From the NCBI GenBank assembly GCA_040954595.2, contig CM082585.2:4551358-4615357 (forward strand): a DNA stretch of 64,000 nucleotides, given 5' to 3'. The notes beneath the pieces are model-generated. The model was given only the letters and a program-made list of their open reading frames with translations. It ran no database searches and was not told the origin of the DNA. The DNA is from Balanoglossus misakiensis (taxonomy: Eukaryota > Animalia > Hemichordata). Below, piece by piece: positions 1-64,000 of this stretch (position 1 is its first letter; each line of letters starts with the position of its first letter). The translations under genes and the position numbers were made by a program.

Positions 1-439
1 GTTTTTTGTTGGTCAATAAACAACTGAAACTGTCCAAATTTTGGAATGACCTTTGATCCGATTCTCCCCACTACAACATTCTATATACAGACTTTAAAAA
101 CTAAAAATGATTAGGAATGGGATACATGAACATTTTTGAGGGTCAAAATCTCGCCCTCTGAGATATTAATGCCTTTATATTGGATAGATATACCAGTACC
201 AAATTCCATCGCAAATCTTGAAAACAAGTGAATACTGAATACACGTGGAAAGTCTGACTTCGCTAGTACTGAGACACATTTTGAAACCATCGTTTTTAAT
301 ATTGTTTCAATGCTTGCAGTTGAGTTTGAAGTTTACTGGTGCGGGCGGAGACGAAGTTGTTGTCCGTCTACGAGAAGTTGACAGGCCTGTCACGTACATG
401 TCCCTGGATCACATCAACGAAAGCCCCTCTCAGCCCTTC

Positions 440-495
440 CCGCCAGGTGGCGCCATTCACTGTCCTGATGACCTTTGACCCTAGTTAAAATGGCG
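440..495 (+). promoter_or_regulatory. Proximal promoter module: CTCF-like motif, DR1 nuclear-receptor element and YY1-type start context
   Basis: CCGCCAGGTGGCGC (440-453), TGACCTTTGACCC (469-481) and AAAATGGCGG over the ATG at 490. The CTCF-like motif recurs unchanged at 6729, 14050, 21117, 27305, 32829, 49379, 60666 and 61379. Motif identity is inferred from consensus match only. Confidence 0.55.
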
Positions 496-3202
496 GAAGC
501 TAACAAGCTGCAGACTAGATTGTGGCCGTGGACAACTGGAAACCGAATGGACACCACAACAATTTGCAACCACTTGACAAGTGCTGGTATGTATCTTTTT
601 CCACATATGTTCCTGCTGAGTTCGAAAGATAATGGTTTGCAGTAATTCGGTGACATTCGATCACTTTTTCGATAGTTCAATTAGTTGCTGCTGTTCCGTA
701 GCTCTACCACTCCCCCCCCCCAAAAAAAAAGAAACACCCTACAGCATCGCTGATCGTGAAAGAACACTAATTGTGACTAAAAAGCTATAGATCTCCCAAC
801 ATTTGGATTTGGTTTAATGTTTGTACACAACAAATTACGCACATGTACATAAGCTTAAGACAATCATCGTCCTGTTAATATTCAACAAATGAATTTTGAA
901 GGTTCTTTCTTGGGTGTTACAATGTATGTCCTAAACCAGTGTGTGTGGCAAAAACATGTGAACATAACATACCAGCAGACAGAATGTGAATGAATGTTCA
1001 TGCCTTATTTTTCCAGAATGTTCAGAGGTGTGCAGACTGTACAGAAATTCAAATAAGTTACATGAACTTGGCAGGCTATTGGAAGCATTAAATAGCAAAC
1101 TTAGGCATAAAGTTGAAGCTGGTGCTGAATCCTTTGATGGTAAGTAAGCATCAAGTCTTACTGTTACAATGGAGGTATATAGCTTAGACCTCCATATCAC
1201 TCATCATTTAGTTTCTATCCTGCTGTTTCTTGTCTCTGCAAAGAAAGGTGGCGCATACGAAATAATTCTTTCCAATAATTCGGCCAACAGAGAATAAGAT
1301 TTTTCTTACAAAAAAAAGGATGAAATATTGGCAGAAGTTGCATTTAAATCATGGAGAGAAAAAGAGCTTGTTGCTTTTTGTCGTGGGATATGGCATGGAA
1401 CATTTTCATATGGGTATGCAGTGTTTTTGCTAAGGTTGGGGAACATTGGTAATGGATTTGGGAACCCCGGTAACATTCCTATAACCCCCTAATATAACTC
1501 CATTGATACACCCAGGGGAACCCTGGTAAAATGACTGGGGAACACCGGTAGATTGTACCTAGATACCGCCCTTAACAAAAACACTGGGTATGGTGTTGTT
1601 AACAGTGTTGCGATGAATCTTGCTCTTCGAATATGTGTAAACCCAGCATGTCCTTATTCTACACTTGGTCATTGATAATTTTGCCAAAACTGTATAGTGC
1701 TTATCATAAACCTTCTTGTAAGTAACTACTTTGAGTGAAAAAGCACATCAATTTAACTCTAAAATAAGGATCACTCAATGTTGTGTACTTAAGAAAAAAC
1801 CTTATGAAATCATTTATTTTTTTCTATTTTCTTGATTTTCTAGAGTACAGGTAGTATTTATATTTACACATACAACATGGAGAAAACTAAAAAATTGTTG
1901 TTTGTCCAAACACATACTTGAATAAAAATGTAGGTCAATTTACAGATGTTGCGGAAAAATACATAACCAAAGACTAAAAAGCAACAGAGACCACTTCGCA
2001 TCAAACCCTAGTTGCCACGGAGGCCAACATTTGTAGTGGCAGTACCAAATCAAAATGGCATTTCTCCTATATATCCAAATGTAACTTAAAATAAATGACC
2101 ATGATTACTATTGCTAACATGCATGCATGTCATTTGCATACAAACTGGTGTTATTAACTCTACAGATACATTTGAATTTTTCCCCGTTGAGACAATTTTC
2201 CTAACCTTTCCAGATGTTTGTTTCCATCCAACAGATGTGTCCCTGATAATCCACACCCTGGCACACTTTGGCCATATTGAATTGAATCTACTGGATGATG
2301 TCGTCAGTGGAGATGTTGAACGAGAACTTGGGAGAGCACGGGGGCTGAACCTTGATGGCCAAACTGGACAGTGCCTGAGAGGATCAGTGATTGAAGAGTG
2401 TAGTACCGGTAGTCAGCAAGAACACACAGAGGTCTACACAAGTGAAAGGACATATTCATCCAGTGAATGTGGGAAAACATTTACGCAAACTGGAAATCTG
2501 AAGAGACACATGAGGATCCATACAAAGGAAAGACCATATTCATGCAGTAAATGTGGGAAAACGTTCACACAAAATGGAAATCTGAAGACACACATGGGGA
2601 TCCATACAAAGGAAAGACCATATTCATGCAATAAATGTGGAAAAACGTTTACACAAAATGGAAATCTGAAGACACACATGGGGATCCATACAAAGGAAAG
2701 ACCATATTCATGCAGTAAATGTGGGAAAACGTTCACACAAAATGGAAATCTGAAGACACACATGGGGATCCATACAAAGGAAAGACCATATTCATGCAAT
2801 AAATGTGGGAAAATGTTCACACAAAATGGAAATCTGAAGACACACATGGGGATCCATACAAAGGAAAGACCATATTCATGCAATAAATGTGGGAAAACGT
2901 TTACACAAAATGGAAATCTGAAGACACACATGGGGATCCATACAAAGGAAAGACCATATTCATGCAATAAATGTGGGAAAACGTTCACACAAAATGGAGA
3001 TCTGAAGACACACATGGGGATCCATACAAAGGGAAGACCATATTCATGCAGTAAATGTGGGAAAACGTTTACACAAAATGGAAATCTGAAGACACACATG
3101 GGGATCCATACAAAGGAAAGACCATATTCATGCAGTAAATGTGGGAAAACGTTCACACAAAATGGAAATCTGAAGGTACACATGAGGATCCATACAAACT
3201 AA
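490..3202 (+). CDS. C2H2 zinc-finger gene, copy 1 (exons 490-586, 1017-1139, 2214-3202; 1 degenerate + 8 intact fingers)
   Basis: Donors GTATGT (587) and GTAAGT (1140); acceptors TTTTTCCAG and CTAACCTTTCCAG; both introns phase 1. The splice gives an open frame MAEANKLQTRLWPW...ECSEVCRLY...ESFDDVCFHPTDVSL... into CxxC-x12-HxxxH repeats with TKERP linkers. Confidence 0.88.
1419..1586. mobile_element. 168-bp MITE, CAG...CTG termini, 6-bp TSD (hAT-like)
   Basis: TIR CAGTGTTTTTG(C/T)TAAGG matches 16/17; TSD GGTATG; empty site near 28293; same insertion at 22108-22275. Confidence 0.8.
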
Positions 3203-3500
3203 AGACCCTATTCATGCAATGTGGGAAAACATTTACGAGAACTGGACATCTAAAGGAACACGGCACCAAACAAAAGAATGACCATATTCATGCAGTAAAT
3301 GTGGTAAAACTTTTACTCAGAGGGGCGGTCTGCAGGAAGATACAAGGATCCATACAAATCTAAGACCTTATCCTTGCAGAGCATGTGAGAAAAACATTCA
3401 GAGTTTTAATCTAAAGAAACACAGAATGATCCATACAATTGAAAGTCTGTATTCATGCAATGAGTGTGAGAAAACATTCAATCAAATAGCCATCTAAAGG
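2452..3500 (+). repeat. 84-bp zinc-finger minisatellite with degenerate 3' tail (copy 1; equivalents in copies 2, 4, 5, 6, 7)
   Basis: Near-identical 84-bp units (...GGAAAGACCATATTCATGCA..AAATGTGGGAAAACGTT.ACACAAAATGGA.ATCTGAAG...), followed by frameshifted, diverged fingers after the stop. Confidence 0.95.
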
Positions 3501-3677
3501 AACATACAAATGAAAGACCATATTCTTGAAATGCATGTGGGAAGACATTTACATCAGGAGGCCATTTCCAACAACACATATATAAGGTTCCAGAACAAGA
3601 AATTCCATTTCACTCTAGGAGTCTTTGAATCAAAAAAAAAAGTTTTCTGGTAATTATAAAACTCAGAATCCCCTTAA

Positions 3678-3968
3678 AGCGGGCAGCTCGTCTCACGCTC
3701 ATGCGCGTAACTTCCCAGCAAATTTTCCTGTTCGATGCATTCAAAGAGTGGACTGCCTCTGCTTTCTTCCATATTTCATTCACACCATATAAGTAGATTC
3801 TGGTTTTGTCCCTCCTTTTCACCCAAGCTAGTGTCTTTTCCCGATCTCCGACACAGATTATGGTCGTCGCCATCTTGTGTGAGCACTGCCTTATGGGATT
3901 GACTGTTCACTAAACGTCTGTAACCAGCGGCTACAGTTGGAACATGCGTGTGAGACGAGCTACACGCT
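3678..3968. mobile_element. ~290-bp TTAA-flanked MITE (Kolobok-like), fixed in every unit
   Basis: TTAA|AGCGGGCAGCTCGTCTCAC...GTGAGACGAGCTAC(A/G)CGCT|TTAA, ~26-bp imperfect TIR. Copies at 12040, 17954, 25396, 30983, 40707 and 55878. Confidence 0.75.
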
Positions 3969-4525
3969 TTAAACTAAGCATATATTTTCAGAAAGCTTAG
4001 ATATAGAGGGGAACATTTTGGTTACTTCAGTGTGACAATGCAAGCTGTTCTAACTAAAATACAAAGTGTGCCTGGGATTTAAATTAACCCTGTGGTCTAT
4101 CAATTTGCTCCCCAAAAAATCTAGATAAAAAATACAGTAAATTGTAATCTTGTGTCAATCGCTGGGGCAAATTTCAATAGCCAGGGGTGAAAACTGAACT
4201 CTCCAGGTGCTGCCAAAGACAGCAACCCTCTTCATCACGCTTCGTTACTCGGAATAACATGAAAAACGTTTTTTGACACTCATGTATCATGATTACCTGT
4301 ACATATGTGAAGGACCAGGAGATGCTGTCTTTAAAAAATCTAAGAAATTTCAAATCCTCTCCTTGCAACCGGACATCTTATCGTTACAACCGAATGCCTT
4401 CTCGTGACCTAAACATCCATTCCCATATAAATCCACACCATCTAGCTCCGAAAAGCATGGACCCACCCTAAAGAAGTGCGATCCCAGCTTTGACGTTTAA
4501 CACACGCCATACTTATAATGGCTAA

Positions 4526-4951
4526 TCGCTGGGTTCACATCAAGGCCCATGGCCAGGCAAACTAATCCCGATGATTGTGACAAGATAAGCTAATCTTTAG
4601 TCCCTGGTCACATTGTGTTTGGCACAGTCCTGGCCAACGTCGACTCGCCAACCTTTAACCTTATAAAGCAGAACCATGTTGGTCCTCTTCTGGTTGTTTA
4701 TATGATTTTCACCATTGTCAAACGATAGACTACACTGTTTATGTCAATTGTAAAAGATGTCAACTAGGACCAGAGTCGGACAAAACGTGTCCACACACAC
4801 CAGGCTGGGACCAGAGTCGACCACAAACCACCCTGTTCGACTGGGACCAAAATTGTTCGGACAAGGGTCGGCCAGACCTGTTCACATGTTTTTTTTTGTT
4901 CGGCCGTGCTAGGACAAGGGCCTAGCCTTTTTTGAGTAATGTGAACGGCCT
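4526..4951. mobile_element. Degenerate insertion with TAA TSD (PIF/Harbinger-like)
   Basis: Absent from the sister site GGCTAATGTCAC (18858); flanked by TAA; weak TIR GTTCACAT/ATGTGAAC; truncated copy at ~41521-41890. Confidence 0.5.
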
Positions 4952-5142
4952 TAATGTCCCATTAATTATAATACAAATATCGCTGCTACTAAATTTTTGA
5001 TAACAAACTGACATTGTTTTCGGTATTTCCACCAAAGATTGTTGATTAGACAGGAAATGTGTGATTTTGGATTAAATATATTCAATCTGACTTTGTAGTA
5101 TTCGCGATTGGATATCATCCATAGTGAGTAGGTGGGGCTTAA

Positions 5143-5903
5143 AGGGACTCTCTCTTGCTGCCCCTTTTCCATTAATTATGTTTGATACAAGATACCGTTT
5201 ATGTTATTCTACCCCGGAGACCAGGGCGTTGATTCTAGAATTCCAACGTCCGGTGACAGTCTCTATTTACGCACAGAACGACACGGGTGGTAAATCTTGC
5301 GTGTAAGCTAATTGGTCACTCAATGTAAACCAAATGACATCATCGCATTCTAAATAAGGAAATAGAGGTGGAGTCACCAAGAAATTCCCGCGACGGGATG
5401 TGGGATTGGTTTTGAAGATGTATGAATATTCATAACCAAGCTTTGTAAATTATATCATCCAACCACTGTTGCCCGTCAACATTTGATAGATCACTCGTTA
5501 CCCATTCGTTACTAAGCGACCATGATCGTTGCCATGACTACTATCTTTCAGCTCAGTGGACATTGCTACACTGTCACCGGGCGTTGGAATTCTAGAATCG
5601 ACGCCCTGGTCTCCGGGCTAATGTTATTCTACATGTGGATGTATAGTGAATCAACTTTCTTCCACACACAACTTCCATCCTGTTTGTAGGATATGAGAGT
5701 AAAAATCTCGCCAAAGTGAATAAACGGTAAACACCAATTATTAATTTGGCGAGTTTTTTCACTCTCATGTCTCCAAGTGGGATAGAAGTTGTGTGTGGTT
5801 GAACGTTGATTCACTATATATCCACATGTAGAATAACATAAACAGTGTCTTGTATCAAACATAATTGATGGAAAAAGGACAACGAGAGAGAGACTTTGTC
5901 CCT
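5143..5903. mobile_element. TTAA-flanked fold-back MITE (Kolobok-like, ~340-bp core) containing a nested MITE
   Basis: TTAA|AGGGAC...GTCCCT|TTAA with long imperfect inverted arms. Uninterrupted copies at 12868-13209 and 57284-57614; interrupted copy at 42071-42828. Confidence 0.75.
5210..5620. mobile_element. MITE with TAG...CTA termini and 9-bp TSD (AcademH-like)
   Basis: ~49-bp TIR TA(G/C)CCCGGAGACCAGGGCG...; TSD ATGTTATTC; empty site at 12926; second copy at 42138-42545. Confidence 0.85.
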
Positions 5904-6778
5904 TTAAGTCTTTAGATTGTACATCAGAAATGTATATGAAGTTCATGTTCTACCAAGTGAATTGGGATGTTTATTGTTATCTCATTAAAAGTTGAAACGA
6001 ATATGTATTTGGCCAGGGCTGAACTACTGGCAGAAGAATTGTTAACTGTTCACTGTTTTTGATCAATTCTTACAAGTTTATTTTTGTGTTTTTGTTGTCA
6101 GGCCAATAAACAATCAAAACTTGTTCAATTTCTCTTTTTTAAAATCTGTTGTTTTGTATGAAAAAGATTTTAATTGATGAAGACCCACAATGAACCCAAT
6201 TCATCCAAAACATGGACATGTTTCCGACTACTCTTTAATTGTTTGTATTCTGGTCTTTACGAGTGTCATTATGTGGTTTTTGCTGGTCAATAAACAACTG
6301 AAACTGTCCAAATTTTGGAATGACATTTGATCCAATTCTCCCCACTACAACATTCTATATACAGACTTTAAAAACTAAAAATGATTAGGAATGGGATACA
6401 TGAACATTTTTGGGGGTCAAAATCTCGCCCTCTGAGATATTAATGCCTTTATATTGGACAGATATACCAGTACCAAATTCCATCGCAAATCTTGAAAACA
6501 AGTGAATACTGAATACACGTGGAAAGTCTGACTTCGCTAGTGCTGAGACACATTTTGAAACCATCGTTTTTAATATTGTTTCAATACTTGCAGTTGAGTT
6601 TGAAGTTTACTGGTGCGGGCGGAGACGACGTTGTTGTCCGTCTATAGGAAGTTGACCGGCCTTTCATGTATTACGTACATGTCCGGGTCACATTCCAACG
6701 AAAGAACGAAAGCCCCTCCCAGCCCTTTCCGCCAGGTGGCGCTATTCACTGACCTAATGACCTTTGACCCTAGTTAAA

Positions 6779-9700
6779 ATGGCGGAAGCTAACACGCTGC
6801 AGTCTAGAGTGTGTCCGTGGACAACTGGAAACCGAATGGGCGCCACACCAATTTGCAACCACTTGACAAGTGCTGGTATGTATCTTTTTCCACATCTGTT
6901 CCTGCTGAGTTCGAAAGATAATGGTTTGCAGTAATTCGGTGACATTCGATCACTTTTTCGATAGTTCAATTTGTTGCTGCTGTTCCGTAGCTCTACCACT
7001 CCCCCCCAAAGAAACAACCTACAGCATCGCTGATCGTGAAAGAACACTAATAATAATTGTGACAAAAAAGCAATATATCTCCCAAAATCATATGCAATTG
7101 CAAGAACATTTGGATTTGGTGTAATGTTTGTACACACCAAATTACGCACATACGATCATCAAGCTTAAACTTTGTTGCAGTTTTGCAGCACCTCCGTTTC
7201 CCCTGGACGATTTTTGTTTTTGCGGGGAGAGGGCGAGGCTGCAGGCCGAGCTATTCTAAACTGCTCAACAACGATCGAGAATTCGGTCGGAGCGAATTTC
7301 TACACTACAGTCCACAATTTTCCACAATTTTCTCGGCAACTGGCCTTACTGGGTCCCGGAACCCATTCCACACTTGCGTGGCAAAGGATGTCACGGTATT
7401 TGTCGATTTTGCCTATGTTTTCCCAGTTCTTCAACCAAAATTGGCAATGGGTTTCAAAACAGCCGCCATCTTGACAAAAACAAAAATCGCCCAAGGAAGA
7501 CGGAGGGGCTGCAAAACTGCAGCAAGCTTAAACTTCATCCATAGACATATCATTATTCTCACTGTTAATATTCAACAAATGAATTTTGAAGGTTCTTTCT
7601 TGGGTGTTACAATGTATGTCCTAAACCAGTGTGTGTGGCAAAAACATGTAAACATAACATACCAGCAGACAGAGTGTGAATGAATGTTCATTCCTTATTT
7701 TTCCAGAATGTTCAGAGGTGTGCAGACTGTACAGAAATTCAAATAAGTTAAATGAACTTGGCAGGCTATTGGAAGCATTAAATAGCAAACTTAGGCATAA
7801 AGTTGAAGCTGGTGCTGAATCATTTGATGGTAAGTAAGCATCAAGTCTTATTATAACACACCATGCAGCGAACCCTCGATCGTGATTCGTCAATACGACG
7901 TCACGTGACCTTAGTCATTTCGAACTGTTGCCTGGGGCATCAGTTCGATCGGTTTGGTGTGTTATAAAACACATGATGGCTGACATATTCGGGCAACAGT
8001 GTATTTTTAATGACCTCGGGACTGCCAGTCACACCAAAACAGTCTGTTTTCCCTCGGGCTATGCCCTCGGGAAAACAAGACTGTTTTAGTTGTGACTAGC
8101 AGCACCCTCGGTCATAGTCTAGAATCTATCCGTTCGTAGTCGCATTCACCCTACTACCGTCTAGGAACGCCTAACCAAAATCTAGTAAGGCCATAAAAAT
8201 GGTAATTTGAATGTGAATAGTCTCCAACTGAGCAGTCTGACGTCAGAGAAGTCAATCACTTACGTTGACCGACTACAGATTGGCCGTTGATGGCATGGGT
8301 GTTTCTTCATTATTATTCATATATGCCCAATTATGGCACATGTTGCGGCTGCATTGTGTTTACAATGTAGTTCCGCCCCGAATGATACATAATCATGATC
8401 ACGTGGTGACGCTTGACGTCAGATTGCTCAGTTGGAGACTATTCACATTCAAATTACCATTTTTATGGCCTTACTAGATTTTGGTTAGGCGTTCCTAGAC
8501 GGTAGTAGGGTGAATGCGACTACGAACGGAGAGATTCTAGACTACCTCGGTCATCAAAATACACTGTTGCCCTCATTGTCAGTCATCATGTGTATACTGT
8601 TACAATGGCGATATATAGCTTAGAGTACAGGTAGTATTTATATTTACACATACAACATGGAGAAAACTAAAAAATTGTTGCTTGTCCAAACACATACTTC
8701 AATACAAAATGTAGGTCAATTTACAGATGTTGCGGAAAAATACATACCCAAAGACTAAAAAGCAACAGAGACCACTTCACATCAAACACTAGTTGCCACG
8801 GAGCCTAACATTTGTAGTGGCAGTACCAAATCAAAATCGCATTTCTCCTATATATCCAAATGTAACTTAAAATAAATGACCATGATTACTATTGCTAACA
8901 TGCATGCATGTCATTTGCATACACACTGGTGTTATTAACTCTACAGATACATTTGAATTTTTCCCCATTGAGACAATTTTTCTAACCTTTCCAGATGTTT
9001 GTTTCCATCCAACAGATGTGTCCCTGATAATTCACACCCTGGCACACTTTGGCCATATTGAACTGAACCCACTGGATGATGTCATCAGTGGAGATGTTGA
9101 ACAAGAACTTGAGAGAGCACGGGTGCTGAACCTTGATGGCCAAACTGGACAGTGCCTAAGAGGATCAGTAATTGAAGAGTGTTGTACAAGTAGTCAGCAA
9201 GAACACACAGAGGTCTACACAAGTGAAAGGACATATTCATCCAGTGAATGTGGGAAAACATTTACGCAAACTGGAAATCTGAAGGTACACATGAGGATCC
9301 ATACAAAGGAAAGACCATTCGTTTGCAGTAAATGTGGGAAAACGTTTACACAAAATGGAGATCTGAAGGTACACATGAGGATCCATACAAAGGAAAGACC
9401 ATATTCATGCAATCAATGTGGGAAAACTTTTGCGCTAAATGGAAATCTGAAGAAGCACATGAGGATCCATACAAAGGAAAGACCATATTCATGCAATCAA
9501 TGTGGGAAAATGTTTGCACGAAATGGAAATCTGAAGGTACACATGAGGATCCATACAAAGGAAAGACCATATTCATGCAATCAATGTGGGAAAATGTTCA
9601 CACAAACTGGAGATCTGAAGGTACACATGAGGATCCATACAAAGGAAAGACCATATTCATGCAATCAATGTGGGAAAACTTTTGCGCTAAATGGAAATCT

Positions 9701-10655
9701 GAAGAAGCACATGAGGATCCATACAAAGGAAAGACCATATTCATGCAATCAATGTGGGAAAATGTTTGCACGAAATGGAAATCTGAAGGTACACATGAGG
9801 ATCCATACTAAGGAAAGACCATATTCATGCAATCAATGTGGGAAAGCGTTCACACAAAATGGAAATCTGAAGAAACACATGAGCATCCATACAAAGGAAA
9901 GACCATATTCATGCAATCAATGTGGGAAAGCGTTCACACAAACTGGAGATCTGAAGGTACACATGAGGATCCATACTAAGGAAAGACCATATTCATGCAA
10001 TCAATGTGGGAAAATGTTTACACGAAATGGAAATCTGAAGGTACACATGAGGATCCATACAAAGGAAAGACCATATTCATGCAATCAATGTGGGAAAATG
10101 TTCACACAAACTGGAGATCTGAAGGTACACATGAGGATCCATACTAAGGAAAGACCATATTCATGCAATCAATGTGGGAAAGCGTTCACACAAAATGGAA
10201 ATCTGAAGAAACACATGAGCATCCATACAAAGGAAAGACCATATTCATGCAATCAATGTGGGAAAGCGTTCACACAAACTGGAGATCTGAAGGTACACAT
10301 GAGGATCCATACTAAGGAAAGACCATATTCATGCAATCAATGTGGGAAAATGTTTACACGAAATGGAAATCTGAAGGTACACATGAGGATCCATACAAAG
10401 GAAAGACCATATTCATGCAATCAATGTGGGAAAATGTTCACACAAACTGGAGATCTGAAGGTACACATGAGGATCCATACTAAGGAAAGACCATATTCAT
10501 GCAATCAATGTGGGAAAGCGTTTACACAAAATGGAAATCTGAAGAGGCACATGAGGATCCATACAAAGGAAAGACCATATTCATGCAATCAATGTGGGAA
10601 AACATTTACGCGAACTGGACATCTGAAGAAGCACATGAGGATCCATACAAAGTAA
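6779..10655 (+). CDS. C2H2 zinc-finger gene, copy 2 (exons 6779-6875, 7707-7829, 8995-10655; 1 degenerate + 16 intact fingers)
   Basis: Same splice sites and phases as copy 1, with an open spliced frame. Further out-of-frame fingers continue to ~11860. Confidence 0.88.
7172..7525. mobile_element. 354-bp MITE, ~50-bp TIR, 9-bp TSD
   Basis: TTG(T/C)TGCAGTTTTGCAGC...; TSD GCTTAAACT (7163-7171 and 7526-7534); empty site ATCAAGCTTAAACTTCATCC at 14494. Confidence 0.85.
7851..8596. mobile_element. Asymmetric hairpin element (short IR pair + large palindrome; Crypton-type tentative)
   Basis: Absent at sister sites TCTTA|CTGTT. TTATAACACACC/GGTGTGTTATAA pair, then palindrome ACACATGAT...ATCATGTGT; no TSD longer than TA. 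Confidence 0.65.
8115..8544. mobile_element. 430-bp MITE, TAG...CTA termini, ~130-bp TIR, 9-bp TSD (AcademH-like), nested
   Basis: TIR TAGTCTAGAATCT(A/C)TCCGTTCGTAGTCGC...; TSD CCTCGGTCA (8106-8114 and 8545-8553). Confidence 0.9.
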
Positions 10656-11860
10656 AGACCCTATTCATGCAATGAATGTGGGAAAACGTTTACACAAAAT
10701 GGAGATCTGAAGAAGCACATGAGGATCCATACAAAGGAAAGACCATATTCATGCAATCAATGTGGGAAAACATTTACGCGAACTGGACATCTGAAGAAGC
10801 ACATGAGGATCCAAACAAAGGAAAGACCATATTCATGCAATGTGGGAAAACATTGACGCGAACTGGACATCTAAAGAAACACATGAGGATCCATATAAAC
10901 TAAAGACCGTATTCATGCAATGTGGGAAAACATTTACGCGAACTGGACATCTAAAGAAACACATGAGGATCCATATAAACTAAAGACCCTATTCATGCAA
11001 TGTGGGAAAACATTTACGCGAACTGGACATCTAAAGAAACACATGAGGATCCATACAAAGGAAAGACCATATTCATGCAATCAATGTGGGAAAATGTTCA
11101 CACAAACTGGAGATCTGAAGGTACACATGAGGATCCATACAAAGGAAAGACCATATTCATGCAATGAATGTGGGAAAACTTTTGCACTAAATGGAAATCT
11201 GAAGAGACACATGAGGATCCATACAAAGGAAAGACCATATTCATGCAGTAAATGTGGGAAAGCGTTTATACAAAATGGAGATCTGAAGAAGCACATGAGG
11301 ATCCTTACAAAGGAAAGACCATATTCATGCAATAAATGTGGGAAAGCGTTTACACAAAATGGACATCTAAAGAAACACATGAGGATCCATACAAACTAAA
11401 GACCCTATTCATGCAATGTGGGAAAACATTTACGCGAACTGGACATCTAAAGAAACACATGAGGATCCATATAAACTAAAGACCCTATTCATGCAATGTG
11501 GGAAAACATTTACGCGAACTGGACATCTAAAGAAACACATGAGGATCCATATAAACTAAAGACCCTATTCATGCAATGTGGGAAAACATTTACGCGAACT
11601 GGACATCTAAAGAAAACATGAGGATCCATACAAAGTAAAGACCATATTCATGCAATGAATGTGGTAAAACTTTTACTCAGAGGGGCGGTCTGCAGGAAGA
11701 TACAAGGATCCATACAAATTTAAGACCCTATCCTTGCAGAGAATGTGAGAAAAACATTCAGAGTTTCAATCTAAAGAAACACAGAATGATCCATACAATT
11801 GAAAGTCTGTATTCATGCAATGAGTGTAGGAAAACATTCAATCAAATAGCCATGTAAAGG
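10656..11860 (+). pseudogene. Untranslated zinc-finger repeats downstream of the copy 2 stop (84-bp and 80-bp units)
   Basis: Stop-carrying 80-bp units (AACTAAAGACC, 4-nt deletion) flank four 84-bp fingers in one frame (~11065-11399, one with H>L). Confidence 0.75.
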
Positions 11861-14800
11861 AACATACAAATGAAAGACCATATTCTTGAAATGCATGTGG
11901 GAAGACATTTATATCAAGAGGCCATTTCCAACAACACATGAAAATATATATAAGGTTCCGGAAGAAGAAATTCAATTTCACTGTAAGAGTCTTTGAATCA
12001 AAAGTGTTCTGGTAATTATAAAACTCAGAATCCCTTTAAAGCGGGCAGCTCGTCTCACGCGCATGCGCGTAACTTCCCAGCAAATTTTCCGTTCGATGCA
12101 TTCAAATAATGGACTGCCTTCGCTTCCTTCCATATTTCATTCGCACCGTGTTAGTAGATTCTGGTTTTGTCCCTCCTTTTCACCCAAGCTAGTGTCTTTT
12201 CCCGATCTCCAACACAGATTATGGTCTCCGCCATCTTGTGTGAGCACTGCCTCATGGGATCGACTGTTCACTAAAGGTCTGTAACCAGCGGCTACAGTTG
12301 GAACATGCGTGTGAGACGAGCTACACGCTTTAAACTAAGCATATATTTATAATATATTATATCAGAAAGCTTAGATATAGAGGGGAACATTTTGGTTACT
12401 GTACTTCAGTGTGACAAGCAATATAAATAACCTTCCTGAAACTAGAGATTCTACTTGAATTTGTGTTAATGCAAGCTGTTGTAACTGTAATACAAAGTGT
12501 GCCTGGGATGTTCTTCAACCGCTTCTGAGTTGTAAATCAACCCTGTGGTCTATCAATTTGCTCCCCAAAAAATCTAGATAAAAAATACTGTCATATTGTG
12601 TCAATCGCTGGGGCAAATTTCAATAGCCTGGGGTGAAAACTGAACTCTCCAGGTGCTGCCAAAGACAGTGACACTCTTCATCACACTTCGTTACTCGAAG
12701 TTACTTTGTTTACTTTGTTACTTCGTTACATTGTTTTGGGTATTTCCACCAAAGATTGTTGATTAGAGACAGAAAATGTGTGATTTTGGCTTGAATATAT
12801 TCAATCTGACTTTGAAGTATTCACTATTGGTAAGGATATCATCCATAATGAGTAGGATAGGGCTTAAAGGGACTCTCTCTTGCTGCCCCTTTTCCATTAA
12901 TTATGTTTGATACAAGATACTGCTTATGTTATTCTACATGTGGATGTATAGTGAATCAACTTTCTTCCACAAACAACTTCCATCCTGTTTGTAGGATATG
13001 AGAGTAAAAATCTCACCAAAGTGAATAAGGGTAAACACCGATTATTCATTTTGGCGAGTTTTTTCACTCTCATGTCTCCAAGTGGGATAGAAGTTGTGTG
13101 TGGTTGAACGTTGATTCACTATATATCCACATGTAGAATAACATATATGGTGTCTTGTATCAAACATAATTAATAGAAACAAGGACAATGAAAGAGAGAT
13201 TTTGTCCCTTTAAGTCTTTAGATTGTACACCAGAAATGTATATGAATTCCATGTTCTACCAAGTGGATTGGGATGTTTATTGTTATCACATTAACAGTTG
13301 AAACGAATGTGTATTTGGCCAGGGCTGAACTACTGGCAGAACAATCATGGTTAACTGTTCACTGTTTGTGATCAATTCTTACAAGTGTATTTTTGTGTTT
13401 TTGTTGTCAGACCAATAATCAGTCAAAACTAGTTGAATTTTTGGAGTTAGCTCCCCACCTCCTTCAATTCCTCTTTTTTTTAATCTGTAGTTCTGTATGA
13501 AAAAGATTTTGATTGATGTAGGCCCATAAGGAACCCAATTCATCCAAAACATAGACATGTTTCCGACTACTCTTTTATTGTTTGTATTCTGGTTTCTACG
13601 AGTGTCATTATGTGGTTTTTGTTGGTCAATAAACAACTGAAACTGTCCAAATTTTGGAATGACCTTTGATCCGATTCTCCCCACTACAACATTCTATATA
13701 CAGACTTTAAAAACTAAAAATGATTAGGAATGGGATACATGAACATTTTTGAGGGTCAAAATCTCGCCCTCTGAGATATTAATGCCTTTATATTGGACAT
13801 ATATACCAGTACCAAATTCCATCGCAAATATTGAAAACAAGTGAATACTGAATACACGTGGAAAGTCTGACTTCGCTAGTGCTGAGACACATTTTGAAAC
13901 CATCGTTTTTAATATTGTTTCAATGCTTGCAGTTGAGTTTGAAGTTTACTGGTGCGGGCGGAGACGAAGTTGTTGTCCGTTTAAGAGAAGTTGACCAGCC
14001 CAGCTGTCACGTACATGTCCCTGCAACGAAAACCCCTCTCAGTTCCTTTCCGCCAGGTGGCGCCATTCACTGACCTTTGACCCTAGTTAAAATGGCGGAA
14101 ACTAACATGCTGCAGACTACATTGTGGCCGTGGACAACTGGAAACCGAATGGACGCCACACCAATTTGCAACCGCTTGACAAGTGCTGGTATGTATCTTT
14201 GTCCACATCTGTTCCTGCTGAGTTCGAAAGATAATGGTTTGCAGTAATTCGGTGACATTCGATCACTTTTTCGATAGTTCAATTAGTTGCTGCTGTTCCG
14301 TAGCTCTACCACTCCCCCCCCCCCCCACAAAGAAACAACCTACAGCATCGCCGATCGTGAAAGAACACTTATAATTATTGTGACAAAAAAGCTATAGATC
14401 TCCCAACATCATATGCAATTTGGAACACATTTGGATTTGGTGTAATGTTTGTACATACCAAATTACGCACATGTACATAAGCTTAAGACGATTATCAAGC
14501 TTAAACTTCATCCTCCATAGACGTATCATTATTATAACTGTTATTTAAGCAATAACATTTATTGCTTAAATATTCAACAAATGAATTTTGAAGGTTCTTT
14601 CTTGGGTGTTACAATGTATGTCCTAAACCAGTGTGTGTGGCAAAAAAAACATGTAAACATAACATACCAACAGACAGAATGTGAACGAATGTTCATGCCT
14701 TATTTTTCCAGAATGTTCAGAGGTGTGCAGACAGTACAGAAATTCAAATAAGTTACATGAACTTGGCAGGCTATTGGAAGTATTAAATAGAAAACTTAGG

Positions 14801-15440
14801 CATAAAGTTGAAGCTGGTGCTGAATCCTTTGATGGTAAGTAAGCATCAAGTCTTACTGTTACAATGGAGGTATATAGCTTAGACCTCCATGCTGGTACAT
14901 GTCATTCATCATTTACCGGTAGTTTCTATCCTGTTGTTTCTTGTCTCTGAAAAGAAAGGTGGTGCATACGAAATAATTCTTTCCAATAATTTAGCCAACA
15001 GAGAATAAGATTTTTCTTACAAAAAACGGATGAAATATTGGCAGAAGTTGCATTTAAATCATGGGGGGAAAAAAAGCTTGTTGCTTTTTGTCGTGGGATA
15101 TGGCATGGACACTTTTCATGTGGGTCTGATTTTGTTAAGTGTTGCGATGAATCTTGCTCTTCGAATATGTGTAAACCCAGCATGTCCTTATTCAATCTGA
15201 TTAAAATCAGATGTAGGGAACGGCGATTTGGTTTTTTTTATGCTGTCGCCTCACACTACATCTGACCAACTCTCAATGGAGATCCCGCTGAAATCGCGCA
15301 TTCCGACCCGGCCAATCAGATTGCGTGTTATGCCGACTAAAGAATTGCACTGGGAGATGGGAGAAATTTTGTTGTTGACTTCGAGTATCGCACAGAATAC
15401 GAAAGATTGGCTTTCTCTTGTGAACAATTACCGGTATATG

Positions 15441-15900
15441 TATTATTATACATCTAGTGCCGAGAACAATAGATTTTGGCGTGCAATAAAAAGCCGTACG
15501 GAACGGTACGTACGGAACGCGCGTTAAATAAGCCTTAGTTTCAAGGCGCCCCAAACTCACCGTGTACAGGTATGCGCTGTTATGCGAACGGTTTCAAGGC
15601 GCCCGCATTCCAACGCACGTGCGCACACGTAAACAAAAAAGAAAGATGGCTGCTCACTGAGTCAACTGAGTGGTTTTCGATCGATTGTATCGGCATTTTG
15701 GGCGTTTTGAAAGCCATGTAACATGCAACACAAGAACTAACGGAGATGTAAGATGTATAATAATAAGGTTATTACGAAAATACCGCAAAGTATGCACTCG
15801 GACATTAACGCAGCGCATCGCCCTCCGCTACGCGTCGGGCGATACTCAGCGCTAATGTCCTCGTGCATACTTTGCAGTTATTTTCGTAATAACCTCATAA
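15441..15900. mobile_element. Asymmetric hairpin element nested in 15193-16746
   Basis: TATTATTATACATCT/AGATGTATAATAATA pair, followed by a ~130-bp palindrome (AGGTTATTACGAAAATA...TATTTTCGTAATAACCT). Boundaries approximate. Confidence 0.55.
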
Positions 15901-16190
15901 TCCCATGATATCTGTCTTTGTTTGGCGTCATCGTATGCGAGTGGTTTTCGCAGAGCAGTGCAACGTCGAGCTGTAGCCATATACAAATGATGAACTGTCG
16001 TTGATCATTTATAAACTCTCCTAACAAGTCGTCATGTTCACCCTCGTAGTCATGCTGCCAGTCGGGAAAATGACGTACTTCATGTAAAAGTTTATAAAAA
16101 ATAAACCAAATTTCACTGTCATGTATCCCAAAACAATTTTGAACAGATTTTTAAAGAGAACGCTAACTTCGGCTAAGGAATGTCAAGTCA

Positions 16191-16433
16191 TAGCTCCGCG
16201 TTCAGGTCTGTGTGTTCCCGACGCACCACAGCCCTGCATAAGGCCCCATAGACAAAACTGGTGCGTCTGCTGTCCGGACCCGGACGCCCGACCGCAGCTT
16301 TTTCTGTCGAAATTCGATTTTATCGAAGCAAAATCCTTTCCCTGTCTACTTCAACCGACCCCAAATATGATGCAATTAACTTTTTCTAAAGTCCGTGTAA
16401 CGCCGTGAACACACAGACCTGCACGCAGAACTA
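16191..16433. mobile_element. 243-bp MITE, TAG...CTA termini, 9-bp TSD (AcademH-like), nested
   Basis: 27-bp imperfect TIR TAG(C/T)T(C)..CAGGTCTGTGTGTTC; TSD GTCAAGTCA. Confidence 0.8.
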
Positions 16434-19163
16434 GTCAAGTCAGTGCACTGTGCAGTCGGTCGGTACACTCTGGTGTATACAAACGATCGTGGCGACAGAA
16501 TCTCTCCCTGGGACGGCCTTACACAAATGTAATCGATTCTCTAACAATTTTACGGCGACTTGTTGCCACGTCTTATACATTTCGTTGACCGGTGGAAGAT
16601 AGAGGTTCAGTCGTCACGCTGAACTGGCTCGAAACCATTCCCCAAGCTTCAGCGGGATCTCCATTGAGAGTTGGTCAGATGTAGTGTGAGGCGACAGCAT
16701 AAAAAAAACAAGTCGCCGTTCCCTGCATCTGATTTTAATCAGATTGGTCCTTATTCTGCACTTGGTCATTGATAATTTTGCCATAACTGTATAGTGCATA
16801 TCATAAACCTTCTTGTAAGTAGCTACTTTGAGTGAAAAAGCACATCAATTTAACTCTAAAAACAAGGATCACTCCTGTTACTTGTCTCTGCAAAGAAAGG
16901 TGGCGCATATGAAATAAATCTTTCCAATAATTCAGCCAACACTGGCAACAGAGAGTGAAAAAGCATATCAATTTAACTCTAAAATAAGGATCACTCAATT
17001 TGGTTTACTTAGGAAAACCCTTATGAAATCATTTATTTTTTTCTATTTTCTTGATTTTCTAGAGTACAGGTAGTATTTATATTTACGCATACAACATGGA
17101 GAAAACTAAAAAATTGTCGTTTGTCCAAACACATACATGAATAAAAATGTAGGTCAATTTACAGATGTTGCGGAAAAATACATATCCGAAGACTGAAAAG
17201 CAACAGAGACCACTTCACATCAAACACTAGTTGCCACGGAGCCTAACATTTGTAGTGGCAGTACCAAATCAAAATCACATTTCTCCTATATATCCAAATG
17301 TAACGTAAAATAAATGACCATGATTACTACTGCTAACATGCATGCATGTCATTTTGTGTACACACTGATGTTATACATTTGGATTTTTTCCCCTTTGAGA
17401 CAATTTTCCTAACCATTCCAGATGTTTGTTTCCATCCAACAGATGTGTCCCTGATAATTCACACCCTGGCACACTATGGCCATATTGAATTGAAACTTCT
17501 GGATGATGTCATCAGTGGACATCTAAAGAAAACATGAGGATCCATACAAAGTAAAGACCATATTCATGCAATGAATGTGGGAAAACTTTTACTCAGAGGG
17601 GCGGTCTGCAGGAAGATACAAGGATCCATACAAATCTAAGACCTTATCCTTGCAGAGAATGTGAGAAAAACATTCAGAGTTTCAATCTAAAGAAACAGAA
17701 TGATCCATACAATTGAACGTCTGTATTCATGCAATGAATGTAGGAAAACATTCAATCAAATAGCCATCTAAAGGAACATACAAATGAAAGACCATATTCA
17801 TGAAATGCATGTGGGAAGACATTTACATCAAGAGGCCATTTCCAACAACACATGAAAATATATATAAGGTTCCGGAAGAAGAAATTCAATTTCACTCTAA
17901 GAGTCTTTGAATCAAAAGTGTTCTGGTAATTATAAAACTCAGAATCCCCTTAAAGCGGGCAGCTCGTCTCACGCGCATGCGCGTAACTTCCCAGCAAATT
18001 TACCGTTCGATGCATTCAAATAGTGGACTGCCTTCGCTTCCTTCCATATTTCATTCGCACCATATAAGTAGATTCTGGTTTTGTCACTCCTTTTCACCCA
18101 AGCTAGTATCTTTTCCCGATCTCCAACACAGATTATGGTCGCCGCCATCTTGTGTGAGCACTGCCTTATGGGATTAACTGTTCACTAAACGTCTGTAACC
18201 AGCGGCTACAGTAGGAACATGCGTGTGAGACGAGCTACGCGCTTTAAACTAAGCATATATATATTTTCAGAAAGCTTAGATATAGAGGGGAACATTTTGG
18301 TTACTTCAGTGTGACAAGCAATATCAAATAACCTTCCTGGAACTAGGTATCCAACTTGAATTTGTGTGAATGCAAGCTCTTGTAACTATAATACAAAGTG
18401 TGCCTGGGATGTTCTTCAACCGCTTCTGAGTTGTAAATCAACCCTGTGGTCTATCAATTTGATCCCCAAAAAATCTAGATAAAAAATACTGTAATATTGT
18501 GTCAATCGCTGGGGCAAATTTCAATAGCCTGGGGTGAAAACTGAACTCTCCAGGTGCTGCCAAAGACAGCGACCCTCTTCATCACACTTCGTTACTCGGA
18601 ATAACATGAAAAACGTTTTTTGACACTCATGTATCATGTTACCTGTACATATGTAAAGGACCAGGAGATGCTGTCTTTAAAAAATCTAAGAAATTTCAAA
18701 TCCTCTCCTTGCAACTGGACGTCTTATCCTTACAACCGAATGCCTTCTCGTGACCTAAACATCCATTCCCATATAAATCCACACCATCTAGCTCCGAAAA
18801 GCATGGACCCTTAAAGAAGTGCAATCCCTGCTTTGGTGTTGAACACACGCCATACTTGGCTAATGTCACGTTAATTATAATACAATTAACACTGCTACTA
18901 TGTGCTTGATAATAAACTGACATTGTTTTCGGTATTTCCACCAAAGATTGTTGATTAGAGACAGGAAATGTGTGATTTTGGATTAAATATATTCAATCTG
19001 ACTTTGAAGTATTCACTATGTATTCATCCATAGTGAGGAGGCCAGAAATGTACATAAATTTCATGTTCTACCAAGTGAATTAGGATGTTTATTGTTATCA
19101 CATTAACAGTTGAAACGAATGTGTATTTGGCCAGGGCTGAACTACTGGCAGAAGAATGGTTAA

Positions 19164-19690
19164 CTGTTCACTGTTTTTGATCAATTCTTACAAGTGTATT
19201 TTTGTGTTTTTGTTGTCAGGCCAATAAACAGTCGAAATTTGTTGAATTTTCGGAGTTAGCTTCCCGCCTCCTTCAATTTTTTTTTTTTAATCTGTAGTTC
19301 TGTATGAAAAAGATTTTGATTGATGTAGACCCACAATGAACCCAATTCATCCACAACATAGACATGTTTCCGACTATTCTAATTGTTTGTATTCAGATCT
19401 TTACGAGTGTCATTGTGTGGTTTTTGTTGGTCAATAAACAACTGAAACTGTCCAAATTTGGAATGATCATGTTCGACCTTTGATCCGATTCTCCCCACTA
19501 CAACATTCTATATACAGACTTTAAAAACTAAAAATGATTATAGAAATTGGATACATGAACATTTTTGAGGGTCAAAATCTCGCCCTCTGAGATATTAATG
19601 CCTTTATATTGGATAGATATACCAATACCAATTTCCATCGAAAATCTTCAAAACAAGTGAATACTGACTACACGTGGAAAGTCTGACTTC
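19164..19690 (+). repeat. ~530-bp extra copy of the upstream spacer (collapsed unit)
   Basis: At GTCTGACTTC|TGTTCACTG (19690) the sequence restarts about 530 bp earlier in the unit. Confidence 0.8.
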
Positions 19691-20137
19691 TGTTCACTGT
19701 TTTTGATCAATTCTAACAAGTGTATTTTTGTGTTTTTGTTGTCAGACCAATAATCAGTCAAAACTTGTTGAATTTTTGGAGTTAGCTTCCCGCCTCCTTC
19801 AATTTCTTTTTTTTTTAATCTGTAGTTCTGTATGAAAAAGATTTTGATTGATGTAGACCCACAATGAACCCAATTCATCCAAAACATGGACATGTTTACG
19901 ACTACTCTTTAATTGTTTGTATTCTGATCTTTACGAGTGTCATTGTGTGGTTTTTTGTTGGTCAATAAACAACTGAAACTGTCCAAATTTTGGAATGACC
20001 TTTGATCCAATTCTCTCACTACAACATTCTATATACAGACTTTAAAAACTAAAAATGATTAGGAATGGGATACATGAACATTTTTGAGGGTCAAAATCTC
20101 GCCCTCTGAGATATTAATGCCTTTATATTGGATAGAT

Positions 20138-20859
20138 CATGGAGGTACTAGAGAGAAGGAGCGAGGACGGATTTAAGCGGATTAAATCCCTTTCTTCTGA
20201 AGTGTGATAAGCTTCTTAAGTCTTTGTGTTTCTGTGTCGATAGCGTCCTTTGAACCCACTGTGTGTTGCCGTCGATTTTACAGTTAGGTTTGCAAGATCT
20301 ACGGGGTAATATTTCTATGATATTAAAAACGTTATGCGCACATCGCGGACGAGGGTACTACATATGCGCGGTGACTTTTAAAACATCCAGGGGTCACAGT
20401 TTGCGCGTCACCACTACCGGAAGCGTGTCAAGCGGACGTCTCTGAAGGTTTGTAGCGTTATTTCTCTTGTTTGTACAACCAAAAAGTATGATTTTGAAAT
20501 GAATATTTTGAGTTTGTAGCAATGTTCAGCAAAAAACAACAAGTTCATAAGTTTTATTTGAAAACCAATCTTCCCGATGCAAGCTGTCTTGTTAGTGTGA
20601 AATGGTGAGAAGTGCCCGATATTCGCCATTGTAATTGTCAGTGTAGAGACGTTCGGCACAGCAGTTTGGTCCGGTTGTTTATGCTTAGAGACGCAACGCC
20701 AGCTATGATTTGTTTATCTACGCAAGCGCACAGCTTGAATGAACGCCTATCAGGTGATAAAAGGTTGAGAGCCTAATGTTATCTGCAAACAGATTAAGAC
20801 GCACATGGGGTTCATAGGAAACAATAGCGTCCTCGCTCCTTCTCTCTAGTACCTCCATG
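20138..20859. mobile_element. 722-bp non-autonomous element, CA...TG termini, 7-bp TSD (P-superfamily-like)
   Basis: Perfect 32-bp TIR CATGGAGGTACTAGAGAGAAGGAGCGAGGACG; TSD GATAGAT; empty site at 183. Confidence 0.88.
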
Positions 20860-21166
20860 GATAGATATACCAGTACCAAATTCCATCGCAAATCTTGAAA
20901 ACAAGTGAATACTGAATACACGTGGAAAGTCTGACTTCGCTAGTGCTGAGACACATTTTGAAACCATCGTTTTTAATATTGTTTCAATGCTTGCAGTTGA
21001 GTTTGAAGTTTACTGGTGCGGGCGGAGACGAAGTTGTTGTCCGTCTACGAGAAGTTGACAGGCCTGTCACGTACATGTCCCTGGATCACATCAACGAAAG
21101 CCCCTCTCAGCCCTTCCCGCCAGGTGGCGCCATTCACTGTCCTGATGACCTTTGACCCTAGTTAAA

Positions 21167-23891
21167 ATGGCGGAAGCTAACAAGCTGCAGACTAGATTGT
21201 GGCCGTGGACAACTGGAAACCGAATGGACACCACACCAATTTGCAACCACTTGACAAGTGCTGGTATGTATCTTTTTCCACATATGTTCCTGCTGAGTTC
21301 GAAAGATAATGGTTTGCAGTAATTCGGTGACATTCGATCACTTTTTCGATAGTTCAATTAGTTGCTGCTGTTCCGTAGCTCTACCACTCCCCCCCCCCCA
21401 AAAAAAAAGAAACACCCTACAGCATCGCCGATCGTGAAAGAACACTAATTGTGACTAAAAAGCAAAAAGCTATAGATCTCCCAACATTTGGATTTGGTTT
21501 AATGTTTGTACACACCAAATTACGCACATGTACATAAGCTTAAGACGATCATCGTCCTGTTAATATTCAACAAATGAATTTTGCAGGTTCTTTCTTGGAT
21601 GTTTAATACAATGTGTATGTCCTAAACCAGTGTGTGTGGCAAAAAAACATGTAAACATAACATACCAGCAGACAGAATGTGAATGAATGTTCATGCCTTA
21701 TTTTTCCAGAATGTTCAGAGGTGTGCAGACAGTACAGAAATTCAAATAAGTTACATGAACTTGGCAGGCTATTGGAAGTATTAAATAGCAAACTTAGGCA
21801 TAAAGTTGAAGCTGGTGCTGAATCCTTTGATGGTAAGTAAGCATCAAGTCTTACTGTTACAATGGAAGTATATAGCTTAGACCTCCATGCTGGTACATGT
21901 CATTCAACATTAAGTTTCTTGTCTCTGCAAAGAAAGGTGGCGCATACGAAATAATTCTTTCCAATAATTCGGCCAACAGAGAATAAGATTTTTCTTACAA
22001 AAAAAAGGATGAAATATTGGCAGAAGTTGCATTTAAATCATGGAGAGAAAAAGAGCTTGTTGCTTTTTGTCGTGGGATATGGCATGGAACATTTTCATAT
22101 GGGTATGCAGTGTTTTTGCTAAGGTTGGGGAACATTGGTAATGGATTTGGGAACCCCGGTAACATTCCTATAACCCCCTAATATAACTCCATTGATACAC
22201 CCAGGGGAACCCTGGTAAAATGACTGGGGAACACCGGTAGATTTTACCTAGATACCGCCCTTAACAAAAACACTGGGTATGGTGTTGTTAACAGTGTTGC
22301 GATGAATCTTGCTCTTCGAATATGTGTAAACCCAGCATGTCCTTATTCTACACTTGGTCATTGATAATTTTGCCAAAACTGTATAGTGCTTATCATAAAC
22401 CTTCTTGTAAGTAACTACTTTGAGTGAAAAAGCACATCAATTTAACTCTAAAATAAGGATCACTCAATGTTGTGTACTTAAGAAAAAACCTTATGAAATC
22501 ATTTATTTTTTTCTATTTTCTTGATTTTCTAGAGTACAGGTAGTAATTATATTTACACATACAACATGGAGAAAACTAAAAAATTGTTGTTTGTCCAAAC
22601 ACATACTTGAATAAAAATGTAGGTCAATTTACAGATGTTGCGGAAAAATACATATCCGAAGACTAAAAAGCAACAGAGACCACTTCGCATCAAACCCTAG
22701 TTGCCACGGAGGCCAACATTTGTAGTGGCAGTACCAAATCAAAATGGCATTTCTCCTATATATCCAAATGTAACTTAAAATAAATGACCATGATTACTAT
22801 TGCTAACATGCATGCATGTCATTTGCATACACACTGGTGTTGTTAACTCTACAGATACATTTGGATTTTTCCCCTTTGAGACAATTTTCCTAACCTTTCC
22901 AGATGTTTGTTTCCATCCAACAGATGTGTCCCTGATAATCCACACCCTGGCACACTATGGCCATATTGAATTGAACCCACAGCATGATGTCAGCAGGGGA
23001 GATGTTGAACGAGAACTTGGGAGAGCACGGGTGCTGAACCTTGATGGCCAAACAGCAGAGTGCCTGAGAGGATCAGTAATTGAAGAGTGTAGTACCGGTA
23101 GTCAGCAAGAACACACAGAGGTCTACACACGTGAAAGGACATATTCATCCAGTGAATGTGGGAAAACATTTACGCGAACTGGAAATCTGAAGGTACACAT
23201 GAGGATCCATACAAAGGAAAGACCATTTGTTTGCAGTGAATGTGGGAAAACTTTTGCAGTAAATGGAAATCTGAAGAAGCACATGTGGATCCATACAAAG
23301 GAAAGACCATATTCGTGCAATCAATGTGGGAAAATGTTTATACAAAATGGAGATCTGAAGAGGCACATGAGGATCCATACAAAGGAAAGACCATTTGTTT
23401 GCAGTGAATGTGGGAAAACGTTTGCACTAACTGGAAATCTGAAGGTACACATGAGGATCCATACAAATGAAAGACCATTTGCTTGCAGTGAATGTGGGAA
23501 AACGTTTCCACTAACTGGAAATCTGAAGGTACACATGAGGATCCATACAAATGAAAGACCATTTGCTTGCAGTGAATGTGGGAAAACATTTACACAAAAT
23601 GGAGATCTGAAGAGGCACATGAGGATCCATACAAACAGTAGACCATTTTCATGCAATAAATGTGGGAAAACATTTACACAAAATGGAGATCTGAAGAGGC
23701 ACATGAGGATCCATACAAAGGAAAGACCATTTGTTTGCTGTGAATGTGGGAAAACATTTACACGAACTCCAGATCTAAAGAAACATATGAGGATCCATAC
23801 AAAGGAAAGACCATATTCATGCAATCAATGTGGGAAAACGTTTACACAAAATGGACATCTGAAGAAACACATGAGGATCCATACAAACTGA
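21167..23891 (+). CDS. C2H2 zinc-finger gene, copy 4 (exons 21167-21263, 21710-21832, 22903-23891; 1 degenerate + 8 intact fingers)
   Basis: Conserved splice sites and phases; open spliced frame. Confidence 0.88.
22108..22275. mobile_element. 168-bp MITE (same insertion as 1419-1586)
   Basis: Same TIR, GGTATG TSD and position in the unit. Confidence 0.8.
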
Positions 23892-24318
23892 AGACCCCAT
23901 TCATGCAATGTGGGAAAACATTTACGCGAACTGGACATCTAAAGAAACACATGAGGATCCATACAAACTGAAGACCCCATTCATGCAATGTGGGAAAACA
24001 TTTACGCGAACTGGACATCTAAAGGAACACATGAGGCACCAAAGAAATGAAGGACCATATTCATGCAATAAATGTGGGAAAACTTTTACTCAGAGGGACA
24101 GTCTGCAGGAAGATACAAGGATCCATACAAATCTAAGACCTTATTCTTGCAGAGAATGTGAGAAAAACATTCAGAGTTTCAATCTAAAGAAACACAGAAT
24201 GATCCATACAATTGAAAGTCTGTATTCATGCAATGAATGTGAGAAAACATTCAATCAAATAGCCATCCAAAGGAACATACAAATGAAAGACCATATTCAT
24301 GAAATGCATGTGGGAAGA

Positions 24319-25256
24319 CAGGGTTCTCCAGGCTTTGAAAATTAACAGGGGCAGATAATTTACGTAATATTAGCATATCATTAGCATACCATTTGCATTA
24401 AATTAACATAATGTTTCTTTGTATTTGTGGAATGCACCAGAGTAGCCATCCATACGCCAGTATTAACCCTTAAAGTGCTTTAAAATTCTAAGGTACACGA
24501 CCCTCCAGGCCCAGGACTTTTTGCAAGTAACAACGAAATCTCGATGTCCCAAAATATTTTGCTCTAACTTCACAGAATTTCAAACAAAAGTCAAAGGAGT
24601 GACATTTTAAGATACAAAGGTATAAATATAAGTATGTAGACACACTGTCGAAAACACGGTCGCGCGCGTTCGACTGACCGCGACCGTGCGCGTACATCGC
24701 GTCCACAGCTCAATGGAGTTGGCTGGGTCCCGCGATCGCGCGCGTGACCACCCGCTCTCGACATCGGCTCCAAAGTCGTTGTCACGGTCGGGATTACAAA
24801 TGGCCTTGATCGGTATAAAATTGTAGTCAATGAAATCCCCAAAAATCGTAATCATTGTTGAAGTCGCTGTCTTGAAAATGTCCAGTGAAAAATTTGCTGT
24901 CTTCCGGGTTTACAAAGTGAAGGAAGGACACATACTGTCAAAGGTCACGTTATTAGGTCATGTCGATAACACGATCGTTTTTCTCTGGAACGTTCGACTG
25001 ACATCATTTCCCGCCCAGAATAAATTAATTTATAAGTGTCACTATGGTGCATGACAAAGTGTGAACGACCATTTTGTTCACGTCCACCCCAAAAGACGCT
25101 AGTAACACTATAAACCACAACGTGCGAGCTTTGTTTTCTACCGGGTAAAACAAAGGGGCGGTGTTGTCAAATGCAGGGGCGGCACATAAGACAGAGGGGC
25201 AACCGCAAAAAACAGAGGGGCGGGCCGCCCCTCAAAAACCCCCGTGGAGAACCCTG
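24319..25256. mobile_element. 938-bp non-autonomous element, CAG...CTG termini, 5-bp TSD (hAT5-like)
   Basis: TIR CAGGGTTCTCCA/TGGAGAACCCTG; TSD GAAGA; empty site GTGGGAAGACATTTAC in the other units; subterminal AGGGGC repeats. Confidence 0.85.
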
Positions 25257-27354
25257 GAAGACATTTACATCAGGAGGCCATTTCCAACAACACATGAAAA
25301 TATATATAAGGTTCCAGAACAAGAAATTCCATTTCACTCTAAGAGTCTTTGAATCAAAAGTTTTCTGGTAATTATAAAACTCAGAATCCCCTTAAAGTGG
25401 GCAGCTCGTCTCACGCGCATGCGCGTAACTTCCCAGCAAATTTTCCGTTCGATGCATTCAAATAGTGGACTGCCTCCGCTTCCTTCCATATTTCATTCGC
25501 ACCGTATAAGTAGATTCTGGTTTTGTCCCTCCTTTTCCTTCAAGCTAGTGTCTTTTCACATCTCCGACACAGATTATGGTTGCCGCCATCTTGTGTGAGC
25601 ACTGCCTTATGGGATTGACTGTTCACTAAACGTCTGTAACCAGCGGCTACAGTTGGAACATGCGTGTGAGACGAGCTTCGCACTTTAAACTAAGCATATA
25701 TTTTCAGAAAGCTTAGATATAGAGGGGAACATTTTGGTTCTTCAGTGTGACAAGCAATATCAAATAACCTTCCTGGAACTAGGTATCCAACTTGAATTTG
25801 TGTGAATGCAAGCTGTTGTAACTGTAATACAAAGTGTGCCTGGGATGTTCTTCAACCGCTTCTGAGTTGTAAATAAACCCAGTGGTCTATCAATTTGCTC
25901 CCCAAAAAATCTAGATAAAAAATACTGTAATATTGTGTCAATCGCTGGGGCAAAGTTCAATAGCCTGGGGTGAAAACTGAACTCTCCAGGTGCTGCCAAA
26001 GACAGCGACCCTCTTCATCACACTTCGTTACTCGGAATAACATGAAAAACGTTTTTTGACACTCATGTATCATGTTACCTGTACATATGTAAAGGACCAG
26101 GAGATGCTGTCTTTAAAAAATCTAAGAAATTTCAAATCCTCTCCTTGCAACTGGACGTCTTATCCTTACAACCGAATGCCTTCTCGTGACCTAAACATCC
26201 ATTCCCATATAAATCCACACCATCTAGCTCCGAAAAGCATGGACCCTTAAAGAAGTGCAATCCCTGCTTTGGTGTTGAACACACGACATACTTGGCTAAT
26301 GTCACGTTAATTATAATACAATTATCACTGCTACTATGTGCTTGATAATAAACTGACATTGTTTTCGGTATTTCCACCAAAGATTGTTGATTAGAGACAG
26401 AAAATGTGTGATTTGGGGTTAAATATATTCAATCTGACTTTGAAGTATTCACTATGTATTCATCCATAGTGAGGAGGCCAGAAATGTACTTAAATTTCAT
26501 GTTCTACCAAGTGAATTAGGATGTTTATTGTTATCTCATTAACAGTTGAAACGAATGTGTATTTGGCCAGGGCTGAACTACTGGCAGAAGAATTGTTAAC
26601 TGTTCACTGTTTTTGATCAATTCTTACAAGTTTATTTTTGTGTTTTTGTTGTCAGGCCAATAAACAGTCGAAATTTGTTGAATTTTCGGAGTTAGCTTCC
26701 CGCCTCCTTCAATTTTTTTTTTTAAATCTGTAGTTCTGTATGAAAAAGATTTTGATTGATGTAGGCCCATAAGGAACCCAATTCATCCAAAACATAGACA
26801 TGTTTCCGACTACTCTAATTGTTTGTATTCTGATCTTTACGAGTGTCATTGTGTGGTTTTTGTTGGTCAATAAACAACTGAAACTGTCCAAATTTGGAAT
26901 GATCATGTTCGACCTTTGATCCGATTCTCCCCACTACAACATTCTATATACAGACTTTAAAAACTAAAAATGATTATAGAAATTGGATACATGAACATTT
27001 TTGAGGGTCAAAATCTCGCCCTCTGAGATATTAATGCCTTTATATTGGATAGATATACCAATACCAATTTCCATCGAAAATCTTCAAAACAAGTGAATAC
27101 TGAATACACGTGGAAAGTCTGACTTCGCTAGTGCTGAGACACATTTTGAAACCATCGTTTTTAATATTGTTTCAATGCTTGCAGTTGAGTTTGAAGTTTA
27201 CAGGTGCGGGCGGAGACGAAGTTGTTGTCCGTCTACGAGAAGTTGACAGGCCTGTCACGTACATGTCCCTGGATCACATCAACGAAAGCCCCTCTCAGCC
27301 CTTCCCGCCAGGTGGCGCCATTCACTGTCCTGATGACCTTTGACCCTAGTTAAA

Positions 27355-30300
27355 ATGGCGGAAGCTAACAAGCTGCAGACTAGATTGTGGCCGTGGACAA
27401 CTGGAAACCGAATGGACACCACACCAATTTGCAACCACTTGACAAGTGCTGGTATGTATCTTTTTCCACATATGTTCCTGCTGAGTTCGAAAGATAATGG
27501 TTTGCAGTAATTCGGTGACATTCGATCACTTTTTCGATAGTTCAATTAGTTGCTGCTGTTCCGTAGCTCTACCACTCCCCCCCCCCCAGAAAAAAAAAGA
27601 AACAACCTACAGCATCGGCGATCGTGAAAGAACACTAATTGTGACTAAAAAGCTATAGATCTCCCAACATTTGGATTTGGTTTAATGTTTGTACACACCA
27701 AATTACGCACATGTACATAAGCTTAAGACGATCATCGTCCTGTTAATATTCAACAAATGAATTTTGCAGGTTCTTTCTTGGATGTTTAATACAATGTGTA
27801 TGTCCTAAACCAGTGTGTGTGGCAAAAAACATGTAAACATAACATACCAGCAGACAAAATGTGAACGAATGTTCATGCCTTATTTTTCCAGAATGTTCAG
27901 AGGTGTGCAGACTGTACAGAAATTCAAATAAGTTACATGAACTTGGCCGGCTATTGGAAGCATTAAAAAGCAAACTTAGGCATAAAGTTGAAGCTGGTGC
28001 TGAATCCTTTGATGGTAAGTAACATAAGCATCAAGTCTTACTGTTACAATGGAGGTATATAGCTTAGACCTCCATATCACTCATCATTTAGTTTCTATCC
28101 TGCTGTTTCTTGTCTCTGCAAAGAAAGGTGGCGCATACGAAATAATTCTTTCCAATAATTCAGCCAACAGAGAATAAGATTTTTCTTACAAAAAAACGGA
28201 TGAAATATTGGCAGAAGTTGCATTTAAATCATGGAGAGAAAAAAAGCTTGTTGCTTTTTTCATGGGATATGGCATGGACCATTTTCATATATGGGTATGG
28301 TGTTTTAACAGTGTTGCAATAAATCTTGCTCTTCGAATATGTGTAAACCTAGCATGTCCTCATTCTGCACTTGGTCATTGATAATTTTGCCAAAACTGTA
28401 TAGTGCATATCATAAACCTTCTTGTAAGTAGCTACTTTGAGTGAAAAAGCACATCAATTTATCTCTAAAATAAAGATCACTCAATTTTGTGTGCTTAAGA
28501 AAAACTTTATGAAATCATTAATTTTTTCTATTTTCTTGATTTTCTAGAGTACAAGTAGTATTTATATTTACACATACAACATGGAGAAAACTAAAAAAAT
28601 TGTCATTTGTCTAAACACATACTTGAATAAAAATGTAGGTCAATTTACAGATGTTGCGGAAAAATACATATCCGAAGACTGAAAAGCAACAGAGACCACT
28701 GTTGACACACACAGAGAACACTAATTGCCACGAGGCCAACATTTGTAGTGGCAGTACCAAATCAAAATCACATTTCTCCTATACATCCTGTGTATATCCA
28801 AATGTAACGTAAAATAAATGACCATGATTACTATTGCGAACTGCATGCATGTCATTTTGCATACACACTGATGTTATACATTTGGATTTTTTCCCCTTTG
28901 AGACAATTTTCCTAACCTTTCCAGATGTTTGTTTCCATCCAACAGATGTGTCCCTGATAATTCACACCCTGGCACACTATGGCCATATTGAACTGAACCC
29001 ACAGGATGATGTCATCAGTGGAGATGTTGAACAAGAACTTGGGAGAGCACGGGTGCTGAACCTTGATGGCCAAACTGGACAGTGCCTGAGAGGATCAGTA
29101 ATTGAAGAGTGTAGTACCGATAGTCAACAAGAACACACAGAGGTCTACACAAGTGAAAGGACATATTCATCCAGTGAATGTGGGAAAACATTTACGCAAA
29201 CTGGAAATCTGAAGGTACACATGAGGATCCATACAAAGGAAAGACCATTTGTTTGCAGTGAATGTGGGAAAACGTTTACACAAAATGGACATCTGAAGAC
29301 ACACATGGGGATCCATACAAAGGAAAGACCATATTCATGCAGTAAATGTGGGAAAACGTTCACACAAAATGGAAATCTGAAGACACACATGGGGATCCAT
29401 ACAAAGGAAAGACCATATTCATGCAATAAATGTGGGAAAACGTTTACACAAAATGGAAATCTGAAGACACACATGGGGATCCATACAAAGGAAAGACCAT
29501 ATTCATGCAGTAAATGTGGGAAAACATTCACACAAAATGGAAATCTGAAGACACACATGGGGATCCATACAAAGGAAAGACCATATTCATGCAATAAATG
29601 TGGGAAAACGTTCACACAAAATGGAGATCTGAAGACACACATGGGGATCCATACAAAGGAAAGACCATATTCATGCAGTAAATGTGGGAAAACGTTCACA
29701 CAAAATGGAAATCTGAAGACACACATGGGGATCCATACAAAGGAAAGACCATATTCATGCAATAAATGTGGGAAAACGTTCACACAAAATGGAGATCTGA
29801 AGAGACACATGGGGATCCATACAAAGGAAAGACCATATTCATGCAGTAAATGTGGGAAAACGTTCACACAAAATGGAAATCTGAAGACACACATGGGGAT
29901 CCATACAAAGGAAAGACCATATTCATGCAATAAATGTGGGAAAACGTTCACACAAAATGGAGATCTGAAGACACACATGGGGATCCATACAAAGGGAAGA
30001 CCATATTCATGCAGTAAATGTGGGAAAACGTTTACACAAAATGGAAATCTGAAGACACACATGGGGATCCATACAAAGGAAAGACCATATTCATGCAGTA
30101 AATGTGGGAAAACGTTCACACAAAATGGAAATCTGAAGACACACATGGGGATCCATACAAAGGAAAGACCATATTCATGCAATAAATGTGGGAAAACGTT
30201 CACACAAAATGGAAATCTGAAGACACACATGGGGATCCATACAAAGGAAAGACCATATTCATGCAGTAAATGTGGGAAAACGTTCACACAAAATGGAAAT

Positions 30301-30501
30301 CTGAAGACACACATGGGGATCCATACAAAGGAAAGACCATATTCATGCAATAAATGTGGGAAAACGTTCACACAAAATGGAGATCTGAAGAGACACATGA
30401 GGATCCATACAAAGGAAAGACCCTATTCATGCAATAAATGTGGGAAAACGTTTACACGAAATGGAAATCTGAAGGTACACATGAGGATCCATACAAAGTA
30501 A
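27355..30501 (+). CDS. C2H2 zinc-finger gene, copy 5 (exons 27355-27451, 27892-28014, 28925-30501; 1 degenerate + 15 intact fingers)
   Basis: Conserved splice sites and phases; open spliced frame; array dominated by the QNG(N/D)LKT helix. Confidence 0.88.
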
Positions 30502-32870
30502 AGACCCTATTCATGCAATGTGGGAAAACATTTACGCGAACTGGACATCTAAAGGAACACATGAGGCACCAAACAAAAGAAAGACCATATTCATGCAATG
30601 AATGTGGGAAAACTTATACTCAGAGGGGCCGTCTGCAGGAAGATACAAGGATCCATACAAATCTAAGACCTTATCCTTGCAGAGCATGTGAGAAAAACAT
30701 TCAGAGTTTTAATCTAAAGAAACACAGAATGATCCATACAATTGAAAGTCTGTATTCATACAATGAATGTGAGAAAACATTCAATCAAATAGCCATCTAA
30801 AGGAACATACAAATGAAAGACCATATTCTTGAAATGCATGTGGGAAGACATTTACATCAGGAGGCCATTTCCAACAACACATGGAAATTTATATAAGGTT
30901 CCAGAACAAGAAATTCAATTTCACTGTAAGAGTCTTTGAATCAAAAGTTTTCTGGTAATTATAAAACTCAGAATCCCCTTAAAGCGGGCAGCTCGTCTCA
31001 CGCGCATGCACGTAACTTCCCAGGAAATTTTCCGTTCGATGCATTCAAATGGTGGACTGCCTCCGCTTTCTTCCATATTTCATTCGCACCATATAAGTAG
31101 ATTCTGGTTTTGTCCCTCCTTTTCACCCAAGCTAGTGTCTTTTCCCGATCTCCGACACAGATTATGGTCGCCGCCATCTTGTGTGAGCACTGCCTTATGG
31201 GATTGACTGTTCACTAAAGGTCTGTAACCAGCGGCTACAGTTGGAACATGCGTGTGAGACGAGCTACGCGCTTTAAACTAAGCATACATTTCAGAAAGCT
31301 TAGATATAGAGGGGAACATTTTGCTTACTTCAGTGTGACAAGCAATATAAATAACCTTCCTCAAACTGGATATCCAATTTGAATTTGTGTGAATGCAAGC
31401 TGTTGTAACTATAATACAAAGTGTGCCTGGGATGTTTTTCAGCCCCTTCTGAGTTGTAAATTAACCCTGTGGTCTATCAATTTGCTCCCACATAAATCTA
31501 GTTGAAAAAATACTGTAATCGTGTGTCAATCGCTGGGGTAAATTTCAATAGTCTGGGGTTTTTGACACTCATGTATCATGTTACCTGTACAAGTGTACAT
31601 ATGTGAAGGACCAGGACATGCTGTCTTTAAAAAATATGAGTAATTTCAAATCCTCTCCTTGCAACCTGACGTCTTATACTTACAACTGAATGCCTTCTTG
31701 TGACCTAAACATGATTCTTATATATATATCCACACCATCAAGCTCCAAAAACCATGGACCCACCCTAAAGAAGTGCGATCCCAGCTTTGGCGTTTAATAC
31801 ACGCAATACTTATGGCTAATGTCACGTTAATCATAATACCAGTATCATTGCTACTAAATTTTTGATAATACTAGTAAACTGTCATTGTTTTCGGTATTTC
31901 CACCAAAGATTGTTGATTAGAGACTGAAAATGTGTGATTTTGGCTTGAATATATTCAATCTGACTTTGTAGTATTTGCTATGTATTCATCCATAGTGAGT
32001 AGGCCAGAAATGTCTTTAAATTTCATGTTCTACCAAGTGAATTGGGATGTTTATTGTTATATCATTAACAGTTGAAACGAATGTGTATTTGGCCAGGGCT
32101 GAACTACTGGCAGAAGAATCATGGTTAACTGTTCACTGTTTTTGATCAATTCTTACAAGTGTATTTTTGTGTTTTTGTTGTCAGGCCAATAAACAGTCGA
32201 AATTTGTTGAATTTTTGGAGTTAGCTCCCCGCCTCCTTCAATTTCTTTTTTTAAATCTGTAGTTCTGTATGAAAAAGATTTTGATTGATGTAGACCCACA
32301 AGGAACCCAATTCATCCAAGACATGGACATGTTTCCAACTGCATGTACTCTTTGTTTGTATTCTGATCTTTATGAGTGTCATTGTGTGGTTTTTGTTGGT
32401 CAATAAACAACTGAAACTGTCCAAATTTTTGAATGACCTTTGATCTAATTCTCCCCACTACAACATTCTGTATACAGAGATTACAGACTTCAAAACTAAA
32501 AATGATTACGAATGGGATACATGAACATTTTGGAGGCTCAAAATCTCGCCCTCTGAGATATTAATGCCTTTATATTGGACAGATATACCAGTACCAAATT
32601 CCATCGCAAATCTTGAAAACAAGCAAATCTTGAAAACAAGTGAATACTGAATACACGTGGAAAGTCTGACTTCGCTAGTGCTGAGACACATTTTGAAACC
32701 ATCGTGTTTAATATTGTTTCAATGCTTGCAGTTGAGTTTGAAGTTTACTGGTGCGGGCGGAGACGAAGTTGTTGTCCGTCTACAAGAAGTTGACCGGCCT
32801 GTCCAACGAAAGCCCCTCTCAGCCCTTTCCGCCAGGTGGCGCTATTCACTGACCTTTGACCCTAGTTAAA

Positions 32871-35800
32871 ATGGCGGAAACTAACACGCTGCAGACTAGA
32901 TTGTGTCCGTGGACGACTGGAAACCGAATGGACGCCACACCAATTTGCAACCACTTGACAAGTGCTGGTATGTATCTTTGTCCACATCTGTTCCTGCTGA
33001 GTTCGAAAGATAATGGTTTGCAGTAACATCGGTGACATTCGATCACTTTTTTCGATAGTTCAATTAGTTGCTGCTGTTCCGTAGCTCTACCACTCCCCCC
33101 CCCCAAAAAAAAGAAAGAACCTACAGCAACGCCGATCGTGAAAGAACACTTATAATTATTGTGACAAAAAAGCTATAGATCTCCCAACATCATATGCAAT
33201 TGGAAGAACATTTGGATTTGGTTTAATGTTTGTACACACCAAATTACGCACATCAACCTGTTAATATTCAACAAATGAATTTTGCAGGTTCTTTCTTGGG
33301 TGTTACAATGTATGTCCTAAACCAGTGTGTGTGGCAAAAACATGTAAACATAACATACCAGCAGACAGAATGTGAATGAAATGTTCATGCCTTTTTTTCC
33401 AGAATGTTCAGAGGTGTGCAGACTGTACAGAAATTCAAATAAGTTACATGAACTTGGCAGGCTATTGGAAGCATTAAATAGCAAACTTAGGCATAAAGTT
33501 GAAGCTGGTGCTGAATCCTTTGATGGTAAGTAAGCATCAAGTCTTACTGTTACAATGGAGGTATATAGCTTAGAGCATAGACCCTAGAGAAAGAAGGACG
33601 CGCAACTCCAGGTTTTTCTTGAAACGATGTTCTTTTGCATACATTATTTAAGCAATAAAACACCCCCAGCCATGGTATATCACGAGATTTTGACCAGTTC
33701 ACGACATATACGCACGAGCGATAGCGAGTGCGTATATGGAGTTGAACTGGTCAAAATCGAGTGGTATACCATGGCTGGGGGTGTTTTATTGCTATTATAT
33801 TATGCCAGTATATTGAAACTTTGCATAAAACATTTTAAAAAGGCATTTTCTTTAACTATGATATATGACTGTGGTATATGGCTAATATATCACGGTCACG
33901 TGTCGTGTCTCGACCAATCAAATAGCGTGATTTACACCATCAATATACTGGTATAATATAATTCCGGATAATCCCCAATAATCCAATTTGCAAATGTATA
34001 AACTTACGCAAAGTCTCGCGTTTTGCGAGAAAAGACGAGAAAACTGCAACGTGGTTGAACTGCAGCGACCATTTATGGAACACATCTGGACAAGTTAAAC
34101 ACAAATTTGGCACTTCTGAGTCTGACAGCGTCCAAAACAAGCATCTTTTGTCTAACAGTTCTGGTATTTGACAAGGCTGTGAGCTAACCGTACCTAGGGC
34201 TTCCTGTCGTCGTCAACCATGAGAAACCAAGATGGCGGCCATAGCGCACACGTGAAAATCCACAAAGTTTGTTTACAAATTGTTTTCGTGAAATCTGTTT
34301 CATTGTTCACGCACTGCGAAATAAAATGCCCCTAAACCACAATTTTCGTCAACCATGAGAAACCAAGATGGCGGCCATAGCGCACACGTGAAAATCCACA
34401 AAGTTTGTTTACAAATTGTTTTCGTGAAATCATTGTTCACGCACTGCGAAATAAAATGCCCCTAAACCACAATTTTTGTTTCAATGCTTCACGCAAACAT
34501 AAAATTATTACGAAAAGTGTCAGCATTACCAAGAAGTATGAGTGCCCAGTCGGACATGCAAAAAACATGGATGATTTGTTTACAATTTTTAAATGGAGCC
34601 TGTGCCACTAGAAATGACCGTTCAACCGACAGACGAACACTAAACCATAATAAATAGCACAGAAAACGTAATACTTTTTGAATAGAAAAAAACGCAGTGG
34701 CTGCTGAAATATTGGAGTGCCAGTTTTGGTTACTGTCGCGCATCACAGAGTTGCTTTTATTTTTTTGGTGATATGTTAATGATATGCTAATGACATCGAT
34801 GCTTGCCAAAGTGGAGATTCATGCTTGCCACCGTCCTAGGTGTTAATTATATGCAAAAGAACATATGCTGGGGTTACACGTGAATAATTTTAAACCTGAG
34901 TTGATCGGATTTGTCGCTCTGTAAACATTCCGTATCAGCGACTTAGGAGAACGCTCGTTTACACGTCAATTTACAAGCTCTAAATTTAGTTCGGGTCAAG
35001 CGCCCTCAGCGGTATTCACTGGGCTAACTCAACTTAACCACAATCGCCAAAATGGCCGACGTAAACATCGCACAGCTGTTCTCCACGCTCTTGTTGTGTT
35101 CAATCAATCAATCGAGGCGCTTTCGGCGAAGATATTTACTATGAGAGAATTTTGACGGCCTAACCCCGTCTGATGTCGACATCCCACTCATTTTAAGATC
35201 AATGAGTCGCCGTCGGAGAAGACGACCAAGTTTACGTTTCCTTTTCCTGTGTCTCAGTTATTTTAATGCCTGCACCGCACCCGTGTATCGGTCGATATGG
35301 ACGAGAGAAATCAGAGATTGAAATCAGTAGTTTGACTTCGTCATCTGACCAATTGTTGCCGCGATCGCGGGAGCATCTTGCTTGAACGCTGTCCATCATG
35401 GTAATGACCGCGAGCCGGAAGACAAGATTTAGTGCGGTGTTTAGTTCGGCGATCGGGTCACACGTGTGAAGAGGTCATTGTTTAAGACGGCGCACCGTAC
35501 CTGAACCATCCCTCCGACTCTGCATTATTTTAATGCGGTGTTAGTCCGGAGTTGTCTGGTCACACGTCAAACTGACACCGGGTTAAATTTAACACTTTCA
35601 CTGCGAAGTTAATATATGCTAATGTATTCCTGTGCGTAGTTTCCTATGGTAAATTTAACTAATAAACAATGTTTTACTTTACCATCTCTATCTCTTGTAA
35701 TATGAAAGTATATGCAATGATATTTCCAGCAAGTATATTTTATAAGACAACCAACATAATAAAACTGAAAAATGGTCACATGACCATTAATTGGTCATGT

Positions 35801-38800
35801 GACACTGGTGGCCATAATGGATTTCTGTCGAAATATGGTAAAAACAACAGATATTGTAATATAAGTGACTGAAATACTGTATTTAATTCATTGTATCACA
35901 GCTGACAGATAAAAATAGTCAAAAACAACTTCCCCTGTATAAAAGGGAATAACAAGTGACTTTTGAGTTTATTAGTGAAAAGGTGAATGATTGAATTTGT
36001 AAATAAATAATAATAATAAAATAAATTAATTAAGTAATTTATTAAATACTCTACGTTTTAATGAATTGCAAGTTGAAGAAATCAAGGTTGGTAAATATGA
36101 ATATACACACATTTAAAAAAAATTCTTTAGCATAGTACTGTTTTGGCAATTCATTTCAAATGGATATAATACTCTGACAACATAGACTTCTGGCAAAGTC
36201 CCATCAAGATTTGCAAAGAAACCTACGCCTTCATTTAATTCAGTGAAGTAGGCATCTGGCGAAATCTTGACCGGAAGGGCAACTCATCAATTGCAGGGTT
36301 GTCAAAAAATTGTGCGGCGTACATATCAGTTTGCTCTGACAATGACATCAACTCAAACACATCACCAGGAAAGAACAGCTGAAAAAAGTCAACGGGTGCA
36401 AAGTCATCAGTGTCAACTAATAAACCTTAGCGACGATCGTATACAGACAACCAGTCCGGTGTGTAATTGTCATTTACGTCGTACAAAACCCACCGCGTGT
36501 CACCATCAACGTTACGACGTCTGAGAACATGGCAAAAACCCTCCCTCTCTCTGTCTCTACTCTGTTTTCTCCGTGTCTGGCTTCTATTTCTGGTTCTATG
36601 ATGTTGTTGTCCGTAATTTGGCTTCCGCTATCGCTATGATCGCTGTCACTATCCTGAAAGACTTGTTCAAGAACTTCGTCGGCATCAAACTTTGCCCATG
36701 TCGCCATTTTTAAATACCAAGTGAATGAAAAAATATGATCGGGGCGACCTAAAATCAGCTGTATAAGGAAACCCTTTGATGACAAAATCGACTTGATTGT
36801 TTACAATACATATGCGCATGCTCAATTAGGGTTGACCCCTGTCATACAAAATGAGTAAATAAGCAACGAACATAAAATAGAACAGACCAAGTAACGGACG
36901 CGATCTTGGCGCATTTATGCGCCTCCCGCATTCTGACTGCCGGCGCAGAAAACGCCCTCCCGCAGCGAAAGTGTTAATCCGGTGTCAGGTCCGGAGTAAA
37001 CAGGCACGTGTAACCCCCCCCCCTATAGTCATACCGATAATCCCCAAACCCTTTGATCTTTGCCGCAGTTGCGCGTCCTTCTTTCTCTAGGGTCTATGCT
37101 TAGAGTACAGGCAGTATTTATATTTACACATACAACATGGAGAAAACTAAAAAAAATGTCATTTGTCCAAACACATATTTGAATAAAAATGTAGGTCAAT
37201 TTACAGATGTTGCGGAAAAATACATATCCGAAGACTGAAAAGCAACAGAGACCACTTCACCTCAAATCGATAGTTGCCATGGAGCCCAACATACGTAGTG
37301 GCAGCACAGGGGGCTGCAAACATGAAAGTTATAAATGGCGAACGAAGTACGTTCCGTTCTGCAGTTTTCCCAACCTGTCTTATCATTTGCTAATCCAGAA
37401 TAAAAGCTATCAATTTCCCATTAATCATCTGCTAACGACTTAATCTGTGTGCCCCATCCAAGGATTAAGTTGATAAAGTAAACATTGGTCAGCGAGTACT
37501 GGGTATAACAAGAGTAAGGGAGGAAACTCGCTCAAGGCATGTCCACATTTTCGTACTTTTAAAAACATGCCCGCCAATTAAACAGTCATCATCAGTTTTG
37601 TTATGCTTAAAAATGTGTGCATTTCGCGCTTGTCGCGTGGAAATTGCTTTGTTTTCTCAAAAAACGTGACTGGATGTTCACTTGGCGATGTCCAGAGGTC
37701 GCCCGTAAACCTGGATACCACTTTTGACCTTTGACTGTTTATTTCAAAACCACGTGAGCATCAGGGGTAAACAAATTACCCATGCATAGCATGCAGTTGT
37801 GTTGTTTATGTTTGTTTCACCATGAACGTCCATGGTTTTGCAAGTTGCTGACTAAAATCAAAGTGGCAAACTTTCCATATAGGCCTACAAAAATTGTTCT
37901 CCGAAGGCAAAGATATAGAAAAAGGGCGTCTGTTTCCGCAGAAATGGGCCTACAAACGCTCGTAGCGGCATCTCAGCCTCAGACCCCAGACAAACGTCAT
38001 TGATTCTCTAACAACATGAACTGTGACGTTTTTTCCACGTCTTACAAGTTACGATGACCGGTGGACGGTCATCGAAACCATTCCCGCAGGCAAACAAATG
38101 TGCAGGCTCGCTTTAGGACCGGTAAACTTTTCAAATCCACCTTTCTCGTATTGATTTTACCCACCGATATTCTCATGGGCCACCAGTACATGCCCTTGTA
38201 ATTTCGTTTTACAAGAAAGTAACAGCGACGGACGGGCGAATCAGTGAAAAAAGTTCGGATTGATGTCGTAGAACAAGGGTAAATTCGGTAAATTTTAATT
38301 TGACCTGTTTTACCTCTTACAAGTGGCTATACGGGCCAGTTCATGTGATAACTCTATAAATATTGTAAAATCTGAATGTGCCGCGGAACATAAACAGATG
38401 CCGCGCCAGGCAACGCATTCGTAATTCTTCCTGTCCGGCTTCTGTGCATTATACATATTCATGTATTTAGCTTCTTGTTGATTTATGAATATATGAATAT
38501 TAAGTGGTACCCGGGTTTACGGGCAACCTCTGGGCATGCCTTGAGTGAATTTCCTCCCTTCCTCTTTTTTTACCCAGTGAGAACTGATCGATGTTTACTT
38601 TACCCACTAAATCCGTGGATGGGGCACACAGATTAAGTCGTTAGCAGGTGTGTTATGGGAAATGCGATAGCTTGTATTCTGGATTAGCAACTGATAAGAT
38701 AGGTGGAGGTAACACAGAAAAATAAAGAAGCACAAAAACTGTTCATCAAGTACTGTTTATTGGGGGAAAATGCAGGAACTCCGCCATTTATAACTTTCAT

Positions 38801-40225
38801 GTTTGCAGCCCCCTGTGGTGGCAGTACCAAATGCTATACATTTGTATATCCAAATGTAACGTAAAATAAATTACCATACTATTGCTAACTGCATGCATGT
38901 CATTTGCATACACACTGGTGTTATTAACTCAACAGATACATTTGGATTTTTTCCCCTTTGAGACAATTTTCCTTAACTTTCCAGATGTTTGTTTCCATCC
39001 AACAGATGTGTCCCTGATAATCCACACCCTGGCACACTTTGGCCATATTGAACTGAACCCACAGGATGATGTCATCAGTGGAGATGTTGAACGAGAACTT
39101 GGGAAAGCACGGGTGCTGAACCTTGATGGCCAAACTGGACAGTGCCTAAGAGGATCAGTAATTGAAGAGTGTAGTACCGATAGTCAGCAAGAACACACAG
39201 AGGTCTACACAAGTGAAAGGACATATTCATCCAGTGAATGTGGGAAAACATTTACGCAAACTGGAAATCTGAAGGTACACATGAGGATCCATACAAATGA
39301 AAGACCATTTGTTTGCAGTGAATGTGGGAAAACTTTTGCAGTAAATGGAAATCTGAAGGTACACATGAGGATCCATACCAATGAAAGACCATTTGTTTGC
39401 AGTGAATGTGGAAAAACTTTTGCAGTAAATGGAAATCTGAAGGTACACATGAGGATCCATACCAATGAAAGACCATTTGTTTGCAGTGAATGTGGGAAAA
39501 CTTTTGCAGTAAATGGAAATCTGAAGGTACACATGAGGATCCATACAAATGAAAGACCATATTCATGCAATCAATGTGGAAAAACATTTACACAAAATGG
39601 AGATCTGAAGAGACACATGAGGATCCATACCAATGAAAGACCATTTGTTTGCAGTGAATGTGGGAAAACGTTTACACAAAATGGAGATCTGAAGGTACAC
39701 ATGAGGATCCATACAAATGAAAGACCATTTGTTTGCTGTGAATGTGGGAAAACATTTACGCGAAAAGGACACCTAAAGAAACACATGAGGATCAATACAA
39801 AGGAAAGACCATATTCATGCAATGAATGTGGGAAAACGTTCACTCAGAGAAGCAATCTCAAAATGCATATGAGGATCCATACAAAGGAAAGACCATATTC
39901 ATGCAATCAATGTGGGAATACGTTCACACGAAATGGACATCTGAAGAAACACATGAGGATCCATACTAAGGAAAGACCATATTCATGCAATGAATGTGGG
40001 AAAACTTTTGCACTAAATGGAAATCTGAAGAGACACATGAGGATCCATACAAAGGAAAGACCATATTCATGCAATAAATGTGGGAAAGCGTTTATACAAA
40101 ATGGAGATCTGAAGAAGCACATGAGGATCCATACAAAGGAAAGACCATATTCATGCAATAAATGTGGGAAAGCGTTTACACAAAATGGACATCTAAAGAA
40201 ACACATGAGGATCCATACAAACTAA
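32871..40225 (+). CDS. C2H2 zinc-finger gene, copy 6 (exons 32871-32967, 33403-33525, 38985-40225; 1 degenerate + 11 fingers, one with H>N)
   Basis: Conserved splice sites and phases; intron 2 expanded by two large insertions. Confidence 0.85.
33645..33960. mobile_element. Asymmetric hairpin element, nested
   Basis: Palindrome AGCAATAAAACACCCCCAGCCATGG...CCATGGCTGGGGGTGTTTTATTGCT, then TATATTATGCCAGTATATTGA/TCAATATACTGGTATAATATA pair. Confidence 0.65.
34867..37023. mobile_element. Harbinger-like element, nested and interrupted by piggyBac
   Basis: TIR GGGGTTACACGTG/CACGTGTAACCCC; possible 3-bp TSD TAT; no empty site available to confirm. Confidence 0.5.
35593..36973 (-). mobile_element. Internally deleted piggyBac element with transposase N-terminal remnant
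   Basis: TTAA|CACTTTC(A/G)CTGCG TIR|TTAA. The minus strand reads MATWAKFDADEVLEQVFQDSDSD... and, in another frame, PVDFFQLFFPGDVFELM..QTDMYAAQ, typical of piggyBac transposase N-termini. Confidence 0.8.
37305..38817. mobile_element. 1.5-kb non-autonomous element, CA...TG termini, 7-bp TSD (P-superfamily-like)
   Basis: TIR CACAGGGGGCTGCAAACATGAAAGTTATAAATGGCG with long imperfect internal extension; TSD GTGGCAG; empty site at 2036. Confidence 0.88.
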
Positions 40226-42070
40226 AGACCCTATTCATGCAATGTGGGAAAACATTTACGCGAACTGGACATCTAAAGGAACACATGAGGCACCAAACAA
40301 AAGAATGACCATATTCATGCAGTAAATGTGGTAAAACTTTTACTCAGAGGGGCGGTCTGCAGGAAGATACAAGGATCCATACAAATCTAAAACCTTATCC
40401 TTGCAGAGAATGTGAGAAAAACATTCAGAGTTTCAATCTAAAGAAACACAGAATGATCCATACAATTGAAAGTCTGTATTCATGCAATGAGTGTAGGAAA
40501 ACATTCAATCAAATAGCCATGTAAATGAACATACAAATGAAAGACCATATTCTTGAAATGCATGTGGGAAGACATTTACATCAAGAGGCCATTTCCAACA
40601 ACACATGAAAATATATATAAGGTTCCGGAAGAAGAAATTCAATTTCACTGTAAGAGTCTTTGAATCAAAAGTGTTCTGGTAATTATAAAACTCAGAATCC
40701 CTTTAAAGCGGGCAGCTCGTCTCACGCGCATGCGCGTAACTTCCCAGCAAATTTTCCGTTCGATGCATTCAAATAGTTGACTGCCTCCGCTTCCTTCCAT
40801 ATTTCATTCACACCGTGTTAGTAGATTCTGGTTTTGTTCCTCCTTTTCACCCAAGCTAGTGTCTTTTCCCGATCTCTGACACAGATTATGGTCGCCGCCA
40901 TCTTGTGTGAGCACTGCCTTATGGGATTGACTGTTCACTAAAGGTCTGTAACCAGCGGCTACAGTTGGAACATGCGTGTGAGACGAGCTTCGCACTTTAA
41001 ACTAAGCATATATTTTCAGAAAGCTTTAGATATAGAGAGGAATATGTTGGTTACTTCAGTGAGACAATCAATTATAAATAACCTTCCTGAAACTAGATAT
41101 CCAATTTGAATTTGTGTGAATGCAAGCTGTTGTAACTGTAATACAAATTGTGCCTGGGATTTTTTCAGCCCGTTCTGAGTTGTAAATCAACCGTGTGGTC
41201 TATCAATTTGATCCCCGAAAAAATCTAGATAAAAAATACTGTAATCTTGTGTCACTGGGGCAAATTTCAATAGCCTGTGGTGAAAACTGAACTCTATAGG
41301 TGCTGCCAAAGACAGCGACACTCTTCATCACACTTTGTTACTCGGAATAACATGAAAAACGTTTTTTTTGACACTCATGTATCATGTTACCTGTACATAT
41401 GTGAAGGACCAGGACATGCTGTCTTTAAAAAATCTAAGAAATTTCAAATCCTCTCCTTACAACCGGACGTCTTATCCTTACAACTGAATGCCTTCTCCTC
41501 GTGACCTAAACATCCATTCCCGATGATTGTGACAAGATAAGCTCATCTTTAGTCCCTGTTCACATTGTGTTTGGCACAGTCCTGGCCAACGTCGACTCGC
41601 CAACCTTTGACCTTATATAGCATGTTGGTCCTCTTCTGGTTGTTTATACAATTTTCACCATTGTCAAACGATAGACTACACTGTTTATGTCAATTGTACA
41701 AGGTGTCAACTAGGACCAGAGTCGGACAAAACGTGTCCACACACACCAGGCTGGGACCAGAGTCGACCACAAACCACCCCATTCGACTGGGACCAAAATT
41801 GTTCGGACAAGGGTCGGCCAGACCCGTTCACACGTTTTTTTTTGTTCGGCCGTGCTAGGACAAGGGCCTAGCCTGTTTTGAGTAATGTGTTAATTATAAT
41901 ACAAATATCACTGCTACTAAATTTTTGATAACAAACTGACATTGTTTTCGGTATTTCCACCAAAGATTGTTGATTAGACAGGAAATGTGTGATTTTGGAT
42001 TAAATATATTCAATCTGACTTTGTAGTATTCGCGATTGGATATCATCCATAGTGAGTAGGTGGGGCTTAA

Positions 42071-42828
42071 AGGGACTCTCTCTTGCTGCCCCTTTTCCAT
42101 TAATTATGTTTGATACAAGATACCGTTTATGTTATTCTAGCCCGGAGACCAGGGCGTTGATTCTAGAATTCCAACGTCCGGTGACAGTCTCTATTTACGC
42201 ACAGAACGACACGGGTGGTAAATCTTGCGTGTAAGCTAATTGGTCACTCAATGTAAACCAAATGACATCATCGCATTCTAAAGGAAATAGAGGTGGAGTC
42301 ACCAAGAAATTCCCGCGACGGGATGTGGGATTGGTTTTGAAGATGTATGAATATTCATAACCACGCTTTGTAAATTATATCATCCAACCACTGTTGCCCG
42401 TCAACATTTGATAGATCACTCGTTACCCATTCGTTACTAAGCGACCCTGATCGTTGCCATGGCTACTATCTTTCAGCTCAGAGGACATTGCTACACTGTC
42501 ACCGGGCGTTGGAATTCTAGAATCGACGCCCTGGTCTCCGGGCTAATGTTATTCTACATGTGGATGTATAGTGAATCAACTTTCTTCCACACACAACTTC
42601 CATCCTGTTTGTAGGATATGAGAGTAGATATCTCGCCAAAGTGAATAAACGGTAAACACCAATTATTAATTTGGCGAGTTTTTTCACTCTCATGTCTCCA
42701 AGTGGGATAGAAGTTGTGTGTGGTTGAACGTTGATTCACTATATATCCACATGTAGAATAACATAAACAGTGTCTTGTATCAAACATAATTGATGGAAAA
42801 AGGACAACGAGAGAGAGACTTTGTCCCT
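42071..42828. mobile_element. TTAA fold-back MITE with nested 9-bp-TSD MITE (42138-42545); same as 5143-5903
   Basis: Near-identical to 5143-5903, including the nested insertion. Confidence 0.75.
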
Positions 42829-42832
42829 TTAA

Positions 42833-43451
42833 AGGGGAAATCCGCTGTAGCTGATTTCTACATAATTTGGTAGCTTTGATGTCTCTCTTTCAGAAAAAAA
42901 CATATTGGCCATGTATAGGTCGCGCGATTTTTTACAAAATCTAGGGAAAGTTGGCAGAATTTCCAATATGGCGTTTACTGTAATTTGAATCATGGGAAAA
43001 AAAGCGCCAGGAGCAACTTCCGCCCACCATGGTGTGGGTGATACCATTCTCCGATTGGTGTCACTGGGTGACAGACTAGGCGTATTTTCATAGCTATTGT
43101 TTGTTCTTTGCATCAGTTGATAAACAATCATCAGCAAAGTCGAAAATTTGTCATCTATTGACAGTTTTCATGAGCTATAACCCATGAAAAATATGCATAT
43201 ACGCTTAGCTTGTGACACAGTGACACCAATCGGAAAATGGTATCACCCACACCAAGGTGGGCGGAAGTTGGTCCTGGCGCTTTTTTTCCCATGATTCAAA
43301 TTACAGTAAACGCCATATTGGAAATTCTGCCAACTTTCCCTAGATTTTGTAAAAAATCGCGCGACCTATACATGGCGAATATGTTTTTTTCTGAAAGAGA
43401 GACATCAAAGCTACCAAATTATGTAGAAATCAGCTACAGCGGATTTCCCCT
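42833..43451. mobile_element. 619-bp fold-back MITE, ~230-bp TIR, TTAA TSD (Kolobok-like)
   Basis: TTAA|AGGGGAAATCCGCTGTAGCTG...CAGCTACAGCGGATTTCCCCT|TTAA; empty site at 5904. Explains the mirrored ORFs 42829-43137(-) and 43237-43455(+). Confidence 0.9.
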
Positions 43452-43911
43452 TTAAGTCTTTAGATTGTACATCAGAAATGTATATGAATTTCATGTTCTA
43501 CCAAGTGAATTGGGATGTTTATTGTTATCTCATTAAAAGTTGAAACGAATATGTATTTGGCCAGGGCTGAACTACTGGCAGAAGAATTGTTAACTGTTCA
43601 CTGTTTTTGATCAATTCTTACAAGTTTATTTTTGTGTTTTTGTTGTCAGGCCAATAAACAATCAAAACTTGTTCAATTTCAGAGAGAGGGCGCTCTACAC
43701 TCGTCATCTAAGGAAACGGTGTTTGAACGCTGCGCTTGTTTTTTCGCAAATATTCGTTTTTCAGTTTATGTCTGGCGTTGTTTTTCGCCGTGACGACTTG
43801 GACAAAGTTGTTGTCGTTTAGAAGTAACTTCATTTGACTACCTTCCGGCTTGTCTGTGACTGCGGGAGCTTTTTTCGGTGTCCAGCAGAGACAAAGGAAA
43901 GTGACCCTATC

Positions 43912-45144
43912 ATGGCCGCTGTGGCGACTACGAGCTACGCCCAAGTGGTGAGACGAACCGACATTCCAGCGGTTGAAATTGCAGAAAAGGAAGAAGGGTG
44001 TGTGATATTCCTGAAGCAATCAGATGTTGTGAACGCAGAAACAAAGCTATGGTTGAAAGGTGAGGAAATTTTGGCCTCGATGGCAGAAGTTGTACCCATA
44101 GAGAACATTAAGGGCTTACAACGTATTCGAGGGTTGTGGCGAATTTATCCCAAGGATGACGCAGATAAGCTGATACTCCTACAGCATGGGTTATCGCTTC
44201 GTGGCAAGGCAATTGATCTTTGGGATAGAAACCCCTTCAGACGCGAACTGCATGAAGACTGGATGAAAGTTACTGTAAAAGACCTACCACTGTCGCTGGA
44301 GGATAGTGTCATTCACAGTGCTTTGATCAATATTGGTCTGAAGACTAGAACGAAAATCGCTAGGCAAAAGTGGCGAATTAATGGTAAGCTCACTGATATC
44401 TGTAATGGGGATCGAGTAGTTTACATTGAACGGACAAAAGAAGAATTATTAAAGTTTATTAAAGTCGGTACTTTCACAGCAAGGTTGTTTGTGACAACTC
44501 AAAATCAAGGACCAACAGGCGAGAAGCGCTGCAATAACTGTCTACAGGTGGGACATCTTCGTAGCCATTGTCAAAATCAAATTAGATGCAGATTTTGTGA
44601 CAAGGCTGGTCACATTGCAAAAGACTGTGCAGCCGCCAAGAATGTCAGTCATGCTGCAAATGACATCATAGGTGTTAATGGCGCGTCTTCAAATGCACCT
44701 GAATCCAATCAATCCACCAGTCCAACCAGAGAGCGGCATTCTCAGCCCCTCCCCGTGGACAATCCTTTGTCTGCGCCAACCGTATTCCAAGAGGACAAAG
44801 GATCGCACACTCCCACCCTGCGCATGCACAGTAAACCATCATCAACGCCTTCGGATCAGAAGACCCGCCAACGGACAATTACGTCCTTTCTCTCCGGACC
44901 ACAGACGGTACCTGAACCACCACGCGATTCGCATGTACCTCAGCAAGGAAAAGACGACTCGAACAGCGAAGTGTCAACTCACATCAGCGAAAGTGAAGAA
45001 GACCGTTTCGTTGACTGCGACACCTCGCGTGAAGGTATGTCCGAACTCTCGCCCGCGTCACCGTCTGTACTTCCGAAGGGCAAAGGCACTGATGAAAACA
45101 GCAGGAAGAAACGTAAGCGAAAGAGGAAACAAAAAAGTAAATGA
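43912..45144 (+). CDS. LINE ORF1 (gag-like nucleic-acid chaperone, two CCHC knuckles)
   Basis: MAAVATTSYAQVV start; CNNCLQVGHLRSHC and CRFCDKAGHIAKDC; basic C-terminus; its TGA overlaps the ORF2 ATG (ATGA). Confidence 0.9.
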   Translation: MAAVATTSYAQVVRRTDIPAVEIAEKEEGCVIFLKQSDVVNAETKLWLKGEEILASMAEVVPIENIKGLQRIRGLWRIYPKDDADKLILLQHGLSLRGKAIDLWDRNPFRRELHEDWMKVTVKDLPLSLEDSVIHSALINIGLKTRTKIARQKWRINGKLTDICNGDRVVYIERTKEELLKFIKVGTFTARLFVTTQNQGPTGEKRCNNCLQVGHLRSHCQNQIRCRFCDKAGHIAKDCAAAKNVSHAANDIIGVNGASSNAPESNQSTSPTRERHSQPLPVDNPLSAPTVFQEDKGSHTPTLRMHSKPSSTPSDQKTRQRTITSFLSGPQTVPEPPRDSHVPQQGKDDSNSEVSTHISESEEDRFVDCDTSREGMSELSPASPSVLPKGKGTDENSRKKRKRKRKQKSK

Positions 45145-48100
45145 CTCAGAAACTGAACATTGTTACTTTAAACGTTAGAGGTTTGAACAATAATCCTAAA
45201 CGCCGTGATATTTTCCAGTGGCTCAAATACCAAAAAGCCGCTCTTTGTATTTTGCAAGAAGTTCACTGTCAAAAGGAAAGCATTGCATTGTGGGAAAAAG
45301 AATGGGGTGGAGAAATCATATTTTCAGAGGGAACCAGTAACAGCAGAGGTGTTGCGATTTTAATTTCACGCAACTTTAACTTTCATACTGATAGTATTTT
45401 CAAAGACATTTCTGGCAGAATTGTCATTGTAAACGGCACACATAAAGACACTGGCTTTTCTGTGTGTTGTGTATATGCACCAAATGACAGTGTACAGAGA
45501 GCGAGCTTCTTTACAAACTTATCAACTGTGCTCGAAGAGAACTGTATGTATGACAATGTTATTATTGGTGGTGATTTCAACTGTGCAATCAACAGAAATT
45601 TAGACAGAACTTCTCATTCAAAGCATGCTGATAAGTCTGTTCACTCGTTAATTAGACTTTTGCGTCATTTTGATTTAACTGACATCTGGAGAGTTCGTCA
45701 CCCAAATCTTCTGCAATTTACTTGGAGGCGTTTGCAGCCAAATCCAATCCATAGTAGGCTAGACTACTTTTTCGTTTCTAAAAGTCTTGTAAAGGTCACA
45801 AAAAGAGTTGAAATTAGGCCAGCGGTAAAAACGGACCATTTGTCAGTTTTCTTAGAAATCGACATATTCAAAAATGACAGAGGTCCTGGTACTTGGAAGT
45901 TTAACAAATACTTACTTACCAAACAAAATTTTGTTGATGGCATTCAAAATGTCATTAGGTCTTGCAGGGTTAAATACGCAGATATCAATGCAAAAACGAG
46001 TTGGGATTTGACGAAAAAAGACATCAAAGAGTTTACAATTAATTACACACATAATGTTACCAGGAACAACAGTCAGCTCATTCCAGAATTAGAAAAACAG
46101 TTAGTATTGGCTGAACAAAACATGATTCATGTACCCTCAGATGCAAATATCCAATACTATGGGTCTATTAAACAGCGTCTGGAGGAGTTATATATTCTTC
46201 AAGCAGAAGGTGCACAATTACGCTCCAAAGCTGCATGGATTGAACAAGGTGAAAAAAACACCAAGTATTTTTTGAGTTTGGAAAAATCCAATGCAATGAA
46301 AAAAGAGATGAAGGTACTTTATACGCAAGAAGGTAAATATGTCTCTGACTCAGAGCAGATTCTGAATGGGCAGAAAAGTTTTTATTGTAATTTATACAAG
46401 TCAAGTGATAAAGAGATGGATTTAAATGAGTTTTTAGGGGACACACCTGTGCCGCATTTGACTGAAGATCAGCGTAACATGTGTGAAGGCGAGTTACTGG
46501 AGAAGGAATGTTTTACAGCACTTTCTAGCATTGCCAACAATAAGTCCCCAGGTTCTGACGGCCTAACAGCCGAGTTTTATCGTTTCTTTTGGCGGGATAT
46601 TTCTGATTTGGTTTTATCTTCTTTAAATGAAGCATATAGTAGCGGAAACCTGTCGGTTTCTCAAAAACGCGGGTTGCTTACACTTTTGTTTAAAAAGGGT
46701 GCAGAGGAAGATCTTAACAATTGGCGTCCAATTTCCCTTCTTAACACTGACTACAAGATTGCTACCAAAGCACTGTCAAATCGTCTGAAACGCGTCCTTC
46801 CTTCATTAATTCATCGTGATCAAACTGGGTACATAAAAGGGCGTTACATTGGTGAAAACGTCCGTCTTATTTCAGATATTTTCCAGCTGTCCAGAAAACA
46901 AAAAGTCGACAGCGCAATTATTTTTGTTGATTATGAAAAGGCTTTTGACAGCGTCAATTGGGTGTATATGGAGGAAGTGCTACGGAGGTTTCAGTTTGGT
47001 CAGTCTTTTTGTCAGTGGGTTAAAACTCTTTATACAGATATTCAAAGTTGTATTTTGTACAAAGGCTGGTGTTCCAGCTTTTTCAATTTACATCGTGGTG
47101 TAAGACAAGGCTGTTCTCTTTCGGCCCTGCTGTTTGTACTTGCCATTGAAATGCTAGCATGCAAAATAAGACATGATAAAAACATAAAGGGTGTCAAACT
47201 ACCAACTCACAATAACAGAGTTTGTGAAGCAAAAATTTCCCTGCTAGCAGATGACACGACTATTTTTGTGCGTGACAAAGCCTCGATTGAGCATTTGCTA
47301 GTTATCATGGACAGTTTTCATGGTTGTAGTGGTCTAAAAATTAACAAGAAAAAAACAAAAGGTATGTGGCTAGGCGGTCACAGACAAAGCACGGAGAAAG
47401 CTGGTGACATCTGTTGGACTAAGGATCCTGTCAAAACACTTGGTGTTTACTTTGGACACGATGTTGAGCTGTGTAAAAGTCTGAACTGGTCAGATAAAAT
47501 AACTGCTATTGAAAACTTATTAATGTCATGGAAAAGACGACATCTTACTCTTTATGGTAAAATTCTCATCACAAAATCTTTAGCATTGTCAAAAATTACA
47601 TACTTGTCATCTGTCATTGGTATCCCTGATGATATTTGCTGTAAAATTCAGGCTCTCATTGACAATTTTGTTAAGGGTAATAGGAAAATTTCAAATAAGG
47701 TTCTCCAAAGGGAATATAACTATGGTGGTCTAAAGCACGTTAACGTACAGTTTCAGATAAAAGCAATGTACGCCATGTGGGTTAAAAGGCTAGTCGAAAG
47801 TAGAGATGTGACATGGTCTGTTTTACCATGGTCCTTCTTTCAGTTAGACCAGACGACGAATTTACTACAACAATGTGTTGTGTGGCGTAAAATCCCAAGT
47901 CACGTCCTGTCAATTTTACCAGACTTTTATGTGAAAGTTTTGAAAGCATGGTTTAGTGTGAATACAAGGCACAACACTGTTCAACACTCATTACTTGGGT
48001 GGTCTCACAAATTTAGTTGTTTTTACGTCAAAAATACTGAAGAAAATGACTACAGTGTTGTCATTAATGACTCAAAAGTACCACTCAGTGAACTGACTTG

Positions 48101-48713
48101 TAAGACACTTTATATGAAACTTTTACAGCAACATTCAATTCACACCAGTAACAAACTTGAAAAATGGTTTCACAATCTTCAAGTTACACCTAGGGATATA
48201 GATGTGGTAAGTCGTAACATTTGGAAACGCGTGTACACCATTACTTACGAGATAAAACTTAGAGCTTTTCAATGGAAACTTTTAAACCGTTTACTTCCGT
48301 GCAACAAATATTTGTATTTTTGGAAGCTGAAAGACTATATGTACTGTCCTGTTTGTCTTCAAGAAGATTCCTTGGAACATAGATTTTTAGATTGTAAAAT
48401 TGCTGAAAGGTGCTGGACAAAGGTCAACAACATTATCTGTAATATTACAGGGAGAACACTACGAGTGACTCCTCTTAATATAATTTTCGCTGACTCTTTT
48501 GACAACACCATCCCAAAAGACTATAACCTTGTACTACAATTCTTGATTTTGCTGGGCAAATGGAGCATTCATAAGTATTGGATATGTAACACGAACACAC
48601 CAATTGAAGTGGTATTTAAGAACGAATTTAAGTTAAGATATAACATAGAGAAAAAAATATATTGCAGAGCCAACATAATGGATATATTTGAAAAAGTTTA
48701 TAATTTGATTTGA
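45141..48713 (+). CDS. LINE ORF2: APE endonuclease + reverse transcriptase + C-terminal CCHC
   Basis: TLNVRGL, LQEVH, GGDFN, SRLDYF, TDH (APE); KSPGSDG, WRPISLLNTDYKI, DYEKAFDSV, GVRQG, LLADD (RT); CPVC..EDSLEH..LDC; 1190 aa uninterrupted. Confidence 0.97.
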   Translation: MTQKLNIVTLNVRGLNNNPKRRDIFQWLKYQKAALCILQEVHCQKESIALWEKEWGGEIIFSEGTSNSRGVAILISRNFNFHTDSIFKDISGRIVIVNGTHKDTGFSVCCVYAPNDSVQRASFFTNLSTVLEENCMYDNVIIGGDFNCAINRNLDRTSHSKHADKSVHSLIRLLRHFDLTDIWRVRHPNLLQFTWRRLQPNPIHSRLDYFFVSKSLVKVTKRVEIRPAVKTDHLSVFLEIDIFKNDRGPGTWKFNKYLLTKQNFVDGIQNVIRSCRVKYADINAKTSWDLTKKDIKEFTINYTHNVTRNNSQLIPELEKQLVLAEQNMIHVPSDANIQYYGSIKQRLEELYILQAEGAQLRSKAAWIEQGEKNTKYFLSLEKSNAMKKEMKVLYTQEGKYVSDSEQILNGQKSFYCNLYKSSDKEMDLNEFLGDTPVPHLTEDQRNMCEGELLEKECFTALSSIANNKSPGSDGLTAEFYRFFWRDISDLVLSSLNEAYSSGNLSVSQKRGLLTLLFKKGAEEDLNNWRPISLLNTDYKIATKALSNRLKRVLPSLIHRDQTGYIKGRYIGENVRLISDIFQLSRKQKVDSAIIFVDYEKAFDSVNWVYMEEVLRRFQFGQSFCQWVKTLYTDIQSCILYKGWCSSFFNLHRGVRQGCSLSALLFVLAIEMLACKIRHDKNIKGVKLPTHNNRVCEAKISLLADDTTIFVRDKASIEHLLVIMDSFHGCSGLKINKKKTKGMWLGGHRQSTEKAGDICWTKDPVKTLGVYFGHDVELCKSLNWSDKITAIENLLMSWKRRHLTLYGKILITKSLALSKITYLSSVIGIPDDICCKIQALIDNFVKGNRKISNKVLQREYNYGGLKHVNVQFQIKAMYAMWVKRLVESRDVTWSVLPWSFFQLDQTTNLLQQCVVWRKIPSHVLSILPDFYVKVLKAWFSVNTRHNTVQHSLLGWSHKFSCFYVKNTEENDYSVVINDSKVPLSELTCKTLYMKLLQQHSIHTSNKLEKWFHNLQVTPRDIDVVSRNIWKRVYTITYEIKLRAFQWKLLNRLLPCNKYLYFWKLKDYMYCPVCLQEDSLEHRFLDCKIAERCWTKVNNIICNITGRTLRVTPLNIIFADSFDNTIPKDYNLVLQFLILLGKWSIHKYWICNTNTPIEVVFKNEFKLRYNIEKKIYCRANIMDIFEKVYNLI

Positions 48714-49428
48714 TTGTATTTTTCTATCTCTTTTGCATTTATTACGTAAGGATTTTTAATAAAAGAGAAAAAAAAAAAAAAACTTGTTCAATTTCTCTTT
48801 TTTTAAATCTGTTGTTTTGTATGAAAAAGATTTTAATTGATGAAGACCCACAATGAACCCAATTCATCCAAAACATGGACATGTTTCCGACTACTCTTTA
48901 ATTGTTTGTATTCTGGTCTTTACGAGTGTCATTATGTGGTTTTTGCTGGTCAATAAACAACTGAAACTGTCCAAATTTTGGAATGACATTTGATCCAATT
49001 CTCCCCACTACAACGTTTTATATACAGACTTCAAAAACTAAAAATGATTAGGAATGGGATACATGAACATTGTTGAGGGTCAAAATCTCGCCCTCTGAGA
49101 ATTAATGCCTTTATATTGGATAGATATACCAGTACCAAATTCCATCGCAAATCTTGAAAACAAGTGAATACTGAGAATACACGTGGAAAGTCTGACATTG
49201 CTAGTGCTGAGACACATTTTGAAACCATCGTTTTTAATATTGTTTCAATGCTTGCAGTTGAGTTTGAAGTTTACTGGTGCGGGCGGAGACGAAGTTGTTG
49301 TCCGTCTATAGGAAGTTGACCGACCTTTCACGTACATGTCCTTGGTCACATCCCAACGAAAGCCCCTCTCAGCCCTTCCCGCCAGGTGGCGCCATTCACT
49401 GACCTGATGACCTTTCACCCTAGTTAAA

Positions 49429-52400
49429 ATGGCGGAAGCTAACATGCTGCAGACTAGACTGTGGCCGTGGAGAACTGGAAACCGAATGAACGCCACACCA
49501 ATTTGCAACCACTTGACAAGTGCTGGTATGTATCTTTTTCCACATCTGTTCCTGCTGAGTTCGAAAGATTATGATTTGCTGTAATTCGGTGACATTCGAT
49601 CACTTTTTCGATAGTTCAATTAGTTGCTGCTGTTCCGTAGCTCTACCACTCCCCCCAAAAGAAACAACCTATATAGCATCGCCGATCGTGAAAGAACACT
49701 TATAATTAATATTGTGACAAAAAAGCTATAGATCTCCCAACATCATATGCAATTGGAAGAACATTTGGATTTGATTTAATGTTTGTACACACCAAATTAC
49801 GCACATGTAGTACATAAGCTTAAGACGATTATCAAGCTTAAACTTCATCCTCCATAGACATTATTATAACTGTTAATATTCAACAAATGAATTTTGAAGG
49901 TTCTTTCTTGGGTGTTACAATGTATGTCCTAAACCAGTGTGTGTGGCAAAAAAACATGTAAACATAACATACCAGCAGACAGAGTGTGAATGAATGTTCA
50001 TGCCTTATTTTTCCAGAATGTTCAGAGGTGTGCAGACTGTACAGAAATTCAAATAAGTTACATGAACTTGGCAGGCTATTGGAAGTATTAAATAGCAAAC
50101 TTAGGCATAAAGTTGAAGCTGGTGCTGAATCCTTTGATGGTAAGTAAGCATCAAGTCTTACTGTTACAATGGAGGTACAGACCCGCCAATAAGTATTTAC
50201 GCACCCACGTTCTGCAGTCAAAACGTTTCAGAAACATGAAATAACACACCTTGCAGACAGTTTTTAGCGAAATTCAAAAATATTTAATAAATTCACGAGA
50301 AACAACAGTTGTACAGCGAAAATCTTTCATGTGCGATTAAATTTGAGCGAGAAATATTGACGTAAATATAGATATGCAACGGAGTCGGCGAAACGTTCCA
50401 TTCTCTATGGGAACAACAATGCAAAGAACGTCATGAATATTCATGAGGTGAAATCGAACGTAACAACTGTCAATAATGGGTATGTCCACCCCTTCTCCTG
50501 ATGACCTCTCGCAGGCGCTTGGGCATAGTGTCGACGAGTTTCCGACACATATTTTGCTGGAATTGTTCCCAAGATGTTACAATGCGGTCAAACAGGTCGT
50601 CGATGCTGTGAATTGGACGGGAATGAACGTCCAAGTCAATTAACTCCCACAGGTTTTCGATGGGGCTCAAATCTGGAGACTGGGCTGGCCACTCCAAAGT
50701 AGTGAAATTGTCAAACGGATTTCCGTAATCCTGGGGATTTTGCAGAAATGATTTCACATCCAAGGCAGTATGTACGGGGGCATTATCCTGCTGGAACACA
50801 AAGTCGGGCCCTACGAGTCTCAAAGCCGATGGTAGCATTTCGTTTTGTAGAACGTCCAGGTACTTCCAGCGATTCATGGTGTTCTCGACTCGAACGAGCG
50901 AACCCACACCTGCAGCCGAGAAACAACCCCAAACCATGACACTGCCACCACCAAACTTTACTGTGGGACTGATACAGTCAATTTCGTACTCCTCGCCGGG
51001 TCGCCGTCTAACGAAAACTCTCCCTCGGCTCCTGTACACGGTGAACTTCGACTCGTCCGACCAAACAACCCGGGACCACTGAACAGGAGTCCAGTTGACG
51101 TAACGCCGGGCGAAACGTAGTCGCGCTGTGATGTGCCTGGGTTGTAATTTCGGCTTTTTCTTGGCCACACATCCACAAAGTCTGGCTCCTCTATACAATC
51201 GGGATTTGATTGTGCTCAGACTCAAAAGTTTCCCGGTATCCTCGTGAAACTTAGCGCGGAGGTCACGGGCCGTCTTAAACCTGTCCGTCAGGCTTGATCT
51301 AATCAACATTCGGTCTTCCCATTCCGTTGTTCGCCTTTGCCGTCCAGACCGAGGTAAATTGTCCGTGCTACCATTTTGAGCAAGTTTCTGAATATTGTAC
51401 CTGACGCTGCCTTCGGTGATTCCAAACTTCCTTGCGATTTCTCGGTTTCTCAAACCTTGCCTATGCAGTGCCTCAATTTGACCTTTCAAAAATTCAGGAA
51501 GTTCGCGAACTTTGGGCATGGTTTCATTGATCCAATGTTTACAAACAAAAATTATGCAGCAACCTCCGACGACCTCGATCAGAATATTCATAAGCAAGTC
51601 TGGCAGATTTTCCCGCCCCCAAATTTAATCGGAATTATATTTAAAAGCTCTGATTGGTGGATATTTAAATATGAATAGAGGGAAATTAGCCACGGAAACA
51701 ATGGCGCGAAAAGTTAATGAGATGCAAATGATATGTTAATGAGTATACCGCCATTGCAATAACCATAGGAATTTTCACTGGCCGAAAAACACACCGCGTA
51801 TGCAGTCATATTCAGCGCGGCAACACATCTGTGTTGACTAAAATTTGTTAATTATTCCGTTGGTTATTTATTTTCGGAAATAAGTTACAGTCGATCGATT
51901 TTGTGAATAATTTTTCATGTCAAACGTACATTTTCAAGGTGCGTAAATACTTATTGGCGGGTCTGTATATAGTTTAGAGTACATGCAGTATTTATATTTA
52001 CACATACAACATGGAGAAAACTAAAAAAAATGTTGTTTGTCCAAACACATACTTGAATAAAAATGTAGGTCAATTTACAGATGTTGCGGAAAAATACATA
52101 TCCGAAGACTGACAAGCAACAGAGACCACTTCACATCAAACACTAGTTGCCATGGAGCCCAACATACGTAGTGGCAACACAGGGGGCTGCAAACATGAAA
52201 GTTATAAATGGCGAAGTACGTTCCGTTCTGCAGTTTTCCCAACCTGTCTTATCATTTGCTAATCCAGAATAAAAGCTATCAATTTCCCATTAATCATCTG
52301 CTAACGACTTAATCTATGTGCCCCATCCAAGGATTAAGTTGATAAAGTAAACATTGGTCAGCGAGTACTGGGTATAACAAGAGTAAGGGAGGAAACTCGC

Positions 52401-55115
52401 TCAAGGCATGTCCACATTTTCGTACTTTTAAAAACATGCCCGCCAATTAAACAGTCATCATCAGTTTTGTTATGCTTAAAAATGTGTGCATCTCGCGCTT
52501 GTCGCGTGGAAATTGCTTTGTTTTCTCAAAAAACGTGACTGGATGTTCACTTGGCGATGTCCAGAGGTCGCCCGTAAACCTGGATACCACTTTTGACCTT
52601 TGACTGTTTATTTCAAAACCACGTGAGCATCAGGGGTAAACAAATTACCCATGCATAGCATGCAGTTGTGTTGTTTATGTTTGTTTCACCATGAACGTCC
52701 ATGGTTTCGCAAGTTGCTGACTAAAATCAAAGTGGCAAACTTTCCATATAGGCCTACAAAAATTGTTCTCCGAAGGCAAAGATATAGAAAAAGGGCGTCT
52801 GTTTCCGCAGAAATGGGCCTACAAACGCTCGTAGCGGCATCTCAGCCTCAGACCCCAGACAAACGTCATTGATTCTCTAACAACATGAACTGTGACGTTT
52901 TTTCCACGTCTTACAAGTTACAATGACCGGTGGACGGTCATCGAAACCATTCCCGCAGGCAAACAAATGTGCAGGCTCGCTTTAGGACCGGTAAACTTTT
53001 CAAATCCACCTTTCTCGTATTGATTTTACCCACCGATATTCTCATGGGCCACCAGTACATGCCCTTGTAATTTCGTTTTACAAGAAAGTAACAGCGACGG
53101 ACGGGCGAATCAGTGAAAAAAGTTCGGATTGATGTCGTAGAACAAGGGTAAATTCGGTAAATTTTAATTTGACCTGTTTTACCTCTTACAAGTGGCTATA
53201 CGGGCCAGTTCATGTGATAACTCTATAAATATTGTAAAATCTGAATGTGCCGCGGAACATAAACAGATGCCGCGCCAGGCAACGCATTCATAATTCTTCC
53301 TGTCCGGCTTCTGTGCATTATACATATTCATGTATTTAGCTTCTTGTTGATTTATGAATATATGAATATTAAGTGGTACCCGGGTTTACGGGCAACCTCT
53401 GGACATGCCTTGAGCGAATTTCCTCCCTTCCTCTTCTTTTACCCAGTGAGAACTGATCAATGTTTACTTTATCCACTAAATCCGTGGATGGGGCACACAG
53501 ATTAAGTCGTTAGCAGGTGTGTTATGGGAAATGCGATAGCTTGTATTCTGGATTAGCAACTGATAAGATAGGTGGAGGTAAAACAGAAAGATAAACAAGC
53601 ACAAAAACTGTTCATCAAGTACTGTTTATTGGGGGAAAATGCAGGAACTCCGCCATTTATAACTTTCATGTTTGCAGCCCCCTGTGGTGGCAGTACCAAA
53701 TGCTATACATTTGTATATCCAAATGTAACGTAAAATAAATTACAATACTATTGCTAACTGCATGCATGTCATTTGCATACACACTGGTGTTATTAACTCT
53801 ACAGATACATTTGGATTTTTTCCCCTATGAGACAATTTTCCTTACCTTTCCAGATGTTTGTTTCCATCCAACAGATGTGTCCCTGATAATCCACACCCTG
53901 GCACACTTTGGCCATATTGAACTGAACCCACTGGATGATGTCATCAGTGGAGATGTTGAACGAGAACTTGAGAGAGCACGGGTGCTGAACCTTGATGGCC
54001 AAACTGGACAGTGCCTAAGAGGATCAGTAATTGAAGAGTGTAGTACCGATAGTCAGCAAGAACACACAGAGGTCTACACAAGTGAAAGGACATATTCATC
54101 CAGTGAATGTGAGAAAACATTTACGCAAACTGGAAATCTGAAGAGACACATGAGGATCCATACAAAGGAAAGACCATTTGTTTGCAGTAAATGTGGGAAA
54201 ACGTTTACACAAAATGGAGATCTGAAGGTACACATGAGGATCCATACAAAGGAAAGACCATTTGTTTGCAGTGAATGTGGGAAAACGTTTACACAAAATG
54301 GACATCTAAAGACACACATGGGGATCCATACAAAGGAAAGACCATTTGTTTGCAGTGAATGTGGGAAAACGTTTACACAAAATGGACATCTGAAGACACA
54401 CATGAGGATCCATGCAAAGGAAAGACCATTTGTTTGCAGTGAATGTGGGCTAACTTTTGCACTAAATGGAAATCTGAAGAGACACATGACGATCCATACA
54501 AAAGAAAGACCATTTGTTTGCAGTGAATGTGGGAAAACGTTTACACAAAATGTAAATCTGAAGAGACACATGAGGATCCATACAAAGGAAAGACCATTTG
54601 TTTGCAGTAAATGTGGGAAAACGTTTACACAAAATGGAGATCTGAAGGTACACATGAGGATCCATACAAAGGAAAGACCATTTGTTTGCAGTGAATGTGG
54701 GAAAATGTTTACACAAAATGGACATCTAAAGACACACATGGGGATCCATACAAAGGAAAGACCATTTGTTTGCAGTGAATGTGGGAAAACGTTTACACAA
54801 AATGGACATCTGAAGACACACATGAGGATCCATGCAAAGGAAAGACCATTTGTTTGCAGTGAATGTGGGCAAACTTTTGCACTAAATGGAAATCTGAAGA
54901 GACACATGAGGATCCATACAAAAGAAAGACCATATTCATGCAATCAATGTGGGAAAACGTTTACACAAAATGTAAATCTGAAGAGACACATGAGGATCCA
55001 TACAAAGGACAGACCATTTGTTTGCTGTGAATGTGGGAAAACGTTTACACATAATGGAGATCTGAAGAGACACATGAGGAATGTGGGAAAACATTTACTC
55101 GAACTGGACACCTAA
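49429..55115 (+). CDS. C2H2 zinc-finger gene, copy 7 (exons 49429-49525, 50017-50139, 53854-55115; 1 degenerate + 10 intact fingers, then frameshift)
   Basis: Conserved splice sites. A ~34-nt deletion at 55080 shifts the frame, leaving 3 more fingers out of frame (to 55396). Confidence 0.8.
50178..51965 (-). mobile_element. Intact Tc1-like DNA transposon
   Basis: Perfect 28-bp TIR CAGACCCGCCAATAAGTATTTACGCACC; TA TSD; empty site GGAGGTATATAG in the other units. Confidence 0.96.
50470..51519 (-). CDS. Tc1-family transposase (349 aa from MPKVREL), DD42E triad
   Basis: HTH region with SGRQR, then VWSDESKF, TVKFGGGSVMVWGCF, FQQDNAPVH and WPAQSPDLSPIENLW. The second D (50785-50787) and the E (50656-50658) are separated by 42 codons. 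Confidence 0.95.
   Translation of the reverse strand: MPKVRELPEFLKGQIEALHRQGLRNREIARKFGITEGSVRYNIQKLAQNGSTDNLPRSGRQRRTTEWEDRMLIRSSLTDRFKTARDLRAKFHEDTGKLLSLSTIKSRLYRGARLCGCVAKKKPKLQPRHITARLRFARRYVNWTPVQWSRVVWSDESKFTVYRSRGRVFVRRRPGEEYEIDCISPTVKFGGGSVMVWGCFSAAGVGSLVRVENTMNRWKYLDVLQNEMLPSALRLVGPDFVFQQDNAPVHTALDVKSFLQNPQDYGNPFDNFTTLEWPAQSPDLSPIENLWELIDLDVHSRPIHSIDDLFDRIVTSWEQFQQNMCRKLVDTMPKRLREVIRRRGGHTHY
52178..53686. mobile_element. 1.5-kb P-like element (same insertion as 37305-38817)
   Basis: Same TIR and site; TSD GTGGCA(A/G). Confidence 0.88.
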
Positions 55116-56171
55116 AGAAACACATGAGGATCCATACAAAGGAAAGACCATATTCATGCAATAAATGTGGGAAAATGTTTACACAAAATGGAGATCTAAA
55201 GAGACACATGAGGATCCATACAAAGGAAAGACCATTTGTTTGCTGTGAATGTGGGAAAACGTTTACACAAAATGGACATCTAAAGAAACACATGAGGATC
55301 CATACAAAGGAAAGAAAATATTCATGCCATGAATGTAGGAAAACGTTTACACAAAATGGACATCTAAAGAAACACATGAGGATCCATACAAACTAAAGAC
55401 CCTATTCATGCAATGTGGGAAAACATTGATGCAAACTGAACATCCAAAGGAACACATGAGGCACCAAACAAAAGAAAGACCATATTCATGCAATGAATGT
55501 GGGAAAACTTTTACTCAGAGGGGCCGTCTGCAGAAAGATACAAGGATCCATATAAATCTAAGACCTTATTCTTGCAGAGAATGTGAGAAAAACATTCAGA
55601 GTTTCAATCTAAAGAAACACAGAATGATCCATACAGTTGAAAGTCTGTATTCATGCAATGAATGTAGGAAAACATTCAATCAAATAACCATCTAAAGGAA
55701 CATACAAATGAAAGACCATATTCTTGAAATGCATGTGGGAAGACATTTACATCAGGAGGCCATTTCCAACAACACATGAAAATATATATAAGGTCCCAGA
55801 ACAAGAAATTCCATTTCACTCTAAGAGTCTTTGAATCAAAAGTTTTCTGGTAATTATAAAACTCAGAATCCCCTTAAAGCGGGCAGCTCGTCTCACGCGC
55901 ATGCACGTAACTTCCCAGGAAATTTTCCGTTCGATGCATTCAAAGAGTGGACTGCCTCTGCTTTCTTCCATATTTCATTCGCACCGTATAAGTAGATTCT
56001 GGTTTTGTCTCTCCTTTTCACCCAAGCTAGTATCTTTTCCCGATCTCCAACACAGATAATGGTCGCCGCCATCTTGTGTGAGCACTGCCTTATGGGATTG
56101 ACTGTTCACTAAACGTCTGTAACCAGCGGCTACAGTTGGAACATCCGTGTGAGACGAGCTACGCGCTTTAA

Positions 56172-56763
56172 AGCCCCAGTATTTCTCGTGTGTATCCATT
56201 TTTCATCATCGAAAAATGCCCGTTTTTCCTGTACATTCATCATGGAATACTACATAATGAAGATAGAAGAAAGGTTTGGGCAACTGTAGCTACATGCAAG
56301 CTGTAAATATTGCCCGTAACACTTGAAATGATGCGCGGGTTTGTTTACAACGGAAATGTTGTACATGTCGATCAGCAAACGTGCCACTTTGACATTTGAT
56401 GGTCAGACCATTTTCGGATTTGATCTGGTTCCATCGACTGATTTCTCCCATAAAGTTATCTTCCCAAAATTTCGCCGAATTAGTGCGCATTTCTTCGCTG
56501 AGTCGCTTGATTTGGGGCGACCAAACCTCTTCCGCATAGATTCACATTGGAGTGCCCATGCGCACTAGTCACGTGTGTCAACAGAGCCTGACTTTCTGTC
56601 CGGACAGAAAGTCATTCTTCACTCGTTATATTGTAAATTGTATGAGTTTATGAGCAGAGCTGGGGATGATGACTGTTCGATTCAGTATCAATTATCATAT
56701 ACTTTTAGAAATTATAGATGCCGTTTCAAACTAAATTTTGCCCCTACGAGAAATACTGAGGCT
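56172..56763. mobile_element. 592-bp TTAA-flanked element (Kolobok-like)
   Basis: TTAA|AGCCCCAGTATTTCTCGT...ACGAGAAATACTGAGGCT|TTAA (TIR 17/18); absent from the other six units. Confidence 0.85.
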
Positions 56764-57975
56764 TTAAACTAAGCATATATTTTCAGAAAGCTTAGATATA
56801 GAGGGGAACATTTTGGTTACTTCAGTGTGACAAGCAATATAAATAACCTTCCTGAAACTGGATATCCAATTTGAATTTGTGTGAATGCAAGCTGTTGTAA
56901 CTATAATACAAAGTGTGCCTGGGATGTTTTTCAGCCCCTTCTGAGTTGTAAATTAACCCTGTGGTCTATCAATTTGCTCCCCAAAAAATCTAGATAAAAA
57001 ATACTGTAATATTGTGTCAATTGCTGGGGCAAAGTTCAATAGGCAGGGGTGAAAACTGAACTCTATAGGTGCTGCCAAAGACAGTGACACTCTTCATCAC
57101 ACTTCGTTACTCGAAGTTACTTTGTTTACTTTGTTACTTCGTTACATTGTTTTGGGTATTTCCACCAAAGATTGTTGATTAGAGACAGAAAATGTGTGAT
57201 TTTGGCTTGAATATATTCAATCTGACTTTGAAGTATTCACTATTGGTAAGGATATCATCCATAATGAGTAGGATAGGGCTTAAAGGGACTCTCTTGCTGC
57301 CCCTTTTCCATGTTTGATACAAGATACCGTTTATGTTATTCTACATGTGGATGTATAGTGAATCAACTTTCGTCCACAAACAACTTCCATCCTGTTTGTA
57401 GGATATGAGAGTAAAAATCTCACCAAAATGAATGGGTAAACACCGATTATTCATTTTGGCGAGTTTTTTCACTCTCATGTCTCCAAGTGGGATAGAAGTT
57501 GTATGTGGTTGAACGTTGATTCACTATATATCCACATGTAGAATAACATAAATGGTGTCTTGTATCAAACATAATTAATAGAAACAAGGACAATGAAAGA
57601 GAGATTTTGTCGCTTTAAGTCTTTAGATTGTACACCAGAAATGTATATGAATTCCATGTTCTACCAAGTGAATTGGGATGTTTATTGTTATCACATTAAC
57701 AGTTGAAACGAATGTGTATTTGGAAAGGGCTGAACTACCATCAGAAGAATTGTTAACTGTTCACATTTTTGATCAATTCTTACAAGTGTATTTTGTGTTT
57801 TTGTTGTCAGGCCAATAAACAGTCAAAACTTGTTGAATTTTTGGAGTTAGCTTCCTGCCTCCTTCATTTTTTTTTTTAATCTGTAGTTCTGTATGAAAAA
57901 GATTTTGATTGATGTAGGCCCATAAGGAACCCAATTCATCCAAAACATGGACATGTTTCCGACTACTCATTAATT

Positions 57976-57979
<4 letters not shown>

Positions 57980-58011
<32 letters not shown>

Positions 58012-60272
58012 TTATTGAGCATTTCAGAAGAAAAAAAAAAGACAAGACAGAGAGGTACAAAAAAAACGAAAAAAAACAGGCTGGGAAGTGATTGGCAAAC
58101 TGTAGTAAACTTAAATCTGATAAAGAAAGAAAACAAAAACAAAGTTACATCCGCGTATATTTACTATTTATAATGGTGGGGGCTGTCCACAAAACTGACT
58201 TAGTTGTTTCCATTTGGGACCAGGGTTCATTTTGTCAAATTCTTTTAATTTCATTTTACATTTTTCAATTTCAATTTTTTGTTGTACCCATTTCATAAAA
58301 TATTGTATATTTGGTATTTTGTGTTTTTTCTTACATTCGTATATATGTTTCTTACCTAAAAGAATGACAAAATTGACAAGTGAAAAGTTGTCTTTCATGA
58401 TCTTTCCCAAAATTACATTCTCTGGTGATAGAGTAAGTTGAATATTACAATTTCGAAGCAGAACTAATTCAATATCTCCCCAGAATTGTAGGACATATTC
58501 ACATTCAAAGAAAAGATGAATTATGTCTTCAGTCCAAAGATGACAGAAAGTACATTTGTCTGAATCAATTACATTTCTTATTCTTAGAAATCTATTTGTA
58601 TCTATGATTCGAGTTAATATTTTATACTGGAAACTTTGCAGTGCTGTGTCATCTGTGATTTTAAAAATAAGTGGAAAGAATTTTGTTAGCCCTTCATTCA
58701 GATTGAATTCCTCTATCCATTTCGTTGTGCTGCTTTGAGATTTTACTCTTTTCATTGTGCAATTTTGAAAAAGGTTTAAATAAACTTGCCTACGAACTTT
58801 TCCTGATATGAACAGTTGGTTGTTATTTAATTTATTTGGGTTCTTTTTAGCATTTTCTTTCCACTGTCTCGGTATGGCGTCAATGAGACACATATACTTA
58901 AACACTTCAGAGTTGGGCAGATCAAATTTTTTCCTGAGGTCTTTAAAGTCCATTATACAATGTTTTTCATCTAAAAGGTCTTTGAAGTTACAAATACCCT
59001 GTTGATGCCAGGTTAGATAATGCACTATTTTATCACCGATTAAAATATTTGGATTTGCCCAGAGGCACTCTGAAATTGACCCTCTGGCCTGGATTTTATT
59101 ATTTGTGGGAAACCACGTGATCAGCGTGTTTTTCCAAAATAAATTTTGACTAAAGTAAGTAAAGGCCACTTTTTTAGCAATTTGCGCAGTGAAGTAGGGA
59201 AAACAGTGTCCACTGAACCCACATGTAATATTAAATAATTGTTTCCATTGTCCCGGTTTATCATCCATCAATCTGTATAACCATGATATATGGAGCGAAT
59301 CAGCCAATGTTGACAAATCTACCATATTCAATCCACCATTTTGAATATCACAGCACAGCCTGAGCCTATTAATTTTTGCTTGTCTGTTATTCCAAATAAA
59401 GCTTGAAAAAGCATCATTTAACTGTTGTAGCAGTGAAATCGACATCTTTGGTAGTATTGACATGATATGAATGAGCTTAGGTACTGCCAATGTCTTAACA
59501 ACACATATTTTCCCACGCAATGTCAGTGGCCGCATGGACCACATATTCAAAAGTCGTTTAATTGAATCAATTACCGGAATATAGTTCAGTTTTTCGTATT
59601 TCTCTAATTTGACGTCAAAGGTAATTCCAAGCAGAGTGAAAGGTTCGTCAGACCAATGTATATTATAATCAGTTTCTAATTGTTCATTACAGTATGCTTT
59701 CGAACCAAACCAAATAGCTTTTGTTTTCTCAAAATTTGGACGAAGACCGGAAATCAAAGAAAATTGTTTTAGTATTAAAAGCACTTCCTGCAATGAGCTT
59801 TGTGATCCATCTAGAAATAAGAATGAATCGTCAGCATATTGACCTAGTAGAAATTTCTCATGTTCTACTTGGAATCCTTTGACGTGGGGAGATCTTCTTA
59901 ATGCAGCAGCTAAAAGCTCAACAGCTGTTATGAATAAATAAGGTGACAGAGGATCACCCTGTCGAACACCTCTATGTATATTGAAAAAAGATGAAAAATG
60001 TCCGTTATTTATAACACAACTGTTTATATTTTTATAACACACTTCTATCCACCTACAGAATGTATGGCCAAAGTTAAAATATTTTAACGTTTTAAGCATG
60101 TAATCCCATTCTATTGAATCAAATGCCTTTTCGAAGTCGAGCAACAGCATTAACCCAGGTAGATTTCTTACTTAAGCAATAGAAAATATATCATAGACTA
60201 GTCGGGTATTTTCACCAATAAAACGCCCTTTTAAAAAGCCCTTTTGATTCTCATGAATAATACTTGGCAATA
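57980..60272 (-). mobile_element. 5'-truncated L1/Tx1-clade LINE (different family from 43681-48778)
   Basis: Poly(T) at ~57977-58006; TSD TACTCATTAATTGTTT (57964-57979 and 60273-60288). Confidence 0.93.
58168..60272 (-). pseudogene. Truncated LINE ORF2 (RT and C-terminal CCHC)
   Basis: LPSIIHENQKGF..GRFIGEN, an in-frame TAA at ~60173, then LDFEKAFDS, GVRQGDPLSPYLF, QYADD and CTFC..EDIIHLFFEC. The endonuclease domain is missing. Confidence 0.9.
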
Positions 60273-60715
60273 TACTCATTAATTGTTTGTATTCTGATCT
60301 TTACGAGTGTCATTGTGTGGTTTTTTGTTGGTCAATAAACAACTGAAACTGTCCAAATTTTGGAATGACCTTTGATCCAATTCCCCCCACTACAATATTC
60401 TATATACAGACTTTAAAAACTAAAAATGATTAGAAATGGGATACATTTTTGAGGGTCAAAATCTCACCCTGGAAAGTCTGACTTCGATAGTGCTGAGACA
60501 CATTTTGAAACCATCGTTTTATAATATTGTTTCAATGCTTGCAGTTGAGTTTGAAGTTTACTGGTGCGGGCGGAGACGAAGTTGTTGTCCGTCTATAGGA
60601 AGTTGACCGACCTTTCACGTACATGTCCTTGGTCACATCCCAACGAAAGCCCCTCTCAGCCCTTCCCGCCAGGTGGCGCCATTCACTGACCTGATGACCT
60701 TTCACCCTAGTTAAA

Positions 60716-61254
60716 ATGGCGGAAACTAACATGCTGCAGACTAGTCTCGGTTACCCAGAGCCCTCTGCTTCTTCCGTTAGGCACTTCAGAAAGAGGGTCT
60801 GGGGAAACCCGGTAGACAAACCGTCAGGCGGAATCGGACAGCTGCGATGCATGACGGGAGATTAATATTCGATACGATATTATGATATGTCGATATTAGA
60901 AAACTATTTACCGAACTTCTCTCTCTCTTTTCAATTTGTATACAGTTTTAGCAGGTCTAGCACTTCTCAGCATGTTTTCTTTATCGTATGTCATGCATGT
61001 CGCGACGTCGGCCGTGGGTTCGCGCGCAGGACGTCGCCATTTTGGAATATTAATCTCCCGTCATGCATCGCAGCTGTCCCGATTCCGCCTGACGGTTTGT
61101 CTACCGGGTTTCCCCAGACCCTCTTTCTGGAGTGCCTAACGGAAGAAGCAGAGGGCTCTGGGTAACCGAGACTAGCTGCAGACTAGACTGTGGCCGTGGA
61201 GAACTAGAAACCGAATGAACGCCACACCAATTTGCAACCACTTGACAAGTGTTG
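60716..61254 (+). pseudogene. Orphan exon 1 disrupted by a MITE (collapsed unit)
   Basis: ATG at 60716; MITE after codon 8; donor changed to GTATAT; the sequence then restarts in the promoter at ~61316. Confidence 0.75.
60742..61174. mobile_element. 433-bp MITE, TAG...CTA termini, ~130-bp TIR, 9-bp TSD (AcademH-like)
   Basis: TIR TAGTCTCGGTTACCCAGAGCCCTCTGC...; TSD GCTGCAGAC. Confidence 0.9.
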
Positions 61255-61420
61255 GTATATATCTTTTTCCACATCTGTTCCTGCTGAGTTCGAAAGATAA
61301 TGATTTGCAGTAATTCGGCCTGTCACGTGCATGTCCTTGGTCACGTCACATCCCAACGAAAGCCCCTCTCAGTCCTTTCCGCCAGGTGGCGCCATTCACT
61401 GACCTTTGACCCTAGTTAAA

Positions 61421-63850
61421 ATGGCGGAAACTAAATTGCTGCAGACTATATTGTGGCCGTGGACAACTGGAAACCGAATGGACGCCACACCGATTTGCAA
61501 CCGCTTGACAAGTGCTGGTATGTATCTTTTTCCACATCTGTTCCTGCTGAGTTCGAAAGATAATGGTTTGCAGTAATTCGGTGACATTCGATCACTTTTT
61601 TCGATAGTTCAATTAGTTGCTGCTGTTCCGTAACTCTACCACTCCTCCCCCCCCAAAAGAAACACCCTACAGCATCGCTGATCGTGAAAGAACACTAATT
61701 GTGACAAAAAGCTATACATCTCCTAACATCATATGCAATTTGGAGAACACTTGGATTTGGTTTAATGTTTGTACACACCAAATTACGCACATGTACATAA
61801 GCTTAAGACGATCATCAGCTTGTTAATTAAGCAATAACCCCCGCCGCAGGCGGGTATACACGAGATTTGGGTACAATTCGAGACATATAGCACGAGCCGT
61901 CAGGCGAGTGCTATATGGAGCGAATTGTACCCAAATCGAGTGTATACCCGACTGAGGCGGGGGTTATTGCTATTATATTATATCAACAACTGTTTTGTGG
62001 CATATCAGTGTCATTTTCTTACCGAAACGGCGTCAGAAAGAGAAATTACGATCGTGAACCAAAATGGCGACGACGAATGTAAACACGCGCGGCCGGGATC
62101 GAGCATTAAACATGCAGCAGACGACAAAAAGTGACAAGACGGGCATCGCGCGTGGCAAAGCGATAAATATATCCACAGAGCAGTTCCAAAATAAAACGTC
62201 CGTTAATTCAACAGTACAGTGGAACGCCGATTATCCGAACCTGTTGGGCGGGTTAGATTTTGTTCGGATAATTGATTGTTCGGATAATTGATTTTGGCAC
62301 GTCCGAACAAAGGAAATTGACCACACCATTGGGGCATGCGTATGTTACGATGTTTCCCACATGCACATGCATTTTCCATGCACTCACAAAAAGAAGTTAA
62401 TAAAACAATAAAACACAATTCGTCTTCTTTTATATAAAAAAAATACATATATTAAGAGTTCAAAAGGTTAAGAAAGAAAAAAAGACGAAGTCAAAGCTGC
62501 AATGTTCTGATCCGTTCAACATCGTATGTGGCCGGTCATCGTACCAAACCATGAACGTGCGTAGGCCTTCCATGGCCTCGGTAGATTTCGCTAGAGCTGG
62601 TGTCTCGTTCTCTTTATCGTCCTAATTTTTCATGCCATGAGTTTATTTCTGAGAAACAAAGTCGATGATTTCATCATACGTTAATGTTTCGAAGCTGTCA
62701 TAGTTCTCGCTAGTCTCCAAATCTTCGATGTCAGTGACATTCAAACCGCGCTAAACAAGCTCTCCGCACGAGGTCACTTCCGCAAGTGACGTCTTGGCTG
62801 TCATTCATATCGGCGCTGCCATGGTCACCGACCGCGACCCGACACGCCTTCACTGTGTCGCGGAATGAAGTCCACGCGTTTGAAAAGCCGTGTCTTTGAT
62901 GTTGACACCCCGGACGATCTCCGCCGTCTGCTCGCACGAGTCGAAGACGGGCGATCTCATCCAACCCATGGCTTTCATTTGTATTATCAACGACAGTGCT
63001 AAGCTTATTTCGGCGATAAATCTACTTCACACTATCAAAAAATTGACCAAAGCCGTGCCGACGCGACAAGTGATTTTGCGTGTTTTACACTTGAGTGTGA
63101 AATCCCAGTGTCGAATGTTACGATACCCGAAAGTGTGGCACTCTGTTGTCGTAAAATGATTGAAATATTCAATGATAAAGACGTTTTTAACACGTCCCAC
63201 CGCCCTTTACAACAGAAACAATAAGAACTGACCAAAGAAAACTGCCCGAAATGTCAGTTTTCCTGCGGAAATGTCACAGACTGCCGAGAAAACAGGTGCT
63301 TGGCATGGCTAATTAAAGGTTCAGGGACCGTACCCGGGACCGTACCAAAGCGTTCGGATAATCCGAAATTCGGATAATCGGCGTTCGGATAATCGGCGTT
63401 CCACTGTATTTTGTTTTATTTATTTGGTTTAAACACGCGCGACTGTGGTTTAACCGCACATTTTTGCTGCCGAATGCTAGTTCAGGGGCCCGTTTTACCA
63501 CTGCTAGCCATGGTAAAACAGTATTTTACCATCGCTGGATTCAGCTCTCGTCCAATCAGAATCACAGACGGTAGCATGATATAATATAATATTCAACAAA
63601 TGAATTTTGCAGGTTCTTTCCTTGATGTGTATGTCCTCAACCAGTGTGTGTGTGTGTGGCAAAAACATGTAAACATAACATACCAGCAGACAGATTATGA
63701 ATGAATGTTCATGCCTTATTTTTCCAGAATGTTCAGAGGTGTACAGACTGTACAGAAATTCAAATAAGTTACATGAACTTGGCAGGCTATTGGAAGCATT
63801 AAATAGCAAACTTAGGCATAAAGTTGAAGCTGGTGCTGAATCCTTTGATG
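61421..63850 (+). CDS. Zinc-finger gene copy 8, partial (exons 61421-61517 and 63728-63850; exon 3 outside the window)
   Basis: Intact 97-nt and 123-nt exons with conserved splice sites. Confidence 0.75.
61826..63588. mobile_element. Asymmetric hairpin element with nested MITE
   Basis: Absent at sister sites TGTTAATATTC. Palindrome AGCAATAACCCCCGCC...GGCGGGGGTTATTGCT, then TATATTATATCA/TGATATAATATA pair. Confidence 0.7.
62217..63406. mobile_element. 1.19-kb non-autonomous Tc1/mariner-pogo-like element, TA TSD
   Basis: TA|CAGTGGAACGCCGATTATCCGAAC...GTTCGGATAATCGGCGTTCCACTG|TA; subterminal TTCGGATAAT repeats. Confidence 0.88.
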
Positions 63851-64000
63851 GTAAGTAAGCATCAAGTCTTACTGTTACAATGGCAGTATATAGCTTAGAC
63901 CTCCATGCTGGTACATATCACTCATCATTTAGTTTCTATCCTGCTGTTTCTTGTCTCTGCAAAGAAAGGTGGCGCATACGAAATTATTCTTTCCAATAAT

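Follow-up and report, generated by a model that had tools for sequence, protein, structure and literature searches.

Finger arrays of the PRDM9 type are built of minisatellite units that are homogenised within the gene, with change focused on the contact positions, and the ZAD pattern consists of four invariant cysteines in two Cys-x2-Cys pairs. To our knowledge, the effector parts of finger genes are mostly unnamed outside tetrapods, cyprinids and arthropods. The number of finger genes tracks the retroelement load across animals whatever the accessory domain (PMC10547256); the FiNZ-ZNF genes of cyprinid fish, about 700 in zebrafish, carry on one exon, ahead of the finger exon, an acidic, glutamate-rich head of 28 aa that is conserved across cyprinids (Wells et al. 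2023, PMC10547256); the ZADs of arthropod ZAD-C2H2 proteins homodimerise (Bonchuk et al. 2021, PMC7913770); and the DUF3669 head of some KRAB-ZNFs is a captured oligomerising segment placed ahead of the finger array (bioRxiv 10.1101/2025.03.01.640934). In KAP1, a long helix (244-348) precedes a second segment (357-405) that is helical in part, has a flexible middle and packs on the first (bioRxiv 10.1101/505677).

The window analysed here, i.e. the whole stretch of 64,000 nt, holds eight tandem C2H2 zinc-finger gene copies, each with a predicted 5' exon 1 and exon 2. The earlier note had described a three-exon tandem family of eight; its layout, with small exons at the 5' end and a single exon for the fingers, stands, and only six of the eight copies are complete three-exon finger genes within the window (8-16 C2H2 fingers each). 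The array is composed as follows:

490..3202 (+), copy 1: exons 490-586, 1017-1139 and 2214-3202; predicted 402 aa, 8 canonical fingers
3210..3598 (+), decayed finger repeats, 5 units, 3' of the copy 1 stop codon
6779..10655 (+), copy 2: exons 6779-6875, 7707-7829 and 8995-10655; predicted 626 aa, 16 fingers
14092..17537 (+), copy 3: exons 14092-14188, 14712-14834 and 17422-17537; predicted 111 aa, head only, finger array lost
21167..23891 (+), copy 4: exons 21167-21263, 21710-21832 and 22903-23891; predicted 402 aa, 8 fingers
27355..30501 (+), copy 5: exons 27355-27451, 27892-28014 and 28925-30501; predicted 598 aa, 15 fingers
32871..40225 (+), copy 6: exons 32871-32967, 33403-33525 and 38985-40225; predicted 486 aa, 10 canonical fingers and one without its last His
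49429..55115 (+), copy 7: exons 49429-49525, 50017-50139 and 53854-55115; predicted 493 aa, 10 fingers
about 60713..61316 (+), ninth 5' remnant, broken, without an exon 2 of its own
61421..63850 (+), copy 8: exons 61421-61517 and 63728-63850; exon 3 past the window end (base 64000)

Decayed finger repeats lie past the stop codon in each of the seven copies with exon 3 (5-16 units, many of them shorter than 84 nt). Intron 2 holds two inverted-repeat elements in copy 6, and a Tc1-type element with a second inverted-repeat element in copy 7; exon 1 of the ninth remnant is interrupted by a 0.43-kb inverted-repeat element (60745-61171) and its donor is altered. Overall, the locus illustrates clearly how finger genes turn over: arrays are reshuffled, one copy has lost its fingers, a remnant is broken and transposons sit in the introns.

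Exon 1 (97 nt) and exon 2 (123 nt) keep their lengths in all eight copies, free of stops and indels and with phase-1 GT-AG sites, and indels and inverted-repeat elements are numerous in the introns; on both points the earlier description, which spoke of indels and TEs in the introns, was accurate. The predicted junctions of copy 1 fall at 586/1017 and 1139/2214, where they had been placed before. By a rough splice-site score (three of the eight copies scored), the two donors come first and second among 119-133 GT sites and the acceptors second to fifth among 112-122 AG sites, and the copies are predicted from sequence to be spliced from the three exons. Exons 1 and 2 contain no indel in 220 nt vs 7.2 expected from a conservative count (P about 8e-4), and none occurs across 457 exon nt, vs frequent indels in non-coding DNA, where 51/1023 windows of 97 nt and 25/926 windows of 123 nt are indel-free. 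The absence of stops, taken alone, is not beyond chance (P 0.23); it is by the absence of indels, not of stops, that the frame is kept beyond chance expectation. The sole insertion in exon 1 struck the redundant remnant, and the finger repeats decay past the stop. Exon 2 is symmetric (phase 1-1).

Six of the seven copies with exon 3 encode, in a single open frame, an array of at least five C2H2 fingers joined by canonical linkers (8-16 fingers), and copy 6 matches PF00096 with E 3e-94. The 63 finger units comprise 47 distinct ones, among which pN/pS (all-site pS as base, pairs non-independent) is 0.02 for zinc ligands and core residues, 1.8 for contact positions -1, 2, 3 and 6, and 2.1 for -1, 3 and 6. 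On the variability of the DNA-contact residues, the earlier interpretation is supported. The fingers thus behave like working DNA-binding domains, and we infer from their sequence that they bind DNA. Within a gene, the 84-nt units are near-identical (differing by 2.3-3.0 nt in copies 1 and 5), and such homogenised units changing at contact positions are what PRDM9-type arrays also display; PRDM9 itself does not fit, as the stretch from head to fingers is too short for a SET domain and the genes here form a multi-copy tandem family. The first finger lacks its first Cys in all six full copies.

The region ahead of the fingers, with copy 1 coordinates, includes:

1019..1138 (+), exon 2 codons, residues 34-73, a predicted single helix
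2214..2288 (+), first 25 exon-3 codons, a slow-changing hydrophobic segment, predicted helix then strand
2289..2453 (+), about 55 linker codons that change as fast as non-coding DNA, with low model confidence over the second half

An N-terminal module of ~100 aa had been proposed, to be refuted if exons 1-2 evolve neutrally; a conserved domain of that size is not supported, and for exon 1 the refuting outcome is what is seen. Exon 1 has 16 amino-acid changes vs 3 silent ones (pN/pS 1.5), a rate at or above that of non-coding DNA, the pN/pS of exons 1 and 2 combined is 1.2, and the slow core spans only about 65-75 residues. Exon 1 would act mainly as an in-frame start exon. The N-terminus printed in the earlier note holds as a consensus; it matches no copy exactly, copy 1 deviating at residue 24. 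The CxH..CxxxC cluster noted there (Cys26, His28, Cys34, Cys38) is intact in six of the eight copies, including all six full-length ones, and altered only in copies 3 and 8 (in copy 8 at residues 28 and 38). It may have a metal-binding role, for which two altered copies are too few to judge.

The head core, i.e. exon 2 and the first 25 exon-3 codons, with boundaries chosen after inspection of the data, shows 13 changes in 198 nt vs 26 expected (Poisson P 0.004), and a count this low occurs in 1.3% of 1046 non-coding windows; its rate differs from that of exon 1 (Fisher P 0.001). Taken by themselves, the two parts are less distinct: 7.4% of the non-coding windows are as slow as exon 2, and 14.6% as slow as the exon-3 piece. 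Because pN/pS is not significant either in exon 2 (6 amino-acid and 2 silent changes, 0.8) or at the start of exon 3 (2 and 3 changes, 0.2), the slowness of the core is not clearly at the protein level. Note that the copies are mosaic, with 19/28 informative site pairs incompatible, and that inter-copy exchange can therefore flatten any stretch; such exchange could be behind part of the slowness of the core, and much of the sameness among copies is likely due to how young they are. At this age, the copies do not suffice to prove a conserved domain. The head of the finger-less copy 3 is as well kept as those of the full copies.

The head comprises 98 aa with 12 acidic and 10 basic residues, hence a near-neutral charge, and for its core, some 60 residues long, a helix is predicted, then an acidic loop and a second, short helix. 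The amphipathic helix proposed earlier is recovered as a prediction for exon 2, together with a leucine heptad: Leu 47, 50, 54, 57 and 61 stand in a/d register and are invariant in all eight copies, an invariance with a chance of about 4 in 10 given six variable positions (hand arithmetic). Exon 2 alone is modelled as one 37-residue helix (mean pLDDT 90, a level of confidence that lone helices easily reach), with a hydrophobic moment peaking at residues 46-66. The model of the exon-3 piece is weak (mean pLDDT 57), and a complex prediction with two exon-2 and two exon-3 pieces scored 0.02, which gives no answer.

Queried as single-exon pieces, the head had no match in any library searched, and its description as unassigned was borne out. 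Pfam and NCBIfam returned no family for any head piece, word-index searches gave 0/20 candidates at E<=1 for exon 2 against longer proteins and 0/6 for the start of exon 3 with the linker, and a profile covering the first 33 residues of exon 3 had no match at E<=0.001 among 1.84 billion representative proteins. The finger exon retrieved generic finger proteins (34-54% identity among the 120 matches listed), and the head is absent among these 120, with a best score of 2.2 bits over 119 pre-finger regions. None of the 594 and 186 metagenome pattern matches, nor of the 21 on viral contigs, carries the head; one of 54 prokaryote-genome matches (20 residues, 55%), on a bacterial contig that the pattern itself had selected, was judged to be chance, as were the PDB sequence matches to LRR, DARPin and TorS proteins (9-41 residues), every single stretch having E>9 in the alignments shown. 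The exon-3 piece reached at best 0.86 in the ESM Atlas, with an unnamed match. With its weak model, VIA gave a best Z of 2.6 among 48161 chains and Foldseek no match at E<=0.001, a result that, at pLDDT 57, shows nothing either way. Derivation of the head from a transposon in the window was discarded, the best off-target six-frame matches having E 0.06-0.1 and none being to LINE ORF1. Keyword searches of open-access text found no published description of such a head, and protein, word-index and profile searches found no relative outside the array that would be a sign of long-term conservation.

Among the described systems, KRAB-ZNF genes share with this locus the small 5' exons, the single finger exon, the tandem clusters among transposons and the varying contact residues. 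The head itself is not KRAB: against a profile built from 50 KRAB-like starts among the 120 finger proteins listed, the heads score -1.9 to -2.5 bits vs a member median of 104.5, and 313/500 shuffles reach the score of copy 1. FiNZ-ZNF genes (PMC10547256) are likewise C2H2 genes that lie in clusters and are restricted to one lineage; a 5' exon encodes their short, unnamed head, the contact residues are the most variable positions, and recruitment of silencing proteins by the head itself is left open there too. Unlike FiNZ, the present head extends over three exons, is near neutral instead of acidic, and is known from eight near-identical copies at one locus, which sets it apart by the definition in PMC10547256. 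ZAD-C2H2 genes (PMC7913770) also place an N-terminal head on a fast-expanding C2H2 family; the head here has no paired Cys-x2-Cys ligands, and its Cys/His cluster is lost in two of eight copies. DUF3669 offers a precedent for a head as self-association handle; the exon pieces had no Pfam match, and the head has no similarity to the LINE ORF1 of the window, the one ORF1 compared.

We favour, at somewhat better than even confidence, a young tandem zinc-finger family in which a slow helical head core binds a protein partner and the fingers read DNA and are reshuffled. Predicted splicing of the three exons would yield a protein with head, linker and finger array, and the copies are presumably expressed. 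The finger arrays likely read DNA and are undergoing reshuffling, while the head core, modelled as a leucine-faced helix followed by a short hydrophobic helix, would probably bind a partner, either a second copy of the same protein or a cofactor. Homodimerisation, as in ZADs, is one likely role of the exon 2 helix. Repression, with the co-repressor recruitment proposed earlier, and transposon targets are suggested purely by analogy with KRAB and FiNZ genes. On this reading, the young ZNF subfamily has an orphan head, helical by prediction, that likely binds protein. The head might instead be an in-frame spacer without specific function, kept open so that the start exon reaches the fingers and uniform through recent duplication and exchange. 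This we hold to be rather unlikely, even though it accommodates the pN/pS of 1.2 in exons 1 and 2, the 55 exon substitutions overall vs a non-coding expectation of 60, the incompatible site pairs, an intron 1 that over its first 120 nt varies no more than exon 2, and searches that found no relative outside the array. It accounts poorly for a core with half the expected changes between an exon 1 and a linker that are not reduced, and for a leucine heptad over 2-3 repeats with a second hydrophobic segment, which is more order than in a typical linker.

Two other origins concern the protein-binding core itself. The start of exon 3 may loosely resemble the tail motif of TRIM coiled coils and NCOA4(ARA70). 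Exon 2 and the exon-3 start could thus have been captured from the second segment of a TRIM-/NCOA4-type coiled-coil hairpin, made up of a helix, a flexible loop and a short helix; without a long first helix of its own, the head would pack on that of a host TRIM dimer (e.g. a TIF1-type co-repressor) and bring it to the DNA sites of the fingers. The layout fits the second segment of KAP1 (bioRxiv 10.1101/505677), and we consider this capture improbable: no TRIM or NCOA4 entry appeared in the Pfam, PDB sequence or 1.84-billion-protein searches, where single-exon pieces of 25-78 aa have little power for a short motif, and the head, only 98 aa in length and with a single helix no longer than 37 residues, has no RING, B-box or long helix and is not itself a TRIM RBCC. 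Its most specific form, in which the piece mimics the tail of a host TIF1-type TRIM dimer and so docks on its long helix, giving a non-vertebrate lineage KRAB-like silencing that fast-changing fingers direct at young transposons, is a long shot. Equally hard to credit is exon 2 as a shuffled alpha-solenoid piece (clathrin-repeat, VPS or IFT140/172 type), a helix-turn-helix serving as generic protein-binding patch. Its symmetric phase would suit shuffling, and an ESM Atlas feature search gave a first match of 0.95, with 10/10 best family-bearing matches sharing a clathrin-repeat/TPR family or clan. However, the recognition score of 1919 is below the tool mark of 2300 and hence weak, one third of shuffled proteins also give ten concordant matches, only 18% of the members of the first cluster carry that family, Pfam returned no such family, and exon 2 is modelled as one unbroken helix.

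For the favoured protein-binding head, an identified partner would help to explain how such finger genes act without KRAB; the value is limited so far by the familiar design and by the youth of the copies noted above. If the TRIM capture were true, the silencing system would derive from a piece of the very co-repressor family. A further element shared by the 5' ends lies at the start of the genes:

440..495 (+), start region, retained in 9/9 5' ends

Putative elements in it are a CTCF-like 14-mer, a nuclear-receptor-like site of the direct-repeat type and, over the ATG, a YY1-like context.

Eight copies of one zinc-finger gene unit (copies 1-8, numbered 5' to 3') follow one another head to tail along the window, all on the + strand. 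The observation of the earlier note largely holds: exon 1 (97 nt, from the ATG) and exon 2 (123 nt) are open, free of indels and bounded by phase 1 GT-AG sites in all eight copies, and the protein that it printed is a consensus of the copies, from which copy 1 differs by one residue. On a rough splice-site score (three of the eight copies scored), the predicted donors rank as the best two among 119-133 GT sites and the predicted acceptors 2-5 among 112-122 AG sites. The third exon lies inside the window in seven copies, copy 8 extending past its end, and six copies encode predicted proteins 402-626 aa long, in which a head of ~98 aa (exon 1, exon 2 and the start of exon 3) precedes 8-16 canonical C2H2 fingers. 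Directly ahead of copy 8 stands a broken ninth 5' end, whose exon 1 is split by an inverted-repeat element and whose donor is altered. Copy 3 has lost its fingers, leaving a predicted product of 111 aa:

14092-17537, copy 3, predicted head without fingers

Finger-less KRAB-only proteins offer a precedent and, by analogy, the copy 3 protein, if expressed, could compete for a partner of the head; alternatively, copy 3 may be a fresh pseudogene.

The reading frame is preserved beyond chance. Projected on copy 1, indel patterns number 90 in 1364 non-coding positions, an overcount owing to alignment ambiguity, versus 0 in 457 exon positions. A conservative rate (14 gap clusters per 430 nt of intron 1, in six of eight copies) leads to 7.2 indels expected in exons 1 and 2 (P ~8e-4). 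Either exon singly is only moderately unusual, since 51 of 1023 non-coding windows of 97 nt and 25 of 926 of 123 nt are indel-free, and the missing stop codons are uninformative (P 0.23). Finger repeats beyond the stop codons are frequently frameshifted. Transposons occupy introns and spacers, with none in the eight intact exon pairs:

15193-16746, terminal-inverted-repeat insert
20138-20859, terminal-inverted-repeat insert
33574-37100, terminal-inverted-repeat insert
37302-38820, terminal-inverted-repeat insert
43828-48710, + strand, LINE with two long open frames, in the spacer separating copies 6 and 7
50177-51966, Tc1/mariner-type element inserted in copy 7 intron 2, inverted ends of 29-30 bp
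50473-51624, - strand, open transposase frame of that element
52178-53686, terminal-inverted-repeat insert
58171-60171, - strand, second reverse-transcriptase frame (667 codons), in the spacer separating copies 7 and 8
60745-61171, terminal-inverted-repeat insert

The LINE is probably young, as both long frames are open (ORF1 with zinc knuckles; ORF2 a 1190-codon endonuclease-reverse transcriptase). The inserts at 37302 and 52178 have common ends and sit at the equivalent site in copies 6 and 7. Together with the gene structure, the transposon content marks the host as an animal.

A conserved effector domain of ~100 aa, as further claimed, is more than the data allow: the head core (exon 2 with the opening 75 nt of exon 3) is slow, but exon 1 and the linker of ~55 codons are not. 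Exon 1 carries 19 distinct changes in 97 nt versus 12.7 expected from the non-coding rate (16 altering a residue, 3 silent), and the linker, with 21 versus 21.7, changes at that rate. The core, whose boundaries were chosen post hoc after inspection, has 13 changes versus 26 expected (P 0.004), a count as low being reached in 1.3% of 1046 non-coding windows of its length; for exon 2 or the exon 3 piece singly, 7-15% of windows are as slow. Silent changes are scarce too, with pN/pS of 0.8 in exon 2 and 0.2 at the exon 3 start, neither significant. Among informative site pairs, 19 of 28 are incompatible with a single tree, pointing to exchange between copies, a process able to even out any segment. 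All six full-length copies retain the Cys26-His28-Cys34-Cys38 cluster intact, while copies 3 and 8 have it altered.

The amphipathic helix proposed earlier is predicted in exon 2, which, modelled alone, forms a single 37-residue helix (mean pLDDT 90) with its highest hydrophobic moment at residues 46-66. Leu 47, 50, 54, 57 and 61, in heptad a/d register, are invariant in all eight copies, an outcome that hand arithmetic gives about 4 in 10 by chance. For the exon 3 start, modelled separately, a short helix plus a strand are predicted at fair confidence, followed by a low-confidence linker.

At the sequence level the head is unmatched in searches with its exon pieces: Pfam and NCBIfam held no family for them, word-index protein searches no relative, 1.84 billion representative proteins no relative of the exon 3 start, and contig collections none apart from one short match judged to be chance. 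Distant relatives were possibly missed, because the remote searches used only pieces of 25-78 aa. Sequence look-ups likewise brought up no look-alike of the head. KRAB was excluded by comparing the whole spliced head locally.

We lean, by a little over even chances, towards DNA-binding proteins whose finger arrays would bind DNA and be retuned by unequal exchange, whose helical head core would bind a partner, and whose start exon would merely be kept in frame. A head that is a functionless spacer is appreciably less probable; the slow core speaks against it. It is rather unlikely that the head is a captured TRIM tail docking on a TIF1-type co-repressor. The TRIM/NCOA4 resemblance suggested in the earlier note would agree with the motif at the end of TRIM coiled-coil hairpins, and a helix-loop-helix arrangement like that of the head is described for the second segment of KAP1 (bioRxiv 10.1101/505677); the head lacks the long first helix on which that segment packs. 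More improbable still is a solenoid fragment: in the Atlas, exon 2 falls close to helical repeats of the clathrin-repeat/VPS/IFT140 type (0.95), but under the recognition mark.

A partner-binding core on DNA-binding proteins remains our preferred reading, and the array would work like the KRAB/FiNZ/ZAD design, yet belongs to none of the three. Repression and transposon targets would follow for its proteins by analogy only; fly ZAD-ZNFs show that transposons need not be the targets of such families (PMC10547256). A TIF1-type protein would be the first partner candidate, because TRIM33 is proposed as partner of fish KRAB-like and FiNZ proteins (PMC11603059).

For the fingers, we compared 47 distinct 84-nt units of 63, leaving out units that lack a full linker before the stop. 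All 47 share both Cys, the Phe, the Leu and the first His, and 46 of them keep the last His. Pairwise pN/pS is 0.02 at these six positions and 0.76 elsewhere, rising to 1.8 at helix positions -1, 2, 3 and 6 and 2.1 at -1, 3 and 6; the pairs being non-independent, these values describe a pattern and are no formal test. The pattern agrees with that of FiNZ genes in Wells et al. (PMC10547256). Array length and finger code vary among copies, with strong homogenisation in copies 1 and 5 (units 2.3-3.0 nt apart) and mixed arrays in copies 4 and 6 (12-13 nt apart). Copies 2 and 7 have extended finger-repeat tails after the stop, some units still 84 nt long, with internal duplications that took the stop-bearing unit along:

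10662-11949, post-stop finger tail of copy 2, 16 units
55080-55788, post-stop finger tail of copy 7, 9 units

Upstream, a non-coding block of ~140 nt (about 232-385 and equivalents; seven copies aligned) shows no indels and few changes, and could be a promoter or, alternatively, an exon lying upstream or on the opposite strand. All nine 5' ends (440-495 in copy 1) share an invariant 14-mer 42-50 bases upstream of the ATG, a direct-repeat site and a conserved context over the ATG, which we take to be CTCF-like, nuclear-receptor-like and YY1-like, respectively. The CTCF-like sites form a same-strand array with a spacing of ~6-16 kb.
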